Source of the DNA: Candidatus Heimdallarchaeum aukensis
GTDB lineage: Archaea; Asgardarchaeota; Heimdallarchaeia; Heimdallarchaeales; Heimdallarchaeaceae
DNA: 64,000 nucleotides
Reading direction: 5' to 3'
NCBI GenBank assembly: GCA_021513695.1
Contig: CP084166.1
Span: 832,001 to 896,000 of the forward strand
Below are positions 1 through 64,000 of the stretch, piece by piece. A program made the translations under genes and the position numbers. Under the pieces are notes generated by a model. The model had not been told where the DNA came from, made no database searches, and worked only from the letters and a program-made list of their open reading frames with translations. Positions within the stretch are counted from its first letter, which is position 1, and every line of letters starts with the position of its first letter.

Positions 1-375
1 CTGTCTTCAGTCTTCCTATTAGTGGGGTTCTTACTTATTCAAGGAACATCCCTTACTTTGATTGCTTTTGTCTTCTGGCAGAAAGAAGGGTGGAAAATCA
101 TACTACTAGGTGAATCTTTGATTTTGTTTATTACTCCTGTAACTTTTCCTATAGTCGTTCTTCCAACATTATTACAAAATATTGCAAAATTTAATCCTCT
201 AAATTATGCAATAGAAGGATTCAGGAATGCTTTTCTCTTTGGAAACACTGGTTCTGTTCAAATGTATTTCCTTATACTTATACTGATTCTACCATTCGCC
301 ACTGCTGTAGGAATAACTATTTTCCACTTCGCAGAAAAATGGTTGAGAAAAAAAGCTCTTATAGGTCAATATTAA
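1..375 (+). CDS. 5'-truncated CDS, C-terminal part of a polytopic membrane protein (ABC-2-type permease-like)
   Basis: The frame is open from base 1 (no stop upstream of the listed M at 22) and ends at TAA 373-375. Hydrophobic helices and an FNPLNY..EGFR segment resemble ABC-2 permease C-termini. Confidence 0.4.
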   Translation: MSSVFLLVGFLLIQGTSLTLIAFVFWQKEGWKIILLGESLILFITPVTFPIVVLPTLLQNIAKFNPLNYAIEGFRNAFLFGNTGSVQMYFLILILILPFATAVGITIFHFAEKWLRKKALIGQY

Positions 376-420
376 AAATTAAAAAATTATTTTTTTTTCT
401 TAATTTTTTTTAGCTGTTTT
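376..420 (+). terminator. oligo-T tract (archaeal-type terminator) after the truncated permease gene
   Basis: Runs of T (ttttttttt..tttttttt) lie immediately 3' of the stop codon. Archaeal RNAP terminates at oligo-T. Confidence 0.35.
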
Positions 421-445
421 TGTGTCAAGGAGTAGGGTTATTTAG

Positions 446-916
446 TTACTCGTCGTCGTCGAATTTTACACCATACTTCCATATTTTGTCTAAAACTTTC
501 TCTTCTTCTACTGTTAGTTCTGAAATGAGATTTTTAAGCCCTTTTAGGATTGCTTCATGTCTTTGAACTTCTCCTAAAATATTATTAAGTATAGCCTTCG
601 TTTTTTGATCTGTAATTTTATCAATAATAGCTTTATTTTGGTTTATAATGTTCCATTCTAGTTCAATGACTGTATCTAACGTTTTAAGAACATTTTCTTT
701 TGTTTCTTCTGGTATTGCTTGATTCAGTCCTTGCGCCCTATCCAACAATCCTTTAAGTATTAATATATGCTTCTTTGCATCAAATCCTATTCCATTCATT
801 AATGCTTCAATTAGTGTATTTCCTACAGCAAAATCATAATAAGTGAGCAAATCTGCTATTTTCTCCTTTACCTCTATCATTTGTCTTAATTGCATAATAA
901 ATGCTTCTTTTTCCAT
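446..916 (-). CDS. hypothetical acidic all-helical protein, 156 aa
   Basis: Clean ORF with no TM segment and a C-terminal DDDE tail. No recognisable motif. Confidence 0.4.
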   Translation of the reverse strand: MEKEAFIMQLRQMIEVKEKIADLLTYYDFAVGNTLIEALMNGIGFDAKKHILILKGLLDRAQGLNQAIPEETKENVLKTLDTVIELEWNIINQNKAIIDKITDQKTKAILNNILGEVQRHEAILKGLKNLISELTVEEEKVLDKIWKYGVKFDDDE

Positions 917-1147
917 TTTGATTACCTTTTTCGATTCTTAACAATATAATGTTGGAAGTGCAATTAAAAGTTTTCGCAGAACTTGCCCTTTTCACTTTAA
1001 AAAGGAGAATATGTTGTGTAAACTAAAGCACAGAGAGGTAAGAAGTAGGAAAAAAAAATTCTATTACTGTCCTTTTCTGTTCTTATTTAACGTTTCAATA
1101 GAAATTTTAAATATAGGCACAGATTCTTTAATTGCGGATGATTTTAA

Positions 1148-2065
1148 ATGAAAAAAGTTATCTCCGTAAGTTTGGGTTCAAAAACAAGAGATTATAAGAG
1201 AGAATATGAACTTGGAGGAGAAAAAATCCAAGTTCAAAGAATAGGTACAGATGGTTCATTGAAAAAATACAAAGAACTTCTCGAAAAATATGATGGAAAA
1301 ATAGATGCTTTTGGTATCGGAGGATTTGATGCTTATCTTTGTAGAAAAAAAAAGAAATACAAGATCAGAGATTTTTGGAAATTAGTAAAAAATGTCAAAA
1401 AAACGCCTTTTTTAGATGGGGGAGGAATAAAAAGTACATTAGAAAGTGAAATATTTCAGTTTGTAGAGAAAAAGCTTCCTGAGGAAGTTGATGAAGATCG
1501 TTCTACTTTAGTTATGAGTGCTGTTGACCGCTGGGGGCAAGCTGAATCTGCTTGGAAATTCGTAAACAAAAATAAAAAACTCATTACTTTTGGTGATCTT
1601 ATCTGGGGATTAAAATTAGGAATTCCTTTACACTCACTAAAGACAGTAAATGCACTGGCAATATTTCTTACACCGATTGTAGTTAGACTACCATTCAGCA
1701 TGCTCTATCCAACAGGAGATAAACAAACAGAGTTTAAGCCTTACAAAACCAAATATTTCAAGAAAGCTAAATTCATTGCAGGAGATTTCCATTTTATCAA
1801 CAGAAACATGCCTAACGAAGGAATGGAAGGAAAAATAATCATTACTAATACAACAACAGAAGAGAATGTAGAACGACTAAAAGAATTAGGGGTAAAATAC
1901 ATCATTACTTCAACACCAAGAATAGAAGGAAGATCATTTGGAACAAATGTTCTTGAAGCGTGTATTGTTGCAATAAGCGGAAAGAATAGAGAACTAACAA
2001 TGGAAGAGTATAGAGAATATCTGAAGAAGTTTAATATTGAACCCGTTATAGAAAAACTAAACTAA
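1148..2065 (+). CDS. hypothetical protein, 305 aa (Gly-rich GIGGFD / DGGGIK motifs, possibly nucleotide-binding)
   Basis: Long ORF with a Lys-rich N-terminal half. It has no family-defining motif I can name. A T-tract follows it. Confidence 0.5.
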   Translation: MKKVISVSLGSKTRDYKREYELGGEKIQVQRIGTDGSLKKYKELLEKYDGKIDAFGIGGFDAYLCRKKKKYKIRDFWKLVKNVKKTPFLDGGGIKSTLESEIFQFVEKKLPEEVDEDRSTLVMSAVDRWGQAESAWKFVNKNKKLITFGDLIWGLKLGIPLHSLKTVNALAIFLTPIVVRLPFSMLYPTGDKQTEFKPYKTKYFKKAKFIAGDFHFINRNMPNEGMEGKIIITNTTTEENVERLKELGVKYIITSTPRIEGRSFGTNVLEACIVAISGKNRELTMEEYREYLKKFNIEPVIEKLN

Positions 2066-2100
2066 CTCTCTTTTTTTTCTAATTTTTTGTTTTTTTTGAG
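2066..2100 (+). terminator. oligo-T terminator tract
   Basis: ctctcttttttttctaattttttgttttttttgag lies directly after the stop at 2065. Confidence 0.35.
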
Positions 2101-2142
2101 ATTGATGTGAAATATTTTTAAATTCACGCTAAAGAATAAATT

Positions 2143-2691
2143 ATGACCTCAGAATTTGTTACAAATTCTTTCTTTGGACTAGTTTTTGTTTTACCAGTAT
2201 TCATGTGTAACGCTTTTGCAGGTTTTATGGGGGCTCTTTTCAAGAAATTAGGTAAAATTTATCCAATGGATGGAGGAAGAAAATGGAAAGATGGAAATCC
2301 TCTTTTAGGTGATCACAAGACTTGGCCAGGTTTTATAGGAGGATTAATCGCAGGTACGATAACTGGAATACTATTGTGGCATTATAATAACCTAAACTCT
2401 TTCTTTTTATGCACTTATCCTTGGTATATAGGTATTCTGATGGGTGTAGGCGATCATTTTGCTGATTTGATGGGTTCTTTCATAAAAAGAAGAATGGGAA
2501 AAAAAAGCGGTGCTTCTCTTCCTCTATATGACCAAGGCTCATGGATGGTTACAGGTGCACTCATAGCTTTACCCTTTTGTAAGCCTATAATTTGGATTTA
2601 CTACATCGTACCCATAGTTCTTACTCCCTTAATCCACGTAATCGCTGGTTTTATTGCTCTCTGGACTGGAATAAAAGATGTATGGTACTAA
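2143..2691 (+). CDS. carS: CDP-archaeol synthase (CDP-2,3-di-O-geranylgeranyl-sn-glycerol synthase)
   Basis: 182-aa polytopic protein with a DGGRKWKDGNPLLGDHKTWPGFIGG segment that matches the CarS (DUF46) signature. This is my recollection of the family, not a database hit. Confidence 0.65.
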   Translation: MTSEFVTNSFFGLVFVLPVFMCNAFAGFMGALFKKLGKIYPMDGGRKWKDGNPLLGDHKTWPGFIGGLIAGTITGILLWHYNNLNSFFLCTYPWYIGILMGVGDHFADLMGSFIKRRMGKKSGASLPLYDQGSWMVTGALIALPFCKPIIWIYYIVPIVLTPLIHVIAGFIALWTGIKDVWY

Positions 2692-2773
2692 TTAGTAGAA
2701 ACGAGTAAAACTGTTCTTGCTTTTATTTTATAGTTTCAAGTAATAATTTAAAAACTAGACAATTCATTAGAAC

Positions 2774-3586
2774 GTGAAAAAAATGAAATTCGATATTATT
2801 ATTCTTGCTGGAAAATCAAAAATGGATGACCCATTATTGAACTATATTTACGAGAGATATAATAAAAAATACGAGTCTAAAGTTTTAATAGAAAATAACG
2901 GTGTTCCTTTTCTTAGACTTATATGTGATGTTTTACGCGAGTGTCCATCAATAGGGGATATTTACATTGCAGGATTGACAGAGAACGATATTGAACTCCC
3001 TTATCCTGTTCACTTTTTAGATGTAGGCAAAGAAACGAGTACAACTGATAAAATAGAATACTGGATTAATAATTATTTATCCAAAAAGAATCCTGTTCCA
3101 AGTTTAGCTTTGATTATGAGCGGAGATATTCCAACAGTTAAGCCCGAACATATTGAAGATTTTATTAGTAAAATAAAAGATAAAGAATGTGACTTCCACT
3201 ATGGAGTAGTAGAACAAACTGATATGGAAAGAGTTTTTCCTGGGAGCAATAGATCTTATGCTAAACTAAAAGATGGTAACTTCTGCGGTTCTGATATATT
3301 TGGAATCAATCCTCAAACAATCCTCAAGTATTCTAAAACTTTTAGAGAACTAACATCAAAGAGAAAAAGTTTCTTGAAGCAAGCTTTCTTCGTCTCTCCT
3401 TTTAAATTCATCAAGATCGTTCTAAGACGAGCTACACTTCAAGAAGTAATTAACATAGCAGAAAAAGCTTTAAAGATGAGTGTTGATATCCAAAGATTAT
3501 CTTATCCAGAGTTAGCAATGGATATAGATAAACCCTTTCAATATGAAATAGTAAAAAGATATTTGGAAAATGAAGAACAAGTGTAA
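2774..3586 (+). CDS. MobA-like nucleotidyltransferase family protein
   Basis: The N-terminal DIIILAGKS segment is a typical NTP-transferase glycine loop. Substrate unknown. Confidence 0.4.
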   Translation: MKKMKFDIIILAGKSKMDDPLLNYIYERYNKKYESKVLIENNGVPFLRLICDVLRECPSIGDIYIAGLTENDIELPYPVHFLDVGKETSTTDKIEYWINNYLSKKNPVPSLALIMSGDIPTVKPEHIEDFISKIKDKECDFHYGVVEQTDMERVFPGSNRSYAKLKDGNFCGSDIFGINPQTILKYSKTFRELTSKRKSFLKQAFFVSPFKFIKIVLRRATLQEVINIAEKALKMSVDIQRLSYPELAMDIDKPFQYEIVKRYLENEEQV

Positions 3587-3649
3587 GAAGTAGAAAAAAT
3601 TAAAATTTCATTTTTCAATTTTGAACAAGAACTGGAAAGAAGATCAGAG

Positions 3650-4210
3650 ATGCCTAAAAATAAATTTGTTCAAACGCTCTTAAAATATGATGAAAAAATT
3701 TCTAAAAAAGTAGCTATTAAGCTAAAATCAATTCAAAAAATACTTGGATTCATTTCTCTTTCAGGAAATTCTCAACCTTGGATTATTTTATCCGCTGTGT
3801 TCTTTATTTTTAATGATTTCTTCACCCGTATTCAGAACCTCTCACAGATTATAGCCGTTCTTTTTTCTGCAAGTATAGTAGGAATAGTTAAAATAATCGT
3901 AAAAAGAGAAAGACCCAATCATTTAATGGTAGAAGAATATATAGCAAAAGTAGATTACTACTCTTTTCCTTCTGGACATAGCACAAGAGCAATTGCTTTC
4001 TCAATTATGATAACTTATTATTATCCTGCTTATGGTTGGATATTTATTTTATGGGGATTAATCATAGCTTTTACCAGAATAGCACTCGATCTTCACTACT
4101 TTTTTGATGTAATAGCAGGAATAATATTAGGGATAATTGGAGGAGTTATAGGAATTTTTGTTTACCAGAAATTAGTAATAGTCTTGAGTGATTACTCTTT
4201 CTTCACCTAG
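3650..4210 (+). CDS. PAP2-family phosphatase (phosphatidic acid phosphatase type 2-like), membrane
   Basis: The three PAP2 motifs are present: KRERPNH (KxxxxxxRP), PSGHS, and RIALDLHYFFD (SRxxxxxHxxxD-like). It has multiple TM helices. Confidence 0.7.
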   Translation: MPKNKFVQTLLKYDEKISKKVAIKLKSIQKILGFISLSGNSQPWIILSAVFFIFNDFFTRIQNLSQIIAVLFSASIVGIVKIIVKRERPNHLMVEEYIAKVDYYSFPSGHSTRAIAFSIMITYYYPAYGWIFILWGLIIAFTRIALDLHYFFDVIAGIILGIIGGVIGIFVYQKLVIVLSDYSFFT

Positions 4211-4275
4211 AAAATTTCACCAAATATAATTAAACAATTAGAGACCTTTATTAACTTAAAAGATTATTACTTCAC

Positions 4276-5205
4276 ATGCTAAAAAGAACAAAAGAATTTA
4301 CTCAAGAAGATTTCCAAGACAAAGATTTGCTAGTTTATGACCCTTTTTACGATAAAAGGATAAATATTCCCATTAGAAGAGGAGGAACAACTTACAATGT
4401 TAGTCTAATAGATATGAATGAAAGTCCTCTTCATCCTGATTGGACTGTTATATGCGTTCACGGTTGGGGTTCAAATGCATTAAATTATCGTTTTGTTCTA
4501 AAGTACCTTTCGTCATATTATAGAGTAATAGCTTACGATCTAAAAGGTCACGGAGAATCTGATAAAGATGAAGACACTTACGATTTAGGATTGTTTACTG
4601 AAGAGTTGGCTCAAATTATTGATCATTTTAACCCCAACAATTTAGTCTTAGTTGGACATAGTATGGGGACAGCAATAGTTATGAATTATGTCTATTTAAA
4701 TCCTGGAAGAATAAAAGCAATGGCACTTGTTTCTTCTTCTGCTGATTTTGGAGAACCTTTACCTCGTATTGTTCCTCTAGTTTTTTCCAAAGTAGATGAA
4801 AGACTCAAGAATGCTTTAATTCACGCTGGAATGGCTCTATGCGTGACCAAAGATTGTCCTAAGATTTTATTAGATATTCTTCGAGAACAAAATAAAAGAA
4901 CCCCCTACGAAGTTTATAGAAAAGCGCTTTTGAATACCATTTATCCGTGGAAAAAAGATGAGGACCTGAATAAAATAAAAGAGCCAACACTAATTATGGT
5001 TGGAGACAAAGATATCGTAACTCCTGTCTCAAATTCTGAAAAACTAAACAAACTAATTCCTAACTCCAGACTTCTTATAATTCCTAATGCTGGACACTCT
5101 GTCCTAATTGAAAAAGGTAAACATGCCGCACTTCTATTGTTAGAGTTTGTAGAATTTATAAGAGAGCAAGAACAAGCAAAACAAAAAGAAGAAAGTAAGG
5201 AATGA
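4276..5205 (+). CDS. alpha/beta-fold hydrolase
   Basis: HGWG oxyanion region, GHSMG nucleophile elbow, C-terminal D and GH(S) catalytic residues. Confidence 0.75.
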   Translation: MLKRTKEFTQEDFQDKDLLVYDPFYDKRINIPIRRGGTTYNVSLIDMNESPLHPDWTVICVHGWGSNALNYRFVLKYLSSYYRVIAYDLKGHGESDKDEDTYDLGLFTEELAQIIDHFNPNNLVLVGHSMGTAIVMNYVYLNPGRIKAMALVSSSADFGEPLPRIVPLVFSKVDERLKNALIHAGMALCVTKDCPKILLDILREQNKRTPYEVYRKALLNTIYPWKKDEDLNKIKEPTLIMVGDKDIVTPVSNSEKLNKLIPNSRLLIIPNAGHSVLIEKGKHAALLLLEFVEFIREQEQAKQKEESKE

Positions 5206-5219
5206 AAAAATAAAAGTAA

Positions 5220-6689
5220 TTATTCTTCTGAATTTATTTTAGGAACAACTTCAATTTTTTCTTTTTCATCTATTACTATAGGTTCTTTGAAACTTATCCA
5301 GTAAGTCTTATTCATTATTGTGTCTACATCTAGTCTGTTTGAAACTTCTTTTGTTCCTAAACTAGCTAATCTTATAATAAACCATTCAAAACTGTATTTA
5401 AAGTTCTTTTTACTCCAAGTAACAATCAGTAAATGATAACAATAGGTAACGAACAACGCTACTAAAAGGGCATATCCTGCTTTTTCATATGGGAGTTTAT
5501 CCCTTACTAGGTCATCGTCTACAAGAAAACTAAACAGCCAACGAGGAAGCAAGGAAAATATCTGTAAAGAAAAAACTGTAAGAGCTACAGTTCCCCATAA
5601 CCGCATCGTTCTGACAAATTTTCTATTTGCAAACTTTTCAGGGTTACCTTTAAATTCTACATAATTTAGCAATAATGCTACCACTCCGATCCAAGCAAAA
5701 AGAAGAAACATGAAATATGACAGATTAGGTCTATTCCAAGTAAAATCAAAACGAACTAATGGATCTTTTGTTATCTCTCCAATAACCAGTAAAATTCCCC
5801 CTAAAATCGCAAATCCAAAACTTGCTATTCCTAAATATTGGGGAAGTTTTTTTGATGGTTTTGGTTTAGCTAGTAGTATCCCTATAATTGAACCAATAAA
5901 TGATACTGATAGGAAGGGGAATAAGGGTTCTAAATCTCCTGCTAAAACAACAAAAATATAGGTTTTAAAGTTGTGATAACTTCGAGCAGTTACTTCATCT
6001 GGCCATTTAGGATAAAGAGGATCAATTAACCTCCAAAGAGGATAACTTAAAGCTAAAATTGCGAAAGCTAATCCGGCATAAATAAGAACATTACGTTTGA
6101 TTTTCAAATATCCTTTGTTTTTAATTAAGAAGTAATGAATTATACCATTGATAATCATACACCAACCAATTGCTTGCAGAGTTTCCATGGTGAAAAAAGC
6201 CCTACCAAATCTTAGCCAAAAATCTTGTACTGTGTGGATAGCCCACGGTGTAGTCCCCTTTGATCTTATTGAAGTGCCAATATATCCGTAATAAAGTAAT
6301 CCTTCTGTTATTGCTCCTACGATTAGTAATCCAACTCCTGTAAGTATTTGTTTGGCTAAAATTTTGTTAGGGTCATAACCTTTTGCTGCTTTTTTAGTCA
6401 TAGCTAAAACATTGACTATAGCAGAAATTAAAAGAAAATACCCTGCCCATCCACTTAAGAATGCTATTAGAAAAACACTAGCAATAATAAGTGGGCTTTT
6501 TTGTAAAAGTTGGTCTATATTAGTTGCCCACGAAATATCGTACATATGTTGTATCTCATGGAGAAGGACCATCATAAAAATCGCCAACCCTCTCTGAAAG
6601 TCTAGAGAGGCTATTCTTTTCATTTGTTTTACTTCTTTCATTTCAACTGATTCTTTTGTTAAAGTTGACATTTTACGCTCTCTTTTCAA
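5220..6689 (-). CDS. polytopic membrane protein, DUF1624 / HGSNAT-like putative acyltransferase
   Basis: The N-terminal RIASLDFQRGLAIFMMV matches the R..S.D..RG.A...M signature of the heparan-alpha-glucosaminide N-acetyltransferase-like family. About 12 TM helices. Confidence 0.45.
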   Translation of the reverse strand: MKRERKMSTLTKESVEMKEVKQMKRIASLDFQRGLAIFMMVLLHEIQHMYDISWATNIDQLLQKSPLIIASVFLIAFLSGWAGYFLLISAIVNVLAMTKKAAKGYDPNKILAKQILTGVGLLIVGAITEGLLYYGYIGTSIRSKGTTPWAIHTVQDFWLRFGRAFFTMETLQAIGWCMIINGIIHYFLIKNKGYLKIKRNVLIYAGLAFAILALSYPLWRLIDPLYPKWPDEVTARSYHNFKTYIFVVLAGDLEPLFPFLSVSFIGSIIGILLAKPKPSKKLPQYLGIASFGFAILGGILLVIGEITKDPLVRFDFTWNRPNLSYFMFLLFAWIGVVALLLNYVEFKGNPEKFANRKFVRTMRLWGTVALTVFSLQIFSLLPRWLFSFLVDDDLVRDKLPYEKAGYALLVALFVTYCYHLLIVTWSKKNFKYSFEWFIIRLASLGTKEVSNRLDVDTIMNKTYWISFKEPIVIDEKEKIEVVPKINSEE

Positions 6690-6823
6690 AGTCTTTTCCG
6701 CTGTCTTTTAAAACTTTCTTTAATCTTTGTATATAACTAATAGAAGGAGAGAAAATAGAGTGAGTTTATTTCAATTCAATTAACCAAATAAAAATTAAAT
6801 TAAAAACTAAATGATAAAAGCAC

Positions 6824-8185
6824 TTATTCTTTTTCATTATCCTTCTCTATAAGTTTAAAGAAACTGGCTTTTTCATTTGGGTAAATTAATGTTGACATTC
6901 CTACTGAAGTTCTGTTAATTATCTCCTTCCCTTCAAGTTTGTTCAAAATTCGAGAGACTGTAGCTTGGGATAAACCTGTTTTTGCAGCAATAGACGCTTG
7001 ATTTTGTCCTGGTTTTTCTATTATTATTTTCATAATCTTCTCCTCCTTCTCATTCAGGAATTTGGAAAGCTTGCCTAAATCGTATTTTTTTGTTTTCTTC
7101 TTTTCTATTTTTGCTACTTCTTCCTTGCTGTTCTGCCAGATAAAGAAAATTATCACTAAACTAGCAATCAAGAAAGAAAAAAGAAAAATAGATACTATCA
7201 TCCAAGGGTTAATATCAGCAACAACATAAGCATGAACTGTACATTCTGTTACTTGTTTGGACAAATTAGATTGGAAGATTATTTTACCCGATCGTTCTCC
7301 AGCTTGAAGTTTTATTTCAATAGTTACTTTTTTTTGTTCCAAAGGAAGAAGATCAATAGTTTTGTATTTAGTTGAAATCCAAGTAACGTTAGCTGTAATG
7401 TTTACCTGTTGATGAACATTCAAGATATTTGTTAAAGTAAAAATCTGTTTAATTTTATTAGCACTTCGAGGAATATATCCTACTTCCCATACCAGCGGAG
7501 AAACTAAAAAGACATTTTCCAAAGATTTGTACTTAATTAATAAAACAAAGTTACTTGAATCAGCGTAGTTCCAAGTAAGTTTTAATTTTTCTCCTATAGT
7601 GCTGATTGTTTGTGGCTCAGGATTAGAAGAGTATAAAGAAAGACTGTTTGTTAGAAAAGTGGTTATTGAAAGAATAGAGACTGATTGGGTGAAAAAAATC
7701 CTAAAATCAAAATTTAAAGTTCCTTGCTCCTCTTTATTTTCGCTTAAAAATACAATATAGAAAGAGTATTTTTCACCTACTGAAAGAGCACGAGGAAATC
7801 TGTAAATTATCTCAGTATATCCACTTGTTAAGTTATAAGAAGATGAAATAAGGAGATTTCTTCCTAAACTATCAGAAACTAGTAATTGAGAGATATTCCC
7901 CCAAATAAAAACCTTATCTGTAATTGAAGTAGCGTTTTCTTTAGTTTGCAAATACTCAATACTTACATTACAACGTGAAGAGAGAAAATAAATATCAATC
8001 ACTATATCAACAGAAACAATTTTAGCAGAATTTACAAGTTTAGGTTTTTTGTAAGACGATATCTCAGGAGAGTAATCATCCTTAAGATTTAAGTTTACAC
8101 CAAATAATGGTTGAAATAATAGTAGCACAAAAACAATTACGAAAAATTTCTTTACAGATGAAGATTTTACCATTTTCTTATTCAC
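6824..8185 (-). CDS. membrane-anchored transcription regulator: signal peptide, ~300-aa extracytoplasmic domain, one TM, C-terminal winged HTH
   Basis: N-terminal hydrophobic signal. Extracellular domain with many N-x-S/T sequons. TM segment WMIVSIFLFSFLIASLVIIFFIW. The C-terminus (...ASIAAKTGLSQATVSRILNKLEGKEIINR) is a MarR/TrmB-like wHTH. Confidence 0.6.
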   Translation of the reverse strand: MNKKMVKSSSVKKFFVIVFVLLLFQPLFGVNLNLKDDYSPEISSYKKPKLVNSAKIVSVDIVIDIYFLSSRCNVSIEYLQTKENATSITDKVFIWGNISQLLVSDSLGRNLLISSSYNLTSGYTEIIYRFPRALSVGEKYSFYIVFLSENKEEQGTLNFDFRIFFTQSVSILSITTFLTNSLSLYSSNPEPQTISTIGEKLKLTWNYADSSNFVLLIKYKSLENVFLVSPLVWEVGYIPRSANKIKQIFTLTNILNVHQQVNITANVTWISTKYKTIDLLPLEQKKVTIEIKLQAGERSGKIIFQSNLSKQVTECTVHAYVVADINPWMIVSIFLFSFLIASLVIIFFIWQNSKEEVAKIEKKKTKKYDLGKLSKFLNEKEEKIMKIIIEKPGQNQASIAAKTGLSQATVSRILNKLEGKEIINRTSVGMSTLIYPNEKASFFKLIEKDNEKE

Positions 8186-8258
8186 TAAGGATTACGCGTT
8201 TTTATTTCTTTTTTATTTCTTATCAAATAAAAAAATAAAAAGAAAAAAGAGGATAATT

Positions 8259-9737
8259 TTAGAATTCAACATCAACATAATCAAAGAATTCAAGATAAGT
8301 CACTTCTAATTCTCCATTTCCGTTGTCATCTATTATTTCTATCCAAAGCCCACCGTTATCATTTGAATAGAGTTCAACATACCAATAACCATATGAAAAG
8401 CTTATCCACATCTCATAATCAGGATTATCTTGAATGAATTGTTGAACTTCAGGCAAAGTTAAAGCAAATTTTTCTACTTCTTGTTCTGTATGGAGAGGAG
8501 GTTCAGGGATATAGTATTCTAAATAGATTACTTCTCCAGTAATGTCATCTATTTCTGCAAAAAGATAAGCTTCCCAAGAGAAAGAAGAGTAAATGTCTAT
8601 ATACCAGTATCCAAAACCATCGTACCAGATGTACATTTCAGTATCTTCCACGTTTGCTAGAAATTCTTGCACTTCTGGTAAAGCTAAAGCAATTGCCTTT
8701 ATCTCTTCTTCTGTGTGAATAGCAGGAGTGGTCATCAGTTTATCTATAATTTCTCCTGTTGTATCGTCAATATATAGTTCGATCCAATCAGTATAGTTGT
8801 AATTATAAAAACCAACTACCCAAGTAACGTTGGTAGAATAATCAATTGGATAACCTATTTCTCCATTTTCAGTGTCTACTGTGTTTATAGTATTAGTTCC
8901 TTCATCTCCATTGTTATCGTTTATTTCTCCTATTTCAGGGACAGTCATATTATCTCCAAATTCCTCATCATAACAGTAAAACCAGTCCATTAAATAAACA
9001 TAAACTTCGTAATCAGGATTGTTTGTAATAAATGTTTGAACATCAGGGTCAGTCAGCGCTATTTCTACAACCTCTTGTGGAGTAAGAGTAGTATTGTATA
9101 TATCCTCTGAAGAATAAACATCTACTATTTCTCCTGTAACATCGTCAATAGTAACAGTACACCATGAAAAGTAATATTCATCATAAAAATCAACAAACCA
9201 GTATTGATAAAAGTCATAGTAGGCATATACTTCATATTCAGGATTTTGCTCTATAAAGTTTTTAACTTCCTCATTCTCTAAAGCAATGGCTATAACTTGC
9301 TCCTCTGTTAGATTAGACTCATCCGAATAATAGAATGCTTCACTTTCAACAACTTCACCAGTATTATCTTCAACAATAGCATAAGCATAACTCATCCAGT
9401 CATCAGCATAAAACTCCACATACCAATAACCAAATCCATCGTAATAACAATATTCTTCCACACTAGAATAATTAGAAAGAAATTCTTGTATTGTAGGATC
9501 GCTTTTAGCTATGTTTTTCACTTGCTCCTCAGTTAATTTGGCAGGTATTGTATCATTATATTCTGTATAATCTGTATTGTCACTAGTATTTTCATCATTT
9601 CCTTGTTCATTATTAATAAAAATAGGTGGTAATTCTTTATTCTTTTTAGCATTTGTTCCAACTACTATTCCAATGGCAATAGAAGAAATGAACAAGCTCA
9701 TGAAAGCAGTAACCAAAATTTTTTGCTTCAAATTCAT
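8259..9737 (-). CDS. secreted or membrane-anchored, highly acidic Tyr/Trp-rich protein with six PepSY-like repeats
   Basis: Signal anchor MNLKQKILVTAFMSLFISSIAIGIVVG. A ~65-aa unit repeats six times, each ending in D(D/N)xTGE(I/V)(I/V), which is PepSY-like. I place the start at the internal ATG (9737) that precedes the signal anchor. The listed ORF extends to 9800. Confidence 0.55.
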   Translation of the reverse strand: MNLKQKILVTAFMSLFISSIAIGIVVGTNAKKNKELPPIFINNEQGNDENTSDNTDYTEYNDTIPAKLTEEQVKNIAKSDPTIQEFLSNYSSVEEYCYYDGFGYWYVEFYADDWMSYAYAIVEDNTGEVVESEAFYYSDESNLTEEQVIAIALENEEVKNFIEQNPEYEVYAYYDFYQYWFVDFYDEYYFSWCTVTIDDVTGEIVDVYSSEDIYNTTLTPQEVVEIALTDPDVQTFITNNPDYEVYVYLMDWFYCYDEEFGDNMTVPEIGEINDNNGDEGTNTINTVDTENGEIGYPIDYSTNVTWVVGFYNYNYTDWIELYIDDTTGEIIDKLMTTPAIHTEEEIKAIALALPEVQEFLANVEDTEMYIWYDGFGYWYIDIYSSFSWEAYLFAEIDDITGEVIYLEYYIPEPPLHTEQEVEKFALTLPEVQQFIQDNPDYEMWISFSYGYWYVELYSNDNGGLWIEIIDDNGNGELEVTYLEFFDYVDVEF

Positions 9738-9863
9738 GTTTTCACCACTATAACATTCTATGAAATAAGACTTATACCTTACTTGAAAGATATGTTTCAA
9801 AAAATGAAATTAAAGATTAGAGAGTAAAAAAATGAAAAAAACATTTATTTTCCTCCAGGCAAA

Positions 9864-10745
9864 TTATCTTTTCAGGCTTTCTTCCGAATTATAAGGCTCT
9901 ATATGGATAACTATATCCTTGAAAACGCCTGTGTCCTCAAGTTTTTTCTTAAGTTTCTCAGCAATAGCATGAGCATCTTTTACTATCATATCTTCATCTA
10001 CAAGAAGATGAAAATCTCCTGTCCATTGATCGTAAATTCTACGTAATCTTACGAGATGAACCTCTTTAACATGCTCACACTCTAAACCTTTTTCTTCAAT
10101 AAGTTTAACTATATCTTCAGGAGGACCTCTATCTAATAAAATAGGTAAACTGTCTTTAGCGATATCATAACCAGTAAGGATGATAACAACGACAATTAAT
10201 AAAGCTAACACAGGGTCTAACCAGTAAACTTCGAAATAAGCTCCAATAATTGCTCCAACAACTAAAAAAGAAGCAATTACATCACTACGAAAGTTTTTGC
10301 TCAATGAAAGTATAGAAGGAGAATTGAGCTTCTTTCCAATAACAAATAAAACATAAGACAAAAAGAACTTACCAACAATACTCGTTAAAGCAACAATAAG
10401 AATAATCCATTCAAAAACTAAAAAATCTTGGTTAATCAGTCTACTAATCGCTTCTTCTGCGATCTGGTAAGAAGAAAAAATCATGAATACAACTATAGCC
10501 AAACTTAGAAGAAATTGGAACTTTTCATGACCAAAAGGATGATCACGGTCAGCAGGCTTCTTACCCATCTTTTCGCCAACACCAGCAAAAATAGACATAA
10601 TAAGATCAAGCAAAGAATCAAAACCATCAGCCAATAAACTAACAGAATTAAACAATATTCCAACGACAATCTTTAGAATCATTAATATTGAATTAATAAA
10701 TAAAGACAATCCAGTAGCAATAAAATTTAAACTAAATTTTGCCAT
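9864..10745 (-). CDS. cation diffusion facilitator (CDF) family divalent-metal efflux transporter
   Basis: Six TM helices (LLADGFDSL in TM2, HPFGHEKF), then a C-terminal cytoplasmic domain. Typical CzcD/ZitB architecture. Confidence 0.75.
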   Translation of the reverse strand: MAKFSLNFIATGLSLFINSILMILKIVVGILFNSVSLLADGFDSLLDLIMSIFAGVGEKMGKKPADRDHPFGHEKFQFLLSLAIVVFMIFSSYQIAEEAISRLINQDFLVFEWIILIVALTSIVGKFFLSYVLFVIGKKLNSPSILSLSKNFRSDVIASFLVVGAIIGAYFEVYWLDPVLALLIVVVIILTGYDIAKDSLPILLDRGPPEDIVKLIEEKGLECEHVKEVHLVRLRRIYDQWTGDFHLLVDEDMIVKDAHAIAEKLKKKLEDTGVFKDIVIHIEPYNSEESLKR

Positions 10746-10978
10746 AAAGGATTTTTTTTTTGATATCCAATAAACTTTTCTTTATGTATAAGGTTTTCAA
10801 TGTTCTAAATATCTGCTTAAGTTTAAAGTTGATAAATAATAATCATACTAGTATATTATTATAAAATAAATTTGAGATAAAAATGTAGAAAAAATCATTT
10901 CTCAAAATTGAGTATTTAATAATAATCAAACAGGATATCTTCAAGTTTTTTCAGTAGAAAATAGAAAAAAGTAAAAAA

Positions 10979-11950
10979 TTATTTAACAGTACTTTTTCCA
11001 ATCCAATTGATGTATTTCTTTAATCCTTCGTCAATAGTTATTTTTGGTTCATAACCAAGTAACTTTTTTGCTTTCGTTATATCTGCTAAAGTTTCAACTG
11101 GGTCAGACTTATATCCCTCTTTATAGATAATTTTTGCTTTTTTACCAATATATCGCTCAATCTTTTTAATTAAAGAAGAAAGAGAAATTGATTTTCCAGT
11201 TCCTAAATTAATGATTTCAAACTTTATTCTTTTTTTCGCCGCCCTCATAAATCCGTCAACAATATCGTCAATATAAGTAAAATCCCGCCTAGTGGACCCA
11301 TCACCATTAACAACGATTGCTTTATCTTGTCTGATTGCATTAACAAATCGAGAGATAGCCATATCAGGCCGTTGATGCGGACCATAGACAGTAAAAAGTC
11401 TTAAGGAGCAAAAATTAATGTCATATAAATAAGAATAAGTTTCACCATATAATTCACAAGAACGTTTACTTACAGCATAAGGAGAAATAGGTTGTGGAGC
11501 CATTGTTTCCTTTAAATATCCTTCATTATTTCCATAAACAGAAGATGAACTGCTAAAAATAAATTGACTAATATCATACATTCTACATAATTCTAATAAA
11601 TTGTTTGTAACCTTTATATTGTTATCAACGTATTTTAGAGGTTCAACAATTGATTCTCTAACTCCTACATTTGCCGCTAAATGAATAATGTTATCAATAT
11701 TATACTGCTTAAAAATAGTCTTGATTTTTGAAATTTCAAGCAAATTTTTTTCAACAAATAAGAAATTATTGCGTTTTTTTAGATTCTTAACTCTATTAGA
11801 TTGAATTAAATGATCATAACTTGCACTTAAATTATCTATTCCAATGATATTATTTTTTGAAAGTAAAAGAGTCTTACATAAATTGAAACCTATGAATCCT
11901 GCACAACCAGTAATAAGAATATTCTTTGCATCAAAATTGTTATTACTCAT
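10979..11950 (-). CDS. NAD-dependent nucleotide-sugar epimerase/dehydratase (SDR, UDP-glucose 4-epimerase-like)
   Basis: TGCAGFIG Rossmann motif and YAVSK catalytic YxxxK. Confidence 0.8.
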   Translation of the reverse strand: MSNNNFDAKNILITGCAGFIGFNLCKTLLLSKNNIIGIDNLSASYDHLIQSNRVKNLKKRNNFLFVEKNLLEISKIKTIFKQYNIDNIIHLAANVGVRESIVEPLKYVDNNIKVTNNLLELCRMYDISQFIFSSSSSVYGNNEGYLKETMAPQPISPYAVSKRSCELYGETYSYLYDINFCSLRLFTVYGPHQRPDMAISRFVNAIRQDKAIVVNGDGSTRRDFTYIDDIVDGFMRAAKKRIKFEIINLGTGKSISLSSLIKKIERYIGKKAKIIYKEGYKSDPVETLADITKAKKLLGYEPKITIDEGLKKYINWIGKSTVK

Positions 11951-12016
11951 TTATCAACAAGAAATTCTACTGTATAAAAATTGTATGCTATATAATCAAA
12001 AAGAATAGAAAATAGA

Positions 12017-13024
12017 CTAAATAACCCCATTTCTAATAAATGAATAGTCACCTACTTTAAGAGAATGAGCTTTTAATCCAATTACATCACTATTTGTTCC
12101 AACAACAGAATCAGAAATAAATACTCTTTCTAGCCTTGAATTTTCTAATATAACAGAATTTTTAATTTCACTGTTTTCTACCTTAACCCCTTTCTCTATC
12201 ATTACATAAGGGCCAATAGTAGATGAGTGAATTTCGCAGTCTTCAGCAATATATACAGGTGGAATTATGCTAGAATTCGTGACATTTCCAAGCACTTTAT
12301 GAGTTTTTTCATTTAAATAGTGTTTATTCACCTCTAATAAATCTTCAGGATACCCAATATCTAACCTCCAACCATGTATTTTTGAAACCTTAACTCGATA
12401 ATTATTGTCAACTAATTTTTGTATTGCATCTGTGAGCTCATATTCTCCACGAGCTGAAGGCTGTAACCCAGATGTCATCTGAAATATTATTGGAGAAAAA
12501 ACATAGAAACCTGAAATAACATAGTTACTCTTAGGGGTTTTTGGTTTTTCTTCAACAGATATAACATTATCACTATCATCTATCTCAACAACACCAAATC
12601 GTTGAGGATTTTCATGCTTTTCAATGTGTAAAGTTGCAGCAGCATTTGAAGAAATATGAAGATCAATAACTTTTTTCAAGTTTGCAGAAAATAGATTATC
12701 ACCTAATAAAACAACAAAGTCTCTTGATATTTTGTCTTCTATTAGATTTACGGCTGCAGCTAAACCATGAGCTTGATTTGTGTGCTGAATTACATAAGAA
12801 ATGTTCATTCCTAAATCTTGTCCATTCTTGAAATAATCAATAATTGCATTTCTTTGATAACCAACAACTATAATAATATCATTAATATCTAACATATCAC
12901 GCATGTATTCAATTGAGCGATGCAAGATAGGTTTTCCTGCGACTGGTAAAAGATGTTTTGGTCTAAAACTTGTAAAGGGTAGTAAGCGACTTCCATGGCC
13001 TGCTGCTAAAATAACTCCTTTCAT
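12017..13024 (-). CDS. sugar-1-phosphate nucleotidyltransferase with C-terminal left-handed beta-helix
   Basis: The N-terminal GVILAAGHGSRLLPFT..PKHLLPVAGKPIL is the NTP-transferase signature. The C-terminal hexapeptide-like repeats suggest a GlmU/ST0452-like bifunctional type. Confidence 0.75.
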   Translation of the reverse strand: MKGVILAAGHGSRLLPFTSFRPKHLLPVAGKPILHRSIEYMRDMLDINDIIIVVGYQRNAIIDYFKNGQDLGMNISYVIQHTNQAHGLAAAVNLIEDKISRDFVVLLGDNLFSANLKKVIDLHISSNAAATLHIEKHENPQRFGVVEIDDSDNVISVEEKPKTPKSNYVISGFYVFSPIIFQMTSGLQPSARGEYELTDAIQKLVDNNYRVKVSKIHGWRLDIGYPEDLLEVNKHYLNEKTHKVLGNVTNSSIIPPVYIAEDCEIHSSTIGPYVMIEKGVKVENSEIKNSVILENSRLERVFISDSVVGTNSDVIGLKAHSLKVGDYSFIRNGVI

Positions 13025-13837
13025 TTTGTAACTCCATACTTTATGTAATATAAAAACTATTCTTTTTGAATTTGTTGTTTAAAAACCAACATAATTTAGA
13101 TAATAAATATGAATAAAACAAACAGTTATTAATTTATATAATACTTGGCATTTATATCGGCATTGAATAATAAAAATATATTAAGGCAAAGGAAATTTCT
13201 GAACGAAAATTCTATTTTGATAATCAATGTTATTAAAAACAATCTTTCAACTTACTTAAATATAAGTTCATAAATTTTAAGTGTTCAAATTTTGTTTGAG
13301 AATTCATTTTTTGTTATTTTAATAAAACTAACTATACATAGATATAGTAGGCATGTCCAAAAATTAATTATTATTAATGTAGAGAGTATATGTAAGAATT
13401 ATGACACACTTCCAGATTATAGACCTCACAAAGAAAAAGAATTTATAATCATTAATAGACTTTTCTTAAGAAACTTGTAAAAGAAAAAAAATTGAAAGTA
13501 AAAGAGGAAGAAAAAGAATAAAGAAAAAGAGATGCAGAGTAATGCTAACCTTAGTGATTATTGTAAGAATAGAAAAAATAGTTTGTAGAAAATTAGAAGA
13601 AAAATTGTCTCTTTGAGATTTTTTGATAATGGAGTGATAGATGACGAATATTTCTTTAAAATCTACTTTCGCACTGTATGAAGATTGGGAGACAGTAAGG
13701 TGTTAGAGCAATGGATAATAATGAGTACTATTTTCAATAATTCGCTTAATATTTTAGGTTTATAATTACCATATAAAACACAGATATCCTACAGAAGAGA
13801 CAAGCAGTATATATAAAAGACTTAAAAAACACTCATA

Positions 13838-14575
13838 TCAGTTAAATACATTTTTCATTTTATAGAATATCCTTCTCGGAATCAAACTTAATTGATATAA
13901 AATCATTGATGGAATAAAATTTCTTAATTTTATCGAGGATGACTCATTTTGATATATAGCTTTCATTTCTATTTCTTTAATTTTTGCATTAATTAAACTT
14001 AATTCAAAAAGCATGCTATTCTCAAAAGTATAACCAGCATTCAGCTTTTCATGTCTAATCTTTTTAAATGTTTCTTTTTTCATTGCTGTATAACCATTTT
14101 GGGCATCATTCACATTCCAATAACCTGTTGTAATTTTAGTTATCCATGTAAGAATTTTATTTCCAATAAATCGATATTTTGGCATTTGCTCCCTCAATTT
14201 CTTATTTGACATTCTATTTCCTTTAGCAAAATCATAATCTTCATCTATAAGAGGATCCAAAAACTTGGGTAAAAGTTCAGCTTTCATTTGTCCATCACCG
14301 TCTATACGAACAAAAATGTCAGCTCCTAATTCTTCACCTAACAAGAAGCCATTTACAGTGGATTTACCAACACCTTGGTTGGTTTCATGGACAATAATAT
14401 GTAATCTCTCTTCTTTGATATTTTTCAATATCTTCAATGTATTATCTGTACTTTTATCATCAATAACAATAATAAAATCTATAAATTCTGGAATCTCTTT
14501 GATTACTTCTTCGATGTGATCCTCTTCATTATATACTGGTATTACTAGACATATTTTCTTATTTTTATACAACAC
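13838..14575 (-). CDS. family-2 glycosyltransferase (Dol-P-sugar synthase-like, soluble)
   Basis: ICLVIPVYNEE...DDKSTDNT and DGDGQ (DxD) motifs. No C-terminal TM. Confidence 0.75.
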   Translation of the reverse strand: MLYKNKKICLVIPVYNEEDHIEEVIKEIPEFIDFIIVIDDKSTDNTLKILKNIKEERLHIIVHETNQGVGKSTVNGFLLGEELGADIFVRIDGDGQMKAELLPKFLDPLIDEDYDFAKGNRMSNKKLREQMPKYRFIGNKILTWITKITTGYWNVNDAQNGYTAMKKETFKKIRHEKLNAGYTFENSMLFELSLINAKIKEIEMKAIYQNESSSIKLRNFIPSMILYQLSLIPRRIFYKMKNVFN

Positions 14576-15064
14576 AAATAACCTCCAGGTTCGTGTTTTA
14601 TGCCTTTATTCTATTTGATTTATTTAATTTTTTCTAGTAGACAATAGCGATAAGCTTAAGACACAGTGCTAACTTTTGAAATTACAACAAAAAGAATAAG
14701 CTACAAGAAACACAAGCAAAATGAAATAAAATTAGGAAGAAGAACAGAAAAGACTTCCGAATGAAAAAAATATCTTTATAGAAGAAAATTAGGCATAAGC
14801 TATAATGAAAAAATATCTATGTGTGAAATGCTGATACTCTAGACAGATGATATAAGTATTCATTTTCTGAAATTACTCTTATAAACTATTTATACTATAA
14901 TATGTACTCTAGTTCTTTATACGATTAACTATTTGTCTGTCTTATTATAGAGGTGTTGAAAAGTTAAATAAACTATAAATTTATAGTAAGAAGTCGCCCT
15001 ATTTCAACAATAACAATTATATATAGATATTTAAAGGCTAACAAGAAAAGGAAATACTTAAACG

Positions 15065-16384
15065 GTGATATTAATTAAAAAATTAATGTTTGTTATCGGA
15101 ACAAGGCCAGAAATTATAAAAATGGCACCTTTAATTAGAGAAGGATTAACCCGTTATTCTCAAATATATTTAGTTCATACGGGCCAACATTATGATCATA
15201 ATATGAGTCAAACCTTTTTTAAATCTCTGAATTTACCGCCACCAACTTATAATCTTGAAGTTGGCAGTGGTTCCCATGCATATCAATTATCTGAAATAAT
15301 AATAAAACTTGAAAAACTGATATTCAAGATTCAACCAGATATAGTTTTTGCTCAAGGAGATACTAATTCGGTTGCGGCAACAGCTCTTGTATGTGGAAAG
15401 ATCAATGTACCATTTGCACATGTGGAAGCTGGTATAAGAAGTTTTGATATGACAATGCCTGAAGAAATAAATCGAAAAATAGCTGCAGTAACGGCAAATT
15501 ACCATTTTGCTCCAACTAAACAAGCAGTAATTAATCTGTTAACGGAAGGAGTAAACCATAATAGGATTTTTCTTACAGGAAATACAATTGTTGATGCTAC
15601 ATTACAACACATAGAAATTGCTGAAAAAATAAAGAATAAGGATATTGAAGACATATTTAACTTCTTAGATGGTAGTGATTTCATTTTATGTACTCTCCAT
15701 AGACAATCAAATGTTAATAATAAAGAATCCTTGAAGGAAATTCTAAGAGCTTTTCAGATCTTACAAAAAAGAGGAATCAAAATAATCTTTCCATGTCATC
15801 CAAGAACAATTAAACAAATTAAAAAACTAAATCTCGATAAAGAATTCAAGAAACTTACTAATCTTTATTTATGTGACCCTTTAGATTACCTTTCTTTCAT
15901 TAAATTAATAAAAGAATGTTCTCTAATACTAACTGATTCTGGTGGAATACAAGAGGAAGCTGCAACTTTAAAAAAGAAATGTGTAACATTGCGCACAAAC
16001 ACTGAAAGACCAGAAACAATAGAAATTGGATTAAATGTATTATCAAAAACAATAGCAGAAGATATTATTGCAAATATCGATTTACAATTGAGTAAAGATA
16101 TTTCAAAAATAAAAAATTATAAGAATCCTTATGGTGATGGGACTGCTTCAAAAAAAATTTTAGATATAATTGAAGAAAGAAGAGATTTAAGCAAATATTA
16201 TCCTCCCAATTTAGAAGAAGTAGGATCTTATAAGGTAAGACTACATACTGTAACAAAAAGCATGTCAAATGAAGATTTTGAGAAAAATTATGGACAAATA
16301 TTGATGATATTTAACAAAGAAGGAGATGCAATTCTTCTTCCAGAGGTAGTAAAAGAAGGTTATTCAATAATTTATCTAGCTTAA
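15065..16384 (+). CDS. wecB: UDP-N-acetylglucosamine 2-epimerase (non-hydrolysing) with ~70-aa C-terminal extension
   Basis: MFVIGTRPEIIKMAPL, HTGQHYD and HVEAGIRSFD motifs. The probable true start is the ATG at 15086 (the listed ORF begins at GTG 15065). It is 439 aa versus about 360-380 aa for typical WecB. Confidence 0.8.
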   Translation: MILIKKLMFVIGTRPEIIKMAPLIREGLTRYSQIYLVHTGQHYDHNMSQTFFKSLNLPPPTYNLEVGSGSHAYQLSEIIIKLEKLIFKIQPDIVFAQGDTNSVAATALVCGKINVPFAHVEAGIRSFDMTMPEEINRKIAAVTANYHFAPTKQAVINLLTEGVNHNRIFLTGNTIVDATLQHIEIAEKIKNKDIEDIFNFLDGSDFILCTLHRQSNVNNKESLKEILRAFQILQKRGIKIIFPCHPRTIKQIKKLNLDKEFKKLTNLYLCDPLDYLSFIKLIKECSLILTDSGGIQEEAATLKKKCVTLRTNTERPETIEIGLNVLSKTIAEDIIANIDLQLSKDISKIKNYKNPYGDGTASKKILDIIEERRDLSKYYPPNLEEVGSYKVRLHTVTKSMSNEDFEKNYGQILMIFNKEGDAILLPEVVKEGYSIIYLA

Positions 16385-16519
16385 TATATCTTTTTTTTGT
16401 CACTAACACATTCAATCACTTTTCTCAAAAATTATTGATGATTTTCATATTGTATCATCAAAAAACTTAAAATGCAAACTGTAAAGATATGATGGACATT
16501 AATAAAAATTGGTGATTTA

Positions 16520-17440
16520 ATGAAGATATTGGTAACTGGAGGACTTGGATTTATTGGAACAAATTTGTCAAAAGAATTACGCTCAAGAGGACATGACGTT
16601 ATCACAGCAGATATTTATCACTCTAAAGAATCAAAAAAAAGCCATATTAGGTGTGATATAGGCGAATATAGACAAATTGAAAGAATTTTTAAAGAACATG
16701 AAATTGATTTTGTATATAATTTAGCTGCTGAATATGGTCGTTGGAATGGAGAGGATTATTATGAACAACTGTGGAGAACAAACGTAGTAGGACTAAAAAA
16801 TATACTAAGACTTCAAAATGAATATAATTTTAGGTTAGTGCATTTCAGTAGTGCTGAAGTTTATGGAGACTATCGAGATGTCATGACTGAAGATGTAATG
16901 GATAAAGTTCCAATTAAACAAATGAATGATTATGCCATCTCAAAATGGGCAAACGAATTACAGTGTTTAAATGCAGCAGAAATGCACGGTAATGAAATAG
17001 TGCGGATTCGCCCAGTTAATTGTTATGGACCCCATGAAGAATATAGCCCTTATAGAGGTGTTATTCCAATATTAGTATATAGCGCTTTATTTAAGCAACC
17101 AGCTGTAGTATATAGCAAGCATAAAAGAATTTTTGATTATGTTTCAGACACAGTAAGAACCGTAGCTAATATAGTTGAAAACTTTATCCCTGGCGAAGTC
17201 TATAACATTGCAGCCAAGAAAGAAGTTACAATTAAGTATGTTTCTGATTTAATCCTTGAAGCAGTCGGTACTGACGACTCTCATATTACTTATAAAGAAG
17301 AAGAACCGTTTACAACTAAAGCTAAGAAAATCGATTGCTCAAAAGCTTATAAAGATCTAAATCATAGAATAGATGTACCAATTGAAAAAGGGATTCCTAT
17401 GTATGTTGATTGGATGAAGAAACATTATTCTATTAAATAA
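16520..17440 (+). CDS. NAD-dependent epimerase/dehydratase (SDR family)
   Basis: TGGLGFIG motif and YAISK catalytic motif. Confidence 0.75.
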   Translation: MKILVTGGLGFIGTNLSKELRSRGHDVITADIYHSKESKKSHIRCDIGEYRQIERIFKEHEIDFVYNLAAEYGRWNGEDYYEQLWRTNVVGLKNILRLQNEYNFRLVHFSSAEVYGDYRDVMTEDVMDKVPIKQMNDYAISKWANELQCLNAAEMHGNEIVRIRPVNCYGPHEEYSPYRGVIPILVYSALFKQPAVVYSKHKRIFDYVSDTVRTVANIVENFIPGEVYNIAAKKEVTIKYVSDLILEAVGTDDSHITYKEEEPFTTKAKKIDCSKAYKDLNHRIDVPIEKGIPMYVDWMKKHYSIK

Positions 17441-17453
17441 TACGTTAACGAGA

Positions 17454-18509
17454 GTGATTTCAATGGAAAAATACTTGGAGAGCTATAAAGATAAAAAAAT
17501 ATTAGTAACAGGAGGAGCAGGAGCCGTCGGTTCGTTTTTAGTGAAAAAATTACTAGAACTAGGTTCGTTTGTTATTGTTTTAGATAATCTCTCTTCTGGA
17601 TATGTATGGAATCTGCCTAATGATGGAAATTTATTATTTATTGAAGGTGATGTAACAAATGATATAGATCTTAAAAGAGTATTTAGTGAAGAACCAGAAA
17701 TAATTTTCCATCTAGCTGCATTTTTTGCAAATCAAAATTCTGTAGATTATCCTGAAACAGATCTAAATACTAACGGATTTGGAACCTTAAAACTGCTTGA
17801 GTATTCAAAAATCTATAATAAACTTAAACGATTCGTTTACGCTTCTTCAGGCTGTTCTATCTATCCTTCAGACGCAGAAATGCCCTATAAAGAAGAACTA
17901 ACTAATATGTATATGACTACACCGTACCAAATAACTAAAATGTTAGGTGAATTATATTGTAATTATTACTGGAAGATTCAAAAAGTTCCAGTTGTAAAGG
18001 CTAGATTCTTCAATTCTTTCGGACCTGGGGAAGTACCTGGACAATATAGAAACGTTATTCCAAATTTTATCTTTTGGGCTAAATTAGGTTTGTCTCTTCC
18101 TATTACAGGAACAGGTGAAGAAACTCGAGATTTTACCTATGTCGGGGATATAGTAGATGGATTATTAAGGATGGGCTATTTTGAAGAAGCAATAGGAGAA
18201 GAGATAAATCTAGCTGCTGGAAGAGAAGTAAAGATTTTGCATCTAGCTGAACTAGTAAATAAACTAGTTGGAAACGAAGCTGGGATTGAATTCAAGCCAA
18301 GACGCAAATGGGATACTAAATTAAGAATGTTAGCTTCTAATGAAAAAGCAAAAAAGATACTAGGATTTAACCCTAATCCGGACTTTGATGGCTGCTTGAA
18401 AAAAACAATCAAATGGTTTGAAGAAAATTGGGAAGATATTAAAAAATCAGCAGATTTTCCACCGGGGATGTCTTCTGCAGTAAGAAATAGGTCTGGAAAA
18501 TCTTCCTAA
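17454..18509 (+). CDS. NAD-dependent epimerase/dehydratase (UDP-glucuronate decarboxylase / 4,6-dehydratase-like SDR)
   Basis: TGGAGAVGSFL motif and YQITK catalytic motif. Confidence 0.75.
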   Translation: MISMEKYLESYKDKKILVTGGAGAVGSFLVKKLLELGSFVIVLDNLSSGYVWNLPNDGNLLFIEGDVTNDIDLKRVFSEEPEIIFHLAAFFANQNSVDYPETDLNTNGFGTLKLLEYSKIYNKLKRFVYASSGCSIYPSDAEMPYKEELTNMYMTTPYQITKMLGELYCNYYWKIQKVPVVKARFFNSFGPGEVPGQYRNVIPNFIFWAKLGLSLPITGTGEETRDFTYVGDIVDGLLRMGYFEEAIGEEINLAAGREVKILHLAELVNKLVGNEAGIEFKPRRKWDTKLRMLASNEKAKKILGFNPNPDFDGCLKKTIKWFEENWEDIKKSADFPPGMSSAVRNRSGKSS

Positions 18510-19115
18510 TTTATTTTTCTAAAAAATTTAATGTTAAACCTGTCATATTTGTCTACATTAAGGATATAAAATTGAAAAGAAGATATTACTAGGAGAAAAA
18601 TGTAAACGCAATCATGTTCAGTACACTTGTATTTAACAATCTAGTTTTGTAATTATTAAAGGACTTTGTGCAGTCGATCAAGAGTGATAATCACAGTAGT
18701 AGTAAAATCTTTTTCCTTGAAACTATTTTAGGACTCCAATTTATAGTTTATTCTTAAGATCTTATTTGATAGGAGTCAGTTTTACATTACTGTATTGGAT
18801 TAAGAATCTTTAATAGTCGATTACATTGTATTAAATTTAGATTTTCTGCTACTAAACACATACAATACTTTATAAAAATTTGAACTTCTTAATTGTATAC
18901 ACTCAAATTTCATCTTCTCTTTTGTTTCTCTTTTATAATCTTGACTTTAATTAATATATTTAATTAAAGGATTGTTGTTTTTGTTTAGAAATGTAACTTA
19001 AACTTTGGAATTAGGAAACTCATCTTGAATACAGTACAAAAGAATGATTTTTCAAGGGTAAATGATTAATCACAAAAAGACAAAAACTTAAAAATATCTT
19101 GTATATCCTTGCTCA

Positions 19116-21233
19116 ATGAAAATTAACCCTTTAAATAACCCTTTTCACATCATATATCTTTCAATTTCATTCTTAATAATGCTTGATGATATCCTTTTTC
19201 CAACTGCTTTTTCACAGTACTGTTATATTATTGGTTCAACATTCATAATGATATATGTCCTACTAATAGTTTCAAAAATCATTCAACAAAAATATATTAA
19301 TATTATATCAATTATTGTTTTAGAAGTAACTGCCAGTTTATTGAATTCATTAACATTGAAATATTATAGAATGAATGGGTTGATTATTCACAAATTATTT
19401 GAATTTTGGTTTTATCTTCCTCTTATGCTTGGTATGTTTTACATCAGCTATCATATATTACATGAACCTTTTCTCTCTTCAAAGTTTATTTTAGTAGTTA
19501 TATCTATTTTAGCAATATGGTTGAGAGTTTTACCACATATATCTTTTAGTTATCTTGTATTTGGTGATACATATTATCTATATAGTACAACTTTGGTTCA
19601 AGCTAATTTAATTGATTTGGCAAACCCTACCGAGTTATCATATTTTAAAGCGTTTTCAGGATATAATTATATCACAGCATGGCCATTTATGCTTTGGATA
19701 ACTTTTCTTGTAGCCAAAATTGGTTTCCCGCTTGAATTCTTCCTTGGTTATTTTACACCTGTTTTTTGTGGAAGTACAATTCCAGTACTCGGTTACAAAA
19801 TTTCAAAAAAAATCTTTAATGCGGTTTTCAAAAATAAAGATGTAGAGAGATTATCGCTATTTAATGCTTTAATTATATCAACAATTGGAGTAATAATATT
19901 TTTCACATTAGAACTGTCACATTTTGCTTTTGGTCTTGTTATTTTAATATTATCGCTAAAATTAATGCTAGAACCAAAAATTCTTTTAAAAAGCAAGTTT
20001 AAATATTTTTTAATGTTATCATTATCTTTCATCACTATTGTTAACCACGCAATTTTAGCTTTAGTAGACTTAGCAATATCTACAACTTGGATTGGATTAA
20101 TCTTAAAAACCAATACAAAAAATAAAAAAGAAAAATTATTGTTTCTGTTTCTATGGTTATTCAAACTCTTGTTTTTTGTTTTATTTTCATTTTCTTCTAA
20201 ACGATTGATTATCTTAATTAAAGCTTTTAATATAAACCCAAGTTCATTTATGATAACAGCTGTTCCAATAGCTACAATTCTCTTTTCTACTATTTTTTTA
20301 GTATTTATATATTACTTTTCTTCTATTGATATTTACAAAATACTAAATAGAAATATGAAATTTGCACGCTATATTCTAATAATCATCACAACTTTAAGTT
20401 TAATAGTCTATAATTCATTTTTCAATGTCAGAATCGTTGGAACAATGATAAAATTATTTTTTGTAATTGTTATAGGATTAAGCATTCTTTCAAATAATGG
20501 ATTTAAAGAAAAAACTGATGTTTTTACTATGAAATATCTTTTGTTTTCATTATTAGTAATTGGTTTTATTTCTATTGGTATAATATTTTTAGGGGTTATA
20601 GGTGGTAGTGGTATTGGTTTTTTCTTAAGATTTTTTACTATACTTACTATTATATCTGTTCCTATTTTTAGTGAAAAAATGTTCAGCATTTATATGAAAA
20701 ATCTGAAAGGTAAAGTTATAGTTTTATTAGTAACATCAATGATTGTTGTCAACAGTTATCCAATCAGTATGTTACATCCTTTTGATTGGCAATTTAGAGA
20801 TCAAATGTCATATGATTTAACAAATGATGATTTAAATATATTAGATAAGTTTGCAAGCATATACAAAAGTGAAAAAGAAGCAAATATTAATAAATCTATA
20901 ATGGTATTATCACATTATCCTGTAAATTATCAACTAATAAGAAATGGTATTAGTTTTATTGATGGAGATGCATATAAATTTCTGATATATTGGAGTCTTC
21001 AAACCAATGAAAATAATTCCAATAAAGTATATAAGATGATGTACAACCTTTTTAATATCCGCTACATCATATTCAATAAATATATTATAAAAAACCAAGT
21101 TTCTATTGATGAATATCAATTGTTTCTTGAACTTTATAATCTTTCAAATGGTTATAGAAAATTACTAGAAAGTAAAAATCTACTAATTGTGGAGATTATA
21201 CCTTATAGATATTCATATTTTAAACTTTATTAG
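19116..21233 (+). CDS. large polytopic membrane protein (705 aa) with C-terminal soluble domain; candidate GT-C glycosyltransferase or Wzy-like polymerase
   Basis: More than 12 predicted TM helices, then a ~170-aa hydrophilic C-terminus. No WWDYG (AglB/STT3) motif. Sits in a glycan locus. Confidence 0.5.
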   Translation: MKINPLNNPFHIIYLSISFLIMLDDILFPTAFSQYCYIIGSTFIMIYVLLIVSKIIQQKYINIISIIVLEVTASLLNSLTLKYYRMNGLIIHKLFEFWFYLPLMLGMFYISYHILHEPFLSSKFILVVISILAIWLRVLPHISFSYLVFGDTYYLYSTTLVQANLIDLANPTELSYFKAFSGYNYITAWPFMLWITFLVAKIGFPLEFFLGYFTPVFCGSTIPVLGYKISKKIFNAVFKNKDVERLSLFNALIISTIGVIIFFTLELSHFAFGLVILILSLKLMLEPKILLKSKFKYFLMLSLSFITIVNHAILALVDLAISTTWIGLILKTNTKNKKEKLLFLFLWLFKLLFFVLFSFSSKRLIILIKAFNINPSSFMITAVPIATILFSTIFLVFIYYFSSIDIYKILNRNMKFARYILIIITTLSLIVYNSFFNVRIVGTMIKLFFVIVIGLSILSNNGFKEKTDVFTMKYLLFSLLVIGFISIGIIFLGVIGGSGIGFFLRFFTILTIISVPIFSEKMFSIYMKNLKGKVIVLLVTSMIVVNSYPISMLHPFDWQFRDQMSYDLTNDDLNILDKFASIYKSEKEANINKSIMVLSHYPVNYQLIRNGISFIDGDAYKFLIYWSLQTNENNSNKVYKMMYNLFNIRYIIFNKYIIKNQVSIDEYQLFLELYNLSNGYRKLLESKNLLIVEIIPYRYSYFKLY

Positions 21234-21255
21234 AAATGAAGGATTGAGTAAGTTT

Positions 21256-22440
21256 ATGAGAATCGCATTTGTAACATTTGAATACCCACCATTTATAATC
21301 GGTGGAGCAGGAATTTATGCAGAAAATTTGACTAAAGAGTTAGCAAAGTTAGGTCATGAAGTTTATGTGTTTACTCCTTCAATTGAAAACGTAAAATGGA
21401 TGCATCATAATGAAGAAATAAAAAATCTACAAATAATAAATGTAAAAATAAATAACAAACTATCATTAAGAGCTCTTCAATTTTGGATACAAGTACCAAA
21501 ATACATCAAAAGAATTGAAAAGAAAAAGAAGTTCGATATAGTACACTTTAATAGTATGTCATATTGGTCTCTTAAAAATAAGTTAGTGAAAGCTCCTCAT
21601 GTAATAACCATTCATCATGTGGTCAGAAATGCCATACAAACAAACAATTTTGGCTTTATCTTTAGAATAAGAAGTATTAGTGGAGAAAATAACTTTATCA
21701 TCCCCTTTATCGAAGAGAGATGTGTTAAAAATGCTGACAGAATTATTGCAGTAAGCAATTTTACAAAAAATCAATTGATTAAAACTTATAGCATCACATC
21801 AAATAAGATTAAAGTAATTTATAATGGAATTAATTGGAATCAATTTGTTTTTACTGAAGATGATTTTGTAAAACTTAAAGAACAATACAATATCCCTAAT
21901 ACCCCTATTATTCTTTTTGTTGGGAGAGTAGATGATCCAAGAAAAGGTTTGGATTTCCTTCTCAAATCATTTAAGAATGTATTGAAAAAGATTAACGCTA
22001 CGTTACTTGTTGTAGGGAAAGAACAAGATGGTACAGCGAGAAAACTTACCGAATCATTAGGGATTTCTAAATCTGTAATTTTTACTGGGTTTATCGATGA
22101 AATGACCTTAAAGAAATGTTATAAACTATGCGATGTGTATGTATGTCCATCAAGGTTGGAAGGATTTGGCTTAACAATTCTGGAAGCAATGACTTTAGGA
22201 AAACCAATTATTGCAACAAGAACAGGAGCAATACCTGAGATAACACCAAATGGTATCTTAGTTAACGTTGATGATATAGAAGGATTATCAAATAGCATTT
22301 ACGAAATTCTTCAAGACAAAAAACAAGCAGAGAGATTAGGAGAACAAAATATAAAATATGTGAAAGAAAGATTTAGTTGGAAAAAAACTGCCAAAAAAAC
22401 AGAACAACTATATAAACAACTGATTGATATCCATTTCTAA
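21256..22440 (+). CDS. family-4 (GT-B) glycosyltransferase
   Basis: MRIAFVTFEYPPFIIGGAGIY N-terminus and a C-terminal E..G....EAMT.GKP.I motif. The start is moved to ATG 21256 to remove a 47-bp overlap with the upstream gene. Confidence 0.8.
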   Translation: MRIAFVTFEYPPFIIGGAGIYAENLTKELAKLGHEVYVFTPSIENVKWMHHNEEIKNLQIINVKINNKLSLRALQFWIQVPKYIKRIEKKKKFDIVHFNSMSYWSLKNKLVKAPHVITIHHVVRNAIQTNNFGFIFRIRSISGENNFIIPFIEERCVKNADRIIAVSNFTKNQLIKTYSITSNKIKVIYNGINWNQFVFTEDDFVKLKEQYNIPNTPIILFVGRVDDPRKGLDFLLKSFKNVLKKINATLLVVGKEQDGTARKLTESLGISKSVIFTGFIDEMTLKKCYKLCDVYVCPSRLEGFGLTILEAMTLGKPIIATRTGAIPEITPNGILVNVDDIEGLSNSIYEILQDKKQAERLGEQNIKYVKERFSWKKTAKKTEQLYKQLIDIHF

Positions 22441-22867
22441 TAATATATATAAATGACCGAAAAGGTTCAAGGAGGATCATGATATAAGAGTTTCGAACGC
22501 TCTAGTCTCAACGATCTCTTGAAAATAAATGTTAATAAACTATTCTGGATTAAAGAGTAAGGCCATCATCTATATCTTATAAGGTTAATAGTTGAACCCA
22601 TGTCTACCCAAGAGCAAAGTTCTACCATTTCTCTCAAAGAAAAGAATAAATAATAAATTTGCAAAAGAACGAATGAAATAACAAGGACAACCTCAACTAT
22701 CCTAACTGACAATAGTTCTTTCTTCTCCTTTGTTATATGAGGAAAATGCACTTTCTCCCATTGGTGTCATACTGAACTATAAAACACGTTAATCTCAAGT
22801 CTCTCATCCGAAACTTGTAGATACTATAAAGATTACATGGTATTATTATTCGTGAGATATAGAAACT

Positions 22868-23027
22868 AAGTCTAACTTACTGTATTTCCAATCTTTCTTT
22901 CTACTTCCTTATTACAATTTTGGTTTCCTAAACAGTCTATTAACTTCCTAACTTTTGGAGAAAAGTTTTCAAACCAACCTATGTTTTTGACACCCAAAAG
23001 TGTAACTCACATCTAGAGAGTGAACAA
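22868..23027 (+). repeat. ~165-bp non-coding element, copy A (paralog of 60350-60500)
   Basis: Aligns over about 160 bp at roughly 78% identity with copy B. Shared blocks include tctaac(t/c)tactgta, tacaatttt, cagtctattaacttcctaacttt, aaccaacc, gtttttgaca, caaaagtgtaac and tagagagtgaa. Lies between two convergent GT4 genes. Confidence 0.7.
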
Positions 23028-23053
23028 TGGTAAGAGTTGAACACTCAAGTGTC

Positions 23054-24196
23054 TCAGATGCAATCTTTGTATATCCTTTCTACTTTTTTTACAACGTTAC
23101 TCCAATCTAAATTCTTTTGAATATATTTTTTTCCTCTTTCGACCAACTCTCTACTTTTTTCAGAATTTTCAAGAACATATTTGATCATTTTCTCTAGGCC
23201 ATTAATATCTCCAAATTTAGTAAAATATCCACAATTAGCTTTCCTGATTATTTCTCCGCAATCATCTGTAACAATGACAGGAGTACCACATAATATTGAT
23301 TCTAATACAGTTATAGCTACTCCACCCATGTATTGAACAGTATGAATATATAAATCTGCATCTACATAGGCTGCTTTTTTATCTATTTCATCTAAATAAC
23401 CAACAAATTTAACTTGTTTACTTACTTTTAATTCAACAGTTAATTTTTCAAGTTTTTCTCTTTCTCCAGAATCTGGTCCTGCAATAACAAAATAAATTTT
23501 TTCATCAGTCTTTTTAGTAAAATTTGCAAATGCTTTTATCATGAAATTTATTCCTTTCAACTTATGTATGCGACCTAAATACAAAATCATTTTTCCATTT
23601 ATATTATATTTTTTCTTAAACTCACCATGTTTTGGTAAGTCATAGATAATATCTAAATCCATTCCATTATATATTAAAGAAATTTTACTTTTTTGTATAT
23701 TCATTTTAATTGCATTTTCCACTTCCTCATTTGAAACAGCAATAAATTTAGACATATCTCGTAGTATTTTATATCCCCAAAAAATATCGAACAACTTCTT
23801 CAATTTTTTATTCCCAATTGTTTGGGGAAGTGAATTATGAGATTGTATTATATATGGAATTCTAAACTTCTTAGAATATCTAGATACTATTATGTTTTGA
23901 TATGACCTTAACTCATGCATATGCACAACATCAAAATCTTTCAAGTGTTTCTTAAGCCAACCTCTCATTTTTGGAGAATATATAAAAAGATTAATGTTAA
24001 AATAGTAATTAAATGATAAGATATTAATTCCTAATTTTTTAAGTGAATTTGCATATTCTTCATCAAAATCAAAAGTTGTGGTGAGCACAGTTACTTCATG
24101 ATTGTTCATTGCTAAATGTTTTGAAAGATTATAACATACATTAACATCTCCACCTTTTTTTGGAGTAAAGTAAGGAATTACTTGAAGAATTTTCAT
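23054..24196 (-). CDS. family-4 (GT-B) glycosyltransferase
   Basis: MKILQVIPYFTPKKGGD N-terminus. C-terminal E-x7-E-like region GGVAITVLESILCGTPVI. Confidence 0.8.
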   Translation of the reverse strand: MKILQVIPYFTPKKGGDVNVCYNLSKHLAMNNHEVTVLTTTFDFDEEYANSLKKLGINILSFNYYFNINLFIYSPKMRGWLKKHLKDFDVVHMHELRSYQNIIVSRYSKKFRIPYIIQSHNSLPQTIGNKKLKKLFDIFWGYKILRDMSKFIAVSNEEVENAIKMNIQKSKISLIYNGMDLDIIYDLPKHGEFKKKYNINGKMILYLGRIHKLKGINFMIKAFANFTKKTDEKIYFVIAGPDSGEREKLEKLTVELKVSKQVKFVGYLDEIDKKAAYVDADLYIHTVQYMGGVAITVLESILCGTPVIVTDDCGEIIRKANCGYFTKFGDINGLEKMIKYVLENSEKSRELVERGKKYIQKNLDWSNVVKKVERIYKDCI

Positions 24197-24484
24197 TTAT
24201 TATAACACACAATTTATCAACATAGTGACCCATATATATTTTTCGTTACAATTTTTTGTATTTCCTTTTTCTTTATTGTTTTCAATTTTAAAATTGATAT
24301 CTGATGTGTGTGAAATATTATTACTTCATTTTAGGTTTTCTAGTTATAAGATAGAGAAGAATGTATGATACTATAATTGCTTATACTGTAACCTACTGAA
24401 GTTTATCAAAAATAGCTATTAGCACAGCTTTTCAAGAACTTTAAAATTGCAAAACTGAATGAATTTGATATCCTCTGCTATCTA

Positions 24485-25864
24485 TTGGAACTAGTTCAGT
24501 ATTATTTAAATAAGGACTATTTTTCTTTTGTATTGATGTCTTTAGATTCAGTGTTCAGTAATATTAAGGATTCAGTATCTGGAAAAAAAGTATCATTTAA
24601 GAGGTACATTTTTAATTTTTTTAATTCAATTATGATAAAAAATGGTATATATATTTTTCTTAGTATTTTTATTTCTTCTCCTCTAGATTTTATTTTCTGG
24701 CTACTTGCAGCGAGATACTATCTTCCTGAAGTAGTTGGAACAAATATGTCTGTAATTGGATTGATTACATTAGTTTCTCTCCTCTCAAGATTTGGTTTAG
24801 AAAATGGTTTAAAAAGGTTCATCCCCAAAGAATCCGATAAAGGTGCTACTAACTTAATAAACTTTAGTATTATCGTTCTTACCTTCATATCTATCCCTTT
24901 TTTTATAATATCAATTCTTAGTATATTATTTCTTATACGCGATTACCCTCAGTGGATTTATTCAATTCAAACCATCAATTTTTTATTTCTCTTATTCATT
25001 TCAATAAATATTGGAAATTTGTTTGATTCTATCTTAATTAGCCGTAGTAGAAGTAAATATACAGTTTGGAGATCGATCCTTGTAGGAATTTCAAAGATTT
25101 CATTCTTACCTCTTTGTTTCAAACTAGGAAATATTGGTATTTTGGTATGTTATAGTGTACCTGTGTTAATTATTTCATTGTTAATGAACTTGATATTCAT
25201 AAAGAAAGTTATTCCAAATTACAAGTTTGTCATAACTTTTAAATTAAAAAATAATGAAATGTTGGTTTATTCTTTTAAACACTGGATTTATCAGATATCT
25301 GCATATCTTAATGACAAAATTCTACCGACAATTGTTCTTTTAAGAATATCTGAAGAATATGCAGCATATTTTTCAATTGGATATATGATTGTTCTTATTT
25401 CATATTTCTTGCCAAAAGCAATTAGCTCTTCATTTCTAGTGGAAGTAGTAAGGAATCCTTCTTCCATAAAACAAAATTTCTTTATGGCAACACTATTTAA
25501 TTGGATAATTTTAGGCTTTGTTCTTGTTCTTTTTAGTGTTTTTGGTAAACTCTTTCTTGGGTTTTTTGGGACAAATTACAAGATTGTTTACCTTTTTACA
25601 GTTATTGGTCTTTTATCATCATTTCCATATGCTTTTAATGAGATGTATTTTAACTATTGTAAAATTAAAAATAAACTGAAAATAGTTATATTCCTAAATA
25701 CACTATATACCATTTTTGTTTTAATAGGATCAGCAATATTATCTCCAATTTATGGATTAGAAGCAATAAGTCTCCTTATGTTAGTAGGTAATATAATGGT
25801 GTCTGTGTCTATATTCTTTTTAGTTAGAAAAGAAATATCTCTATTATTACTCAAAAATTCATAA
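24485..25864 (+). CDS. polysaccharide biosynthesis protein, Wzx-like flippase (MOP superfamily)
   Basis: About 12-14 TM helices, ~460 aa. Typical oligosaccharide-unit flippase architecture. Confidence 0.55.
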   Translation: MELVQYYLNKDYFSFVLMSLDSVFSNIKDSVSGKKVSFKRYIFNFFNSIMIKNGIYIFLSIFISSPLDFIFWLLAARYYLPEVVGTNMSVIGLITLVSLLSRFGLENGLKRFIPKESDKGATNLINFSIIVLTFISIPFFIISILSILFLIRDYPQWIYSIQTINFLFLLFISINIGNLFDSILISRSRSKYTVWRSILVGISKISFLPLCFKLGNIGILVCYSVPVLIISLLMNLIFIKKVIPNYKFVITFKLKNNEMLVYSFKHWIYQISAYLNDKILPTIVLLRISEEYAAYFSIGYMIVLISYFLPKAISSSFLVEVVRNPSSIKQNFFMATLFNWIILGFVLVLFSVFGKLFLGFFGTNYKIVYLFTVIGLLSSFPYAFNEMYFNYCKIKNKLKIVIFLNTLYTIFVLIGSAILSPIYGLEAISLLMLVGNIMVSVSIFFLVRKEISLLLLKNS

Positions 25865-25896
25865 AATTTATGTGAAAAAAATCTGTTACTATTAAT

Positions 25897-26778
25897 TCAA
25901 ACAAAGGGGAATTCATCAATTTTAATTTTGCTAACGTGTTTAATAATATACTCACGCTGTTCTTTAGTAAATATTTTTTCAAATTTATTTCGCTTTTTGT
26001 TTTCTATTTTCTCATTTACTGATTTCTTCCAAGGTTCATTAGTTAAAACAATATTTTTTACCTTTTCTTTGTAATCTGTAACCATTTTTTCAGAGAAACT
26101 AATACCAAGAAAGTTACATATGTCTCTTAAAGTCTTTGATGGTTGTGTCGTTAATCTGTCATAGCTTGTGAAAATGTGATTTTCATGATTAATATATTTC
26201 TTGCTAAATAAGATTGCTTTTTTCCACTTATTAATACACTGGTCAATAGTATATCCTCCTTCCCATATTTCAGGAAATTTTGATGAAACATCGTATAGAG
26301 ATGAAACAACATCACAACCATCTCTTATTAAATGAATAAACCTTGAATTTTTTACTAATTTATCAATGTAGTCAACATAAAAAAGATGATCTGGAGTTTT
26401 TTCAACCCAAGCTAATTTGTGATTATCAAGTGTATATTCATCCAGTAGTTTGACAAAATATTTTGTGTATTGCTTTATTGTATATAAATTTCCTAAAGTA
26501 TCCCTATTATTGTTCAATTTTAAACTATCTTGAAATTCTTGTAATCTCTTCTTTGCTCGTGGGTGACCTAATGTCACATTTAGAAAGAAATTGTTTCCTA
26601 ATATGTTTCTCACGAACTTTGGGGAGATAACATAAGGAATTTTAGGTAGTAAGTAAATAAAGAAATGTGATTCAGGAAATGAAATAATATCTTCATGTGC
26701 TGCTAATAATGACTGTAAGAGGGTTGTACCTGACCTAGGGCAGCCAACAAGGAATATCCTTGATTTAATTTCATTCAT
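25897..26778 (-). CDS. PAPS-dependent sulfotransferase (paralog 1)
   Basis: 5'-PSB loop GCPRSGTTLL and 3'-PB motif IRDGCDVVSS. Confidence 0.75.
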   Translation of the reverse strand: MNEIKSRIFLVGCPRSGTTLLQSLLAAHEDIISFPESHFFIYLLPKIPYVISPKFVRNILGNNFFLNVTLGHPRAKKRLQEFQDSLKLNNNRDTLGNLYTIKQYTKYFVKLLDEYTLDNHKLAWVEKTPDHLFYVDYIDKLVKNSRFIHLIRDGCDVVSSLYDVSSKFPEIWEGGYTIDQCINKWKKAILFSKKYINHENHIFTSYDRLTTQPSKTLRDICNFLGISFSEKMVTDYKEKVKNIVLTNEPWKKSVNEKIENKKRNKFEKIFTKEQREYIIKHVSKIKIDEFPFV

Positions 26779-27356
26779 ATATGGCTTGTATTGTTTTCCT
26801 TAAAATGTTTTTTTATAGAAACAGATGTTAGTACTCAACTAATATTGGTAATAGGAAAATATTGCAAATTTATTCAACTTTGTTAATTCTGAAAAAAGAA
26901 TTATTTAGGAATTTATTTACATTCATCTTTTAGTATTAAACGCTTTGATTGCATTTTATTACTGCATGTAGTCTGCCACCTGGTAACAGTATCTTCAGTT
27001 TCAGCTCTTGTTCTTCTGATAAAAATAGGATTAAGAAGTAATTTGCTATTAAAATAACATACTAGAACTGATTGCAATGTTTAATTATCCAGAAGGAAAA
27101 GACTACATTATTGCTTCTTCTCTTATGCGAATATAGTAGATTTCTTAGCTGTGGTCTGTATTACTAAATATGAACTACTTTTAGTATGCCATTCTCATTT
27201 ATTTATTAGTCAAAATAGAATTTTTGTACTTTTTCTTATTCATATATTCTGTCCATATTATAAATTAATAAGTCTTAATAGAAGATTCTATGATCTCTAT
27301 AATCTTGTGTTTCAAATGTTTTTAGCTGATATTATCGAAAAACAAAATATGAACAT

Positions 27357-28577
27357 TTAATCACAAGGATCCATTTCACATTTTTTGAGATATTGTTTTC
27401 TTAAACTTTCTAGACTATAAATAAATTTGTTTACTATACTATCCCAATCATAGCTTGATACAAAATTCAAACCTTTTTCACTAATCTTATCTTTAAGATC
27501 TAATGTTTCATTAACAACAGAATAAACATCTGTTGGTTTATCAATATACAAGATTCCATTGTTTTCTCCGAATTCTTTGTATACACCTTTTAGCTTTGTA
27601 CAAATAACAGGATTTCCAGCAGCTAAATATTCATACAGTTTAATAGGAACTATATTTTCCATAATTTCGTTTTTATGTGCGGGTAATAAATAGTAATCTG
27701 CTGCTTGTAAATATATTGGTATGTCTTTGAATGGAACCTGTCCAGTCAATATTATTTTCTCTGGATTTTTTAGCTCTTTTCTTTTTATTGAGATATAATC
27801 GAATAAATCTCCTTTACCGACAATCAATAACTTATATTTGTCTAAATCATCTTCATTTTTAACCATGTAATCTGTTAATTCTTTTAATCCTGAGAATTCA
27901 TATAACCAACCCATGAACATTAATACTATATCATCTTTCACAATTCCTAATCTTTTTCGAATTTGCTCTCTTTGAACTTTTGAGGAATATTTTTTAAGAT
28001 CAACACCGCCTGGTATATATACACCTTTTTCCAGATTAGCCCCCATACTCACAGAGTAATCCAGTAAACCATGATTTATTACATATATTTTATCACAATT
28101 TTTAAGAGTTCTTTTTTCAAAGGCTTTGGCAACATATTGGAGCGGTTTAACAGGAAGTAGAGTATGTAAATGATCAATTAAATAATAAATAAAAGGAATT
28201 TTATAAATTTTTGATAGTTTCTGGCCTATAAAACTGTTTAATATCCCAAACCCAATAATGAAATCTGGCTGAAATTGCTTTATCTCTTTATAAATATAAA
28301 TAAAATGCATTATAGGGATCGATAAAAAGCTTAACAATGGTATTTTTATCATTCCTGGTCTTATTAGTTCAATATTTGCTTCTGAAATAATCTTTGGTGT
28401 AGCCTTAGATTTTTTTGTAGGCTCAAATATTCTCTTAGATTGCTTTTCTTTCCATAAAAAGTCATAGTCAATAACTTTGACTTCATGCCCTAAAACGCTT
28501 AATCTTTCCATTAGATGGTGTTGTTGATGAGGGCCTCTTAGTTCCCAATCTGTTTCTTGAAGAACTAGTATTTTCAT
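27357..28577 (-). CDS. family-4 (GT-B) glycosyltransferase
   Basis: Two-Rossmann-domain glycosyltransferase with E..AG.PVI-like C-terminal motif (YEYLAAGNPVI). The start is set at internal ATG 28577 (MKILVLQ...). Confidence 0.7.
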   Translation of the reverse strand: MKILVLQETDWELRGPHQQHHLMERLSVLGHEVKVIDYDFLWKEKQSKRIFEPTKKSKATPKIISEANIELIRPGMIKIPLLSFLSIPIMHFIYIYKEIKQFQPDFIIGFGILNSFIGQKLSKIYKIPFIYYLIDHLHTLLPVKPLQYVAKAFEKRTLKNCDKIYVINHGLLDYSVSMGANLEKGVYIPGGVDLKKYSSKVQREQIRKRLGIVKDDIVLMFMGWLYEFSGLKELTDYMVKNEDDLDKYKLLIVGKGDLFDYISIKRKELKNPEKIILTGQVPFKDIPIYLQAADYYLLPAHKNEIMENIVPIKLYEYLAAGNPVICTKLKGVYKEFGENNGILYIDKPTDVYSVVNETLDLKDKISEKGLNFVSSYDWDSIVNKFIYSLESLRKQYLKKCEMDPCD

Positions 28578-28699
28578 ATTATCCTTTCCTATGTCTAAAC
28601 TTGATAAGAAAAAATCACTTATTAGTTTAACGTTTGAGATAAGAAATATGAAATTATTCATTATGTATTATGTAAATGAAAGTTCCGAAATTTATTCAT

Positions 28700-28715
28700 G
28701 GTAGTGTCTAGTTTT
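28700..28715. repeat. IS left terminal inverted repeat
   Basis: GGTAGTGTCTAGTTTT is the exact reverse complement of 29447-29462. It resembles the IS26-type IR GGCACTGTTGCAAA (GGxAxTGT). Confidence 0.7.
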
Positions 28716-28755
28716 CTTCCGACAAAAATATTTGTGGGGACTCTAATAGTAAGAT

Positions 28756-29454
28756 ATGAAAACACAAAAACTATCTGCTCTTTTTAAGAGATGCAGAGTC
28801 CCCAAAAAAATAATAATAAAAGCGATTTATGAATATATTGATTCAAAGAATGGGTTGAGGACAGTAGCATGGAAGAATGGTTTAACGCATCAAACATTAT
28901 GGTATTGGGTAAAGAAGTTCAGGCTCTTTAGGGAAAGTTTACATAGAGTTGTAGCAGAGAGAGGGGGAATACCAGAGATTATAGTAGTAGATGAAACAGA
29001 GATTAGGACCTCTCAAGGCTCAATATATCTGTGGTTCGCGTTAGATCCTTACAACAAGACTTTACTGGGTTTTAGTATTACTAAAGGACGGAGTAATCTT
29101 GAATGTTTACTAACTTTCCGTTATTGGTTCAAATGTTGGGGTTTTAAGCCCCGTATTGTCGTTACAGATGCAGGAGTATGGTATCCTGTCTTACTTCGTC
29201 TCGGTATCAAAATCTCCGTTATCAAAGGTGGTTTACGCTCCTATATTGAACGTTTTAATGCTACTCTTAAGAGTTATCGTTGGTTTCATTCTATTCTCCA
29301 CTGCACTTGTCCTATCCGTGCCGTCTATGGCTCTACTCATCTTTCTGGTTTTCTTACTCTCTTTATGCTCCATTATAATTTCGTTCGTCCTCATCAGAGC
29401 TTGGGACATCCTCCCCTTAGTTCCTTTTTACCTAGGAGGTGGTATAAAAACTAG
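28756..29454 (+). CDS. IS6-family DDE transposase
   Basis: VVDETEIRTSQGSIYLWFALDPYNKTLLGFSITKGRSN parallels the IS26 DETYVKVNGRWAYLYRAVD...DFYLS block. VVTDAGVWYP parallels TDKAPAY. ERFNATLK parallels the conserved ERxNxxLK. Confidence 0.65.
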   Translation: MKTQKLSALFKRCRVPKKIIIKAIYEYIDSKNGLRTVAWKNGLTHQTLWYWVKKFRLFRESLHRVVAERGGIPEIIVVDETEIRTSQGSIYLWFALDPYNKTLLGFSITKGRSNLECLLTFRYWFKCWGFKPRIVVTDAGVWYPVLLRLGIKISVIKGGLRSYIERFNATLKSYRWFHSILHCTCPIRAVYGSTHLSGFLTLFMLHYNFVRPHQSLGHPPLSSFLPRRWYKN

Positions 29455-29462
29455 ACACTACC
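29447..29462. repeat. IS right terminal inverted repeat
   Basis: AAAACTAGACACTACC. It overlaps the 3' end of the transposase ORF. Confidence 0.7.
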
Positions 29463-29477
29463 GATACCAATATAGTA

Positions 29478-29493
29478 ATACTTTAAAAAGGAT
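29478..29493 (+). promoter_or_regulatory. TATA-like box (ctttaaaaagg) about 25 nt upstream of the GT2 start codon, between the IS end and the gene
   Basis: A/T-rich TATA-like hexamer at archaeal promoter spacing. This implies a leaderless or short-leader transcript. Confidence 0.3.
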
Positions 29494-29511
29494 TAATTTG
29501 AAGTTGTAGTA

Positions 29512-30684
29512 ATGGAAAACAATATATTAAAAAGGATAGGTATATTCAGTTCAGCTTTCTCTCTCTTATTAATTGCAGTTATAGTTTTTAGTTTTGTAAT
29601 AAGAAAAATAATTCTAATGATAATTATTTGGTTTAATAGAATATTTGAATCCTCAAGAATTCCAATATTGAGTATTTTCATAATATCACTAACCATACTT
29701 TTAACTTTTGGAATAATCATATTTATCTTAGGAGAGTTTTATGATTTTTTTTTCCGTAAATATCCAAGTCTTTTATTAGATAAAAAAGAATATTCATTAA
29801 CTGAAAGTGATAAAAAGAAAATTTCTGTAATAATACCTGCATACAATGAAGAGAAAACTATAGAGAAAGCAATAAAAAGCGTAAAACCTTATTGTAACAA
29901 TATTATTGTTGTAAATGATGGCTCTACTGATGATACAGCAGCTATAGCTCAAAAAAATGATGTTGTTTTAATTAATCACAAATTAAATATGGGATTAGGA
30001 ACATCTTTAAGAGACGGAATTAACAAAGCAATAGATCTTAACTCAGAAATTATTATTAATTTTGATGCAGATTTGCAGTATGTAGCTGAAGAGATAGAAT
30101 ACATGGTCTATTATATTATTCATGAAAAATATGATTTAATTATGGGATCTAGGCTTAAGGGTAAAATCGAAAAAATGTCGTTAATAAAAAAGTTTGGAAA
30201 TAAATTATATACAAGATTGTTGAGATACTTAACTCGATTAGGGATTTCAGACGGACAAACAGGTTTTAGGGCATTTACTTCTGATTTTGCAAGAAAAATA
30301 ATGATTCGTGGTGATTATACTTATACTCAAGAAATGATTTTAGAAGCAGCTGCTTGCAAAGCAAAAATAGGAGAAGTACCTATAAGCTTTAACAAAAGAA
30401 AATATGGTAAATCGCGTTTAATGAGAAACCCTTTACACTTTGCAACTTCAAGTGGTATTTTCATATTAAAAGTCCTAATAGATCTAAATCCCTTAAAAAT
30501 ATACACATTGTTTTCTGTGTTTCTATTTCTTACAGGATTTTTTGTTGGAGGGACTGAAATACTAGATTGGTTAATTACCTCTACGTTAACAAATCCAAGT
30601 TTGATTATTCTTGGAATAATAATAATGATGACAGCTTTAATAATAAATAGCATTGCTTTGTTATTTGCTTCAACAAAGAGGTGA
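29512..30684 (+). CDS. family-2 glycosyltransferase with GtrB/DPM1-like architecture (polyprenyl-phosphate sugar synthase-like)
   Basis: N-terminal TM region. GT2 core ISVIIPAYNEE...VVNDGSTDDT with DAD (DxD) motif. Two C-terminal TM helices. Confidence 0.75.
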   Translation: MENNILKRIGIFSSAFSLLLIAVIVFSFVIRKIILMIIIWFNRIFESSRIPILSIFIISLTILLTFGIIIFILGEFYDFFFRKYPSLLLDKKEYSLTESDKKKISVIIPAYNEEKTIEKAIKSVKPYCNNIIVVNDGSTDDTAAIAQKNDVVLINHKLNMGLGTSLRDGINKAIDLNSEIIINFDADLQYVAEEIEYMVYYIIHEKYDLIMGSRLKGKIEKMSLIKKFGNKLYTRLLRYLTRLGISDGQTGFRAFTSDFARKIMIRGDYTYTQEMILEAAACKAKIGEVPISFNKRKYGKSRLMRNPLHFATSSGIFILKVLIDLNPLKIYTLFSVFLFLTGFFVGGTEILDWLITSTLTNPSLIILGIIIMMTALIINSIALLFASTKR

Positions 30685-30749
30685 TAGTAAATTACTTTGT
30701 AACTCTTCCTAAATGGAAATCATTCTTGAACTTAAGAGGTTATACATAT

Positions 30750-31943
30750 ATGAATAATAAGAAGAAAAATATTGCTATGATTGTCTATTCACATTTTGAA
30801 AGCGATGTAAGAGTAAAACGAGAAGCTTATTCCCTAAGTTCAGAAGGATACAATGTTTATTGTATTTCATTAAGGCTCAAAAATGAAGAGAGATATGAGG
30901 ATAGAAATGGAGTAAAAGTAATAAAACTATTTAAGTGGTTATCAATAATTCCAAAAGGCTCTCTATTGAGATATATTATAGGTAGCTCTCTCTTTATTTT
31001 GGCTTCGTTTATAGAATTATTAAAGATTAAGAAAAGTAAAGTAAATTTTCATGTAATTCATATTCATAATCCCCCAGACCACTTAATATTGTCTGGTTTA
31101 CTGTTTAAATGGATTTATAATGCAACTTTAGTTTTAGATAGACATGAACCTTTTGCTCTCCAAATTGTAAGTAATCTTGGTAAAAGTGAAGAATCTATCT
31201 TATATAAGATTTTAAGCGCTTATGAATGCATTGTCTATAAATTTGTAGACTATTTTATAGTTGTAAACAATATTGAGAAAAATGATGTACGATTGATAAC
31301 TAATAATAAACCTGTATATACAATAAGAAATTCATTTAATAATACTATCAATAACAATAAAATCCAAGGAAGAGAGAGAGTTGAAAATGAACATCATTTT
31401 TTAATTTTATATCAAGGTTTTATATCAGAGAGAAGAGATATTGATACACTTATTGAAGCAATTGACATATTAAGAAAAAAATATAGTGACATCAGATGCT
31501 ATATAATTGGAGACGGTGATTACTTACAAAAATCTATAGATATGGTAAAAAAAAGAGGGCTTTCAAGTTTCATCTATTTTCTTGGTTGGTTAGAACAAAA
31601 TGAACTTTTCAAGTTTATTGAAAGGTCACACGTTTGCTTGATCACTTTAAAAAACATTCCTGTTTATCAAAGAGCCACTCCTAACAAACTTTTTGAATAT
31701 ATGTATTTTAAAAAACCTATTATTGCAGCAGACTTACCACTAATACGTAATTTATCAGAAAATCAATGTGAATTATATGAACCTGGAAATTCTAAAGATT
31801 TAGCTAAAAAAATAATTAAGATAAGAGAGAACATGACATTATTCAAAAAGAAAACAGAAGAGTATGAAAAAATATTAAGTAAGAATCTATGGGTTGTAGA
31901 TGAGAAGAAATTAATATTAATGTACAGAAAAATAATAGGGTAA
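30750..31943 (+). CDS. family-4 (GT-B) glycosyltransferase
   Basis: GT-B architecture with C-terminal E-x7-E-like region (LFEYMYFKKPIIA). The listed ORF begins at 30681, overlapping the GT2 stop (ATGA). The internal ATG 30750 is the likelier start. Confidence 0.7.
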   Translation: MNNKKKNIAMIVYSHFESDVRVKREAYSLSSEGYNVYCISLRLKNEERYEDRNGVKVIKLFKWLSIIPKGSLLRYIIGSSLFILASFIELLKIKKSKVNFHVIHIHNPPDHLILSGLLFKWIYNATLVLDRHEPFALQIVSNLGKSEESILYKILSAYECIVYKFVDYFIVVNNIEKNDVRLITNNKPVYTIRNSFNNTINNNKIQGRERVENEHHFLILYQGFISERRDIDTLIEAIDILRKKYSDIRCYIIGDGDYLQKSIDMVKKRGLSSFIYFLGWLEQNELFKFIERSHVCLITLKNIPVYQRATPNKLFEYMYFKKPIIAADLPLIRNLSENQCELYEPGNSKDLAKKIIKIRENMTLFKKKTEEYEKILSKNLWVVDEKKLILMYRKIIG

Positions 31944-31961
31944 TTATCATTAAATAAAAGT

Positions 31962-33860
31962 TTAGCTAACAGATAATATGGGTCGTAAATCCCAAACCCA
32001 AAAATGTTCAGTTGAAAAGATGACAGAAGAAACTCTGCTTAAAGAACTAATAAAATATGAATCAGTAAAAATAGTAGAATATAATTCTATTATTGATGAA
32101 TTTGCATAGCTAACAAAAAAAGAAAGATTCAGTTGTTGAATTATTGATCGAGCTTCATGTGAATCTGCTGGAAGAGAACTTAAAGTTTCTAGAATAATTC
32201 TACCTGTCGAGAGATTACTAGAGAAAATGTATTGCTCCCACCACATATAAATTGGTCGTATTTTAGTTTTGTTCTCAATTGTAGATGCATTATAATAATC
32301 TATTAGAAGTAAGGAAATACTATGTACATCTGCTAAATCATAACAACCAGCTAGAACAGATAGCCTTATTCCAGTTGCCCTATTACATGAGGCTATTAAA
32401 CTTCCAGAAAAATTATTAAAGAACTTTGCTAGCTCTATCTCTTCTTCTGTTAATTCAGAGTTGTCAAATGGAGCATTTGTTCTAGTTCTATAATCTATTT
32501 GCCAATTTAAATAATATCTGGAATGTACTAAAAGTTGAAGAACAATTAACAAAACTAATATTCGATACAAAGCCTTTTTTGATAAAATGAAATTCAATTT
32601 TCCTTCAAATAGAACACCAACTGAAAAAACAAGATATGCAACTCCAAAAATTATGAAAATACTCAAATAGAATTTTATATCGCTAACATATAGGTCTAAT
32701 AATAAAAAACTAAAGATTACAGAAAAAGATAAAAGGAAAAGGTAAGAGCATTTCTCAAATTTTAATATCATGTTATGTTTATAGAGAAAAACGTCTATAA
32801 AATAAATTGCAAACAAAACAGGTAATAATGATAATATATATATAATATAATGATTTGAAATAAATAGAATCAGAGGAAGTTGTAAATAAGTTAATTTTTT
32901 TATTCGTCTATTCAATAAAGGAGAGGTTATATTTTCATGACTAACATGTAGGAAGAAACCAAATAAAGCTAAAAGAGAAACGAAACCCCATCCATTGTAA
33001 ATAACAAAACCAAGTATGTAAAGAAAATAATTTACTAAGTCATTATTGGTATATAGTGTTTTGGAAACTCTTGTGATATTTACATATTGATTAAAAAAGA
33101 AACCAGAAAATATAAGTATCAATGCTGAAATTATAACAATATAAGAAAATTTATCATACATAAACTTTTGAACTCTTCCTTTATTTAATTTATACTTTGA
33201 ATTATTTTTAAGTAATTTTTCAATAATCAAAAAAAATCCAACTAAAAATAAAAGCAATGTGTATGCTGTACTCATTCTATGAAAAAGGGACATTAAAATA
33301 AATACCAATGTCGCTTTAAAATAAGATGAAAATTGCTTTTTTTCTACTGTTTTTAGCAAATGTATAAAAAATAGAGGAATTAGTGCAACAAATGGAAACC
33401 TTGCAGATGCTAAATTATAGCTGAAATAGATTATATATGGGATATTTATGAAAAGTAAGCTTCCGATTATTGATATTATTGGTTTTTCAAATATGAATTG
33501 AAAAAAAGTAAAAGAAGCATAAGCTGAAATAATTAACCATAAAATAACAAAAACATTAACAGCTAGAATTTCATTATGAAAGCATATTATATCTATAACT
33601 CCATATATAAATAAAGATCCTATGGGGTAAGGAGAAAATGGATAAGCTCCTAGTAAGCTGAAAGGATGAATAATTAACTTTGTTACATAGCTTGAAAAGA
33701 ATAATCTACTTTCCCAAATTAAATACCATGAATCGGTAAAAAGAGGACCTTTGTGTGTTGGAATTCTTAAAACATAAGAGATAATAATAATTATAACAAT
33801 AAATATTAATTTATTAAGATGTTTTCGTACAGTGAATTTCATGAAAAATCTCCTAATCAC
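31962..33860 (-). CDS. large polytopic membrane protein (632 aa) with C-terminal soluble domain; candidate GT-C glycosyltransferase or Wzy-like polymerase
   Basis: Many TM helices plus a ~190-aa hydrophilic C-terminus. No AglB motifs. Confidence 0.5.
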   Translation of the reverse strand: MIRRFFMKFTVRKHLNKLIFIVIIIIISYVLRIPTHKGPLFTDSWYLIWESRLFFSSYVTKLIIHPFSLLGAYPFSPYPIGSLFIYGVIDIICFHNEILAVNVFVILWLIISAYASFTFFQFIFEKPIISIIGSLLFINIPYIIYFSYNLASARFPFVALIPLFFIHLLKTVEKKQFSSYFKATLVFILMSLFHRMSTAYTLLLFLVGFFLIIEKLLKNNSKYKLNKGRVQKFMYDKFSYIVIISALILIFSGFFFNQYVNITRVSKTLYTNNDLVNYFLYILGFVIYNGWGFVSLLALFGFFLHVSHENITSPLLNRRIKKLTYLQLPLILFISNHYIIYILSLLPVLFAIYFIDVFLYKHNMILKFEKCSYLFLLSFSVIFSFLLLDLYVSDIKFYLSIFIIFGVAYLVFSVGVLFEGKLNFILSKKALYRILVLLIVLQLLVHSRYYLNWQIDYRTRTNAPFDNSELTEEEIELAKFFNNFSGSLIASCNRATGIRLSVLAGCYDLADVHSISLLLIDYYNASTIENKTKIRPIYMWWEQYIFSSNLSTGRIILETLSSLPADSHEARSIIQQLNLSFFVSYANSSIIELYSTIFTDSYFISSLSRVSSVIFSTEHFWVWDLRPILSVS

Positions 33861-33961
33861 ACAAATGGCTAAAAGACAACAAAAAATATAACTAAATAAA
33901 ATTTTCTAAAAATAAATTCTAAAAAAATATTTAATTCTTAAAAAAAAATCCAAAAAAAATT

Positions 33962-35155
33962 GTGAATGCTATGAACAATGTAAAGAAAAAATTACTAGTT
34001 ATTACCCATAGTTATAACAGTTTTATAAAATATCAAATTGAATCACTTTCCAAATATTTCTCTGATATTTATGTTCTCGTAAGATATAATCCAATAGCTC
34101 AAATAGCAAATTATTTTGCAATAGATTATCTTACACCATTTAAAAAAAGTACAAGAATTAATCTTCAGCAAGTACCAACAAATATCCACATTTTTGTAAC
34201 TCCTGTTTATTATCTACCTATAAAGATTTTTGGAAATTACCTAGCTAAATCACATTTTAGAGCTGTAAAAAGAGTAATCGATATAAATAAAATTCAATTT
34301 GATTTGATCCATTGTCATTTTACTTGGAGTTCAGGTTTTGTAGGAATGAAATTAAAAGAGGAATTCAATGTACCTTTAATTATTACTGCTCATGGATATG
34401 ATATTTATTCACTTCCCTTTAAAAACAATAAATGGATGAGGAGAATACAAAAAGTATTGAATAAAGCAGATAAAATAATCACAGTGAGCAAAAGTAACAT
34501 TGATTATATTGAAAAATTGGATGTAAAAACCGATGTAACTTTAATTCCCAATGGATTTTCTCCCGATATATTCTTCCCAATAGAAAAAGATCAAGCTAGA
34601 CGAAACTTGAATATTCCGCTAAATAAATATGTTATCGTATCAATTGGAAATCTAATTAAGAATAAAGGACACAAATTTCTTGTTGATGCAATTAACATTA
34701 TCAAGAAAACATCGGATCTAGATATTATCTGTTTTATTATAGGTGGAGGAATATTAAAGAAAAAGCTTAAGAAGCAAATAAAGAGATTGGGTCTTTCCGA
34801 TAATATTTTTCTTAAGGATTATAGACCTTATAGTGAAATTCCAATTTGGATGAATTCTGCAGATCTATTTGTATTACCAAGCATCCAAGAAAGTTTTGGT
34901 GTTGTTGTATTGGAATCTTTAGCATGTGGAACACCTGTAGTGGCAACAAGAAACGGAGGAAGTGAAGAAGTACTAACTTCTAAAGAACTTGGACTTTTAT
35001 GTGAAGTTGGTAATAGCAGTAATTTAGCGAAATATATTGAACAAGCACTTGAAAAAGATTGGGATAAAAAAAGATTAGTAAAGTATGCTGAAAAATTTTC
35101 TTGGGAAAAAATATCAGAAGATTTATTTTATATTTATCAAGAAGTGTTAGATTAG
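33962..35155 (+). CDS. family-4 (GT-B) glycosyltransferase
   Basis: IIGGGILKKKL...ESFGVVVLESLACGTPVVATRNGG is a classical GT4 E-x7-E motif. Confidence 0.8.
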   Translation: MNAMNNVKKKLLVITHSYNSFIKYQIESLSKYFSDIYVLVRYNPIAQIANYFAIDYLTPFKKSTRINLQQVPTNIHIFVTPVYYLPIKIFGNYLAKSHFRAVKRVIDINKIQFDLIHCHFTWSSGFVGMKLKEEFNVPLIITAHGYDIYSLPFKNNKWMRRIQKVLNKADKIITVSKSNIDYIEKLDVKTDVTLIPNGFSPDIFFPIEKDQARRNLNIPLNKYVIVSIGNLIKNKGHKFLVDAINIIKKTSDLDIICFIIGGGILKKKLKKQIKRLGLSDNIFLKDYRPYSEIPIWMNSADLFVLPSIQESFGVVVLESLACGTPVVATRNGGSEEVLTSKELGLLCEVGNSSNLAKYIEQALEKDWDKKRLVKYAEKFSWEKISEDLFYIYQEVLD

Positions 35156-36606
35156 ATGTCGTCTATATATCTTATTGAGTATTCTTTTTCTATTAAAAGC
35201 TTATACAATTCTATTAATCCAAATAGAAAAAGTGGAATACTTACAATTGTCCAAGTAATTATTAAGATTAAAAACTTAATTTTATATAAAAGTAATATGA
35301 ATATAAAAGACATATAGAGAATTAATATGAACAAATGAAAACCTGATTTACCTTTTGTAAAAAGAAGGAGAAGAATTTGTAGAAAAATATTGTTAAAAAA
35401 CCCTCCTATAGCTAAACCTAAAGCAAAACCAAACATTCCAAAATCTGGAACCAATAAAATCCAAGAAATTGCTACTATAATTGCTCTAATAAAAGCTAAA
35501 ATTGGTTGAATTATAACCTTTTGTTCAGATGAAGAAAAATAGGCAGAAGTAGGAGTACCTAATAAAGAATTTATCGCATTAATTAAGAAATATACAAAAA
35601 CACTCCAATTAACTAGCATATCGTATCTGAAAAATGATAGAATATCTAACCAGATTGGAAAAGATTTCACTAATATTAATGATATACCCAACATTGGAAG
35701 TAAAATTGAGGAAAAAGACCAATTTACTTTTCTTATAAACCTAAGAGCTAATCCAGAATTTGATTTTTGAATATTTGTGATTCTAGATAAAAGAAGAGAA
35801 CCAAGAGATATTGCAATTAGGTTTATTGGAGCCATAGCAGAATTCCAAAAACCCAGAACTCCCATTTCAAAAAAGTTAAGATATTTCTCTGAAATTATTA
35901 TTTGTATCTGTGATAAACCAAGACTAAAGAGACTTCCAGTTGCTACAATAATAGCATAACGAAGAATTTTTTTGGTTTTTTTGCTGATTCGAAATTTTTT
36001 AAATTTAAGTATTGATTTTATTATTTTAACAGAAAAAAGTAAACCAAATATCAGATGGTATATCAATATTGGAACTAATAAAATGTAAATTTTACCAAAA
36101 ATTTTCTCTTGAGGAGAAAATAAAAGAGATGTTACAGAAGCTGGTAAAAAAATTAAAAATGCAATTCCTTCATACTTAAGAAGCTTAATGAAATTTTCTT
36201 CACCTTGCAGTGATTTTCTGTATACATAGTGGATTATATTAGTAAACATTGTTATATATATAAAAAATATATCTAAAGCTGAAATATTGTAAAAAAGGCA
36301 AATAAATATCAATCCAACTAATGACAAAAAAGAATAGATTAAAGTTAGAATAATACCATCATCAACAATTTTTTCTATTTCCTTTATATTACTCGCAGCA
36401 ATAAATCTAGCAATAGAAGGGGCTATACCATTTGATATTGGAATGCTAAGGAGGATTACCCACGAAAATATAAATGAAAAAGCTCCCATAACATCTGCGC
36501 TAAAGACCAAACCAACTACTAAAGGATAAATAGTATTAACAACACCAAGAATTACCGTACTTAAAATTGAATATAATATATTATTTGCTAATACTGATTT
36601 GAACAT
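35152..36606 (-). CDS. polysaccharide biosynthesis protein, Wzx-like flippase
   Basis: Polytopic, ~485 aa, MOP-type topology. The start is trimmed to ATG 36606 (MFKSVLANN...). Its stop codon overlaps the stop of the convergent GT4 gene. Confidence 0.6.
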   Translation of the reverse strand: MFKSVLANNILYSILSTVILGVVNTIYPLVVGLVFSADVMGAFSFIFSWVILLSIPISNGIAPSIARFIAASNIKEIEKIVDDGIILTLIYSFLSLVGLIFICLFYNISALDIFFIYITMFTNIIHYVYRKSLQGEENFIKLLKYEGIAFLIFLPASVTSLLFSPQEKIFGKIYILLVPILIYHLIFGLLFSVKIIKSILKFKKFRISKKTKKILRYAIIVATGSLFSLGLSQIQIIISEKYLNFFEMGVLGFWNSAMAPINLIAISLGSLLLSRITNIQKSNSGLALRFIRKVNWSFSSILLPMLGISLILVKSFPIWLDILSFFRYDMLVNWSVFVYFLINAINSLLGTPTSAYFSSSEQKVIIQPILAFIRAIIVAISWILLVPDFGMFGFALGLAIGGFFNNIFLQILLLLFTKGKSGFHLFILILYMSFIFILLLYKIKFLILIITWTIVSIPLFLFGLIELYKLLIEKEYSIRYIDDI

Positions 36607-36781
36607 ATTCGCAAAACCCTTCTTTTTACACTTCAAGAAAAAGTTAAGTATATTAATTATTCGCTTTATTAGTATCTTAATATATTCATTTAAGAGAAAA
36701 ATAACATTGAGCATTCATAACATTTATTATACATTCATTGAAAAATATAAAACAACACACTTAAAGAGAGGGTACATAGAA

Positions 36782-38962
36782 ATGAAAAAATGGAAGCTTC
36801 TTTACTTCGTATCATTTGCATTTATTATATTTCTCTCAACATTATTAAATCCCCCTGATTACGTAAAACTAGCTGATAAGGAAAACTACAAAACAAAAAA
36901 TAATTTTACCGTAATAAAGTCTGAAAGTGACCCAATTTTCATTGACTCAGATGATGATTTTAGTTTAGCCTATAATTTTCCTGGGTCAGGAACAAAAGAA
37001 GATCCTTATCTCATTTCAAATCGCACTATAATAACTACTTCGGATTACGGAATCTATATTTTTAATGTATCTAAATTTTTTAAAATTCAAAATAATATAA
37101 TTAAATCCTCAAAATACTCAATATATATTGAATCAATTGCAAATAATTCAGGAACAATTTTGAATAATTCATGCGAAAATAATGCAATTGCTGGTATTTT
37201 TATAAAAAACTCAAAAAACATTGTTATTAGTAATAATAGTTGTAACTTTAATTATGAGGGAATATCTGTTATAGACTGCTATAATATTACATCAAGTTTT
37301 AATAATTGTTCATTTAATAGTTATGGAATAAAGTATAACAATTCTCCATTTTCAATAATTGAAAGTAATTTTTGTGATAACAATAGTATTTTTGGAATTG
37401 ATTGCAGATATGGTAATAAGTCACTCTTACTAAATAATCAAATGAATAATAATGCTTTCGGTCTTAGAATCGAGGAATCAGCAAATTGTAATGTAGCTTC
37501 TAATTCTATTAACAGTTCTACTAGAGCAGGAGCACTAATTTCGAAGAGTTACTATTGTGAATTTACCTACAATAATTTTACAGACAATATTGAATATGGA
37601 CTTATTTTTTCAAATTCTAAGATGAATAAGATCCATAGAAACAACTTCATCAATAATAGTAAAGAACAATCTTCTCAAGCTTTTGAAGATGATACAAATA
37701 TATGGTATGACATTGTTGCTTATAAAGGTAATTTTTGGTCAGATTATAAGGGAAAAGGCAACTATACAATCGGTGGACCAACCTTAAATTCAGATCCTTA
37801 TCCTATCTTAAATCCCACATTAGTTTATCATGATAATATCAAGATTTATTCTAACTCTCAATTTTATAAAAAATATCTGTTTCCTGGGTCAGGAACAAAA
37901 GAAGATCCTTTTATAATTGAAGATATTTTTATCTATACAAACTTTGGAATAGGAATTTATATTGGGGGGGTAAATGCATCGTTTATTATTAGAAATTGTA
38001 TTATATATTCTAGAGAATATGGTATTTACATTAACAAAGCTAGTTCAAGTAACAATGAAATAATAAACAACACCTGTAGAACTCAAAATCAGTATGGTAT
38101 ATTCATTGAAAATTCAGTAAACACCATAGTTGTAAATAATACTTGTTCTAATCAAAACCAATATTCTATATATTTGTATTATTCAGGTCATTCTTTTATT
38201 TCAAATAATACTTGCTCAAATTCAAAAATAGGTATTCAATTATATTATTCAGGAAACACAAGGATCGATAATAATCTTTGCATTTCAAATGAAGTCGGAA
38301 TTAGTTTATATGTGTCAAAAAATTGTACCATAGAAAATAACAATTGTTCTTATAATTCTTTTTCAGGGATTTATATTAGTACAACTCGCCAACTTTTTTC
38401 AGTACCAGCCATAATTATAAACAATTTTATTTATAATAATTCTTATTTTGGAATATATCTTTTTGAAGTAGATGGATCATTTATTGCTAATAATTCTATT
38501 ATTTTGAACGGCATGATTGGTATTTACTTGATTTTTTCAAAATATTGTATAATTACCTATAATAACTTTATAAATAATTTAGGATACGGACTTTCCTTAA
38601 TAGATGTAGAAAAAACAAAAATCCATCATAACAATTTTTTTCAAAATAATATCAATGGAACATCACAAGCATTTGATGATGGATGTAATAATGAGTGGTA
38701 TGACAAAGAACAACGAATTGGTAATTTCTGGTCTGACTTAAAAGATGACTTTTATGAAATTTCAGGGAATGCTAATGAGATTGATAAATATCCAGTAAAG
38801 AAACCATTCTTACCTCCTTACAATATAGAACCAATTTCGCTACTTCCAAATGATAAACTAAATACCAATGAAATTATTGTCTTTTTCATTGAAATATTTA
38901 CTTTAATTGCTATTCCTTCTTTCATATTTCTATTTAATAAAAGAATTATAAGAGGTAAATAA
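36782..38962 (+). CDS. surface protein with two tandem right-handed parallel beta-helix (CASH/NosD-like) modules, N-terminal signal and C-terminal TM anchor
   Basis: Signal MKKWKLLYFVSFAFIIFLSTLL. Two modules each open with FPGSGTKEDP(Y/F)(L/I)I and continue with ~22-aa repeats rich in N/I/G/C. C-terminal TM IIVFFIEIFTLIAIPSFIFLF. The start is set at ATG 36782 rather than 36599. Confidence 0.65.
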   Translation: MKKWKLLYFVSFAFIIFLSTLLNPPDYVKLADKENYKTKNNFTVIKSESDPIFIDSDDDFSLAYNFPGSGTKEDPYLISNRTIITTSDYGIYIFNVSKFFKIQNNIIKSSKYSIYIESIANNSGTILNNSCENNAIAGIFIKNSKNIVISNNSCNFNYEGISVIDCYNITSSFNNCSFNSYGIKYNNSPFSIIESNFCDNNSIFGIDCRYGNKSLLLNNQMNNNAFGLRIEESANCNVASNSINSSTRAGALISKSYYCEFTYNNFTDNIEYGLIFSNSKMNKIHRNNFINNSKEQSSQAFEDDTNIWYDIVAYKGNFWSDYKGKGNYTIGGPTLNSDPYPILNPTLVYHDNIKIYSNSQFYKKYLFPGSGTKEDPFIIEDIFIYTNFGIGIYIGGVNASFIIRNCIIYSREYGIYINKASSSNNEIINNTCRTQNQYGIFIENSVNTIVVNNTCSNQNQYSIYLYYSGHSFISNNTCSNSKIGIQLYYSGNTRIDNNLCISNEVGISLYVSKNCTIENNNCSYNSFSGIYISTTRQLFSVPAIIINNFIYNNSYFGIYLFEVDGSFIANNSIILNGMIGIYLIFSKYCIITYNNFINNLGYGLSLIDVEKTKIHHNNFFQNNINGTSQAFDDGCNNEWYDKEQRIGNFWSDLKDDFYEISGNANEIDKYPVKKPFLPPYNIEPISLLPNDKLNTNEIIVFFIEIFTLIAIPSFIFLFNKRIIRGK

Positions 38963-38964
38963 TA

Positions 38965-40923
38965 ATGAGATTCACTAGATTCATATACAAATTAAAAAAT
39001 TATGATATTGTATTTAGTACACTTTTTATCTTTGGAATAATTATCCAATGTCTATTTGTTTTATTTAACTGTAGTAAATTTTTTAGAGTGATTCTAGGTG
39101 TCATTATTTTTTATTTGCTTCCAGGTTATTTTTTATATTCACTTTTAGTACCAGAAAGAAAAGATGATAATGTTTTTTATTTTCTCCCTTTATTTTTTAT
39201 TATTTCATGTAGTTTTATTTCAATTATTGCAGTTTTCTATTCTACAACAAAAATAAAATTCAATATTGATTCATTTTTTGTAATTTATTTTGTTTTTATT
39301 TTGTTAATTATAAGTCTTGTATTTTTCCAATCTCTAAAAAATAATAAAAAAGTCCTTATTAGGTTCAAAGTTTCGCTAAAAAGTGAGAAAATATTAGATA
39401 CATTTTTTATTCTTGGAGTAATTTATTTTATTATATTCTTTTTATTCTTGACAATAAAAAATCCGTATTCTTTAGTTCCAGATGAGATAATGTTTGCGAA
39501 ATGGTCCTCTTATATGCTTAATAATCAAAAAATGCATCCACGTTTTACAGATTCTGCATCTGATATTATGATTATCTATCCCTATGGTTGGGTTTTTATT
39601 TTAGCAGTTTTAGAACTTTTGAGCGGAATAAAATCCATATACATTGTTATGTATGGTTCTATTTTCCTTAGTTTAATATTATTAATGTCGATCTTCGCAA
39701 TTTTTAAATCTAATCAAAATAAAGGCTTTTTTACTCTTATCGTTTTTACTACTTTAACTTTAGATGACTACATAAAACTACCAATAAGGCTAAGTTATAT
39801 GTTACCAGGAACTCTTGGTTTTATTTTTATATTGATTTTTTTTGCACACTGGAATTATGAATCAAAAGATGCTTTAAAACAAGTTTCTTACAGAAAATTA
39901 AGTTTCTTTTCTGTATTATATGGGTCTTTTTGGACAATTCATCATTTTACAAGTATTATTCTATTTCCATTAGTTGTCTTTTTAATATTTTACATTTTAA
40001 TTTTAAAAGAAAATGAAAGGCGCAGAGTTATTATGTATTTTTTTGGCCTTATGCTGCTAGTATTATTAGCTTCTCTTACATTTCTTTATAAATATATGCT
40101 TGTTTTAATAAAAGGAGGAAGTCTTACTATTGATATAATCGGAAATCCTGTATGGATTCCTATTAGTATTTTTGACTGGTTTGAAAAAAGTAGCTATTTA
40201 TTATATGGACTCCCATTTATAATTATCTTAGTCATCGGAACACTATTGGTATTTACAAATAAAAAATTTGATCAAATCTTACCTTTAATTTTTATATTAA
40301 CAATATTTACTTTCCGAATATTCACTTACTATATATATAGATCAAATACTTTATTTTATAGATTAGGAATATTCTTCAGTTTATCAATAGGTATCTTCAT
40401 CGCTAAAACTACAACATATCCAGAATTGATTTTAGATTTAAAAAAGTATAGCAAAAGAATACAGAAAATAGATCTTTCTTCAATTTTCATTATCGTTTTG
40501 TTATTATCTAATCTGTTAAATCCATTATTTTCTAAGAGTTTAGATGAAAATAGATACGATACATTTGCTTCTTTTATTTCAGAACACCCTTCTGTATATA
40601 AAGAATCAGATATAGAAATTGTTCTTTCAGTAGATATTGAAAATTGTGTGTTTATTGACTTTTACAATGTCACCCCCATTCAAGCTTTATTTGAAAATCT
40701 GTTGTTAGCTAAATGGGAAGGTACTAACTATTCTTATTATCGAATAGAAAAAGAGGTTACAATTAAAAGAATTCTTTTTTTTGTTGAATCAAACAAAACA
40801 AACTATATTTTCTTTTCTTCGGTAATGGATTTTGATCTTAAGCAAGAGCTTTTTATATCATTACAGATCTACGGATTTTCTATATACAAAATAATAGGGG
40901 AATCAATAATATTAATAAAATAA
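38965..40923 (+). CDS. large polytopic membrane protein (652 aa); candidate GT-C glycosyltransferase or Wzy-like polymerase
   Basis: Starts 3 bp after the beta-helix gene. More than 12 TM helices plus a C-terminal soluble region. No AglB motifs. Confidence 0.5.
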   Translation: MRFTRFIYKLKNYDIVFSTLFIFGIIIQCLFVLFNCSKFFRVILGVIIFYLLPGYFLYSLLVPERKDDNVFYFLPLFFIISCSFISIIAVFYSTTKIKFNIDSFFVIYFVFILLIISLVFFQSLKNNKKVLIRFKVSLKSEKILDTFFILGVIYFIIFFLFLTIKNPYSLVPDEIMFAKWSSYMLNNQKMHPRFTDSASDIMIIYPYGWVFILAVLELLSGIKSIYIVMYGSIFLSLILLMSIFAIFKSNQNKGFFTLIVFTTLTLDDYIKLPIRLSYMLPGTLGFIFILIFFAHWNYESKDALKQVSYRKLSFFSVLYGSFWTIHHFTSIILFPLVVFLIFYILILKENERRRVIMYFFGLMLLVLLASLTFLYKYMLVLIKGGSLTIDIIGNPVWIPISIFDWFEKSSYLLYGLPFIIILVIGTLLVFTNKKFDQILPLIFILTIFTFRIFTYYIYRSNTLFYRLGIFFSLSIGIFIAKTTTYPELILDLKKYSKRIQKIDLSSIFIIVLLLSNLLNPLFSKSLDENRYDTFASFISEHPSVYKESDIEIVLSVDIENCVFIDFYNVTPIQALFENLLLAKWEGTNYSYYRIEKEVTIKRILFFVESNKTNYIFFSSVMDFDLKQELFISLQIYGFSIYKIIGESIILIK

Positions 40924-40930
40924 AGGAGTA

Positions 40931-41434
40931 ATGTTAATGACATATAATCGTAAATTATCATCTCTGCGAAATTTTTTTCTTTCTATTAACCATGAAAGAT
41001 TTGTTAAAATCTGTAATATTATTCTCTTTTCTTTTGGAGTAATATTTGGAACAATTCTTAGAATGGATTACTTTGGCGGATGGAGTTTAGCAAATAATTT
41101 AGATACGCTAGTCTTCAAAAACTCTGTTCTTTATTCACTGCACCCTTTTAGAGTATTGTGGATTCTGCTTAGAGTTACAATAATGATATTATCATTTTCT
41201 TTTGCGATAATATTTTATTATCAAATGAAAAGGGATTGGATAAATTCAATTATTAATATCTTATCGTTTTTCATTGTCTCTTTATTAATGAGTATTTTTA
41301 TTATAATTTTTCGCCATATTAAAATAGATGCTAGTACACTTTTCACATATATCGGAATTTTTTTGGTAATAATAATTGCTATATTCAATCATTATTTTCC
41401 ATTTACTTCTCTATTTAACAAAACAAAAACTTAA
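40931..41434 (+). CDS. small integral membrane protein (167 aa, 4-5 TM)
   Basis: Starts 8 bp after the upstream stop and is hydrophobic. Possibly a GtrA-like small flippase subunit, which is speculative. Confidence 0.4.
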   Translation: MLMTYNRKLSSLRNFFLSINHERFVKICNIILFSFGVIFGTILRMDYFGGWSLANNLDTLVFKNSVLYSLHPFRVLWILLRVTIMILSFSFAIIFYYQMKRDWINSIINILSFFIVSLLMSIFIIIFRHIKIDASTLFTYIGIFLVIIIAIFNHYFPFTSLFNKTKT

Positions 41435-41460
41435 ATGAAAATTAAATGGAAATGAATATT

Positions 41461-42705
41461 CTAGTGTTTCATGAATTTTGCTTTTATTTTTTCACTATAT
41501 TTGTAAGCTAAAAATTTTCGTTCAAAACTCATTATTTTTTCTTCATTACATCCATACTTTAACTTATTATTTTTCCATTTATTATAAAGAGACCAGAGTT
41601 TTTCATAAATAGCACTTGTAGATATTTGTACTTGAGTATATTGCTGTTCGATCTCATCTAAAACAGACCAATTATCTTTTTTATAAGAAATCAGCATGAT
41701 ATGAGAATTACCTAGAATATAATCATACAGTTTTGTAGGGAGTGCATACTCAATACCTTTGGGATACAATAAAATTAAAACATTTGATTTTTGAAGTTCA
41801 CAGTGGAACTTTCTCTTACTCAAATAACCTAAATCATGAAAATAGTCTTCTATCTCAGCTTCGTGCACCATTCTTCTAATAACTTTACGTGATGTTCCCC
41901 CTGCATAATTGAATTTTACTTGATGAGGAAGAAGATTATGTTTTTTTACAAATTCTCCAAAACCTAAACAAAAAGTCCTAAATACAGGTTTATGAACTAA
42001 ATAGAAGTTCCCAAAAAAAGAAACAGTAAAAGTCTGTTTTTCTTTTTCACATTGTGTAGTGGGTATTTCTTCTTTGAAGAAACCATTATGGATGATTTCA
42101 AAAGAATCTTTTTCTAAATGCAAAGCTTTTTCTATTATTTTCGCACAGTCTTTTCCAATTGTCACCAACATTTTCGATTTCTTAACAATCTTTTTTTCTA
42201 ATTTGAGATGTTTCTTCTTTATGAATTTTGGGAACTGCAAAAAAGGACTGCCATTCCAAGGATCACGATAATCAGAGATTAAAGGAATATTAAACTTCTT
42301 AGAAAGTCTATAACCAACAACTAAAGCAGAAAGAGGAGGTTGAGTAGCTAAAATAACATCAATTTTTTCATTTTCAATAGCTTTACTACCAACTTTTACA
42401 GCTCTCGTAATCCAAGGAAAATAAATATCAGGAAAAAACAATAGTTTATCCAAATTCAATAGTTCAAGTAAAGCTAATAGTTTAATCTTATATCCTATCT
42501 CTCTTAATTTCGGCCGTTTAGCATAGTAAACCATTGAGAGATTGTACTCTTTCTGTAATTCATTATTTTCAGTTATTTCCTTATTGCTTGTAAGAAGAAA
42601 AACGTTAAGATCTTTTTCAGGAAAATATTTTGCAAAACTAGCTGCTCTATATCCTCCTGCACTTTTATCTGGAGGAAATAGATAGGATATAAGAAGAATA
42701 TTCAT
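41461..42705 (-). CDS. family-4-like (GT-B) glycosyltransferase
   Basis: MNILLISYLFPPDKSAGGYRAASFAKYF N-terminus typical of GT-B glycosyltransferases. 414 aa. Confidence 0.6.
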   Translation of the reverse strand: MNILLISYLFPPDKSAGGYRAASFAKYFPEKDLNVFLLTSNKEITENNELQKEYNLSMVYYAKRPKLREIGYKIKLLALLELLNLDKLLFFPDIYFPWITRAVKVGSKAIENEKIDVILATQPPLSALVVGYRLSKKFNIPLISDYRDPWNGSPFLQFPKFIKKKHLKLEKKIVKKSKMLVTIGKDCAKIIEKALHLEKDSFEIIHNGFFKEEIPTTQCEKEKQTFTVSFFGNFYLVHKPVFRTFCLGFGEFVKKHNLLPHQVKFNYAGGTSRKVIRRMVHEAEIEDYFHDLGYLSKRKFHCELQKSNVLILLYPKGIEYALPTKLYDYILGNSHIMLISYKKDNWSVLDEIEQQYTQVQISTSAIYEKLWSLYNKWKNNKLKYGCNEEKIMSFERKFLAYKYSEKIKAKFMKH

Positions 42706-42847
42706 AACTGAATTTTTAGTTCAAATTTTTTAAAGTTTAAGGAAGAAGAAAAAATGAGAAAAGAAAGAGTTGAAGATTATATTTAAGTTCTATTTATAAA
42801 TTAATAACCTAGATAAAACAGATAATATGTCAGCTTAAATCTAATAG

Positions 42848-43810
42848 TCATCTAAATTTGACACTATCTACATTAGGCATCGAATCTGCTGAATAAATAG
42901 AATCCAACTCAAACAGAGAAAGTATATCAATTGCCCGTTCTAGTTGCTCTTTTGTAATATTTTCCTTCCATTTATCGATAATACTTCCACCGGATATTAA
43001 TGCACTTTCCTTTCTTACTTCGGGAGAAGGTTTCTTTAGAACTCTATAAATAGATTGATCATAATTTTTTCCTAAAAATTGGAATAATTTATCTATTTCT
43101 TCTTCAGGTGAAACAGCATATTTTTCATAAAAAGTTACAAGTATTTCATCTTTTGAAAACTGTTTTAGTGGGACATAATTCTCAATACACCATAAAAAGA
43201 TATTCTTCTCAAAAGTAGTCTGAGCATGTAAAATATCTTTCTTAAAGGGATTCAAGAAATCTTCCATTAGCTCTTCCTGAGAAAGTAAAACATCCAGATG
43301 GTCTTCCCAATTTAATTTTATTCTAGAGTTAGCCACTGCTCCGGGATGTCTTAGAAGTAAAATAATTTTTATTTCAGGAAACTGGGTTTTGATCCATTTT
43401 AGCATTAAATTAGCTCGGATATCTTTAACAAGCCTTTTTTTGCACAGAAACTTTTTATTAAATCTGTCTACCCATTTGTTTCTTATTTTTCCTGAAAGAA
43501 TTTTTCTTGCTGGTTCTAAATACTTTTCATCATTGTTCTCAGGTCTAAGATATTGCCTATACTTGAAATCTTTACAGACATCAACAAAGTATGAGTGAAA
43601 TGGCTCAAAAATGTACCTATAACTGTTATCATAATTAATGATATTTGAAACCCATGTTGTACCACTTCGTCCTGTTCCAGCTAGAAAAATGGTATTCTCA
43701 TAATTGCTATCTAAATTAATATATAATCTACTATGAATCTTGATTTTGATTGAATCAAGTAATGTTCCTTCATCGATTTTTCTTTTTATTTTATTTACTA
43801 TATTACTCAT
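42848..43810 (-). CDS. PAPS-dependent sulfotransferase (paralog 2)
   Basis: 5'-PSB GTGRSGTTWV and 3'-PB LRHPGAVANS. The start is trimmed to ATG 43810 to remove the overlap with the upstream gene. The listed ORF extends to 43852. Confidence 0.7.
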   Translation of the reverse strand: MSNIVNKIKRKIDEGTLLDSIKIKIHSRLYINLDSNYENTIFLAGTGRSGTTWVSNIINYDNSYRYIFEPFHSYFVDVCKDFKYRQYLRPENNDEKYLEPARKILSGKIRNKWVDRFNKKFLCKKRLVKDIRANLMLKWIKTQFPEIKIILLLRHPGAVANSRIKLNWEDHLDVLLSQEELMEDFLNPFKKDILHAQTTFEKNIFLWCIENYVPLKQFSKDEILVTFYEKYAVSPEEEIDKLFQFLGKNYDQSIYRVLKKPSPEVRKESALISGGSIIDKWKENITKEQLERAIDILSLFELDSIYSADSMPNVDSVKFR

Positions 43811-43827
43811 ACAATCACTTTTTAGAA

Positions 43828-44751
43828 TTAGATAAAACCCCATTTTTTCCAATGCTCATTTAAAACTTTGATTACATTATCTGGACTGTGATATCTTAAT
43901 GCAATATCTTTTTTACCTTTTTTAGTTTCACTCTTTAGGATTTGCAGAATAGAATCTTTTAAATTATTAGGGTTTAAGAAACCAATTACCTCTTTCATCT
44001 CTTCATAATCGATATATTGCTCTGAATAGTAAGTTCCTACAGAAACGTCACAAAAAAGAGCTTCAATTGAAATCACATTATATGTCAAACCTGTGCTAGG
44101 GTTTGCATGATCAATAATCAAATCACAGAAATTTATAGTATCACATATTTTTTCTCTGGGTATTGGTTTGTTGATGAAGTGAATATTGAAAGTTTTTTCA
44201 TTATTTATTTCTTCAATTGCTTTACTAATTAGATCAGAACCTTTTATTTTTGGTGAATGAGCAAAATGACCTATAACATAATCAAATCCATTCTCATCCT
44301 TGAATTGCTCTTTTTTTTCTTTTACTTCCTCTTTCGAATAAAATTCGTCAGGATTTACACAGCGAGGAAGAAAAATAGAATTAGGACTATAATTTATTAA
44401 CTCTTTAAGTGAGACAAATGAAGGTTCTTGAGGTTTAACAGTTCCAAGTCTTAAATCAGAACCATGATAATGAAAGCAAGTATTTCTTGCTCTTACTAAT
44501 TGTGGATAAGTACCATTGACCACCTGAATATCAAATTTTCTCAACAACCAACCAAAAGCCATCCAAAACCCTGTTCTCAGATAATTTTTCCACAAAGGCC
44601 CTTGAACACTTCCTAATTTAAAATACTGTTCAGGAAGATTGGCATATTTATTGCTCTGAAGAAAATAAGTTACTTCGTGACCTTGTCTTTCTAGCTCTCT
44701 TCCAATAAGAAAATGTTGACTAGCATAGTCACCAATAATAGCAATTCTCAT
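43828..44751 (-). CDS. GT-B-like protein of an uncharacterised subfamily (HYHGSDLR motif); paralog of 50457-51401
   Basis: N-terminal Rossmann-like MRIAIIGDYASQHFLIGRELERQGHEV and C-terminal S.E..F...GT-like region. Shares the HYHGSD(L/I)R block with 50457-51401. Confidence 0.5.
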   Translation of the reverse strand: MRIAIIGDYASQHFLIGRELERQGHEVTYFLQSNKYANLPEQYFKLGSVQGPLWKNYLRTGFWMAFGWLLRKFDIQVVNGTYPQLVRARNTCFHYHGSDLRLGTVKPQEPSFVSLKELINYSPNSIFLPRCVNPDEFYSKEEVKEKKEQFKDENGFDYVIGHFAHSPKIKGSDLISKAIEEINNEKTFNIHFINKPIPREKICDTINFCDLIIDHANPSTGLTYNVISIEALFCDVSVGTYYSEQYIDYEEMKEVIGFLNPNNLKDSILQILKSETKKGKKDIALRYHSPDNVIKVLNEHWKKWGFI

Positions 44752-44864
44752 TTTTAGTTCCTATCAGTATTCTTATTGACAACCTCAGATTTCTCTATAA
44801 AGATATTTCGCTTATATTCCTCAATAAGCATATGTATAAGAATTTCAAACTTATTTTTTTAAGT

Positions 44865-45998
44865 CTATATCATTATATTTGTCTCTATTTCTAGTTCGTG
44901 TTCTTCGTATCGTTTTATAATCTCATTTACAATTTTTGTACTGCTTTTTCCGTCTCCATAAGGATTTTCCCAATTTATGTTTTTATAATGATCCAAATTG
45001 TCTTTAATTTGTTTAATCGCTGATTTTATTCTTTCTTTTTCTGCTCCTACTAATTGATTAGCACCAATTTCAAGTGTTTCAATCCATTCAGTATTGTCTC
45101 TTAAAGTTATACAAGGAACATTTAGAGTTAAAGCTTCTTTCTGAATTCCTCCGCTGTCAGTAAGAATAGACATAGAATTTACTTCAAGAGAAATAAAATC
45201 AAGATACCCAGTAGGATCAATTGTGATAATATTCTCGTTCTCAATCAAATCTCCTAAATTGTAATCTTTAATACGATTTTTTGTTCGTGGATGAACAGGA
45301 TAAACAATAGTTTCCTCAACTTCATTTAAAGTCTCCAAAATTGTCTTTAATCTTCCTTTGTTGTCAACATTCTCTTTTCGATGGAGAGTTAACAAAAAAT
45401 ACTCTTTTGATTTTAAGCCCAACTTTTTTAGAATTGATGATTGTTTTTTTGCTTTTTTTACATTCCTTAAGATTGCATCAACCATTGTGTCTCCTGTTTC
45501 AAAAATCCATCTCTTATTTATTCCCTCTTTCAATAAATTCTCAGAAGCAGTCATAGATGTTGTAATTAACATTCTACTGATGTGGTCAGTTAACTTTCTG
45601 TTTATCTCTTCAGGCATTCTGAAATCATAGCTCCTTAAACCTGATTCAAGATGAATAACAGGATATTGCAACTTACTTGCTGCTAGAGCTCCAGCAAGAG
45701 TTGAATCAGTATCTCCAGGAACTAAAACAGCATCAGGATCCTCTTCTTTTAATTTTTCTTCTATTTTAATCATCATATTTCCGACTAGCTGAGCATGAGT
45801 TTGAGAATGAATATTTAGATTTACATCAGGAGGAGGAAGAGACAATTCTTGAAAAAATATAGAAGACATATTTTCATCAAAATGTTGGCCTGTGTGTAAA
45901 TGATAGAAATCCATTTTTGGCTCTTCTAACATATCTTGTATTATTGGTGATAGTTTGATAAATTGGGGTCTAGCTCCCGATATGATAAATACTTTCAT
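44865..45998 (-). CDS. wecB: UDP-N-acetylglucosamine 2-epimerase (non-hydrolysing)
   Basis: MKVFIISGARPQFIKLSPI, HTGQHFD and HLESGLRSYD motifs. The start is at ATG 45998. The listed ORF extends 14 codons further, to 46040. Confidence 0.8.
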   Translation of the reverse strand: MKVFIISGARPQFIKLSPIIQDMLEEPKMDFYHLHTGQHFDENMSSIFFQELSLPPPDVNLNIHSQTHAQLVGNMMIKIEEKLKEEDPDAVLVPGDTDSTLAGALAASKLQYPVIHLESGLRSYDFRMPEEINRKLTDHISRMLITTSMTASENLLKEGINKRWIFETGDTMVDAILRNVKKAKKQSSILKKLGLKSKEYFLLTLHRKENVDNKGRLKTILETLNEVEETIVYPVHPRTKNRIKDYNLGDLIENENIITIDPTGYLDFISLEVNSMSILTDSGGIQKEALTLNVPCITLRDNTEWIETLEIGANQLVGAEKERIKSAIKQIKDNLDHYKNINWENPYGDGKSSTKIVNEIIKRYEEHELEIETNIMI

Positions 45999-46023
45999 TT
46001 TAACACCTTGTTTAATATACTTT

Positions 46024-47400
46024 TTATTCTCCAATTCCAACTATGACTCTTTTATCATTTTCTCTCTCATTTATATGACCAAAAATATGGCGAGTATCAA
46101 TAATAGCATAAGGATTATTTGCTTGTTCGTCAAAGAATGAGATATCTAACTCTTTGTAGTGGCTATGGTCAGTAAGAATTACTATACAGTCGCTGTTATG
46201 AATCGCTTTTTTCAAATCCTCTTCAAATTTGATATCAATTATTTCTCTTAGTTCTTCTTCTTTATAGAGTGGATCATGTAAAACAATTTTTGCTTCGTAT
46301 TCTTTTAGTCCTTTTATGACATCAAATGTTGGAGAATATCTATATTCTTTAACATTTCCTCTATAAGCTAACCCTAAAAGGGTAATTTTTGAGCCTTTAA
46401 GGTTTTTATTTACTTTATTCAGCGCAATAATTGTACGATTGACTACATGATAAGGCATTGAGAGATTGATTTCTCTCCCTTTTTTTGTTAATGCTGCACT
46501 TATTCCAAATTGGTCTGCAATATTAATTAAAAATTGTGGATAAACAGGAATACAATGTCCTCCAACTCCAGCACCAGGTCTATGAATATGGGAGAAAGGT
46601 TCACTGTTTGCAGCTTTTATCACTTCATGGACATTAACACCTATTTTTTCTGAAATTTTAGCAAATTCATTAGCCAATGCTATGTTTACATCTCGATAAA
46701 TCCCCTTAAATATCTTAACAGCTTCTGCAGCTGTCGATGAACTCATCTGAATAACACCTTTTTTAGCTATAGTCTCATAAAGCAAAGCGATTCGTTCAGT
46801 ACTTCTAGGATCTACACCACCCACAATTTTTGGATAATTATCTCTGATATCTTCTATTGCTCTACCACTATAAGTGCGTTCAGGAGCAAAACCTAACCCA
46901 AAATCTTTTCCTGCTTTAAGACTAGATATTTGTTCCAACTGCTTCTTAACGATTTGCTCAGTAGTTAAAGGAGGAACAGTACTTTCAATAACTATTAACT
47001 TCCCAGGTTTCATATAAGCTCCAATCGAATTTATTAGCTTAATTACAGGTTGAAGTTCTGGGTTTCTATATTTATCAATTAAAGTAGGGATTATGATTAT
47101 TATAACATCGGATTCATCTACAGCTTTCTCTAATGAGAGCGTGCACTCAAACTTTTTCTCTTTCAAACCTTTTCTAATTCCTTCAATAACTCCAGGTTCA
47201 CCTATTATAGGTGGATTACCTTCATTGATCTTTTGAACAGTTTCAGGGTTAACATCTACTCCAATAACTCTATACCCTGCTTCAAGAAAGACCACATCAA
47301 TTGGTAGACCCATTTTTCCTTGTCCAATAACCGCTATAGTCAAAGACCTATTTTCTAATAACTTAATGGCTTCATCTTTTGAAATTATAAAATATCCCAT
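46024..47400 (-). CDS. wecC: UDP-N-acetyl-D-mannosamine / UDP-glucose dehydrogenase family (nucleotide-sugar 6-dehydrogenase)
   Basis: N-terminal GxGxxG (IAVIGQGKMGL), central catalytic-Cys region (GVGGHCIP), and C-terminal UDP-binding domain. It is adjacent to wecB. Confidence 0.8.
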   Translation of the reverse strand: MGYFIISKDEAIKLLENRSLTIAVIGQGKMGLPIDVVFLEAGYRVIGVDVNPETVQKINEGNPPIIGEPGVIEGIRKGLKEKKFECTLSLEKAVDESDVIIIIIPTLIDKYRNPELQPVIKLINSIGAYMKPGKLIVIESTVPPLTTEQIVKKQLEQISSLKAGKDFGLGFAPERTYSGRAIEDIRDNYPKIVGGVDPRSTERIALLYETIAKKGVIQMSSSTAAEAVKIFKGIYRDVNIALANEFAKISEKIGVNVHEVIKAANSEPFSHIHRPGAGVGGHCIPVYPQFLINIADQFGISAALTKKGREINLSMPYHVVNRTIIALNKVNKNLKGSKITLLGLAYRGNVKEYRYSPTFDVIKGLKEYEAKIVLHDPLYKEEELREIIDIKFEEDLKKAIHNSDCIVILTDHSHYKELDISFFDEQANNPYAIIDTRHIFGHINERENDKRVIVGIGE

Positions 47401-47562
47401 GTTTTCCATTCTCTCCACAAAGAAATTATTAACTATTTCATCATTTCAAAACATCAAGTCTTAAATCTTTCTTTTAAAATAACAATAGGAAATGGGATGT
47501 GTTTTAGTAGATATTCTTAAATACCTCTCTCCCTCAATTGCTTTAAGTTTCGGTGAAATATC

Positions 47563-49143
47563 TTGTATTCTGAAGAAAAAGGGAATCTATTAAAAAGAGG
47601 ATCAGGCTCTCACTTTGTAATCATTTTTTTCTTGTCGTTCGTTTTATCAAAACTATTCAGCATGGCCTTCAACAAGATTTTCACCAATGTGTTAACGAAA
47701 ACAGAGATGGGTAGATATGCCATTTTTATATCTGCAATTACCACAATTTTTACTTATTCAACACTGGGCTTCCCAGCGGCTTTAAATAGATTTACTGTAA
47801 CTTATAAAGAGAGAAAACAATTAGAAAATCTCAAGAATTTTCTTACTACAGGATTTATTATTTTCCTTGCAGCTGAACTGACGATAACTTCCATTCTAAT
47901 AATTCTATACTATACTACTGGTTTTACACCTAAATTTCTAAATATTGAACCTTACATCATAACTTTAATTATTGTAAGTCTAGTAGCAATAACACAGATA
48001 TTCAGTACAATGTGCTATGTTATCGCAAGTGCTTTACAGAATAGTAGATATTATGCAATAATAATGATCATGAGAGTTTTTTTACAGATACCCTTTGGAT
48101 TCTTGTTTGTAGTTTTCTTGAATTTAGGAGTATTTGGCTTAATCCTAGGCCTTCTACTTTCTGAATTCATTGTTGCATTATATAGTTTTTATTACTTGGT
48201 GAAAGATGTAGGAATTGGTAAATTTTCTTGGGAAGAGGGAAAGGCAATGCTATCCTTCTCAGTACCAGGTTACATAGCAGCCATTTTTATTAGTTCTTTT
48301 GATTTAGGTCTAAAAGTCTTTGTAGATTATGTTTTTCCTGCTGAAGGAAAAGAAATTATAGCCTTATACCAGTATGGTGCATTGGCAGTAGTAAATATTC
48401 TTTTAGTAGCTGGTAATTTATTTAGAGTTGTCTACAGGCCCATTATTTTCAAATACTTTGAACAAAAAAAGTACAGAGAAATTCAGACTCTTACAATCAC
48501 GATTTCAAAATTATTTACAATTACAATTGTTTTTTCTGCAATCTTTCTTTTTGCGTTCTCTCCACTCTTGATTCCATTTTTGACCAAGTCTTCTTATCTA
48601 TCTAGTATATCTGTAATTCCTATTCTAATGCTCTCGACTATTATAGGTTACTTAAGAACATTGATAACTTATGGACACACGTTATACTACAAGAATTATT
48701 GGAATGCTATAGCTGCAATAACTGCAATAATAATTTCAGCAATAATTGGTTATTTTATCATTCCTACTCTTGGATTGATAGGTTTAGGATTAGTTTATCT
48801 TTCACTTACGAGTATCCAATTCTTTATTTTATTCTTTGTCTCTCAACATTATTTCAAAGTAAAATTTGAAATTAAATTAATTATAAAGATTTTAGTTTTA
48901 TGCGGAGTTTCAATGGGAACAGGAATAATTTTTAATGTTACTATCTTTTCATTCTCTGAACACTCCTTAATTTACTCCTTTCTTCTAAGTTCATTTATTT
49001 ATATTATAGGCATCTTCCCTTTGAGACTCATAGGAAAAAAAGATATAGAATTCCTGAAGTCTGTAATAAAGACATATATCAATATTATTAAGTCCAAGAA
49101 TAGCTTAGAAAAAAAGAATTCAAAAAAAAAGAATAGACATTAA
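47563..49143 (+). CDS. polysaccharide biosynthesis protein, Wzx-like flippase
   Basis: 526 aa, about 14 TM helices, MOP-type. Confidence 0.6.
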   Translation: MYSEEKGNLLKRGSGSHFVIIFFLSFVLSKLFSMAFNKIFTNVLTKTEMGRYAIFISAITTIFTYSTLGFPAALNRFTVTYKERKQLENLKNFLTTGFIIFLAAELTITSILIILYYTTGFTPKFLNIEPYIITLIIVSLVAITQIFSTMCYVIASALQNSRYYAIIMIMRVFLQIPFGFLFVVFLNLGVFGLILGLLLSEFIVALYSFYYLVKDVGIGKFSWEEGKAMLSFSVPGYIAAIFISSFDLGLKVFVDYVFPAEGKEIIALYQYGALAVVNILLVAGNLFRVVYRPIIFKYFEQKKYREIQTLTITISKLFTITIVFSAIFLFAFSPLLIPFLTKSSYLSSISVIPILMLSTIIGYLRTLITYGHTLYYKNYWNAIAAITAIIISAIIGYFIIPTLGLIGLGLVYLSLTSIQFFILFFVSQHYFKVKFEIKLIIKILVLCGVSMGTGIIFNVTIFSFSEHSLIYSFLLSSFIYIIGIFPLRLIGKKDIEFLKSVIKTYINIIKSKNSLEKKNSKKKNRH

Positions 49144-49156
49144 AGATGAAATATAA

Positions 49157-50155
49157 TCACATAAATACATTATAATCAAGAGACCTATTAAAAATATAGG
49201 TAAACAATTTCTCCTTTTTCACTGGTAAAAATCTTGATTTTCGAGGTTGTGAGAGAATTGGATAGTCATAATCATATAATATTTTTCTGAAATATTTAGT
49301 TATATAATATTTCTCAAGAGTATTGATTTCTTTCTTCCAAACTTCTAGATTATCTGCAGAGATACCTTGAAACTGTTTGTTGAGACTTGAATTTCCCAAC
49401 CACAACTTCCCTTTGATAGTTGGTTTAAGAAGAATAGGATCATATTTTACTCCAATGAAATCAGCTAATTCTTTCATAGATTTTTCAGGATTAGTCAAAA
49501 TATCTTCATATTTAATAACATGATAAGAATCAGGAAACAGCTCTAAATTACGATACATGTGGTAGAAAGAATTTTTCAGAGAAAGTAAAGGAACACTAAT
49601 TTTGGGATATTTTCCTTTATTCACAGCCTTTTGTAAATAACGTCTGTAACTAACCAGATTAGAATATGGATTGCGTAACACACGTATAAATTTGGCATCT
49701 GGAAAGAGTTTTTTCAATAAAGGTACAAATTCATCATGTTCTACAGATTTTTCTACAAAACGTTTCGTTTCTACGTAGTCTTCTTCATAAAAGGAAGCAT
49801 AAATTGCTTGGAAGTAAAGTTCAACAAGATCTTTAAAATCATCAACTTCTTTCTCAATTTTTTGATTGAATATAGAAAGGTTGAACATTCCTATTCTACT
49901 TGAAGAATCATGACTAAAATCTTGCTTTACAGTATTAATTTTTTTAATATGTTTCTTAAAATTGTCTTTTATTTCCTTAAATGAAAGATCTTGAGGGTAA
50001 GTCTTTCTCCCTCGATAATCAACCCATCGTCCAGATAATTGGAAAATGTGTGTTTCAAAAGGAATACTAAAAAGTTCAGGATGATTATCTAGTAATCTTA
50101 ATAGTAAAGTTGTACCACTCTTATGTGGACCTACAATGAAAATGGGATTATTCAT
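49157..50155 (-). CDS. PAPS-dependent sulfotransferase (paralog 3)
   Basis: 5'-PSB GPHKSGTTLL and 3'-PB LRNPYSNLVS. Confidence 0.75.
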   Translation of the reverse strand: MNNPIFIVGPHKSGTTLLLRLLDNHPELFSIPFETHIFQLSGRWVDYRGRKTYPQDLSFKEIKDNFKKHIKKINTVKQDFSHDSSSRIGMFNLSIFNQKIEKEVDDFKDLVELYFQAIYASFYEEDYVETKRFVEKSVEHDEFVPLLKKLFPDAKFIRVLRNPYSNLVSYRRYLQKAVNKGKYPKISVPLLSLKNSFYHMYRNLELFPDSYHVIKYEDILTNPEKSMKELADFIGVKYDPILLKPTIKGKLWLGNSSLNKQFQGISADNLEVWKKEINTLEKYYITKYFRKILYDYDYPILSQPRKSRFLPVKKEKLFTYIFNRSLDYNVFM

Positions 50156-50456
50156 TTAATTATCAAAAAAGAAAAAGTAAAACACTAAATTAAATTTTTT
50201 ATTGCAGCTATGAATGAGAATTTATTATTTTGAGGATTGGTTAGATTAATTTAGGATATCATCAAAAAGTGGTCTTCTCAATTTCAAACTAACACATCTT
50301 ATGGTTTAAATATATATAAGTGGAAAAGATGAGAACTAGAATATGGTTGTAATGAAACCAAATAGTAAATTTTGAAAGAAAAAATTTAGCTTATAAAAAC
50401 TCTGAAAAAATCAAAAAGCGATTTTCACCAGAAATTTGATTCTTTACTTTTCTTTT

Positions 50457-51401
50457 TTATCTCTTTTTGATTAACAAATTTTGATATATCTCTCTCCATT
50501 TTAGAGCAACATTTTGTGGACTATGCTCATCTGGAAATTTATCAATTTCCTTATCTTTTAATATCACTTTATTTCCAAGAGCTAAAGCTTGCAAAGCAGT
50601 TAAACTCAAGGAATCCAAAAATGTGTTACGATAAGGTTCTTGGCGAATATCGATATAATATTCATACATTTCAAGTGTTCTAGCAAAGTCTTTATAGGGG
50701 ATTATAGTTTTATTCCTTTCAATAATTGTCAGTTTTAAATTCCTTTTTTTAGCTTCTTTAATTGCTAATTTTCTAGCTTCTGTAAATCTATCATATGCTT
50801 GAATAAAGAGCGCAGTATCCTTCTTTGCATTTTTTATTCTTTTAAACAATGTAAAATCAACAGGATTAGGAACATACTCTCCCTTAATATGATCCAAAAG
50901 ATCAGGAGTGCTAACAGTTATCTTATTTGCGAATCTAAATTTGTCTTTTTTCTTTTCAGTTTTAAATCTGATATCAGAGCCATGATAATGTATTATTATA
51001 ACTTTTCTTGGATAAACGAACCTGAGATGAGGTATTATCCAATCATACCAATGAACATGTAAAATATCATATTTTTTTGCTAATTTTATAGTTTTTATGA
51101 AAAAAATAAAGAATTTTGAAGGAGTTGCAATAAAAAGCTCTGGATGTACTTCACAGAACTTTGCTTTATCTAGATCTCTTCGAGCTATAATGTCTGCTTC
51201 TATCCCTAATTTTCTCGTTTCATATGCAAGAGTGTTTGCTACTCCTGCAACATTCCATATGTGTAGAATTTTTAAAGATTTATTGCTTTGACTTCGAGAA
51301 AACAGTTTTATTACTATATTAAATATCCACATGTAGAGTTTAAAATACAATAAAACTATTGTTAATACAATGTTTTTTATTATTTCTCCTATTTTTTTCA
51401 T
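50457..51401 (-). CDS. GT-B-like protein of an uncharacterised subfamily (HYHGSDIR motif), N-terminal TM; paralog of 43828-44751
   Basis: LKILHIWNVAGVANTLAYETRKLGIEADII Rossmann-like start, HYHGSDIR block, and LDSLSLTALQALALGNKVI (GT4-like E/S...EA.A.G..V region). Confidence 0.5.
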   Translation of the reverse strand: MKKIGEIIKNIVLTIVLLYFKLYMWIFNIVIKLFSRSQSNKSLKILHIWNVAGVANTLAYETRKLGIEADIIARRDLDKAKFCEVHPELFIATPSKFFIFFIKTIKLAKKYDILHVHWYDWIIPHLRFVYPRKVIIIHYHGSDIRFKTEKKKDKFRFANKITVSTPDLLDHIKGEYVPNPVDFTLFKRIKNAKKDTALFIQAYDRFTEARKLAIKEAKKRNLKLTIIERNKTIIPYKDFARTLEMYEYYIDIRQEPYRNTFLDSLSLTALQALALGNKVILKDKEIDKFPDEHSPQNVALKWREIYQNLLIKKR

Positions 51402-51536
51402 TATTCTCTCTCAATATCAGCTATTTATATAGTTTAGCAAAAATATCTTTTTTAAAAAGTTAATTTGTTATTTAGGAATAGCTTTACAATAAATGATTTT
51501 GCAAGAATTACCTTAATAAAAGAAAAAAAGAAAAAG

Positions 51537-53279
51537 TTAAGCAATTTTTTTTCTTGTTAGTATGACTAAAGTTACTAGTCCAATAATAGTAATAAAAAAT
51601 GGGAGAGAGATTGTTTTTGTAGAAGGGTGCTCACTTGGATCCAATGGATTATAACCTTTTTGAACTTCCTCACCATCCATCCAACCATCTGAATCAGTAT
51701 CTGAATTTAAAGGGTCAGTAAGGTAAATATTAACTTCTTCTCCGTCACTTAGTCCATCTGAATCAGTGTCTGAATTTAAAGGGTCAGTAAGGTAAATATT
51801 AACTTCTTCTCTGTCACTTAGTCCATCTGAATCAGTGTCATTGTTATTTGTTAGAGTTCCTATATATTGTTCATAAGCATTTGATAAACCATCATAGTCT
51901 GAATCAACATCATACAAGTTCTTAGTCCTTATGAACTTAGAAGATCCACTCATTCCTTCCCAATAAACATGTAGAGAACTTGAAGGAAAAGAAAAACAGT
52001 AGATATATTCAGTAGTATCACCTATAATAAGCTCCAAATGACCATCAGAATCAATATCACCAATAGAGGGAGAAGAATAAGCAAAAGGACCAAGAGTATA
52101 ACTCCACAATAAAGATCCATTATTACTCAAACAATATAAATTACTATCATGAGACCCAAAAATAATCTCAAAATATCCGTCTGCGTTAATATCTGCAACA
52201 GAAGGAGAAGAACGAACATTATCTCCTGTTTTGTAAGTCCATTTTATAGAACCATCATTGTTGAAACAGTACACATAATCAGAATCACTCCCCACAATAA
52301 TCTCAAAATAACCATCAGAATCTATATCTACGACAGCAGGAGAATCCCACACTCTATCTTCAGTATTGTATCGCCATTTTAAAGTACCATTATAATTTAA
52401 ACAATAGATGTAACCGTCATGGCTACCAATAATGATTTCTGATCTCCCGTCTGAATTAATATCTGCGATAGCTGGAGAAGAATAAATATCATTAGCAGTA
52501 CCGTATCGCCATTTTAAAGTACCATCATTGTTGAAACAATAAATGTAATTATCATAACTTCCGACAACAATTTCCAAGTCCCCATCAGCATCAATATCAC
52601 CGACTGAAGGTGAAGAAAGAACATTAAGACCAGTACCGTATCGCCATTTTAAAGTACCATCATTGTTTAAACAGTAGATATAATAGTCATCGCTACCAAT
52701 AATGATTTCTAAATTTCCGTCTCCGTCAATATCAAAAACAACTGGAGCAGTACGAACTTTTTCTCCTGCTTTATAAGTCCATTTTACAGTACCATCATTA
52801 TTCAAGCAGTATATGTAATTGTCATCACTTCCTACAACGATCTCCAAATTTCCGTCTTTATCAATATCTACAACTACAGGAGAAGAACGAGTGGATCCAC
52901 CTGTTTTGTAAGTCCATTTTACAGAACCATCATTGTTGAAACAATAGATGTAACTATCCAAACTCCCTTCAATGATCTCTACATTTCCATCGGCATCAAT
53001 ATCAACTATAGCAGGAGAAGAATGGATATCTCCCCCAGTTCTATAACTCCACAATAACTCAGCTTCAATACTCTTAAATGTTGAACCTTTGGGTGTTTCA
53101 AGATTAGTACTTGCATAAGAAAGAGAGTCAGTAGATAAAGAAGTTTCACCATTATAGTTTAAGGAAGTATTAAGTCTTCGATAATCAGTTTCATAATTTG
53201 ATGTTAACAAAGCAGGTGTTAACAAAATAATTAATAAAGCAACCGTGATAGTTAAACTTCTTATTCTTGAAATTTGCAT
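51537..53279 (-). CDS. surface-anchored beta-propeller protein: signal peptide, ~8 FG-GAP-like blades, three TSP3-like Ca-binding repeats, C-terminal TM
   Basis: Signal MQISRIRSLTITVALLIILLTPALL, with the start set at ATG 53279. Eight repeats of VDID.DGN.EII.GS.D.YIYC.NNDG..KW.Y.TG (DxDxDG Ca-binding loops). SDTDSDGLSDxEEV repeats. C-terminal FFITIIGLVTLVILTRKK anchor. Confidence 0.65.
   Translation of the reverse strand: MQISRIRSLTITVALLIILLTPALLTSNYETDYRRLNTSLNYNGETSLSTDSLSYASTNLETPKGSTFKSIEAELLWSYRTGGDIHSSPAIVDIDADGNVEIIEGSLDSYIYCFNNDGSVKWTYKTGGSTRSSPVVVDIDKDGNLEIVVGSDDNYIYCLNNDGTVKWTYKAGEKVRTAPVVFDIDGDGNLEIIIGSDDYYIYCLNNDGTLKWRYGTGLNVLSSPSVGDIDADGDLEIVVGSYDNYIYCFNNDGTLKWRYGTANDIYSSPAIADINSDGRSEIIIGSHDGYIYCLNYNGTLKWRYNTEDRVWDSPAVVDIDSDGYFEIIVGSDSDYVYCFNNDGSIKWTYKTGDNVRSSPSVADINADGYFEIIFGSHDSNLYCLSNNGSLLWSYTLGPFAYSSPSIGDIDSDGHLELIIGDTTEYIYCFSFPSSSLHVYWEGMSGSSKFIRTKNLYDVDSDYDGLSNAYEQYIGTLTNNNDTDSDGLSDREEVNIYLTDPLNSDTDSDGLSDGEEVNIYLTDPLNSDTDSDGWMDGEEVQKGYNPLDPSEHPSTKTISLPFFITIIGLVTLVILTRKKIA
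51686..51840. repeat. 69-bp tandem repeat (2.2 copies, ~97% identical) inside the propeller gene, encoding 23-aa DTDSDGLSD(R/G)EEVNIYLTDPLNS units
   Basis: catctgaatcagt(a/g)tctgaatttaaagggtcagtaaggtaaatattaacttcttctc(c/t)gtcacttagtc repeats at 51686, 51755 and 51824. Confidence 0.8.
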
Positions 53280-54126
53280 TATTTTTTCTCTAGTTTGAAA
53301 TATTTTTTGATTTTTAGCTTGCTTTTTTTTCATTATTAATTCATTCCTTTTTATTTTATGATTTTTCTGTTGCGATTTACTTGAATATTTAGAAACACTT
53401 CTTCTAAATCGTAATTTAGTAGCTGATTTTGCTCTCTGTCTAAATATCATCCATGAATTATCTTTTTGTTATCTTTTCCTACTCTATCAGTGGAATGGTA
53501 CAAACGATGAAATTTAAAGGTTTCAAAGTACTAACATCATCTAGGAATTATGAGACACTATTGAAGTATTTAACTCTTCGCTCAACGAGCAGCTATAATA
53601 TTCTGATTACTAGTGAATAGGTTGATTTAAGCATCTAGTTAAGGCACTTTTAGGAATGGTTTTTTTACATCTTTTCTCATTTCCAGTACCTCTTTTTGAA
53701 CATAGTTCGTTTCTTTTTTAGAGTAGATCACATAGTTATTACCAGAATCATATATAAACTAGACATTTTTTGAAGGAAGAAAATAACTGCAAAAAAGAAA
53801 CTCAAAGTTACATTCAGCCATTTTTTTAAATAAAATCACATTTCCCCAATATTCTAAAATCATTTTTACAACATTTTCAGGACTATGATACTTCATACAA
53901 TCACTTTAAAAAGATTTGAACTTGAATTTTTACAAAACTTAAAAAAATAGATTCATAACCGAATTTCAAGAGCTTCTGCAAAGATGCACTCTCATTAGCT
54001 ACATTTATTGTAAAGATGAAAGTAACTTAAAAACATTAACTATCATTTCTTTTTATTCCTACTATATGAATAAAACAATCAATTGTTAATAAGTAATATT
54101 TTTATTTTCTATCCTAATTTTAAATT

Positions 54127-56004
54127 GTGAGATATAAAGATCCATTTCTTATTCCAATAATGCAAATTAGTAAAAAAAAGAAATTAAGGAATGAGGAAAA
54201 GATACAATTAATAGAAAATATTTTTCAGAAAATAATAAAATTTACAGGAGAAAATAGAGAAATACGAAAAAAAATAGAAGAAATAAGAAAAATCATTGCT
54301 AAGAGCGGAATAGAAATTAATAAAGAAATCAACAATTTGAACAATTTAAACGATTTAAATAATTTAAATAATTTAAACAAGAAACTCAACTTTAGTTTAG
54401 ATGAAAGAAAATCAAATATTTTTATCACTCCTTATCATCTTTCACTAATCACAAGTATTTGCTCTACAGACCCTAAAAGCAATGGAGAGTTTAACACACC
54501 GTTCTATATAGCAGAATACTTGGCAGAAAGAGCAATAAAATACTATTTAACAGAAAACAAAGCAGAAGAAAAATCAGATAACAAAACAGAACAAAGTAAA
54601 CTACTTAGATTAAAGTTTGCAGATATAGCTAGTGGAACAGGAAACTTGATACTCGCTCTCTTATATAAATTAAAAGAAAGAATAAAAAAGGAAGAAGAGA
54701 TAGAAAATGAAGAATTAATAGAGTTTATCAGTAACAACATTTATTGTTACGATAATAACCAATTAGCACTAAAAATAAATGAGCTTAGACTATTCTTATT
54801 CATCAAATTTACTATGGAAGAAGCAGAATTAAGAAAAGTAAATTTTAAAACAATAAAAACAAATACTTTGGATAAAGAAAAAATAAAGAAAAACAATTAT
54901 TTTGATATTATTTTAATAAATCCACCTTTCAAAACTTATGGATTAAGAAATGGGCAAAAGTATAGCCAAGAATTAAAGAACTATTTAAGAAAAGAATATA
55001 AGACCGCAGAGTATAAACTTCCACTTTATCCACTATTCATGGAAAGAGCAATAGAATTGTTAAGAAAAAGAGGAGTTCTTGGAGTAGTTAGCCCAGATAG
55101 TTTTTTGTTAGGTAAATATTACTCAAAAATAAGAAGTTATATTCTCAACAATACTACAATTAAAGAAATAACACTATTAGACTATGAACCCTTTGAAAAA
55201 GTAACACTAGGAAGAACAGCGCTAAGTTTCTATATGAAAAAAAATGAAAAAGAAAAAAAACAGAATCAAATAATCACGAAAAAAATAAGCAATTACCAAA
55301 CTTTCACTCACAAAAATGAGATTGATAAGAAGTACTTGAACAATGAAAAAAAATTCCTAAAAAATGATCTAAATAGATTTTTTCTGTTCTTTAATGAGAA
55401 AGAAGAAAAGATAGTAGAGAAATGGATTGAAAAAGCAGATTGTAAACTAGAAGATCTGGTAACAATCCACACAGGAATAAGAAGTAAAATAGGCCAAAAA
55501 AAGATCATTAGCTTAAAAAAACATGATGAAAATTGGAAAAAAGGAATATTATCAGGAAAACAAATAAAACCTTTTTATTTAGAATACAAAGGACATTGGA
55601 TAAATGTTGATCCAACTATATTATGGGCAGGAGGTTATAATGAGGAGATAATAGAAAATCCTAAATTGTTAATAAGACAAACAGGAGATAAAATAATTGC
55701 ATGTGTAGATACTAATGGCTATTACCACTTGAATAATATTCACTCACTTTCTCCAAAAGACGAAACAGTTGACCTTTACTCCTTATCAGTTATCTTAAAT
55801 TCAAAAGAATTTAATCAAGTCTATAGAATTTTAAGTATGGAAAAAAAAAGAACATTTGCTCAAATAGACATAGATTTTTTCCTCAAAATGCCGATAATAT
55901 ACTTTTCAAAAGAAAAAAAAACACTTTATGAATTTTATCTAAAAGAAAGCACCAAACAGAAAAAAAGAATAGAAATAGAATCATATTTATTAGATAATAT
56001 TTAA
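54127..56004 (+). CDS. N6-adenine DNA methyltransferase, gamma class (Eco57I/TaqI-like), solitary
   Basis: Motif X-like EFNTPFYIAEYLAERA. Motif I FADIASGTGNLILALL. Motif IV IILINPPF. Long C-terminal target-recognition region. Contains an N-rich low-complexity insert (NLNNLNDLNNLNNLN). Confidence 0.75.
   Translation: MRYKDPFLIPIMQISKKKKLRNEEKIQLIENIFQKIIKFTGENREIRKKIEEIRKIIAKSGIEINKEINNLNNLNDLNNLNNLNKKLNFSLDERKSNIFITPYHLSLITSICSTDPKSNGEFNTPFYIAEYLAERAIKYYLTENKAEEKSDNKTEQSKLLRLKFADIASGTGNLILALLYKLKERIKKEEEIENEELIEFISNNIYCYDNNQLALKINELRLFLFIKFTMEEAELRKVNFKTIKTNTLDKEKIKKNNYFDIILINPPFKTYGLRNGQKYSQELKNYLRKEYKTAEYKLPLYPLFMERAIELLRKRGVLGVVSPDSFLLGKYYSKIRSYILNNTTIKEITLLDYEPFEKVTLGRTALSFYMKKNEKEKKQNQIITKKISNYQTFTHKNEIDKKYLNNEKKFLKNDLNRFFLFFNEKEEKIVEKWIEKADCKLEDLVTIHTGIRSKIGQKKIISLKKHDENWKKGILSGKQIKPFYLEYKGHWINVDPTILWAGGYNEEIIENPKLLIRQTGDKIIACVDTNGYYHLNNIHSLSPKDETVDLYSLSVILNSKEFNQVYRILSMEKKRTFAQIDIDFFLKMPIIYFSKEKKTLYEFYLKESTKQKKRIEIESYLLDNI
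54334..54381. repeat. 9-bp microsatellite (aatttaaay) x5 inside the methyltransferase gene
   Basis: aatttgaacaatttaaacgatttaaataatttaaataatttaaacaag. In frame, it encodes (N/D)LN repeats. Confidence 0.7.
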
Positions 56005-56327
56005 TAAATAATTGAATTAAATTAAATTATAATAATATTTTAACTTTGAATTTATTAAAACTAAAGCCTATTACTCTTTATAATATCAAGGTTTGGTATA
56101 AAAAACTGAACTTAGTACATTAATATTCTTTTCTTACAGTATTTCAAGAATCAAAAATAATTATTATCACTTTAAAAGAAGTGATATTCAAGTAAGTATA
56201 ATTACCAATAAATATTTCCTAAAAATAAATAAAGAAAAAAAGTAAGAGGAGAAAGTGAAGAAAGTGTTTAAGAACAAAGTCTAGAACTAAATAAGCATGA
56301 ATAGTAAAAAATGATTAAAAGTTAACA

Positions 56328-57395
56328 TTATATTTTTTCGTTGCTAAAATCTTTATTTTTTTTCAAGTATTCTTTAGTTTCGATATTCTTTAACCACCAC
56401 TCATTTTCTAAATACCACTCTATTGTTAGTTGAATACCTTCTTCAAAATCGATTGTTGGAAACCAGTTCAGTTCATTTTTTATCTTTGAAATATCGATCG
56501 CATATCTTCTATCATGCCCTAATCTGTCTTTAACGTGTTTAATTAAAGTTTCATTAATTTTAGTGTCTTTTGTTTTCTCATATAAATAAGAAATTATTTT
56601 TTTTACAACATATATATTCTTTCTCTCATTTTGAGCTCCAATATTATATATCTCACCTATCCTTCCTTTTTCAAAAACCAAGTCGATTGCTCTACAATGA
56701 TCAGTGACAAATATCCAATCTCTTACTTGATTTCCATCTCCATATATAGGTAGATTCTTATGGTTCAATGCATTTTGTATCATTAATGGAATTAATTTTT
56801 CGGGGAATTGGAAGGGTCCGTAGTTATTAGAACATCTAGTAATATTTACTGGCATCCTATATGTATCAAAGTACGCTTTTACTATCAAATCTGCAGATGC
56901 CTTACTTGCAGAATAAGGACTATGCGGATCAAGAGGAGTTTTTTCTGTAAAAGCACCTGTAGGACCTAGAGAACCATATACTTCATCTGTTGATATTTGC
57001 AAGAATTTCTTATTTGCAATCCATTCTTCATTGTGATACCAATTTTTTTTACATATTTCAAGAAGTGAATATGTGCCTAAAATATTTGTTTGAAGAAATA
57101 TTTGTGGATTAGCAATAGATCTATCAACATGGGATTCTGCAGCGAAATTAATAACTCCATCTATATCTTTATAGGTTTCAAATATTTTCCTTAATAACTC
57201 AAAATTATTAATATCTCCTTTAATAAAAATAAACCTTGACTTTTGATCTTCAGTTAAATTTTTCCAATTTTCAACGTTACCAGCATAAGTAAGTTTGTCG
57301 ATACCAATTATTTCTCTATCAGGATATCTATCAAGATAATAATAAAGAAAATTACTTCCAATAAATCCTGCAACGCCAGTTACTAATATTTTCAT
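56328..57395 (-). CDS. rfbB: dTDP-glucose 4,6-dehydratase
   Basis: MKILVTGVAGFIGSNF, the YSASKASAD catalytic motif, and length 355 aa. Confidence 0.85.
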   Translation of the reverse strand: MKILVTGVAGFIGSNFLYYYLDRYPDREIIGIDKLTYAGNVENWKNLTEDQKSRFIFIKGDINNFELLRKIFETYKDIDGVINFAAESHVDRSIANPQIFLQTNILGTYSLLEICKKNWYHNEEWIANKKFLQISTDEVYGSLGPTGAFTEKTPLDPHSPYSASKASADLIVKAYFDTYRMPVNITRCSNNYGPFQFPEKLIPLMIQNALNHKNLPIYGDGNQVRDWIFVTDHCRAIDLVFEKGRIGEIYNIGAQNERKNIYVVKKIISYLYEKTKDTKINETLIKHVKDRLGHDRRYAIDISKIKNELNWFPTIDFEEGIQLTIEWYLENEWWLKNIETKEYLKKNKDFSNEKI

Positions 57396-57418
57396 TCCTA
57401 ATACTTCCTCTATGTTTT

Positions 57419-58267
57419 TTATTTGATCAATTCAATTTCCTCTAAAAATTTGATAGTAGCATCTTGCCAAGAAGGTAGTTTGTATCCAATTACTTCTTCT
57501 AAACCAAATGGGTCTAAAACTGATAAGAAAGGTCTTTTAGCAGGTGTATTAAACTCATGAGAGAGAGCAGGAAGAAGCTCTCCTTCCCACTCTATTTTAT
57601 TTAATATATATTCAGCCCATTGATATCGTGAACAATATCCAGAATTTGTCATATGATACAACCCATAATTTTCTGTTTTTATCAAGTTGTAAGTTGCATC
57701 TACAATATCGTTTGTATAACTTGGTGATGATATCTGATCAATAACGATTCTTATTTTTTTTCTATTTCTACTCCATTTTATAGTTTTAGTTATAAAGTTT
57801 TCATTACCTTTCCCAAAGACCCAGCTTAACCTTACTAAAAAAAACCTATTAGCGATATTTTGTACATTCTTTTCACCCAGCACTTTACTTTCTCCGTATT
57901 TTGAAATGGGAGATGGTTTATCATAAATTGTATAGGGATAACCTTTACATCCATCAAAAACATAGTCAGTAGAGTAATGGACAAGTATAGCATCTAATTC
58001 ATTCGCAAGTAAAGCTAAGTTTTTTGGACCAAGCCCATTGATTCGATAAGCAGATTGCCAGTCATTTTCAGCATTGTCTACTGCATTATAGGCAGCACAA
58101 TTAATAATTATATCAATATCTTTATTTGAAACATATTCCCGTAATTTTTTAAAATTTGTAATATCTAATTCGACATCAGTAGCAAAAAAACTAATTCCCT
58201 TTTTTAAAAAAAAGGTTTGGAATGATTGACCTAATTGTCCTTTTGATCCTGTAATTAATATTCCCAT
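57419..58267 (-). CDS. rfbD: dTDP-4-dehydrorhamnose reductase
   Basis: MGILITGSKGQLGQSF and the YGESK motif. 282 aa. Confidence 0.8.
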   Translation of the reverse strand: MGILITGSKGQLGQSFQTFFLKKGISFFATDVELDITNFKKLREYVSNKDIDIIINCAAYNAVDNAENDWQSAYRINGLGPKNLALLANELDAILVHYSTDYVFDGCKGYPYTIYDKPSPISKYGESKVLGEKNVQNIANRFFLVRLSWVFGKGNENFITKTIKWSRNRKKIRIVIDQISSPSYTNDIVDATYNLIKTENYGLYHMTNSGYCSRYQWAEYILNKIEWEGELLPALSHEFNTPAKRPFLSVLDPFGLEEVIGYKLPSWQDATIKFLEEIELIK

Positions 58268-58414
58268 ATAATCACCATTAAATTTTCATAAATATATCTT
58301 TTATGTGATTCAAATTTGAAATACTATAAAGCAACTCCTACGAACTAATTTCTTAATTAATGCATATATTATTCTCTTTCTTACATACCTTTTTAGCTTA
58401 ACTTCTTAATTAAA

Positions 58415-58996
58415 TCACTTTTCGTATTTAAAAGGTAATTCAATATCTTTCAAAAATGGTAATTTAGAATCTTTCTCTGAAATAATTAATCTTGAATCTT
58501 CAATCTTGTCTAAAGGCCATTTAATGTTTATATCTGGATCATTCCACCTGATTCCTCTATCATATGCTGAATAATAATAATCAGTTGTTTTGTAAACAAA
58601 TTCAGTCTCTTCAAGGGCAAGAAATCCATGAGCAAAACCTTTAGGAATATAAAACATGCGTTTGTTTTTTTCAGAAAGTTCTACACCATAATACTGACCA
58701 AAACTGGGAGAACCTACTCTTATATCAACAGCAACATCAAACACTCTTCCTTTGATTACACGTACTAATTTTCCTTGAGAGTGCTTAGATTGAAAATGTA
58801 ATCCTCGTAGAACTCCTTTTGAAGATTTAGAGTGGTTATCTTGTACAAAATCCACGTTTAATCCAATTTTGTTAAATTCCTTTTTATTATAAGTTTCCAT
58901 AAAAAATCCTCTTTCATCGTAAAAAATTACTGGTTCAATAATAAATGCCCCTTCCAATATTGTTTCAATTTTATTAAATTTTAACATATAAATCAC
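58415..58996 (-). CDS. rfbC: dTDP-4-dehydrorhamnose 3,5-epimerase
   Basis: RmlC cupin with the ...DERGFF.E...LRGLHFQ... signature. 193 aa. Confidence 0.85.
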   Translation of the reverse strand: MIYMLKFNKIETILEGAFIIEPVIFYDERGFFMETYNKKEFNKIGLNVDFVQDNHSKSSKGVLRGLHFQSKHSQGKLVRVIKGRVFDVAVDIRVGSPSFGQYYGVELSEKNKRMFYIPKGFAHGFLALEETEFVYKTTDYYYSAYDRGIRWNDPDINIKWPLDKIEDSRLIISEKDSKLPFLKDIELPFKYEK

Positions 58997-59143
58997 CGTA
59001 AATCTTTACTATAATTTTTGGATTAGTTTATCTCATAATCATGTTTATTTTTTGTCACTGTTGTACTATTGAAATGAAATTAATTTTATTCTATTAAATC
59101 TATTGAATTACATTATACTTTGTAATATGTAGATGAAAAATTT

Positions 59144-60007
59144 TTAAATAAGACTTAATAAATACCTTCCATAATCAGAATTTGAGTGCTCTTTTGCTAA
59201 ATTTTTAAGTTGATCGGTGTCAATATATCCAAGTCTGAATGCAATTTCTTCTAAACAAGCAATATAATATCCTTGCCTTTTTTGAATAGCTGCAACAAAA
59301 TTACTAGCTTCTATTAAACCATCAAATGTTCCAGTATCAAACCAAGCTAATCCACGTCCTAATAATTTGACTTTCAACTTTCCTCTTTTTAAATATTCAA
59401 TATTAAGATCAGTAATTTCTAGCTCTCCTCTTGGAGATGGTTTAAGATTTTCTGCATATTTAATTACATTATTATCGTAGAAATATAAACCAGGTATAGC
59501 ATAATTTGATTTTGGAAAAGCTGGTTTCTCTTCTATGGAGATAACATCCATAGTTTCTTCATTGAATTCTACAACTCCAAAAGCGGTGGGATTATTTACA
59601 TAGTAACCAAAGATTAAGGCTCCTTCCTTTAAAGTAGTTGCTTTTCTTAAAATTGAAGAAAAACCTTGACCATAAAAGATATTATCACCTAAAATTAGTG
59701 CAACATTATCAGAACCAATAAATTCTTTACCAACAATGAAAGCATCAGCTAACCCTCTTGGTTTTTCTTGAATTTTATATGAAAACTGAACACCAAGTTG
59801 AGAACCATCTTTTAATAAATTCTTGTAGTCTATAATATCTCTTGCTGTTGAGATAATTAAAATATCTTTTATCCCAGCAAGAAGAAGTGAAGAAAGTGAG
59901 TAATAAATCATAGGTTTATCATAAACTGGTAGAATTTGTTTTGAAATTGCTTTTGTTATGGGATATAATCTTGTTCCTGTTCCTCCAGCCAATACAATTC
60001 CTTTCAT
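59144..60007 (-). CDS. rfbA: glucose-1-phosphate thymidylyltransferase
   Basis: [36 protein letters not shown] is the canonical RmlA N-terminus. 287 aa. Confidence 0.85.
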
Positions 60008-60349
60008 TTTCTATTATAAGAAGAAAAACTCTATTCTATAAAATTTTCGTAATCATAAATCATTGTGAAATCATGAATTAATATTCTAAGGAAATACACT
60101 TCACATTTTTTTATTTTGTATTTATAAACCTAGTAAACATATTATCTATTAAGAGAAAAAAATGGAATACTAAAACATTATTAGAAACTATAATCTATTA
60201 ATGTTAGATTTGCTCGCTAACTAAAAAAATCATTGCTTATTCCTAAACAATAAAAAGAACAACTAGAAAAATAAGTATCAAAGCATTATGTTTTAAAATT
60301 TTATGTATAATACTATTTCACGTATCATGATAAGCATAAACTTGGTCTA

Positions 60350-60500
60350 ACCTACTGTAACTCCGATCTTTTTTCAACCTCTCTTACTACAATTTTAGCC
60401 TTGCTCACCAGTCTATTAACTTCCTAACTTTGGAAAATAATTTATGAACCAACCCTAAGTTTTTGACATTCAAAAGTGTAACCCCCTATAGAGAGTGAAT
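60350..60500 (+). repeat. ~165-bp non-coding element, copy B (paralog of 22868-23027)
   Basis: See copy A. Same orientation. It lies about 340 bp upstream of the rfbA start, in the operon's leader/promoter region. Confidence 0.7.
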
Positions 60501-60773
60501 ATAAGAAATAAAAGCAAAAATCAATAAAAATTTTCTTATAGGTATTGTTTCTTTTTCTAAATTACACTTCTGAATCAGAAGCTGAAGTTGTATCAGAATA
60601 ACTGTTTAAATACAAATATGATGTTACAGACTTCATAAATTGTATTTCTTGGAGTTACATCAACTTATATAATAAAATCATAATACATAGTTTAACAAAG
60701 CTGGTGACTGATAACTTATTTTAGTAAAATGTATTCTTATTTTTCATATCAATTGTTGAAAATTTTATTATTT

Positions 60774-61658
60774 TTATTCATCAAATGAATACCAATTATG
60801 TAAATCAATCTCAAATAATTTTTCGAATTTAATAATATCATCTAAAAAGTATTCATTAATTAGTTTTTCTTTTAATTCAACATTTATTTTTTTCTTGTCA
60901 AGTGGTTTTTTATTAAAGTTCATCAGTAATTTAGATAGTTTGTATCTAAAAGTTTCATCCGGAATAATACATCTGATTATTTTTTTAGCAAAATTATCTT
61001 TGTATATAAAATCTCGTATAAATTTGTTCTTTGATTCATAAGCTTCATTCTTTAAAATGTTTAAATTAAGGTCGTATTTTGGAATATCAAGAAAAGAAAA
61101 TAATTTATCGATCATCTTTTTAATGTTTAAACATAAATCGTATTCAAAATTAAAAATTATAAAATTCTTCTTATGGAAAAAATCTAGATATTTTTGAATG
61201 TTTAGATAATACATTCCTTTTTCAAGATAATTATATCTTTGATAATAGGGATGATTTGCATTTAATTCTTTTATCTCCCTTTGGATAGCTTCTTCAAAAG
61301 TTAATTTTTCATAACCTCGTCGAACATTCATTAAATAGTGAGAATATGCTCGTTCCACAGGATCTCTTACAATTAAGATAAATTTTACACCATTTCCAAA
61401 AGCATTATAGATTCTTTTTGGTACTTGCTTATAGTACAAATATTCAGGTGCTACTTCACCTAAATAGGAACTTTCATCACATTTAAAGAACGTTGAGAAA
61501 TACCAATCTAAACCTTTCTTGAACTTTCTGTCTAAATCAAAGAATCTAGTTTCTTTGATATCAGGAAGACATAACTTTGGATGCTGTTTTAGAATAGAAT
61601 GAATTGTTGTTGTTCCTGCTTTTTGAGCACCTATACAGAAGAAAGATACCTTTGGCAT
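60774..61658 (-). CDS. PAPS-dependent sulfotransferase (paralog 4)
   Basis: 5'-PSB GAQKAGTTTI and 3'-PB VRDPVERAYS. Confidence 0.75.
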   Translation of the reverse strand: MPKVSFFCIGAQKAGTTTIHSILKQHPKLCLPDIKETRFFDLDRKFKKGLDWYFSTFFKCDESSYLGEVAPEYLYYKQVPKRIYNAFGNGVKFILIVRDPVERAYSHYLMNVRRGYEKLTFEEAIQREIKELNANHPYYQRYNYLEKGMYYLNIQKYLDFFHKKNFIIFNFEYDLCLNIKKMIDKLFSFLDIPKYDLNLNILKNEAYESKNKFIRDFIYKDNFAKKIIRCIIPDETFRYKLSKLLMNFNKKPLDKKKINVELKEKLINEYFLDDIIKFEKLFEIDLHNWYSFDE

Positions 61659-61841
61659 AAGTTATTATTGGATATTTATTTTTAAAATGTTATGTAATTT
61701 TAGCAATGTTATAATACCAACAATAGAAATGAAATAACAACAAATTGTCCTACAAATACAATTTAAATGCTTTTATGTCAAGATAATTCTTTTTTAATAT
61801 TACTGGAAAATGATATAAATAACAAAAAATATTGAATATAG

Positions 61842-62810
61842 ATGTATATTTCAAAGATATTTGAAAAAACAAATGGACAAATATTTAATATAAAAGTATC
61901 TATTCTCCTACTTAATTATAAAAACTCAGAAGATACAATAAGGTGCTTAAAAACTATAGAAGAACTTAATTATAAAAACTTTGAAGTATTAATATTCGAT
62001 AATGCATCTGAACAAGACCAAGTATTTTTATTGAAAAACTATCTTAAGAATATGAACAATCCAAAAAATATAAGATATTATTATTCAAAGTATAATTTAG
62101 GATTCAGTAAAGCCAATAATTATTTAGTAGAAAAATCCAATGGAGAGCTAATTTGGTTTTTAAATAATGACACAATTGTAGAAAAAAACTCATTGAAAGT
62201 TCTAGTTAAAATATATAAAAAATATCAAAATGCTGGAACAGTAAGTTGTACAATACCATTTATGCAAAAACCAGAAATTGTTTGGTCAGCAGGATGCATT
62301 TATTATAGGGGTATAAGCCTTGTTAGATCTATTGGAAAATTTCAAAGTATAAAAAAATGGTCTAAAAAAGATACTTTGTTAAAAGTAGATTTTAATACAG
62401 GATGTGCATTACTGATAAAAAGAACAATATTCGATAAAGTAGGAAGATTTAATGAAGAATATTTTGTTTATAATGAAGATCTTGAATTGGGGTTGAAAAT
62501 CAAAGAATTAGGATTAGATAACATTGTTTTACTTTGTCCTCTAGTTCTTCATGATGAATCAGCTTCCACCAAAGGAAAAAGAAGTAGTGAAAAAGAAAAA
62601 TGGTCATACACAAAAATCTATTTAATGCTTAAAACGCGATTAATTTTTTTAAGTAAAAATGGTTTAAGTATCAAAAATATTTTAATTTCTCTTTCTTTTT
62701 TGTTCATACACTTCTTTTTATTTTTTTATTATTCTAAAGAAAAAAATATATTGTGCTTAGGAAAAATATTTAGAAGAGCGATAAATGATTCACGATTATT
62801 TAAAACATAA
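61842..62810 (+). CDS. family-2 glycosyltransferase (rhamnosyltransferase-like)
   Basis: VSILLLNYKNSEDT...LIFDNAS GT2 N-terminal region. A YNEDLE acidic motif. C-terminal TM. Confidence 0.7.
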   Translation: MYISKIFEKTNGQIFNIKVSILLLNYKNSEDTIRCLKTIEELNYKNFEVLIFDNASEQDQVFLLKNYLKNMNNPKNIRYYYSKYNLGFSKANNYLVEKSNGELIWFLNNDTIVEKNSLKVLVKIYKKYQNAGTVSCTIPFMQKPEIVWSAGCIYYRGISLVRSIGKFQSIKKWSKKDTLLKVDFNTGCALLIKRTIFDKVGRFNEEYFVYNEDLELGLKIKELGLDNIVLLCPLVLHDESASTKGKRSSEKEKWSYTKIYLMLKTRLIFLSKNGLSIKNILISLSFLFIHFFLFFYYSKEKNILCLGKIFRRAINDSRLFKT

Positions 62811-63257
62811 ATTTAATAATGTTCAGTAATAAAAAAAATATGGTAAAGGTATTATAAGTAGAAAAACCTTCAACTACTACTTTGAACAATTATAAAAAAC
62901 AAACACGAATAAAGAATTTTATTAGAAAGTGAATGTTAAGTTTGATATTCTCCCTCAAACCATAATAAAAACTAATATTTTCTTTGATACAATTTATTTC
63001 ATTCCTCAAGTAGTAAATGAAAATAAAAGAGCTAATAGTTATCCTTATATTGTAATCATTATTATGATTTATATAAAAACAAATAAAATTATCTAATGAA
63101 ACAGAACTTCATATTGTTTTAGTTAAGAATTAAAAAAGAAAAATTATTTAGAATAATCAGAAGATGAATATTCTAAAAACATTAATTACTTGTAACTTTA
63201 GAAAGTTTAATTGTATAGAGAAATTTTTATAAGCAGAAAAATATCAATTAAAATGCT

Positions 63258-64000
63258 TTGAAAATAACAATTTTATTAGCGATATATCTTATAACAATTC
63301 CAGGATTAGTAATTTATTTATGGTTCATTAGTTTGAATAAAAAAGTAGAATTTTTAAATTATGATATAAAAAAATTAAACTTTACAGATATTATGATTTT
63401 AATTATCTTTATTTCCATTTCTGAAATATCGTTATTAGTATATTTCCTCTTATTATTAAATTTAAAGTATGATAAAATAACTATAATTTTATTAATATTA
63501 CAGTTGATTATCGCATTCCCTTTAATTTTTTATATAAATAAAAAATCTGATTATAAAAAAGATTTCATCACCAAAATTAAGGAAAATATTTCTGTTTATT
63601 ATACTAAACAATTAATGTTAAATAGAAAAGCGATCCCTTTAATTTCTCTATTAATTATAGAATTGATATATGTTATTATAAAAATAAATTCATTCAGTGG
63701 TTTTTATTATAAATATTTAATTGATTTAGGTCCTTTTAATTACTTATCATGGTACTATTGGATAATTTTGTTTGCTCAAATATCCATTTGGATCTATTTC
63801 AACTTGAAGAATAACTTAGAGTGTATAAAGTATTCAGTAGTTTTGTCTTGTCTCATTTTCTTTCATGTATATATTTTCCCTGTTATTTATTACCAAAATA
63901 TGCGATACCTAGACGTATATTTTCATACAATGATTTCTATTTTAGAATTAAATACACAAAAAGTTCATGGATTTTATTTTGGATCTTATGATAAAAAACC
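63258..64000 (+). CDS. 3'-truncated CDS for a polytopic membrane protein (absent from the ORF track because no stop lies in the window)
   Basis: The frame is continuously open from the stop at 63249-63251 to the window end (about 250 codons) and is hydrophobic and helix-rich. The start is ambiguous: TTG 63258 or ATG 63393. Confidence 0.35.
   Translation, partial: MKITILLAIYLITIPGLVIYLWFISLNKKVEFLNYDIKKLNFTDIMILIIFISISEISLLVYFLLLLNLKYDKITIILLILQLIIAFPLIFYINKKSDYKKDFITKIKENISVYYTKQLMLNRKAIPLISLLIIELIYVIIKINSFSGFYYKYLIDLGPFNYLSWYYWIILFAQISIWIYFNLKNNLECIKYSVVLSCLIFFHVYIFPVIYYQNMRYLDVYFHTMISILELNTQKVHGFYFGSYDKK

Follow-up and report, generated by a model that had tools for sequence, protein, structure and literature searches.

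Here we describe a pair of genes, one encoding a polyanionic protein with five PepSY domains and the other a membrane-bound winged helix-turn-helix (wHTH) regulator, which on balance we take to form a two-gene, autoregulated envelope-signalling cassette limited to the Heimdall-group Asgard archaea, with the PepSY protein modulating the regulator. The pair was analysed in a 64 kb stretch of Candidatus Heimdallarchaeum DNA (the window), where the original prediction had placed it in a three-gene metal module with a CDF cation-efflux transporter. A joint role for the repeat protein and the membrane regulator is supported, because their genes are adjacent and co-oriented at 17 of 19 informative loci. 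Judged by gene neighbourhoods, the CDF exporter is a chance neighbour outside this conserved unit.

ORF calling confirmed three co-directional genes on the minus strand of the window, which carries all of the features given below, with open frames at 6824-8185, 8259-9800 and 9864-10745. The regulator gene (6824..8185) encodes 453 aa from GTG 8185, and its start is probably ATG 8173, giving 449 aa as in the ortholog P0001 (449 aa, 95% identical), named a winged helix-turn-helix transcriptional regulator in the database. The PepSY gene (8259..9737; 492 aa) almost certainly begins at ATG 9737 rather than TTG 9800, since a Shine-Dalgarno-like GGTGA (9742..9746) lies 4 nt upstream, the database protein P0005, with 100% identity to the window protein, has a length of 492 aa, and TTG 9800 falls within the candidate operator. 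With this start the gap between the CDF stop codon and the PepSY gene is therefore 126 bp, compared with about 63 bp from TTG 9800, so that the short spacing of 60-75 bp originally reported for these two genes is lost. The CDF gene itself (9864..10745) was correctly recognised: Pfam and NCBIfam models match the protein over its full length, including the transmembrane and cytoplasmic dimerisation domains (TIGR01297, 1e-64, 218 bits against a cut-off of 82; Cation_efflux, PF01545, 3e-43; ZT_dimer, PF16916, 1e-16), and none of the CDF equivalog models (MntE, FieF, MamM and others) reaches its cut-off.

The PepSY protein is, as had been noted, rich in Tyr, Trp, Asp and Glu. It has a net charge of -91/-92, with 21% D+E and 13% Y+W, and of the 42 ORFs in the window that reach 200 aa it ranks highest for both acidity and aromatic content. 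The same composition is found throughout its family, in which net charge ranges from -63 to -121, K+R from 1 to 4.5% and Y+W from 9 to 16%. Family N-termini combine a basic n-region with an h-region of about 20 residues, often followed by an AFSA|N-like site, which predicts an extracytoplasmic location; in the window protein the hydrophobic segment (residues about 3-32; 9642..9731) could either be cleaved off as a signal peptide or stay in place as an anchor, making the protein secreted or membrane-anchored.

Six repeats had been claimed, but the AF2 model and a unit HMM both resolve five, the typical number across the family. Repeat 1 (residues 66-137; 9327..9542; unit HMM E = 1e-27) is modelled as helices H70-78 and H81-89 with four strands, and is followed by repeat 2 (residues 141-212; 9102..9317; E = 2e-29), repeat 3 (residues 216-337; 8727..9092), repeat 4 (residues 339-411; 8505..8723; E = 1e-30) and repeat 5 (residues 414-487; 8277..8498; E = 3.5e-25), the last two also seen in the model. 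An acidic, disordered stretch of about 50 aa (residues about 251-302; 8832-8987), with pLDDT below 50 over residues 252-301, is inserted into repeat 3, and it is this insert that carries the look-alike motif DTENGE taken for the sixth repeat.

Searched as a whole, the protein has no Pfam PepSY match at E <= 1, and its PepSY identity was therefore assessed by repeat, by fold and by profile. With the insert removed, repeat 3 matches Pfam PepSY over profile positions 2-59 of 60 (E = 3.7e-5; 24.4 bits, gathering score 24). Repeat 2 aligns weakly from end to end (2-59 of 60, E = 0.96), the repeat consensus likewise gives only a weak end-to-end alignment with PF03413, and 7 of 23 family members have sub-threshold matches (best E = 0.0027). 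The modelled fold, a helix on a four-stranded antiparallel sheet, is that of YpeB and the peptidase propeptides. Furthermore, a family profile run against 1.84 billion proteins reached P0103 (E = 5.4e-7), P0111 (2.7e-6) and P0136 (2.1e-4), which Pfam scores as PepSY at 113, 32 and 69 bits, so that the repeat family is continuous with accepted PepSY proteins. The fold and this continuity uphold the assignment as PepSY-like, in the form of a diverged PepSY array. Compared with YpeB and the M4/M36 peptidase propeptides, the founding PepSY members, composition and context differ, and there is no peptidase or SleB-like partner here. Bacterial relatives join PepSY with SLH cell-wall anchors, and one relative of 3,762 aa (P0038) carries about 38 PepSY-like repeats without a partner.

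The second protein has the layout that had been proposed for it, a single membrane pass with a large extracytoplasmic domain and a cytoplasmic C-terminal wHTH. Its signal-peptide-like N-terminus (residues 1-30; 8096..8185) consists of a Lys-rich n-region and a hydrophobic FFVIVFVLLLF, with cleavage only of the predicted type; residues 8-23 are helical in an AF2 model of moderate quality only (pLDDT 70, pTM 0.38). An all-beta ectodomain of about 300 aa follows (residues about 31-326; 7208..8095), built of Ig-like sandwich domains of which one is PapD/ASH/MSP-like. The single TM helix (residues about 327-349; 7139..7207; Kyte-Doolittle maximum 2.93) is part of a long helix in the model (residues 327-361), and the Lys-rich segment after it places the C-terminal side in the cytoplasm by the positive-inside rule. 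After a linker of about 25 residues comes the wHTH (residues about 377-436; 6878..7057), with the recognition helix SQATVSR and the wing motif GMS. Over residues 377-434 Pfam reports HTH_24 (1e-10), MarR (5e-10) and DUF7343 (PF24034; 31.9 bits, gathering score 27.6); DUF7343 is also annotated in the orthologs and is unmentioned in the searchable literature. The description of the ectodomain as glycosylation-sequon-rich does not hold: it has 7 sequons where shuffles give 4.1 +/- 1.8, a difference that is not significant (P = 0.09).

Homology within the regulator family spans the full protein length, and the wHTH is present in every member of the ectodomain family. The recognition helix is kept as SK[AS]T[LV]SR, its residues and those of the wing being invariant or nearly so family-wide, and the nearest structures to the wHTH are DNA-binding repressors. 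Several of the sequons keep their positions across orthologs. The regulator does not belong to the MarR family proper, whose members are soluble proteins of ~140-150 aa with helices flanking the wHTH as dimer interface: both Pfam and the AF2 model give the wHTH core only, with the MarR-type dimerisation helices absent. Nor is it of the ToxR/CadC type, as its wHTH is C-terminal and MarR/ArsR-like, its ectodomain comes first, after a signal peptide, and Trans_reg_C has no match among its 27 Pfam hits. A single chain that joins a DNA-binding domain to at least one predicted TM region defines the transmembrane transcription regulators (TTRs; PMC10269533), and the protein fits that class.

A candidate binding site for the regulator lies in front of the PepSY gene. 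Across 192 kb of non-redundant loci, the family palindrome core GTTTCA-N5-TGAAAC has 8 exact matches against 0.02 expected, and 8 of 8 sit upstream of a PepSY gene, 55-100 nt before its ATG. In the window the candidate operator (9793..9811) reads AATTTCA-TTTTT-TGAAACA, a degenerate form of TGTTTCA-N5-TGAAACA with 2 mismatches; it is orthologous to the exact palindromes at other loci and overlapped by a perfect palindrome TTGAAA-N6-TTTCAA (9783-9800), and the relaxed palindrome has no second copy in the 64 kb. The promoter, which lies past the CDF stop codon, runs in the order palindrome, BRE/TATA, third half-site, Shine-Dalgarno sequence and ATG. The TATA-like box GGTATAAG (9771..9778) aligns with AAAG-TTATATAGG of the orthologous promoters, the third half-site TATTTCAT (9760..9767; TTGTTTCAC at other loci) lies directly 3' of it, and this whole arrangement, the GGTGA included, aligns across loci whose proteins are just 26-50% identical. 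Two further paired loci (L009, L024) carry a variant palindrome, GGTTCA-N7-TGAACC, and the unpaired loci L021 and L023, with PepSY-like relatives, have none; the deep-branching L005-L007 group keeps the gene pair, yet shows no clear palindrome. A K to Q change in the recognition helix is restricted to the lineage of the window and its sister species Ca. H. endolithica, in which two of three half-sites also carry G to A; this coincidence is a single evolutionary event. A different factor could bind the candidate operator.

Throughout the Heimdall/Hod lineages the PepSY gene precedes the regulator gene at the 17 paired loci, and this order is kept down to about 25% protein identity while all flanking genes change, the flanks being otherwise unrelated between loci. 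The gap between the two genes is only 9 bp in L008, the open frames overlap in L018, and divergence in the one protein tracks that in the other (r = 0.98 over 91 pairwise comparisons). Co-transcription is putative, as in the window the stretch between the two genes contains T-rich runs at which transcription could end.

Both architectures had been called uncharacterised, which was overstated, since TTRs are a described and widespread class, archaea included (PMC10269533), and acidic tandem-PepSY membrane proteins encoded beside signalling genes are known in bacteria (UipA-UipRS, DbfQ-DbfRS). The pairing of these two families is undescribed in the literature searchable here. Its nearest parallels are DbfQ-DbfRS of Vibrio cholerae and related modules such as PA2658/PA2659-BqsRS, in which, as here, a gene for an extracytoplasmic PepSY protein lies immediately upstream of a membrane signal transducer in the same orientation; DbfQ binds the sensory domain of DbfS, and PepSY genes neighbour two-component systems with an enrichment of more than 60-fold (PMC12714742). 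Also shared are the maintenance of the association across lineages and, as proposed here, a promoter under the pathway's own control. The partner, however, is a one-component TM wHTH regulator instead of a histidine kinase and response regulator, genes for neither of which are conserved in the flanks of the pair, and the PepSY protein is archaeal, five-domain, polyanionic and aromatic-rich, whereas proteins of the DbfQ type have a single domain and about 12 kDa. DbfQ is not polyanionic, and the signal for its system is envelope stress, not a defined metal.

Acidic metal-binding PepSY proteins are represented by UipA of Microbacterium and LanP of Methylobacillus, which bind U/Fe or lanthanides, and the uipA gene adjoins the two-component system UipRS. 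Their sequence kinship to the Asgard protein is very remote, at superfamily level only, and the likeness lies in a conserved polyanionic composition read from sequence; the crystallised part of UipA is a tandem and LanP has two PepSY domains, compared with five here. We know of no report of aromatic richness for UipA or LanP.

With ToxR, CadC and TcpP the regulator shares a one-component, single-pass design, as do 56% of TTRs, with a DNA-binding domain expected to act from the membrane; Asgard archaea are unmentioned in the text of the TTR census (PMC10269533). ToxR and CadC are type-II proteins with an N-terminal OmpR-type wHTH, whereas in the Asgard regulator, a type-I protein, a signal peptide of the cleavable type precedes the ectodomain and the wHTH, of MarR/ArsR type, comes last. 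Like it, ToxR is encoded together with an extracytoplasmic partner, ToxS. Among archaea, the membrane-bound transcription factors that have been studied are ArnR and ArnR1 of Sulfolobus acidocaldarius, likewise membrane-anchored and one-component, which bind defined promoter boxes; in ArnR, however, the HTH is N-terminal, the HAMP-like and sensing domains are cytoplasmic and two TM helices form the C-terminal part, and the protein lacks a large extracytoplasmic domain and a PepSY partner (PMC6396743).

Taken as a signalling cassette, the pair would work as follows. The PepSY protein, secreted or membrane-anchored, would contact the Ig-like ectodomain of the type-I regulator and set its activity, by analogy with the action of DbfQ on the sensor kinase DbfS. 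Behind the TM helix and the short basic linker, the wHTH, dimerised at the membrane, would bind the palindrome GTTTCA-N5-TGAAAC upstream of BRE/TATA and also the third half-site just past TATA, both in the cassette's own promoter. The signal may be the ligand state of the PepSY protein, and a cation or polycation would be the likeliest ligand because the polyanionic surface is conserved; a cationic signal is thus plausible.

The regulator might instead sense through its Ig-like ectodomain or the membrane, with the PepSY protein as the principal product under its control; as a polyanionic component of the envelope, that protein would buffer cations or help to organise the cell surface, and the two would have no physical partnership. 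Because the operator stands at the PepSY promoter, binding of the regulator to it would make the PepSY protein a regulated product for certain; in addition, partnerless many-repeat relatives exist (L021, L023, P0038) and bacterial relatives carry SLH anchors. The strict PepSY-first adjacency amid changing flanks argues, however, for more than a regulator-target relation, and direct PepSY-sensor binding is the bacterial precedent, which leaves this account unlikely. Regulated proteolysis, in which the PepSY array would act as peptidase inhibitor or shield, guarding the ectodomain from a site-1 protease until a signal led to intramembrane cleavage and freed the wHTH for its operator, is somewhat less likely still. 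No protease gene is conserved beside the pair, and the linker of about 25 residues in the window would let the wHTH reach DNA from the membrane, much as other TTRs do. Extreme acidity is also, to our knowledge, foreign to propeptide-type PepSY domains.

The predicted metal module, with the PepSY protein sensing or buffering extracellular metal, the regulator transducing and the CDF exporter as co-regulated output, has in its favour a genuine CDF protein, a polyanionic PepSY protein, the metal-binding bacterial examples and the adjacency of three co-directional genes at the window locus and at that of Ca. H. endolithica (L010). These two loci, however, count as one event, since they come from one genus and are 94-95% identical, and at the other 17 informative loci the 5-7 kb around the pair contain no CDF gene, so that operon conservation fails for the module. 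Furthermore, the PepSY gene owns its conserved promoter and operator beyond the CDF stop codon, directly after which lie two terminator-like T7 runs (9826..9841), and upstream of the CDF gene there is no palindrome with 2 or fewer mismatches. Oligo-T runs act as transcription terminators in archaea. We therefore consider the module improbable, and with the CDF link lost the inference of metal rests only on conserved acidity and the UipA and LanP precedents. Least probable of all is a wHTH serving protein contacts or membrane organisation, with the palindrome belonging to another factor: the missing dimerisation helices would suit it, but the near-invariant recognition helix and wing, the structural resemblance to DNA-binding repressors and the presence of the palindrome at paired and not at unpaired loci speak against it.

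In its most specific form, the cassette may be a lineage-specific one-component trans-envelope system, in which five PepSY domains make up a polyanionic co-sensor for the Ig-like ectodomain, which it binds, of a wHTH regulator that is a type-I protein and acts from the membrane on GTTTCA-N5-TGAAAC and the post-TATA half-site; we hold this version tentatively, as a serious possibility that falls somewhat short of probable. The defined operator makes the cassette reading directly testable. If it is true, the PepSY-sensor partnership, so far known only from descriptions of bacterial two-component systems, would be a cross-domain principle with varied output modules, and the regulator would be the first operator-defined membrane-bound transcription factor from the archaeal lineage closest to eukaryotes.

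Three co-directional minus-strand open reading frames, as originally predicted, encode a CDF cation-efflux transporter (9864-10745, minus strand), a 492-residue repeat protein (8259-9737, minus strand; hereafter the PepSY protein) and a transmembrane winged-helix (wHTH) regulator (6824-8185, minus strand), the last two separated by a T-rich spacer of 73 bp. Database comparisons gave a Ca. H. aukensis protein of 100% identity for the PepSY protein and a Ca. H. endolithica protein of 95% identity for the regulator; no paralog of either was found elsewhere in the 64 kb window. The transporter is bona fide, with matches to Cation_efflux (3e-43), ZT_dimer (1e-16) and TIGR01297 (218 bits); no metal-specific equivalog model reached its cut-off, so no metal was assigned. 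Directly downstream of the regulator gene, 5220-6689 (minus strand) encodes a multi-pass membrane protein of 489 residues with a weak match, below the cut-off (E = 2.7e-4), to the HGSNAT catalytic (acyltransferase-3-like) domain; this gene is not kept beside the pair in other loci. Upstream of the CDF gene, 10979-14575 (minus strand) carries a sugar-nucleotide and glycosylation cluster (NAD-dependent epimerase/dehydratase, nucleotidyl transferase with a hexapeptide domain, likely glycosyltransferase), which is unrelated to the gene pair and may bear on surface glycosylation.

To establish which of these genes belong together, related loci were gathered by looking up exact proteins and by scanning species-representative genomes. 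Each was scored with two HMMs, one for the repeat unit and one for the regulator ectodomain, and by phmmer with the CDF protein of the window as query. The PepSY gene was followed directly by the regulator gene on the same strand in 17 of the 19 informative non-duplicate loci, a count that corresponds to somewhat fewer effective independent observations since several loci (L012-L014) are close relatives of one another. By record name (Heimdallarchaeota, Hodarchaeota, "Promethearchaeota") all loci are of Heimdall-group lineages. The paired regulators, of ~440-490 residues, have a common architecture of signal peptide, ectodomain, one transmembrane helix and cytoplasmic wHTH; this layout is kept in L008/L022, counted among the 17, where the ectodomain is too diverged for the HMM. 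The gap between the two genes ranges from overlapping open frames (L018) through 9 bp (L008) to ~200 bp. The regulator ectodomain family is small (~14 clusters at 90% identity) and was never found without the wHTH. Furthermore, the pairwise identities of the two proteins are correlated across 14 loci (r = 0.98), and the PepSY protein and the regulator have therefore been inherited as a unit. We consider the two-gene module very probably real. In the two unpaired loci, L021 and L023, the relatives of the repeat protein are more distant.

The genes flanking the pair differ everywhere (NIPA, PEMT, IMPDH, flavin reductase, a PadR gene with a 707-residue protein of unknown function). A CDF gene lies beside the pair only in the window and in L010, from Ca. 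H. endolithica; at 94-95% identity within one genus, these are effectively one event. Also, three loci of a deep group, L005, L006 and L007 (~2900-5500 in each), share a broader conserved setting that is missing from the Heimdallarchaeum locus: a divergent conserved PadR-family gene and an unknown protein of 707-715 residues precede the pair, and a tRNA-deacylase-like gene and then a giant NosD/beta-helix protein follow it.

The repeats of the PepSY protein had been described as six and PepSY-like. Their assignment to the PepSY superfamily was upheld by fold and profile, as a diverged branch, although Pfam PepSY did not match the whole protein. An AlphaFold2 model built from 23 family members was confident across the repeats (pLDDT of at least 90) and revealed five units, each of two short helices and a four-stranded sheet; five is the norm across the family. 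The supposed sixth is a look-alike DTENGE within a disordered insert of repeat 3 (8832-8987, minus strand), an acidic, Asn/Thr/Gly-rich stretch of ~50 residues that separates strand 1 from strands 2-4. The length of the inserts at this point varies over the family, and the deep group has its inserts in other repeats instead. Once the insert was taken out, repeat 3 aligned with Pfam PepSY from end to end and scored 24.4 bits (gathering score, 24), and sub-threshold PepSY matches were present in 7 of 23 relatives. When the family profile was run exhaustively with HMMER against 1.84 billion representatives, only 116 proteins reached E <= 1e-3; three of the 20 matches sampled were accepted PepSY proteins (E = 5e-7, 3e-6 and 2e-4). 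On the basis of the modelled fold, the repeat-3 match and these profile matches, the repeats form a divergent branch within the PepSY superfamily. Their D-x-TGE motif is an ordinary PepSY hairpin signature and does not count as evidence of metal binding. The best match to the family profile, P0038, is encoded outside the window; it is a giant surface-protein relative of 3,762 residues with ~38 tandem PepSY-like units, and is not especially acidic (D+E 12.8%, K+R 9.1%).

When a repeat-unit profile was compared with PDB sequences, only TAL-effector repeats were returned, with spurious whole-sequence E-values of 6e-6. This apparent homology was rejected as a summation artefact of ~0-1 bit per stretch, arising from the resemblance of the helix-1 motif LTxEEVxAIA (e.g., residues 68-80) to the TAL-effector repeat start LTPEQVVAIAS, a likeness that should serve as a warning for automated annotation.

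The PepSY protein is strongly polyanionic, with a net charge of -92, 21% D+E, 2.4% K+R and 13% Y+W, compared with window medians of 11.5% for D+E and 6.8% for Y+W. Acidity and aromatic content persist across all the family, even at ~25% identity (net charge -63 to -121; a wider set is similar). Because of this retention, and because the composition of the regulator ectodomain is ordinary, the polyanionic character is a selected property of the PepSY protein. At the N-terminus a basic n-region leads into an h-region of ~20 residues, in many cases with an AFSA|N-like site after it; the repeats are thus predicted to lie outside the cell, which fits either a cleaved or an anchored protein. A metal function for this protein is, for the present, hypothetical.

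Direct reading of the intergenic sequences, in which a palindrome was seen first in the window and the full arrangement then in the orthologous loci, revealed a conserved order upstream of the PepSY gene: TGTTTCA-N5-TGAAACA, a spacer of ~15 nt, a purine-rich element with the TATA box (AAAG-TTATATAGG), a third half-site (TTGTTTCAC), a spacer of ~12 nt, GGTGA and, 4 nt further, ATG. Within 192 kb of non-redundant loci there are 8 copies of the core GTTTCA-N5-TGAAAC, where 0.02 would be expected, and all 8 lie 55-100 nt upstream of a PepSY start codon; in L011 the palindrome has one mismatch. Since the intergenic DNA can be aligned between genomes whose proteins are only 26-50% identical, implying constraint, the region is probably a functional promoter, with a candidate site for a dimeric DNA-binding protein straddling the TATA box. 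The window and L010 carry a degenerate candidate operator (9793-9811, minus strand), AATTTCA-N5-TGAAACA with the post-TATA half-site TATTTCAT, which is the sole relaxed palindrome match in the whole 64 kb. The palindrome is absent from the unpaired loci, and no clear palindrome was found upstream of the PepSY gene in the deep group. Two independent paired loci, L009 (~5898-5920) and L024 (57-79), have a second operator class, GGTTCA-N7-TGAACC, differing in arm sequence and spacer; their post-TATA half-site TTGTTTCAG is unchanged, and the recognition helix, shown for L009, is SKSTVSRAV. Other matches in the window with two mismatches, at 5025, 7769, 25115 and 26668, considered as possible regulon members, were treated as chance; those at 7769, 25115 and 26668 lie within open reading frames. 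A scan for sigma-70 promoters and intrinsic terminators fell below shuffle expectation and was set aside, the model not being applicable to archaea.

This layout has consequences for annotation. The PepSY gene almost certainly starts at ATG 9737; the TTG at 9800 falls within the operator. Two T7 runs come after the CDF stop codon, and the cassette is served by a separate promoter located downstream of that stop, so that the CDF gene is most readily read as a separate transcription unit; it should not be assigned to the regulon on adjacency alone.

The natural candidate to bind the operator is the wHTH encoded in the cassette itself. Its recognition helix, SK[AS]T[LV]SR, and GMS wing are nearly invariant in the family. 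We judge it somewhat likelier than otherwise that the regulator binds there and controls its own cassette. Only in the genus Heimdallarchaeum (window and L010) is SKATVSR changed to SQATVSR (residue ~407, window ~6965-6967), and in the same two loci two of the three operator half-sites (9760-9811 in the window) have changed from GTTTCA to ATTTCA. Lysine usually contacts G and glutamine A, and the paired change may reflect protein-DNA covariation; as a single event it is only suggestive. The AlphaFold2 model of the regulator was of moderate confidence (pLDDT 70), and its ectodomain did not bear out the predicted richness in N-glycosylation sequons, the enrichment not being significant.

We propose that the cassette would function as an autoregulated two-gene envelope-signalling unit, in which the polyanionic penta-PepSY protein would bind to the Ig-like ectodomain and convey its ligand state, plausibly that of a cation or polycation, to a regulator that would act on DNA from the membrane. 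Both the contact and the cationic ligand are proposed by analogy. The strongest mechanistic precedent for a PepSY partner, a bacterial one, is DbfQ, a PepSY protein of the periplasm whose gene lies directly upstream of dbfRS and which binds the sensory domain of the DbfS kinase and sets its output; PepSY genes adjoin two-component systems >60 times more often than by chance (PMC12714742). UipA, as described in two reviews, spans the membrane once, has tandem PepSY domains with an acidic uranyl/iron-binding face, and adjoins the two-component system UipRS; in LanP, lanthanides are bound by an acidic core. On these grounds direct contact with the ectodomain is a tentative but serious possibility, and a cationic signal is distinctly more doubtful. 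Alternatively, the PepSY protein might act as a protease shield in a scheme of regulated proteolysis, or might merely be a regulated product of the system, an output with no part in sensing. Both the synteny and the PepSY gene's own promoter weigh against the three-gene metal module of the original prediction, in which the transporter would join the pair.

The kinds of component in the proposed signalling unit are already known: the PepSY superfamily, MarR/ArsR-type wHTH domains, PepSY-sensor modules and transmembrane regulators, the last being documented as widespread (1,384 archaeal examples, ~4 per genome, 56% single-pass; PMC10269533). Unlike ToxR/CadC and the archaeal ArnR/ArnR1, in which the DNA-binding domain is N-terminal, the regulator described here has a C-terminal wHTH, and its Ig-like ectodomain contrasts with ArnR, which lacks a large external domain. 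What is new is the combination of a five-domain polyanionic PepSY protein with a one-component type-I membrane wHTH regulator and a candidate operator, confined to Heimdall-group Asgard archaea. The literature searched contained no mention of DUF7343, the family matched by the wHTH, and no paper describing the pair.

If the PepSY protein modulates the regulator, the tuning of a membrane sensor by a PepSY accessory protein, a principle recently recognised in bacteria, would hold for archaea and for one-component regulators as well, and the cassette would add a membrane-tethered transcription factor of type-I topology, which has been little studied in prokaryotes. To our knowledge, experiments have hardly touched signal transduction in the Asgard archaea. 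With two genes, one promoter and a sharply defined candidate operator, the cassette could be examined in vitro or in a heterologous host, with no need to culture the organism, and its main value is as a compact entry point into Asgard signal transduction.

Follow-up and report, generated by a model that had tools for sequence, protein, structure and literature searches.

What are the two short non-coding repeats that bracket a 37.5-kb block of the glycan locus of Ca. H. aukensis, and do they say anything about how that block came to lie where it does? A first-pass annotation of the window (the whole 64,000-nt stretch of DNA that was analysed) had described two co-oriented repeats of about 165 bp, copy A at 22868-23027 and copy B at 60350-60500, and had offered three readings of them: a small-RNA gene family, a conserved regulatory element, or relic recombination boundaries. 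We compared the repeats with each other, with related Heimdallarchaeum loci, and with RNA, protein and insertion sequence (IS) models.

Two co-oriented repeats within the glycan locus

The repeat pair was recovered by blastn, which aligned 22863-23024 with 60338-60499 on the + strand over 165 nt (80.6% identity, E = 1.5e-33), and both MAFFT and a repeat search of the window agreed with blastn on the pairing. The number of copies within the window is two, A and B only, by blastn and by nhmmer with the IS profile described below. In an alignment of six copies, A and B are 77.7% identical to each other, compared to 69-75% between either of them and the other IS copies; this closer mutual identity fits descent from one older sub-lineage, and would also fit the duplication of a relic that was already truncated.

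The gene context was much as first described. Copy A lies between convergent genes, both of them GT4 genes (21187-22440 on the + strand to its left, and 23054-24196 on the - strand to its right), and copy B is found some 340 nt upstream of rfbA (59144-60007, - strand) and about 274 nt beyond the stop codon of a sulfotransferase gene (60774-61658, - strand). The block between the copies, said to hold an IS, a methyltransferase and three of the four sulfotransferases, was found to contain a weak rve-type transposase ORF of a different IS family (28756-29454), an Eco57I-type methylase gene (54127-56004) and three sulfotransferase genes (25897-26778, 42848-43852 and 49157-50155).

Homology of the repeats to an insertion sequence

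Copies A and B are very probably the 5'-truncated, pseudogenised remnants of two insertions of one 1,015-bp IS481-family IS. They are colinear with this element at both the DNA and the protein level, share its terminus, and are truncated at different points. Relic A occupies 22474..23026 on the + strand (553 bp) and corresponds to IS positions 444-1011, that is, transposase codons from about 98 to 279 together with the right end, whereas relic B occupies 60327..60501 on the + strand (175 bp) and corresponds to IS positions 832-1011, comprising ~55 codons from the end of the transposase gene along with the right end. An nhmmer profile built from three full-length IS copies from relatives matched the window at 22474-23026 (IS 444-1011, E = 1.1e-81, 272 bits) and at 60327-60499 (IS 832-1009, E = 3.4e-27), with no match in the window besides these two. 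Pairwise comparison with the IS of H. endolithica by blastn gave 68% identity over 566 nt for relic A (E = 2.8e-43) and 75% over 145 nt for relic B (E = 2e-19). At the protein level, the intact transposase P0256 aligned by tblastn to relic A over aa 98-279 (36% identity, with in-frame stops, E = 8e-19) and to relic B in two frames (KLGLTYCNSDL / SYYNFSLAHQSINFLT...KSVT, E = 1.7e-5); the translation of relic A reads YKSFERS...ILTDN...KQSINFLTFGEKFSNQPMFLTPKSVTHI*. What had been taken for conserved non-coding blocks are codons of the transposase C-terminus (YYNF.RPHQS.N.LT...PKSVT). It is literally true, as first noted, that neither copy has a conserved ORF, since stops and frameshifts break both, but the statement misleads, as both are recognisably derived from coding sequence.

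The right ends of the copies coincide. Similarity among all copies stops at a single base, the terminus of the right inverted repeat (IRR), in the six-copy alignment and in comparison of the flanks. The IRR of relic A (23002..23026, + strand), placed by these same two comparisons, ends in ...CTAGAGAGTGAACA, and its reverse complement, TGTTCACTC..., agrees with the left end of the IS, TGT(T/A)TACTC...; the IRR of relic B (60477..60501, + strand) ends in ...ATAGAGAGTGAATA, at the terminus common to relic A, both copies in a third Heimdallarchaeum strain (L105) and the H. endolithica IS. The repeat looked like a sharply bounded unit because its common 3' edge is the IS terminus and its common 5' edge is the truncation point of copy B, and it measured 165 bp because copy B is truncated there. 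Both copies thus lie where they were originally placed, but copy A makes up just the 3' third of a larger relic that fills nearly the whole of the intergenic gap at 22441-23053.

No codon periodicity is seen among the A/B mismatches, and the indels measure 1 nt; neutral decay after inactivation should leave such a pattern, which does not mean that the DNA never coded for protein. Blastx of the intergenic regions of copies A and B against the ORFs of the window returned no match, and missed the transposase, since the window's one rve ORF comes from a different IS family. The first-pass annotation had itself allowed for a pseudogene or UTR remnant shared by duplicated flanking genes; a shared pseudogene is essentially what the repeats proved to be, although the gene is an IS481-family transposase and not a duplicated flanking gene.

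We infer that one older IS sub-lineage inserted twice to give the two relics, as opposed to a single relic having been duplicated, and that the relics now probably lack any function. A multi-copy Heimdallarchaeum IS would have inserted separately at the two sites, both insertions would afterwards have been trimmed from the 5' side, by about 443 bp in copy A and by about 831 bp in copy B, and the remainder would have decayed through point mutations and 1-nt indels until nothing but codons for the transposase C-terminus and the terminal repeat at the right end remained. The left ends, beside which one arm of any target duplication would lie, are deleted in both copies.

The parent element in related genomes

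Further copies in related genomes, which had been proposed as a check, were found in the third strain and in H. endolithica. The near-intact copy of H. endolithica (L107 2437-3451, 1,015 bp) is flanked on both sides by a perfect 16-bp direct target duplication, CCTATAAACTTTCAAC; its terminal inverted repeats, which start with TGT, are imperfect (TGTATACTC.../TGTTTACTC...); 9 of the 11 first bases of its ends are identical (TGTATACTCCACTCA... vs. the reverse complement TGTTTACTCAATAGA...). The third strain carries two full-length decayed copies within 10 kb (L105 745-1753 and 8486-9496). The terminal inverted repeats of copy 1 are identical at 18 of 25 positions, and a target duplication was sought at both of these older copies and none was found. 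A model of copies A and B matched the 3' ends of the two L105 copies (E = 7.5e-30 and 5e-26), and the similarity extends at least 150 nt further 5' for copy A than for copy B. ORF fragments in the + sense of the element carry the rve_3 hallmark YYNFNRPHQSF and matched the intergenic regions of copies A and B by tblastn (E = 2e-11 and 1e-6, respectively).

On its protein sequence, the parent element would be assigned to the IS481 family as its best, if marginal, match: the intact 310-aa transposase P0259 matched the IS481 NCBIfam model at 5e-66 over model positions 5-284 of 284, with a score of 223.1 bits that falls 0.9 bit under the curated cut-off of 224 bits, and IS3 came next at 89 bits. 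The transposase reconstructed from L105 likewise matched IS481 best among NCBIfam models (1.7e-59, with IS3 next at 1e-26), and in Pfam matched rve (7e-17), HTH_32/28/29, rve_3 and, weakly, LZ_Tnp_IS481. Elements of the IS481 family in ISfinder are about 0.95-1.3 kb long, with terminal inverted repeats that start with 5'-TGT, and their target duplications range from 4 to 15 bp.

The element is multi-copy, as judged from the two copies within 10 kb of L105, from the protein clusters (48 sequences fall in the 90%-identity cluster of the H. endolithica transposase P0257, and 21 in that of P0256) and from published copy numbers: Wu et al. 2022 (PMC8813620) describe 11 families of transposases in these genomes, a family reaching as many as 27 copies in a genome.

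RNA, regulatory and other readings of the repeats

A small-RNA gene family or a structured cis-regulatory RNA would account for copies that are intergenic, sharp-edged and have long identical blocks in common, but we give this reading next to no credence. Searches of Rfam, run over the whole window at the gathering threshold and over the copy A region at E<=10, yielded no meaningful match: no family reached the gathering threshold, and the matches at E<=10 were at chance level only. The minimum free energies of copies A and B on both strands had z-scores of -0.5 to +1.6, single-sequence folds of three copies on both strands showed no structure signal, and the RNAalifold comparison that had been suggested, with three copies and 188 columns, yielded a negligible consensus structure (only -3.8 / -7.2 kcal/mol) and no covariation. 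Every conserved block, moreover, consists of transposase codons or of the IS terminal repeat, which leaves nothing for a conserved regulatory element to explain and disposes of that proposal together with the small-RNA family. Counts from promoter and terminator scans were not above those in shuffled sequence.

Several other origins were considered and rejected. An origin from a tRNA or att site finds no counterpart in the window, from which tRNAs are absent. Small minus-strand ORFs (41 aa and 22 aa) are not conserved in the third copy and have no Pfam match. A DGR TR/VR pair would show an adenine bias, but the mismatches are spread over all bases (copy A at mismatches: T13, A10, C10, G4). The repeats are also not a MITE or an attC-like unit: the copies have no inverted repeat in common, retain just the right one of the two IS ends, and differ in length (553 vs. 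175 bp). Nor is the repeat a companion of the GT2 gene, being absent downstream of GT2 orthologues in five other loci, or a sequence that always faces the stop codon of a convergent gene, as the L105 copies lie upstream of co-oriented genes.

Broader searches for the repeat were negative: an exact 20-mer had 0 matches in genome, viral and metagenome collections, two further exact-pattern scans of viral sequences gave 0 matches and 5 chance matches, and 80 metagenome loci retrieved via the GT2 alignment held no copy. Protein-anchored retrieval of loci by the NTP-transferase recovered H. endolithica only.

IS481-family elements can drive adjacent genes, and a right end with an outward promoter or other cis-element that now acts on neighbouring glycan genes would be a further way for the relics to matter. 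The arrangement in L105, where the IS right ends lie 57 nt and 167 nt upstream of a co-oriented membrane protein gene and flippase, would suit such co-option. In the window, however, the right ends face the 3' ends of convergent genes, at distances of 27 nt and 274 nt, and the H. endolithica relic does likewise; the rfbA TATA box is about 300 nt from relic B and on the opposite strand, and TATA-like strings are frequent at 30% G+C. We therefore regard co-option as very improbable.

The relics and the history of the 37.5-kb block

Identification of the copies as IS relics is compatible with the further, historical claim that they were the arms of a composite transposon, or substrates for recombination, that delivered, duplicated or rearranged the 37.5-kb glycan block. 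IS relics are typical scars of rearrangement. Copies A and B have the same orientation and are each other's closest relatives (77.7% vs. 69-75%), and junctions of the locus are marked by IS, as seen just upstream of the conserved ~55-nt rfbA promoter region in three genomes: relic B in H. aukensis, an IS481 copy of the same orientation, decayed but full-length, in L105, and a different IS, 232-aa rve-type, in H. endolithica. Replacement of the locus between strains also occurs, as a relative with a 98% identical flank (L007) has entirely different glycan genes.

Against this, the variable region starts at about 10.8-13.1 kb, some 10 kb before copy A, in comparisons with H. endolithica, L094 and L007, and three relatives with no such bracketing conserve the rml operon of the block at 94-96%. 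The outer (left) end of copy A, which a composite transposon would need, is deleted, no target duplication was found, and the 78% identity of A and B implies old events. The relatives compared diverge from the window well outside the 37.5-kb block, and among those available we found no strain with an empty site at the block. We consider it unlikely that the two relics acted as transposon arms or recombination substrates in any of these ways, and a shade less likely still that an IS481 composite transposon or IS-mediated recombination moved the block of GT, sulfotransferase and rml genes into or within the glycan island. Of the readings first offered, relic recombination boundaries nevertheless came nearest, in that the copies are IS relics and copy B stands where each of three genomes has its own IS, although the variable region does not begin at copy A. 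In the proposed comparison of strains the locus is variable, as L007 demonstrates, but nothing shows the 37.5-kb block moving as a unit.

Implications and comparison with known systems

The Heimdallarchaeum glycan island varies between strains and is strewn with IS relics, from at least two families; synteny breaks off at several of these relics, one example being the site immediately upstream of the conserved rfbA promoter. Such a placement of IS relics at the breakpoints of glycan loci is a pattern long known from bacteria, and agrees with the abundance of IS in these genomes (PMC8813620). The finding is real but ordinary, and by itself matters little: it strikes a candidate new RNA or regulatory element off the list, and re-annotates two long gaps in the Ca. 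H. aukensis glycan locus as IS481-family pseudogenes. Were the relics to prove to have moved the block, IS would serve directly to diversify glycan loci in the archaeal lineage nearest to eukaryotes. A practical lesson is that sharp-edged, AT-rich non-coding repeats should be checked against the IS ends of a genome before RNA hypotheses are raised.

The parent element resembles members of the IS481 family (NF033577; Pfam rve + rve_3 + HTH; bacterial and archaeal) in its size of ~1 kb, its single ~310-aa transposase ORF with an N-terminal HTH, a DDE/rve core (WQIDV...TDNG...GKVER) and a C-terminal YN..RPH.SL, its TGT-starting terminal inverted repeats, its direct target duplication and its multi-copy occurrence; it departs from the family in the score of its best intact relative, which at 223.1 bits is 0.9 under the cut-off, and in the one measurable target duplication, which at 16 bp is 1 bp above the usual range. 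Copies A and B, unlike IS481 elements, are non-functional fragments and not elements. They are similar to solo terminal repeats and MITE-like IS derivatives in being short and non-coding, in ending at an IS terminus and in recurring intergenically, but they differ from these in having no second inverted end, target duplication or uniform 5' edge, and are deletion products rather than a miniature element that could be mobilised. In bacterial O-antigen and capsule loci, IS remnants are found at module junctions, as with the H-repeat and IS fragments of the E. coli and Salmonella rfb clusters and in pneumococcal cps. The window differs from these loci in that its host is an Asgard archaeon and that its relics are tied by no direct evidence to a specific gene exchange, whereas it shares with them truncated IS relics in the long gaps of a hypervariable, low-G+C glycan cluster, beside a conserved rml operon.

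Repeat pair and its relatives

The two co-oriented repeats of the first-pass annotation were recovered by blastn as 22863-23024 (copy A) and 60338-60499 (copy B). They align in the same orientation over 165 nt at 80.6% identity (E = 1.5 × 10−33), and the 64-kb window contains no further copies. Their gene context and the content of the block between them also match that annotation: two convergent GT4 glycosyltransferase genes flank copy A, copy B separates the stop codon of a sulfotransferase gene from the rfbA start (59144-60007, −), and in the block three sulfotransferase genes are accompanied by one for an Eco57I-type methylase and by a weak transposase ORF of the rve type. Exact sequence matches of four window proteins assign the DNA to Candidatus Heimdallarchaeum aukensis, an Asgard archaeon whose circular genome measures 3.08 Mb. 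In the paper that describes it (Wu et al. 2022, PMC8813620), abundant repeats are linked to transposases/integrases of 11 families, with as many as 27 copies in a genome; because that catalogue is limited to identities of at least 95%, the 80% pair falls outside its scope.

The methylase gene (54127-56004, +; N6-adenine, TaqI-like specificity domain) stands alone between the rml operon and an FG-GAP gene, with no obvious nuclease partner nearby; in three relatives a GT2 gene and a flippase occupy its position. The FG-GAP gene (51537-53450, −) encodes a 637-aa secreted-type protein, and the repeats within it at 51994-53048 and 51663-51800, 7-8 tandem units of 135 bp (60-76% identical) and two of 69 bp, code FG-GAP/beta-propeller blades and TSP3-type calcium-binding repeats. 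Long-range inverted repeats were rejected as non-coding elements, being conserved coding segments of paralogous genes: 15419-15485/45587-45653 in UDP-GlcNAc 2-epimerases (15065-16384, +; 44865-46040, −), and 16519-16566/57349-57396 in the Rossmann N-termini of NAD-dependent epimerases/dehydratases (16520-17440, +; 56328-57395, −).

Exact 20-mer scans of public collections gave no match. The search of related genomes that the first-pass annotation had proposed did find more copies, the decisive step being the use of RfbA as an anchor. RfbA orthologues 94-96% identical occur in H. endolithica and on two JGI contigs. One of the contigs, L105, belongs to a third strain of Heimdallarchaeum and has two copies with strong matches (E = 7.5 × 10−30 and 5 × 10−26). 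In Ca. H. endolithica, the sister species, the orthologous flank contains a third, diverged copy, E (locus L005 6225-6370, equal to L012 8402-8546). The match of E to the model built from A and B was weak (9.6 bits, a score reached by 0 of 3,000 dinucleotide shuffles); the reciprocal search with E returned copies A and B as the two best matches in the window, and a five-copy model matched E at 3.7 × 10−4.

RNA and regulatory readings were tested first, and each test was negative. Against a small-RNA family, Rfam gave zero matches at gathering thresholds and only chance-level ones at E ≤ 10, minimum-free-energy z-scores of copies A and B on both strands ranged from −0.5 to +1.6, and RNAalifold consensus structures of three copies (188 columns) reached −3.8 and −7.2 kcal/mol. 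The copies have no inverted repeat in common, and their mismatches show no adenine bias of the DGR kind. Signatures of tRNAs or att sites are absent, and the short minus-strand ORFs lack conservation.

Parent insertion sequence

In alignment with the L105 copies, the similarity of copy A reaches beyond that of copy B on the 5′ side by at least 150 nt, and plus-sense ORF fragments of the element include ...LSYYNFNRPHQSFNFLTTGQKFMNHPYVSLVPKSVTQI, which is the rve_3 hallmark found in DDE transposases. A transposase was reconstructed from L105; it matched rve (7 × 10−17), rve_3 and HTH_32/28/29 in Pfam, and 'IS481 family transposase' in NCBIfam (1.7 × 10−59; runner-up IS3, 1 × 10−26). Some homologues are intact: the 310-aa P0259 aligns over the whole IS481 model (5 × 10−66; 223.1 bits, just below the 224-bit cut-off), and P0257, from H. 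endolithica, stands for 48 sequences clustered at 90% identity. At the P0257 locus (L107) the element spans 2437-3451 (1,015 bp), has imperfect inverted ends starting with TGT, and carries on both sides a perfect 16-bp direct duplication, CCTATAAACTTTCAAC. Both L105 copies are full length as DNA and 81-85% identical to the L107 copy, with broken reading frames.

A profile of these three full-length copies matched the window at 22474-23026 (relic A; IS positions 444-1011, E = 1.1 × 10−81) and 60327-60499 (relic B; IS positions 832-1009, E = 3.4 × 10−27), and nowhere else. By tblastn, residues 98-279 of the intact homologue P0256 matched 22483-23013 (36% identity, in-frame stops, E = 8 × 10−19), and its last ~50 residues matched 60338-60483 in two frames (E = 1.7 × 10−5). 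The conserved blocks are not the regulatory element once proposed, for they consist of transposase codons and the right terminal repeat: CAGTCTATTAACTTCCTAACTTT codes QSINFLT, and CAAAAGTGTAAC...TAGAGAGTGAA covers PKSVT, the stop codon and that repeat. Since the similarity ends 3′ at one base in every copy, the IS right terminus ...GAGT(G/A)AA(C/T)A, and given the extents of the relics, the 165-bp 'unit' is the overlap between a 553-bp and a 175-bp relic, bounded 3′ by the IS end and 5′ by the deletion point of copy B. Codon periodicity is absent between A and B and indels are of 1 nt, as decay after inactivation would produce. Copies A and B are real and ordinary: almost certainly, they are two pseudogenised, 5′-truncated copies of an insertion sequence whose best family match is IS481. 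Features of this kind are well known, and neither this particular archaeal IS nor its relics have been catalogued among them.

Over the last 176 nt, identity is 77.7% between A and B, 69-75% between these and the L105/L107 copies, 85-90% among the latter, and 53-57% between E and all others. These values suggest that A and B belong to an older sub-lineage or were inserted earlier, and that E is probably older still. In H. endolithica (L012, CP084167.1) an IS481 left-end relic (974-1094, +; IS positions 8-130, E = 2.8 × 10−4) lies 7.3 kb from E (8402-8546, +) in the same orientation, and the pair encloses three large genes (706, 648 and 727 aa) for which no Pfam domain is recorded; the arrangement is reminiscent of an IS that inserted genes have split or that flanks them.

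A 232-aa ORF at 28756-29454 (+), with weak rve/rve_3/HTH_Tnp_1 matches (best NCBIfam IS6, 1 × 10−12, far under cut-off), is a second IS type, unrelated to the IS481-family element. In H. endolithica a copy that differs from it at only 3 residues (L102 9241-9939) is found 62 nt upstream of rfbA, and a 64% identical fragment adjoins the GT2 orthologue in strain L094; this type apparently accompanies conserved glycan modules or inserts next to them.

Variability of the glycan island

Comparison of loci shows the glycan island to be strongly variable. In H. endolithica and strain L094 the flank matches that of the window as far as the NTP-transferase gene (93-94% aa). Strain L007 (JGI 3300033141 contig), compared over ~8.2-13 kb, has a cation-efflux gene 98% identical to that of H. 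aukensis, directly followed by a wholly different glycan gene set, and its adjoining epimerase is just 46% identical; L007 versus H. aukensis shows strain-level replacement of the island. From these flank comparisons, the left edge of variability lies at ~10.8-13.1 kb, not at copy A. In L094 (3872-5358) and a further strain, L106 (3889-6479), 1.5-2.6-kb stretches of the glycan locus contain short ORFs only and may represent additional decayed genes or the remains of mobile elements; they had no match to the IS481 profile.

Of the readings proposed for the repeats, relic recombination boundaries come nearest, but that left edge does not coincide with copy A. Movement of the 37.5-kb block as a unit between copies A and B is possible but unsupported: the outer end of copy A, and with it any target duplication, is lost, and no empty-site strain was found among the relatives' loci compared; that the pair records IS-mediated transfer of the intervening glycan block we consider quite improbable.

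The rml operon forms a conserved module (94-96% aa). Three Heimdallarchaeum genomes also keep the ~55 nt that precede rfbA, among them a TATA-like box, TTTATAG, ~35 nt ahead of the ATG (window 60008-60065, minus strand; L105 1754-1810; L102 9940-10000). Beyond ~55 nt the similarity ends abruptly, at a different IS in each genome: in H. aukensis relic B, in L105 a full-length decayed IS481 copy with the orientation of relic B, and in H. endolithica the 232-aa rve-type IS. With a different IS directly upstream of the conserved module in each genome, IS elements therefore mark module junctions in this Heimdallarchaeum glycan island, as they do in bacterial polysaccharide loci.

Follow-up and report, generated by a model that had tools for sequence, protein, structure and literature searches.

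Four genes for PAPS-type sulfotransferases, here called ST1 to ST4, lie within a glycan-biosynthesis island of more than 60 kb in the archaeon Candidatus Heimdallarchaeum aukensis. The window, meaning the whole 64,000-nucleotide stretch that was analysed, comes from a contig of 3.08 Mb. Profile matches, conserved residues, and structure-sequence and fold matches support the assignment of all four, and we think it probable that they act as soluble, cytoplasmic enzymes of four subfamilies, using PAPS to sulfate lipid-linked glycan units before these are flipped. Four such enzymes in a surface-sugar island predict sulfated surface glycans in an Asgard archaeon, by a PAPS-type route that has so far had no experimental demonstration in any archaeon.

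Four divergent sulfotransferases with intact active sites

The four reading frames, and the motifs quoted for them in a preliminary description of this DNA, are present in the translations:

25897-26778, minus strand: ST1, 293 aa; P-loop PRSGTT, 3'-phosphate motif RDGCDVVSS
42848-43810, minus strand: ST2, 320 aa from the ATG at 43810 (the open reading frame extends over 42848-43852); GRSGTT, RHPGAVANS
49157-50155, minus strand: ST3, 332 aa; HKSGTT, RNPYSNLVS
60774-61658, minus strand: ST4, 294 aa; QKAGTT, RDPVERAYS

The 43810 start of ST2 is backed by the N-terminus of an 80%-identical ortholog in locus L007. Searching all six frames for [KR][SAG]G[TS]T returned the four P-loops and one unrelated match, in a hydrolase. 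GenBank already gives ST1, ST3 and ST4 the product name "sulfotransferase", so their identification is not new.

Every protein scores above the Pfam gathering cut-off of Sulfotransfer_1 (22 bits) and/or Sulfotransfer_3 (27 bits), with E-values of 1e-10 to 1e-28, far past chance: the respective scores are 56.7 and 101 bits for ST1, 50.3 and 41.7 for ST2, 52.2 and 100.4 for ST3, and 54.4 and 46.3 for ST4. Across 52-61 homologs in each family, the positions of the P-loop, the Glu base, the Lys and the Arg/Ser pair vary little or not at all, and ST1 to ST4 have every catalytic and PAPS-binding residue that is invariant in their respective families. ST1 is a Sulfotransfer_3/_1 protein similar to TPST and the CurM sulfotransferase domain (TPST1/2 and CurM at ~1e-10 in the PDB); its key residues, invariant among 52 homologs, are E36, a candidate catalytic base that aligns with E99 of TPST2, K127, and the 3'-phosphate-binding R152 and S160. 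ST2 belongs to a SULT-like Sulfotransfer_1/_3 family, has the invariant E69, K129 and R154 as well as S162, and found SULT1B1 at 3e-9 in a profile search of the PDB. ST3, of the Sulfotransfer_3/_1 family, resembles the CurM domain (3e-13), has the invariant E34 and K136 and also R161, and is matched by 186 cluster representatives at E<=1e-30. ST4, of the Sulfotransfer_1 family, resembles 3RNL (6e-28) and the heparan-sulfate (HS) enzymes 3-OST (3-OST-5, 2e-14) and NDST (NDST1, 1e-9), and has its invariant K13, E36, R98 and S106. Structure modelling agrees: for the AF2 models of ST2 and ST3 (pLDDT 91.5 and 94.1), every PDB match is a PAPS sulfotransferase. Such enzymes make up all of the top 50 Foldseek matches of ST2, and the top matches of ST3 are CurM/OLS sulfotransferase domains, TPST, 3-OST and NDST. 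Matches of the NoeE HMM at the P-loops are weak, at most 33 bits against an equivalog cut-off of 500. None of the four has a hydrophobic or membrane segment, and to judge from their sequences all four genes are apparently functional.

Mutual identity is only 20-26%, and the HMM scores, conserved residues, and structure and fold matches agree with the earlier view that the four represent different subfamilies. The term "paralogs" used for them is loose, since their nearest relatives differ. The closest non-Asgard homologs of ST1 are cyanobacterial, and its nearest full-length relatives are stand-alone bacterial enzymes of ~280 aa; those of ST3 are ~330 aa. Orthologs of ST2 occur in Heimdallarchaeaceae (93% and 80% identity) and in various bacteria, cyanobacteria among them (50-65%), and the ST2 dN/dS of ~0.07 against the 80%-identical ortholog points to strong purifying selection. 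The nearest homologs of ST4 are at most 44% identical and come mainly from Bacteroidota (35-44%), with one Lokiarchaeota protein. This spread across cyanobacteria, diverse bacteria and Bacteroidota suggests that the genes may have been acquired separately.

Modules of the glycan island

As first described, the sulfotransferase genes are interleaved with GT4 and GT2 genes, three Wzx-like flippase genes, wecB/wecC and rml genes, recognised with Pfam and NCBIfam (one flippase falls just below the cut-off). ST1 lies in a module with its own flippase:

19116-21233, plus strand: 15-TM membrane protein, 705 aa; 35% identical to a 699-aa protein of L004
21187-22440, plus strand: GT4 (Pfam); L004 ortholog 66% identical
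23054-24196, minus strand: GT4 (Pfam); L004 ortholog 59% identical
24485-25864, plus strand: MOP/Wzx-like flippase, convergent with ST1; Polysacc_synt 42.9 bits, ~10 TM
27357-28661, minus strand: GT4 adjoining ST1; Glycos_transf_1 69.7 bits, L004 ortholog 68% identical

L004, a syntenic Heimdallarchaeaceae locus from an independent assembly, retains ST1 (53% identical), the adjoining flippase (42%), the 15-TM protein and the GT4s together. The 15-TM protein has no match in Pfam or NCBIfam and is a candidate for the polymerase of the module or a GT-C-like transferase. A second flippase is flanked by ST2 and ST3:

41461-42705, minus strand: GT4-like, 414 aa (GT414; Pfam/NCBIfam)
43828-44751, minus strand: GT4-like, 307 aa (GT307; Pfam/NCBIfam)
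44865-46040, minus strand: wecB, UDP-GlcNAc 2-epimerase (Pfam/NCBIfam)
46024-47418, minus strand: wecC, UDP-ManNAc-dehydrogenase-like (Pfam/NCBIfam)
47563-49143, plus strand: MOP/Wzx-like flippase, with the ST2 operon on one side and ST3 on the other; Polysacc_synt 26.3 bits, cut-off 28.2
50457-51401, minus strand: GT4-like, 314 aa (GT314), upstream of ST3; Glyco_transf_4 28.7 bits

The minus-strand run at 41461-47418 consists of wecC, wecB, GT307, ST2 and GT414, with gaps of -17, 113, 17 and 142 nt, and GT307-ST2-GT414 is contiguous also in L010/L011 and L012. The order GT314-ST3-flippase-GT307-ST2-GT414 is kept in L010/L011, which are independent assemblies: ST3 is 96% identical there, the flippase between ST3 and GT307-ST2 is 97% identical, and in L010 a 96%-identical GT314 adjoins ST3. 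ST4 stands with rhamnose genes:

56328-60007, minus strand: rmlB, rmlD, rmlC and rmlA (dTDP-L-rhamnose synthesis), downstream of ST4; matches to GDP_Man_Dehyd/Epimerase, RmlD_sub_bind, dTDP_sugar_isom and NTP_transferase, the rmlA product being named RfbA in GenBank
61842-62810, plus strand: GT2, divergent from ST4; Glycos_transf_2 69.7 bits

The rest of the island supplies the other GT2 genes and several of the many GT4 genes of the window:

10979, 16520 and 17454 (starts; island start, 10979-18509): NDP-sugar epimerases/dehydratases (Pfam)
12017 (same region): sugar-1-P nucleotidyltransferase (Pfam)
13838 (same region): GT2 (Pfam)
15065: second wecB-like gene, UDP-GlcNAc 2-epimerase (Pfam)
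29512-30684, plus strand: GT2 (Pfam)
30681-31943, plus strand: GT4 (Pfam)
31962-33860, minus strand: PTPS_related membrane protein, 12-TM (Pfam, TM count)
33962-35155, plus strand: GT4 (Pfam)
35152-36714, minus strand: MOP/Wzx-like flippase; Polysacc_synt 29.9 bits, ~14 TM
38965-40923, plus strand: 14-TM membrane protein, 652 aa, no family match

The linkage of sulfotransferases with glycosyltransferases and flippases is kept across rearranged loci in several Heimdallarchaeaceae, one Lokiarchaeota genome and one cyanobacterium; L012, from a Heimdallarchaeaceae relative, groups GT4s and a flippase with four sulfotransferases. The persistence of this linkage argues against the idea that these are active enzymes of which some or all sulfate something other than glycans (protein tyrosines, membrane lipids or small metabolites) and owe their location to the mosaicism of an island whose cargo also includes an unrelated IS element and DNA methyltransferase. 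ST2 does resemble cytosolic SULTs, which are small-molecule enzymes, and the solved structures that best match ST1 and ST3, TPST and the CurM/olefin-synthase domains, have protein tyrosine or a polyketide intermediate as substrate, which counts against a glycan reading. However, that similarity is at superfamily level only (E 1e-10 to 1e-13), TPST modifies secreted proteins inside the Golgi, unlike the soluble, cytoplasmic ST1, and a Pfam search of the window found no PKS or olefin-synthase genes nearby, so we regard non-glycan acceptors as unlikely.

Proposed route, products and PAPS supply

In the route that we favour, sulfation of lipid-linked glycans, enzymes of the island would make nucleotide sugars (dTDP-rhamnose, UDP-ManNAc(A) and others), from which GT2 and GT4 enzymes would build a glycan, attached to a lipid carrier, on the inner side of the membrane. 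Each sulfotransferase would then move the sulfo group of PAPS to a particular hydroxyl of the lipid-linked oligosaccharide, with the invariant Glu as base, the P-loop Lys/Arg and the invariant Lys stabilising the sulfate in transfer, and the Arg and Ser pair binding the 3'-phosphate. MOP/Wzx-like flippases would export the sulfated unit, and the large polytopic membrane proteins may polymerise it or attach it to surface polymers or glycoproteins.

Sulfation could instead precede assembly, the nucleotide-sugar precursors being modified first and then incorporated by the glycosyltransferases, so that the lipid-linked oligosaccharide is not the substrate. ST2 shares its gene run with wecB and wecC, and its family is unusually conserved (50-65% between archaea and distant bacteria), as might be expected if the substrate is small and invariant, a nucleotide sugar for example. 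In the close relatives L010/L011, however, ST2 is flanked by both glycosyltransferases and wecB/wecC are not adjacent; Halobacterium sulfates after assembly of the lipid-linked glycan (PMC11980604), the model for the cyanobacterial xss cluster has the lipid-linked unit modified (PMC8205485), and we found no literature precedent for a PAPS-dependent version. We rate precursor sulfation as quite improbable.

Because the island is modular, with ST1 and one flippase in one module, ST2 and ST3 flanking a second flippase, and ST4 beside the rhamnose genes, it probably makes several glycans that differ in their sulfation, and not a single one. Of the "heavily and differentially sulfated" polymer proposed earlier, the differential sulfation is favoured by this layout and a single heavily sulfated polymer is less likely. 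With three MOP flippases inside the window and a fourth just outside it, we think it more likely that between two and four glycans are sulfated by these enzymes.

A PAPS transporter is not needed, since ST1 to ST4 are cytosolic. No PAPS-synthesis gene (sat or cysC) was found in the window or ~10 kb either side. Sat and CysC are reported to be widespread among Heimdallarchaeia MAGs but absent from one of hydrothermal-vent origin (PMC11193907). H. aukensis is likewise of vent origin. The genes might therefore be intact in an idle pathway, H. aukensis lacking PAPS synthesis and the sulfotransferases being recent, unused cargo of a hypervariable island, as the bacterial affinity of ST4 (at most 44% identity) and the IS element would allow. 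Against this, every invariant catalytic residue is kept in all four, ST2 evolves under strong constraint, orthologs of ST1, ST2 and ST3 occur in several related genomes, and the G+C content of the four genes (25-30%) agrees with that of the host window (28%), which argues that they are not recent arrivals. In addition, the sulfotransferase cluster of one relative adjoins a PAPS synthase: in L012 and L013 the next genes encode a TauE-family permease and a 581-aa fusion of PUA_2, ATP sulfurylase and APS kinase, in which the motifs QTRNPIHRAH, GRDHAG, GLSGSGKT and LDGD are intact. An idle pathway thus seems distinctly improbable, and H. aukensis presumably makes its own PAPS.

Relation to characterised systems

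The sulfotransferase genes would function as known bacterial systems do; among characterised ones, the nearest analogue is the cyanobacterial xss (synechan) cluster. That of Synechocystis sp. PCC 6803 encodes two sulfotransferases of different subfamilies (XssA and XssE), eight glycosyltransferases and Wzx/Wzy, and its product, the sulfated exopolysaccharide synechan, has two sulfates per eight-sugar repeat, equal to the number of sulfotransferases (PMC8205485). Several PAPS-type sulfotransferases (PF00685/PF13469) of different subfamilies are interspersed in both loci among a Wzx flippase and numerous glycosyltransferases. The H. aukensis island differs in its archaeal host, with a different lipid carrier and envelope, and in having no recognisable Wzy (Pfam/NCBIfam, window), PCP, OPX or XssQ/R/S regulators. 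Its four sulfotransferases and at least three flippases, unlike xss, suggest several glycans.

In agreement with the earlier description, the literature has little on PAPS-type glycan sulfation in archaea, and our search found no paper tying Asgard archaea to sulfotransferases. Sulfolobus uses sulfoquinovose, and no sulfated glycan is reported in the only published Asgard glycoproteome, that of P. syntrophicum (PMC11284389). In archaea, glycan sulfotransferases have been characterised only in Halobacterium salinarum: Agl30 and Agl31 each sulfate a different sugar of one glycan after its lipid-linked assembly (PMC11980604). They too are encoded within an archaeal glycosylation cluster, but their fold is that of alkaline phosphatases and sulfatases, whereas ST1 to ST4 have the P-loop PAPS-sulfotransferase fold, and Pfam found no sulfatase-fold gene in the window. 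Their cluster is anchored by aglB, whereas no AglB/STT3 was found in the window (Pfam/NCBIfam).

ST4 shares with animal HS 3-OST and NDST the Sulfotransfer_1 fold, the xKxGTT P-loop, the K-E-x-x-F-F region of the catalytic Glu and the R-x-P-x-x-R-x-x-S 3'-phosphate motif (E 1e-14 to 1e-9). The animal pair are type II membrane proteins that face the Golgi lumen and need a PAPS transporter, whereas ST4 is soluble and cytoplasmic. It is far closer to bacterial proteins, 3RNL and those of Bacteroidota, and nothing in these comparisons points to a special archaeon-eukaryote relationship. ST1 and ST3 share with TPST and the CurM/olefin-synthase domains a Sulfotransfer_3-type core, a P(R/K)SGTT loop, the invariant Lys and a Glu base ~20 residues past the loop, but differ in the absence of a membrane anchor and of PKS context.

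Rhizobial NodH and NoeE are soluble sulfotransferases that carry out PAPS-dependent sulfation of an oligosaccharide, the Nod factor, with PAPS-synthesis genes (NodPQ) nearby. They differ from the H. aukensis enzymes in acceptor and biology, and the NoeE HMM scores far below its cut-off; the linkage of sulfotransferases to a Sat-CysC fusion in L012 parallels their arrangement.

Four divergent P-loop sulfotransferases

ORF calling and translation recovered all four reading frames that the preliminary description had assigned to sulfotransferases using the sulfate donor PAPS, and the P-loops and 3'-phosphate motifs listed there are seen directly in the translations. We refer to these proteins as ST1 to ST4:

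42848-43810 and its companions, with P-loop, 3'-phosphate Arg/Ser pair and invariant Glu
25897-26778 (-), ST1, 293 aa: PRSGTT, R152/S160, E36
42848-43810 (-), ST2, 320 aa: GRSGTT, R154/S162, E69
49157-50155 (-), ST3, 332 aa: HKSGTT, R161/S169, E34
60774-61658 (-), ST4, 294 aa: QKAGTT, R98/S106, E36

A six-frame motif scan of the window found no fifth sulfotransferase P-loop. Annotation as sulfotransferase is not new, since ST1, ST3 and ST4 already carry that label in GenBank (UJG41542.1, UJG41559.1 and UJG41567.1). For ST2, the ATG at 43810 is a better start than the upstream TTG because an 80% identical ortholog in a relative starts at the equivalent residue; the 334-aa form that begins at the TTG had no exact match in a protein look-up.

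All four proteins score above the Pfam gathering cut-offs (22 or 27 bits) for Sulfotransfer_1 (PF00685) and/or Sulfotransfer_3 (PF13469), at 50-101 bits. The 5'-phosphosulfate P-loop (K/R-S/A-G-T-T) follows strand 1 in each, at positions that are invariant or at least 90% conserved in the respective family alignment, and the Arg that replaces Lys in ST1 and ST2 is also present in the TPST2 chain aligned to ST1. At least 98% of homologs keep the 3'-phosphate Arg. Conservation of its partner Ser ranges from 72 to 100%: three families have it in all or nearly all members, and in the ST3 family (72%) the S169 column holds Ser in 44 and Ala in 15 of 61 homologs. In all four families an invariant Glu, 17-20 residues beyond the last P-loop position, is a candidate catalytic base of the kind sought, a Glu or His near the acceptor site. 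In ST1 it aligns with the catalytic E99 of TPST2, in ST4 K35-E36 aligns with the QE of 3-OST-5, and in ST3 it aligns with a Glu of the CurM sulfotransferase domain (CurM ST); E69 of ST2 is the putative equivalent by position and invariance. The families of ST1, ST2 and ST3 also have a conserved Lys that is invariant or nearly so, and the window proteins themselves keep every conserved P-loop, Glu, Lys, Arg and Ser residue.

The fold can be assigned by two routes. Searched against solved structures, ST1 matches tyrosylprotein sulfotransferases and the CurM domain at ~1e-10, ST3 matches CurM ST at 3e-13, and ST4 matches the bacterial sulfotransferase 3RNL at 6e-28 and the heparan-sulfate enzymes 3-OST and NDST at 1e-14 to 1e-9. 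ST2 gives a weak match as a single sequence (3e-5), and its family profile reaches SULT1B1 at 3e-9. AlphaFold (AF2) models built from 57 homologs of ST2 and 61 of ST3 have pLDDT values of 91.5 and 94.1, and for both the best 50 PDB fold matches are all PAPS sulfotransferases, with probability 1.0 and TM ~0.55. The sulfotransferase alpha/beta fold is thus predicted by modelling for ST2 and ST3, and by direct sequence match to solved enzymes for ST1 and ST4. The observation of the preliminary description is confirmed and its interpretation supported.

The four proteins had been called mutually divergent paralogs. Their pairwise identity is only 20-26%, which bears out the divergence; they are not recent paralogs. 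Their affinities also differ. ST1 has an ortholog (53% identical) in another Heimdallarchaeaceae MAG and is next closest to cyanobacterial enzymes (40-46%). ST2 belongs to a tightly conserved family, with Heimdallarchaeaceae proteins that are 93% and 80% identical and proteins of cyanobacteria, Scalindua, KSB1, Actinomycetota and Promethearchaeota at 50-65%. Its dN/dS against the 80% identical ortholog is ~0.07 with dS saturated, an estimate that indicates strong purifying selection. For ST3, 186 cluster representatives match at E<=1e-30, and the best matches of ST4 (35-44% identical) are mostly from Bacteroidota, with one from Lokiarchaeota.

Some of the structural matches are to eukaryotic enzymes, and we considered whether function could be read from them. 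A true TPST is a membrane-anchored, lumenal or extracytoplasmic enzyme of secreted proteins; ST1 is soluble and of bacterial type. Its P-loop begins at residue 14 and therefore leaves no space for an N-terminal anchor, its best 19-residue Kyte-Doolittle mean is 1.13 in a stretch that is the P-loop strand itself, and no membrane-spanning hydrophobic segment was found in any of ST1-ST4. A heparan-sulfate-type (3-OST/NDST) enzyme of eukaryotic affinity was likewise rejected for ST4, to which 3RNL and the Bacteroidota homologs are much closer: the latter align over the full length at 35-44% identity, whereas the match to 3-OST is partial, at 2e-14. By these comparisons both resemblances are at the superfamily level only, with bacterial proteins much closer. 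Equivalence to NodH or NoeE was rejected because scores were far below the cut-off. These results do not support a direct evolutionary connection with sulfation in the eukaryotic Golgi: the nearest relatives are bacterial and the enzymes are cytosolic.

A glycan island and its conserved modules

The sulfotransferase genes lie in a glycan island that starts at ~10,979, fills the rest of the window and continues for at least 10 kb past it; nearly all of its genes are glycan-related. Its sugar-nucleotide genes encode NDP-sugar epimerases/dehydratases, a nucleotidyltransferase, two wecB-like proteins, a UDP-ManNAc-dehydrogenase-like protein and rmlABCD. Glycosyltransferases comprise three of family GT2, six clear GT4 and three weaker GT4-like proteins. 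There are three MOP (Polysacc_synt) flippases in the window and a fourth just beyond it. The membrane proteins and other features discussed below are:

Membrane, surface and accessory features in and beside the island
5220-6689, 489-aa multi-pass membrane protein, just outside the island
8259-9800, 513-aa very acidic protein
16520-18509, epimerase/dehydratase pair
19116-21233, polytopic membrane protein
24485-25864 (+), flippase beside ST1
28700-29462, insertion sequence
31962-33860, polytopic membrane protein
35152-36714 (-), flippase
36599-38962, NosD/right-handed beta-helix protein
38965-40923, polytopic membrane protein
47563-49143 (+), flippase before ST3
51537-53450, 637-aa FG-GAP surface protein
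54127-56004, 625-aa DNA methyltransferase
63258-64000, polytopic membrane protein, running off the window end

Of the four polytopic proteins (632-705 aa, 12-15 TM), one matches PTPS_related and the other three match no family; all are candidate polymerases or GT-C-like transferases. No Wzy, PCP or OPX family match was found in the window, nor any tRNA or Rfam family.

Bacterial contamination is an unlikely source of these genes. The contig is 3.08 Mb long and was circularised according to the genome paper (PMC8813620), and the same genes occur in independent Logan and JGI assemblies. Contamination is further argued against by G+C content, which is 27.6% in the island and 25-30% in the four sulfotransferase genes, near the 31% of the remainder of the window and like the host. 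An AglB-anchored N-glycosylation (agl) cluster was also rejected as a description of the locus, with no STT3 match among window ORFs of at least 100 aa. AglB is expected elsewhere in the genome of Candidatus Heimdallarchaeum aukensis, because OST3/STT3/ribophorin genes are reported to be universal across known Asgard phyla (PMC8813620).

The interleaving of sulfotransferases with glycosyltransferases and Wzx/MOP flippases, noted earlier, is evident in the window, and the linkage is kept in three sets of loci from Heimdallarchaeaceae relatives (L004, L010/L011 and L012). L004 keeps two epimerases, GT4_434, a 15-TM protein, a flippase, ST1 and two GT4 genes, at 42-81% identity. In L010/L011, from a relative at 93-97% protein identity, the genes for the FG-GAP protein, GT314, ST3, a flippase, GT307, ST2 and GT414 (GT4-like neighbours named by length) are contiguous, and wecB and wecC are located elsewhere, away from this module. 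This arrangement suggests that ST2 and ST3 probably serve one shared flippase-dependent unit. Beyond the family, an ST4-like gene sits among glycan genes in a Lokiarchaeota genome, and an ST2-like gene does so in a Gloeocapsopsis genome. The epimerase/dehydratase pair at 16520-18509 is 79-80% identical in protein sequence to a pair in a Lokiarchaeota locus (L005, 2163-4145). Such similarity between hosts of two different Asgard classes suggests that glycan genes have recently been exchanged among Asgard lineages.

Several other genes of the region deserve mention. The FG-GAP protein adjoins the ST3 module, a position kept in L010. Seven FG-GAP/beta-propeller repeats are combined in it with calcium-binding repeats of the bacterial TSP3 type and with a membrane anchor at the C-terminus, and it may serve as a glycoprotein substrate. 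Large NosD/right-handed beta-helix proteins with hydrophobic ends are present both in this island and in that of L012 (14359-16980) and could modify the polymer extracellularly as an epimerase or lyase. Read from the TTG at 36599, the window copy overlaps the flippase gene; an ATG further in, near 36782, looks like the more plausible start and has a signal-like segment after it. The methyltransferase, of the Eco57I/TaqI_C N6-adenine type, contains a low-complexity stretch rich in Asn and Leu and shows strong AT skew (+0.26); its 615-aa counterpart in a Heimdallarchaeaceae relative (L007, 4851-6698) directly adjoins the ST2 ortholog. The insertion sequence, between GT4 and GT2 genes, has perfect 16-nt terminal inverted repeats (GGTAGTGTCTAGTTTT) around an rve-type transposase ORF (28756-29454). 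The acidic protein has an N-terminal membrane segment and ~5 copies of a ~75-residue repeat with YWYV(D/E)FY-like motifs, and no convincing family match was found for it. The protein at 5220-6689 has a weak, sub-cut-off match (E 2.7e-4) to the heparan-alpha-glucosaminide N-acetyltransferase catalytic domain.

PAPS supply in Heimdallarchaeaceae

No PAPS-synthesis gene was found in the window, and neither sat nor cysC in its 10-kb flanks on both sides; the terms sat, cysC and sulfotransferase are absent from the genome-paper supplements. Indirect evidence for a supply comes from a Heimdallarchaeaceae relative whose ST2 is 80% identical. On its contig Ga0366833_1003675 (L007/L012), four sulfotransferase genes are set among GT4 genes and a flippase gene, and after this cluster follow a TFIIB-type zinc-ribbon paralog, a TauE-family permease and a 581-aa PUA_2/ATP-sulfurylase/APS-kinase fusion, in which the QTRNPIHRAH, GRDHAG, GLSGSGKT and LDGD motifs are intact. 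The gene order is the same in a second sample (L013):

TauE-family permease and 581-aa PAPS synthase
L012 (Ga0366833_1003675), 11052-13746
L013, 2771-4226

Thus a PAPS synthase and a likely sulfate permease, the TauE-family protein, are physically part of such an island in Heimdallarchaeaceae, as judged from the relative's contigs. The synthase is a singleton in its 90%-identity cluster. A metagenome scan with it returned matches at 85% (L014), 89% (L016) and 72% (L015), all on short contigs without gene context. The end of L007 had no exact DNA match in a scan of metagenome contigs, and neither the TauE fragment nor the L007 ST1-like protein led to a Heimdallarchaeum locus when genome contigs were scanned. 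Sat and CysC are reported to be widespread in Heimdallarchaeia MAGs; both adjoin TauE in one MAG, CysC adjoins TauE in another, and one vent MAG reportedly has neither Sat nor CysC (PMC11193907).

Proposed sulfation before export and its likely products

We tentatively propose, at somewhat less than even confidence, that Heimdallarchaeaceae have a self-contained, one-island system of glycan sulfation that modifies lipid-linked glycans before export. At each locus it would combine as many as four cytosolic P-loop sulfotransferases with a TauE/TSUP-type permease and a fused PAPS synthase. In the mechanism proposed for the window, PAPS would be made in the cytoplasm, and glycosyltransferases would assemble lipid-carrier-bound oligosaccharide units at the inner membrane face. 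Each of the four soluble sulfotransferases would then sulfate a specific position of the lipid-linked units, and MOP flippases would export the sulfated units. The order of sulfation and flipping is proposed by analogy with the xss model of Synechocystis (PMC8205485) and with Halobacterium, which sulfates a completed lipid-linked tetrasaccharide (PMC11980604). A PAPS transporter would be unneeded, since ST1-ST4 are cytosolic. The single heavily sulfated polymer envisaged earlier fits less well: given several flippases and a modular synteny, the predicted product is rather a set of two to four distinct sulfated glycans. From gene adjacency, our guesses are rhamnose as the acceptor of ST4 and ManNAc(A)-containing units for ST2.

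The proposed system would work like xss, the best-characterised bacterial sulfated-polysaccharide cluster, and differs from what is known in archaea. Agl30 and Agl31, the only characterised archaeal glycan sulfotransferases, have an alkaline-phosphatase/sulfatase-like fold (PMC11980604), whereas ST1-ST4 are P-loop sulfotransferases and no sulfatase-fold protein was found in the window, so an Agl30/Agl31-type system was rejected. The route to sulfoquinovose-based archaeal sulfo-glycans is different again. PAPS-type glycan sulfation in archaea is indeed barely characterised, known cases being sulfatase-fold enzymes or sulfoquinovose, and archaeal Pfam-type sulfotransferases remain uncharacterised according to a review (PMC11625862). 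Our literature search found no paper linking Asgard archaea to sulfotransferases; the sole Asgard glycoproteome reported no sulfation and called for work on Heimdallarchaeia (PMC11284389).

If the proposal is correct, Heimdallarchaeial surface glycans are sulfated with PAPS, a chemistry so far shown in no archaeon, by the first PAPS-dependent glycan-sulfation pathway in Archaea, one mechanistically unrelated to haloarchaeal Agl30/Agl31. PAPS-dependent glycan sulfation would then reach all three domains, and close archaeal relatives of eukaryotes would bear a strongly anionic, strain-variable sulfated coat that could affect cell-cell contact, metal binding and virus attachment in the lineage nearest to eukaryotes. 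Glycoproteomics of Asgard enrichment cultures could then look specifically for sulfate esters on glycans that contain rhamnose or ManNAc(A).

A different type of sulfotransferase is encoded at the edge of the glycan locus that holds the ST1 ortholog: a 1059-aa protein (L004, 1-1184) with an Arylsulfotrans domain (PF05935), an aryl-sulfate sulfotransferase family that is PAPS-independent.

What the first reader, a model, noticed from the sequence alone, without database searches (positions are those of the whole stretch)
28700..29511. GC-rich IS6-family element without target-site duplication, inserted 49 bp upstream of a GtrB-like GT2 gene
The element has perfect 16-bp TIRs (GGTAGTGTCTAGTTTT / AAAACTAGACACTACC) and an IS6-like DDE transposase. 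Its base composition differs visibly from the ~28% GC host DNA, which suggests recent horizontal acquisition. The 8-bp flanks (ttattcat versus gataccaa) are not duplicated. For IS6 elements this pattern usually means cointegrate formation or IS-mediated rearrangement or deletion of adjacent DNA. The element lies in the divergent promoter region between a GT4 gene and the GT2-GT4 operon. A TATA-like box remains between the IS and the ATG, so expression may be retained or altered.
Basis: partly seen in the sequence, partly recalled or inferred. Interest (0 to 1): 0.5.

Follow-up and report, generated by a model that had tools for sequence, protein, structure and literature searches.

The report
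Archaeal IS6-like element at rearrangement junction
This is an intact copy of a small jumping gene (a divergent archaeal IS6-type insertion sequence) in the Asgard archaeon Candidatus Heimdallarchaeum aukensis, sitting where a 15-kb strain-specific block of sugar-coat genes was joined to a conserved glycosyltransferase gene; it is a tidy but ordinary example of an insertion sequence reshaping a variable surface-glycan locus.

Summary
Window 28700-29462 is a 763-bp element with perfect 16-bp terminal inverted repeats. It has one 232-aa DDE transposase ORF and 38.3% GC against 28.1% in the rest of the window. It has no target-site duplication, and it ends 49 bp before a GT2 gene.

The window is Ca. 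Heimdallarchaeum aukensis; the transposase is UJG41544.1.

The protein falls below the curated IS6 thresholds. Even so, its full length aligns with relatives that pass them (hhalign E 5.6e-41), and its ends carry the IS6 GG/TGT signature. It is a divergent archaeal-type IS6-like element.

Eleven other copies of this lineage carry 9-10 bp duplications, not 8 bp. These include all seven intact copies in H. endolithica. The bare flanks of this young, intact copy are therefore meaningful.

Synteny explains them. In H. endolithica and another relative, an NTP-transferase gene lies directly beside the GT2 gene. Here about 16 kb lies between them. A truncated IS5-like remnant bounds this stretch on the left, and this IS bounds it on the right.

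The IS marks a rearrangement junction. The conserved TATA box of GT2 survives 19 bp beyond the IS end.

Verdict: a new member of a known kind, of modest interest.

The parts
28700..29462 (+). Complete IS6-like insertion sequence, 763 bp, 38.3% GC
   Evidence: Boundaries are set by perfect inverted repeats. The element is 98.7-98.8% identical over its full length to three copies in H. endolithica PR6.
28700..28715 (+). Left terminal inverted repeat, GGTAGTGTCTAGTTTT
   Evidence: It starts with GG and has TGT at positions 6-8, as in the IS6 end consensus described in PMC7986276 and PMC6807381. It is conserved in 40+ related loci.
29447..29462 (+). Right terminal inverted repeat, AAAACTAGACACTACC
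   Evidence: Logan contig L012 begins exactly here.
28756..29454 (+). Transposase gene, 232 aa. It has N-terminal helix-turn-helix helices and an RNase-H-like DDE core (D79, D138, E165, K172). It is identical to UJG41544.1 / K9W45_03535.
   Evidence: ORF. Invariant residues. AlphaFold model has pLDDT 88.5, and its fold matches retroviral integrases and transposases. hhalign against IS6-scoring relatives gives E 5.6e-41. Identity to P0416.
28723..28732 (+). A/T-rich box (aaaaatattt) about 25-30 nt upstream of the transposase ATG. It is a candidate archaeal TATA box for a near-leaderless transposase mRNA. This is an inference.
   Evidence: Read from the sequence. The box is conserved in the alignment of 14 copies. 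No archaeal promoter tool was available.
28735..28804 (+). Conserved stem-loop enclosing the transposase start codon. The arms are 28735-28744 and 28795-28804.
   Evidence: RNA fold gives -22.3 kcal/mol, z = -4.77. The outer helix is 91% paired across 14 copies, with one covarying pair (UA 7, CG 5, UG 2).
28690..28699 (.). Left flank, atttattcat. It is not repeated on the right.
29463..29472 (.). Right flank, gataccaata. It is not repeated on the left.
29482..29489 (+). TATA box (TTTAAAAA) of the GT2 gene. It lies 19 bp beyond the IS end and 22 bp before the ATG.
   Evidence: The same (A)AAT-TTTAAAWA motif lies upstream of the GT2 orthologues in L015, L063 and L064.
29512..30684 (+). Conserved GT2 glycosyltransferase with membrane-spanning ends. 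It is followed by a GT4 gene at 30681-31943.
   Evidence: Pfam PF00535, 89 bits. It is 100% identical to the H. aukensis protein P0018 and about 60% identical to orthologues across Heimdallarchaeia. The GT2-GT4 pair recurs in L063, L064, L066 and L067.
27357..28661 (-). GT4 glycosyltransferase, the last gene of the lineage-specific block. Its true start is probably Met29 at 28577.
   Evidence: Pfam. Homologues are 390-405 aa and cover about 90% of the ORF. The nearest is 68% identical, and none of the best 120 listed homologues comes from H. endolithica.
13721..28699 (.). About 15-kb block of glycan-synthesis genes lying between NTP-transferase and GT2. Relatives have no such block here. It encodes a GT2, UDP-GlcNAc 2-epimerase, two NAD epimerase/dehydratases, a 705-aa protein with no Pfam match, three GT4s, a flippase-type protein and a sulfotransferase.
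   Evidence: Gene content. Nucleotide and protein synteny with PR6 (L015) and L063.
13351..13720 (+). Truncated, decayed 5' part of a second, IS5-family-like insertion sequence at the left edge of the block
   Evidence: It is 75% identical to L019 541-907. There a 263-aa ORF hits IS5 NF033579 (E 6.5e-19) and Pfam DDE_Tnp_1. The sharp shared terminus GCATGTCCAAAAATTAAT also appears in L033 and L054.
12017..13024 (-). NTP-transferase gene, with an epimerase gene at 10979-11950. In relatives this gene is the immediate divergent neighbour of GT2.
   Evidence: It is 92.8% identical in protein to the PR6 gene at L015 8799-9806, which lies 194 nt from PR6's GT2. L063 has the same adjacency, and L064/L065 keep a remnant.

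Best explanation
Window 28700-29462 is an intact, probably still mobile copy of a Heimdallarchaeia-restricted, archaeal-type IS6-like insertion sequence. It encodes one DDE transposase between 16-bp GG...TGT inverted repeats. Elsewhere this lineage makes 9-10 bp target duplications.

This copy has no duplication because its two flanks were not neighbours before the IS was involved. It lies at a rearrangement junction in a hypervariable glycan-synthesis locus. There, about 16 kb of lineage-specific DNA was joined to the conserved GT2-GT4 genes.

The join was most likely made in one of two ways. One is homologous recombination between two copies of the IS; H. aukensis has at least 10 copies. The other is an IS6-style replicative intramolecular event that deleted adjacent DNA.

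The breakpoint falls 19 bp upstream of the conserved GT2 TATA box. GT2 has therefore probably kept its core promoter and lost whatever lay further upstream.

Shown: the anatomy, the homology, the duplication length in sister copies, the synteny break and the conserved TATA box. Inferred: which event made the junction, that the element is active, and the effect on expression.
For: Anatomy.

Family placement:
- IS6 is the best NCBIfam hit.
- A profile search of 1.84 billion representatives found 240 clusters.
- All 56 full-length relatives hit the IS6 model NF033587, and 51 of 56 hit Pfam DDE_Tnp_IS240.
- Three of the nearest relatives exceed the 125-bit IS6 cut-off.
- hhalign against these relatives gives probability 100% and E 5.6e-41 over residues 8-222.
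- D79, D138 and E165 are conserved, and K lies at E+7.
- The high-confidence model shows an HTH followed by an RNase-H fold.

Duplication census: 11 copies carry duplications of 9-10 bp (12 bp with one mismatch in L004). These include all seven intact PR6 copies. Copies without a duplication are mostly degraded or lie on short metagenome contigs.

Youth of this copy: it is 98.7-98.8% identical to PR6 copies, while the genomes share 88% ANI.

Partners for recombination: at least nine other full-length variants are annotated in H. aukensis.

Synteny:
- PR6 L015 is collinear with window 3107-13025, and then again inside GT2 at 29684-30513.
- NTP-transferase and GT2 are adjacent in PR6 and in L063.
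- The extra block ends in a truncated IS5-like remnant on the left and in this IS on the right.

Other points: no second copy or fragment of the IS lies in the window. The TATA box is conserved in orthologues.
Against: - No empty site and no reciprocal junction could be found. The intergenic DNA is too diverged from H. endolithica to align.
- The order of events is therefore unknown: block arrival, IS insertion, then deletion or recombination.
- The GT2-side flank could itself be the altered one.
- The transposase fails the curated family cut-offs.
- The 9-10 bp duplication differs from the canonical 8 bp of IS6.
- The H. aukensis genome was built by scaffolding Illumina contigs with Nanopore reads from amplified DNA. 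The join across the IS therefore rests on long reads that I could not inspect.
Confidence: 0.6

Rival explanations
1. Cassette import using the IS as a homology arm. A DNA segment from another Heimdallarchaeum strain carried the 15-kb glycan block next to its own copy of this IS. It replaced the resident DNA by a double crossover, one crossover in the conserved NTP-transferase/epimerase side and the other inside the IS. The IS then keeps the recipient's right flank and gains the donor's left flank, so it has no duplication.
For: - There is only one IS copy, and it lies exactly at the border between variable and conserved DNA.
- IS copies are 98.7-98.8% identical between two species that share 88% ANI, so they offer better homology than the surrounding genome.
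- Other copies lie at the edges of this same locus in relatives. L034 has one next to the NTP-transferase gene. L003 lies where homology with the window ends.
Against: - No donor configuration was found. The nearest GT4 homologue is only 68% identical.
- The truncated IS5-like remnant on the left suggests that illegitimate or IS-mediated events, not clean homologous exchange, shaped that border.
- DNA uptake and recombination in these uncultured archaea are uncharacterised.
Confidence: 0.2
2. Simple insertion whose duplication was later erased. The IS inserted normally into an existing GT4-GT2 intergenic region. A small later deletion or a run of mutations beside one end removed one copy of the 9-10 bp repeat.
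For: - The two spacers add up to a plausible intergenic length: 122 nt to the likely GT4 start and 49 nt to GT2.
- Several related copies also lack duplications.
Against: - At most 1 of 10 flank positions agree, and no offset up to 5 nt restores a repeat.
- The IS itself is young and intact, so point decay is implausible.
- All seven intact PR6 copies keep perfect repeats.
- A small flanking deletion is itself an IS-associated rearrangement.
Confidence: 0.12
3. Scaffolding artefact. The left flank of one IS copy and the right flank of another were joined across the repeat during assembly of the H. aukensis genome.
For: - The genome was assembled with SPAdes from 150-bp paired reads. It was then scaffolded with LRScaf using Nanopore reads from multiple-displacement-amplified DNA.
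- Short-read contigs break at both ends of this IS.
Against: - The 39-kb short-read contig that ends in the left IS end already contains the NTP-transferase gene and the block.
- The next contig carries GT2 in the same order and orientation as in H. endolithica.
- Synteny resumes further right at 57.1-60.1 kb.
- A random mis-join would not recreate this collinearity.
- Both sides encode glycan-synthesis genes.
Confidence: 0.05
4. Classification rival. The element is not a true IS6 family member. It belongs to a separate archaeal family of small rve-type DDE elements. IS6-specific behaviour (obligate cointegrates, 8-bp repeats) should then not be assumed.
For: - It scores below the cut-offs: IS6 48 bits against 125, DDE_Tnp_IS240 14.5 bits against 27.
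- The IS3 model covers the whole catalytic core (41.7 bits), and there are rve/rve_3 hits on the C-terminal HYNFVRPHQSLG motif.
- D138 to E165 is 27 residues.
- The duplications are 9-10 bp.
- Harmer and Hall argue that archaeal 'IS6' elements should not be in the IS6/IS26 family (PMC6807381).
Against: - ISfinder's authors keep the archaeal clades in IS6 (PMC7986276).
- Every full-length relative hits the IS6 model best, and some pass it.
- The profile-profile alignment is full length.
- The inverted repeats have the GG and TGT signature.
- ISH15 and ISPfu5 are listed with 9-bp repeats.
Confidence: 0.3

Closest known systems
Archaeal IS6-family elements in ISfinder (for example ISPfu1/2/5, ISC774, ISSte1, ISH14/ISH15)
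   Same: - Size: these elements are 696-853 bp with a 211-237 aa transposase; this one is 763 bp and 232 aa.
- A single ORF fills the element.
- The protein has an N-terminal HTH and a DDE core with K seven residues after E.
- The inverted repeats are about 16 bp; here they begin GG, with G at position 7.
- A 9-bp duplication is recorded for ISH15 and ISPfu5.
- Relatives reached by profile search hit the IS6 and ISC774 models.
   Different: - The protein itself scores only 48 bits on the IS6 model and 31.5 bits on the ISC774 model.
- Duplications are 9-10 bp in all 11 informative copies, not mostly 8 bp.
- So far it has been found only in Heimdallarchaeia genomes and hydrothermal-sediment metagenomes.
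- I could not check whether it is listed in ISfinder.
IS26 / IS257 (bacterial IS6 family)
   Same: - Small single-gene DDE elements with GG...TGT ends.
- Copies without flanking duplications at rearrangement junctions are the classic signature of their replicative or recombinational activity (PMC7986276).
- They can sit just upstream of genes and alter expression.
   Different: - Harmer and Hall report that archaeal and bacterial IS6 transposases share no more than 25% identity.
- IS26 lacks the C-terminal YNxxRPH motif (from my own knowledge of the IS26 sequence, not tested here).
- IS26 makes 8-bp duplications.
- The cointegrate and translocatable-unit mechanisms are shown only for the bacterial members.
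IS3 / IS481 (rve-type) transposases
   Same: The catalytic core aligns with the IS3 model (residues 75-218, 41.7 bits) and weakly with IS481. There are Pfam rve and rve_3 hits. The fold matches retroviral integrases.
   Different: There is no two-ORF frameshift organisation. The ends are GG, not TG...CA. The element is far shorter. Scores are far below the cut-offs of 160 and 224 bits.
IS elements at the borders of variable surface-polysaccharide loci in bacteria (O-antigen and capsule clusters)
   Same: An IS and an IS remnant lie at the edges of a strain-specific cassette of glycosyltransferase, epimerase and flippase genes. The cassette is flanked by conserved genes.
   Different: The host is an Asgard archaeon, and the glycan made is unknown. 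The comparison rests on general knowledge, not on a test done here.

Membership tests
IS6 family (ISfinder sense) | Element of about 700-900 bp with a single transposase ORF of about 210-255 aa filling it | tested here: met
   763 bp; ORF 28756-29454, 232 aa. The ranges come from PMC7986276 and PMC6807381.
IS6 family (ISfinder sense) | Transposase with an N-terminal helix-turn-helix and a DDE catalytic triad followed by K/R | tested here: met
   D79, D138 and E165 are invariant or nearly so across 56 relatives, and K172 lies at E+7. The model shows helices 17-70 followed by an RNase-H-like beta/alpha core. The fold matches DDE integrases and transposases.
IS6 family (ISfinder sense) | Short (14-20 bp) terminal inverted repeats beginning GG, with a conserved TGT / G at position 7 | tested here: met
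   GGTAGTGTCTAGTTTT: G1, G2, T6, G7, T8. The two repeats are a perfect 16/16 match. The consensus is described.
IS6 family (ISfinder sense) | 8-bp target-site duplication | tested here: not met
   Eleven related copies carry duplications: six of 9 bp, four of 10 bp and one imperfect 12 bp; none is 8 bp. ISfinder lists 9 bp for ISH15 and ISPfu5, so this deviation has a precedent among archaeal members. The window copy has none.
IS6 family (ISfinder sense) | Sequence score above the curated family thresholds (NCBIfam NF033587 at 125 bits; Pfam PF13610 at 27 bits) | tested here: not met
   48.1 bits and 14.5 bits. By transitive homology the picture is different. All 56 relatives hit NF033587, three of the ten nearest pass 125 bits, and hhalign gives E 5.6e-41 over the full length.
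IS6 family (ISfinder sense) | Transposition by replicative cointegrate formation without a dedicated resolvase | not testable with these tools
   Only indirect hints exist. This copy and a direct pair of degraded copies in PR6 (L009/L010) lack duplications. The element has no second gene.
Archaeal IS6-like group (Harmer and Hall 2019) | Catalytic signature E--F---K-R in place of the bacterial E-DH---K | tested here: inconclusive
   The window protein has E165-R-F167-NATL-K172-SY-R175. F and R are each shifted by one position relative to the published pattern. The relatives' consensus is ERxxxxLKxR.
IS3 family | Two overlapping ORFs with programmed frameshift, TG...CA ends, 3-5 bp duplications, score of 160 bits or more | tested here: not met
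   Single ORF, GG ends, 9-10 bp duplications, 41.7 bits.
IS481 family | Element of about 1-1.3 kb with a transposase of about 300+ aa (from general knowledge); NCBIfam NF033577 score of 224 bits or more | tested here: not met
   26 bits; 232 aa.

The most novel reading that the evidence does not exclude
Near-identical copies of this IS, shared between co-occurring Heimdallarchaeum species, act as portable homology arms. Whole surface-glycan gene cassettes are swapped between strains through them, in an archaeal counterpart of bacterial O-antigen or capsule switching. On this reading, the duplication-free IS at 28700-29462 is the crossover scar of such an import.
Probability: 0.2. Interest if true: 0.55.

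Novelty: new member of a known kind. Interest (0 to 1): 0.25.

Why it matters
For genome annotation, a gene now labelled 'hypothetical protein' / 'DDE domain-containing protein' (K9W45_03535) can be named as the transposase of a Heimdallarchaeia-specific, archaeal-type IS6-like element with 16-bp ends and 9-10 bp duplications.

For Asgard biology, it is a concrete case of insertion sequences marking the edges of a strain-specific glycan-synthesis cassette. The same element is almost identical in two species. This bears on how these archaea vary their cell surface and exchange DNA.

It does not reveal a new kind of element or mechanism.

Tried and rejected
- Empty site in H. endolithica: the orthologous region was found (L015), but only GT2 and the genes left of 13025 are conserved. 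The intergenic DNA does not align, so no empty site could be defined.
- Other copies in H. aukensis: the genome is absent from the genome-contig collection (only PR6 was returned). It is also absent from the gene-position index, which returned only Logan contigs. Reciprocal flanks could therefore not be searched genome-wide.
- Reciprocal flanks among the copies at hand: 22 copies were compared in all pairs. The only hit was the L004/L005 coincidence.
- Partner flank sequences in the window: searches for GATACCAATA and ATTTATTCAT found no informative second site.
- A second copy, solo end or fragment of the IS in the window: none was found by blastn or tblastn. The two 13/16 matches to the inverted repeat, at 2751 and 7184, are at chance level.
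- Donor of the block: the nearest GT4 homologue is 68% identical, so no donor context exists.
- Structure search: PDB hits are generic DDE integrases with no IS6 structure to compare. The afdb50 library was unavailable.
- Rfam on 12900-14000: nothing found.
- The sigma-70 promoter scanner was not used because the host is an archaeon.
- The similarity of the window's left flank (tattcat) to the L001 duplication (aagtattcat) was considered. I rejected it as chance, because the L001 flanks have no other homology to the window.
Full report
**1. What is there**

The sequence at 28700-29462 is a 763-bp element.
- It is bounded by a perfect 16-bp inverted repeat: GGTAGTGTCTAGTTTT at 28700-28715, and its reverse complement at 29447-29462. 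These are the only perfect matches in the 64-kb window. Allowing three mismatches, 0.55 matches are expected by chance.
- One ORF (28756-29454, + strand, 232 aa) fills it.
- Its GC content is 38.3%, against 28.1% for the rest of the window. It is the most GC-rich 763-bp stretch in the window.
- The element ends 49 bp before the ATG of a GT2 glycosyltransferase gene (29512-30684). A GT4 gene follows at 30681-31943.
- On the other side lies a divergently oriented GT4 gene (27357-28661). Its homologues are 390-405 aa, so its true start is probably Met29 at 28577, 122 nt from the IS.
- The flanks (...aaatttattcat | gataccaatata...) share no direct repeat at 8, 9 or 10 bp. They share none with the ends shifted by up to 5 nt either.

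**2. Source and copy number**

- The GT2 and GT4 proteins are 100% identical to proteins of Candidatus Heimdallarchaeum aukensis, a 3.08-Mb chromosome.
- The transposase is identical to UJG41544.1 (K9W45_03535), annotated 'hypothetical protein' / 'DDE domain-containing protein'.
- At least nine other distinct full-length 232-aa variants are annotated in H. aukensis, so the genome holds at least 10 copies.
- The sister species H. endolithica PR6 holds 11 copies. Three of them are 98.7-98.8% identical to this one in nucleotides.
- The two genomes share only 88% ANI (Wu et al. 2022, PMC8813620). The orthologous genes next to this locus are 84-93% identical.
- The IS is thus much more alike between the species than their genomes are. 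Together with its high GC, this fits recent exchange or recent invasion from a common source.
- Wu et al. counted 11 transposase/integrase families with up to 27 copies, but did not characterise this element.

**3. Family**

Taken alone, the protein does not pass any curated threshold.
- Pfam gives rve_3 at 24.9 bits, rve at 22.5 bits and DDE_Tnp_IS240 (the IS6 domain) at only 14.5 bits.
- NCBIfam ranks IS6 first, at 48.1 bits against a cut-off of 125, and aligns only residues 10-146. IS3 comes next, at 41.7 bits over residues 75-218.

Transitive evidence places it with IS6.
- A profile of the close family was searched against 1.84 billion representative proteins. It found 240 clusters, many of them 220-250 aa and aligned end to end.
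- All 56 full-length relatives hit the IS6 model (best E 1.2e-51). 51 of 56 hit DDE_Tnp_IS240.
- Three of the ten nearest relatives exceed the 125-bit IS6 cut-off.
- A profile-profile comparison with five of these relatives gives probability 100% and E 5.6e-41 over residues 8-222. That span includes the E165 region and the C-terminal YNxxRxH motif.
- D79, D138 and E165 are conserved, with K at E+7.
- An AlphaFold model (pLDDT 88.5) shows N-terminal HTH helices and an RNase-H-like core. Its best PDB matches are retroviral integrases, TnsB, IstA and ISCth4. This is the generic DDE fold, and no IS6 structure is available for comparison.
- The inverted repeats carry the IS6 hallmarks: GG at the tip and TGT at positions 6-8.

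I conclude that it is a divergent member of the archaeal-type IS6-like group. Whether that group belongs in IS6 is disputed. Harmer and Hall say no (PMC6807381). Varani et al. say probably yes (PMC7986276).

**4. Duplication length in this lineage**

I located both ends and flanks of 22 copies, from PR6 and from 47 metagenome loci.
- Eleven copies carry perfect or near-perfect direct repeats. Six are 9 bp, four are 10 bp and one is an imperfect 12 bp. None is 8 bp.
- All seven intact PR6 copies have a duplication.
- Copies without one are degraded (L007, L009, L010 and others) or sit on 1-2 kb metagenome contigs that may be chimeric.

A young, intact copy without a duplication, as here, is therefore the exception and needs an explanation. 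Point decay is excluded, because at most 1 of 10 flank positions agree.

**5. What the synteny shows**

- In H. endolithica (L015), the GT2 orthologue (60% identical) is the divergent neighbour of an NTP-transferase gene, 194 nt away, with an epimerase gene behind it.
- The same NTP-transferase | GT2 adjacency occurs in another Heimdallarchaeaceae contig (L063). A remnant of it occurs in L064/L065.
- In the window, the orthologues of the epimerase and the NTP-transferase (78.5% and 92.8% protein identity) lie at 10979-11950 and 12017-13024.
- Nucleotide homology with PR6 runs collinearly from 3107 to exactly 13025. It resumes only inside GT2 at 29684.
- Between them lie about 16 kb that have no PR6 counterpart.
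- This stretch encodes a full set of glycan-synthesis genes: a GT2, UDP-GlcNAc 2-epimerase, two NAD-dependent epimerase/dehydratases, a 705-aa protein with no Pfam match, three GT4s, a Polysacc_synt flippase-type protein and a sulfotransferase.
- The right edge of this stretch is the IS.
- Near the left edge, 13351-13720 is a truncated, decayed 5' part of a different insertion sequence. It is 75% identical to a segment of L019 whose 263-aa ORF hits IS5-family and DDE_Tnp_1 models. It shares a sharp terminus (GCATGTCCAAAAATTAAT) with L019, L033 and L054.

The lineage-specific block is thus bracketed by IS-derived DNA on both sides. The duplication-free IS lies exactly at a synteny breakpoint.

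**6. Mechanism**

The most economical reading is that the two flanks of this IS were brought together by an IS-mediated event. Possible events are:
- homologous recombination between two directly oriented copies, which deletes what lay between them;
- an IS6-style replicative intramolecular transposition, which deletes adjacent DNA;
- import of the block by recombination, using the IS as one homology arm.

I cannot tell these apart. No second copy, solo end or fragment of the IS lies in the window. No partner of either flank sequence lies there either.

**7. Assembly artefact?**

The concern is real.
- The H. aukensis genome is a SPAdes short-read assembly scaffolded with Nanopore reads from amplified DNA.
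- Short-read contigs break at both ends of this IS.

Several facts argue against a mis-join.
- The 39-kb contig that ends in the left IS end already contains the NTP-transferase gene and the block.
- The next contig carries GT2 in the same order and orientation as in PR6.
- Collinearity with PR6 reappears at 57.1-60.1 kb.

A random mis-join would not reproduce this. I rate the artefact at about 5%.

**8. Effect on neighbours**

- The box TTTAAAAA at 29482-29489 lies 19 bp beyond the IS and 22 bp before the GT2 ATG.
- The same (A)AAT-TTTAAAWA motif precedes the GT2 orthologues in L015, L063 and L064.
- The core promoter is therefore probably intact, and the transcript is probably near-leaderless. 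This is an inference; no archaeal promoter tool or expression data were available.
- Any upstream regulatory DNA has been replaced by the IS.
- The IS end itself carries TATAAAAA (29443-29450) facing outward. That is a possible additional promoter, and it is untested.

**9. Comparison and verdict**

The element works like, and is most closely related to, the archaeal IS6-family elements ISPfu1/2/5, ISC774 and ISH14/15. It differs from them in its 9-10 bp duplication, its sub-threshold sequence scores, and a distribution so far limited to Heimdallarchaeia and hydrothermal-sediment metagenomes.

It is a new member of a known kind. The context adds some interest for Asgard genome dynamics: an IS and an IS remnant bracket a strain-specific glycan cassette, and the IS copies are nearly identical across species. 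There is nothing categorically new here. Interest 0.25.

Noticed in passing
window 13351-13720: A truncated, decayed 5' part (about 370 bp) of an IS5-family-like insertion sequence lies in the 813-nt non-coding stretch upstream of the NTP-transferase gene. It marks the left edge of the lineage-specific glycan block. The full-length relative in L019 encodes a 263-aa DDE_Tnp_1 transposase.
   Followed up: yes
L033 1348-1460; L054 369-465: In two metagenome contigs the IS6-like element is inserted into the IS5-like element, at positions homologous to window 13449/13450 and to about 13425-13432. Nested insertions of the two IS types therefore recur.
   Followed up: partly
window 28735-28804: A conserved 10-bp stem (GGGGACUCU... 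/ ...AGAGUCCCC) encloses the transposase start codon and the first 13 or so codons. The fold has z = -4.77. The stem is 91% paired across 14 copies and has one compensatory pair (UA/CG). It may be a translational control hairpin of the kind known in other insertion sequences.
   Followed up: partly
window 29443-29450: An outward-facing TATA-like box (TATAAAAA) overlaps the last transposase codons and the inner edge of the right inverted repeat. It could drive transcription into whatever lies to the right of any copy, here the GT2 gene.
   Followed up: no
L012 1-16 compared with L013/L014 1-30: Short-read contigs include 30 nt of the IS at the left junction, as expected for k = 31, but only the 16-nt inverted repeat at the right junction. 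This could mean a branch at base 29446, for example A against G (a K or E transposase variant), or an inverted copy in part of the population. It is unexplained.
   Followed up: partly
L004 2934-2945 and 3708-3719; L005 2937-2945 and 3708-3716 (H. endolithica): Two copies about 15 kb apart in opposite orientation have nearly the same target repeat. L005 has atttgcaat. L004 has an imperfect 12-bp repeat, (t/a)tttgcaatagt. There is no homology beyond about 10 nt on either side. This may be a target preference around the palindrome TTGCAA, or chance.
   Followed up: partly
L009 and L010 (H. endolithica CP084167.1, about 2.9796-2.9856 Mb): Two degraded copies lie in direct orientation about 4.5 kb apart. 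Neither has a duplication, and the outer flanks share no repeat. This may be the remnant of an IS6-type pseudo-compound transposon. The metagenome contig L031 has nearly the same flanks as L009.
   Followed up: partly
L034 1258-1574; L003 2945-3707 compared with window 60061: Other copies of the same IS sit at the edges of this glycan region in relatives. One lies just downstream of the NTP-transferase gene in a contig 91.6% identical to the window. One in H. endolithica, with an intact 9-bp repeat, lies exactly where homology to the window (57063-60061) stops.
   Followed up: partly
window 27357-28661: The GT4 ORF is probably annotated 28 codons too long. Homologues are 390-405 aa and begin at the MKILVLQE motif, so the likely start is Met29 at 28577.
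   Followed up: partly
whole window: The 10-mer GATACCAATA, allowing one mismatch, occurs 22 times against 6.2 expected. No shuffle out of 100 reached that number. The matches are scattered across the window on both strands, slightly more on the minus strand. The cause is unknown, perhaps a codon-level motif.
   Followed up: no
window about 37006 (end of Logan contig L012): The short-read contig that starts at the IS ends about 7.5 kb further on, near the start of the ORF at 36782-38962. This suggests another repeat or a coverage break there.
   Followed up: no
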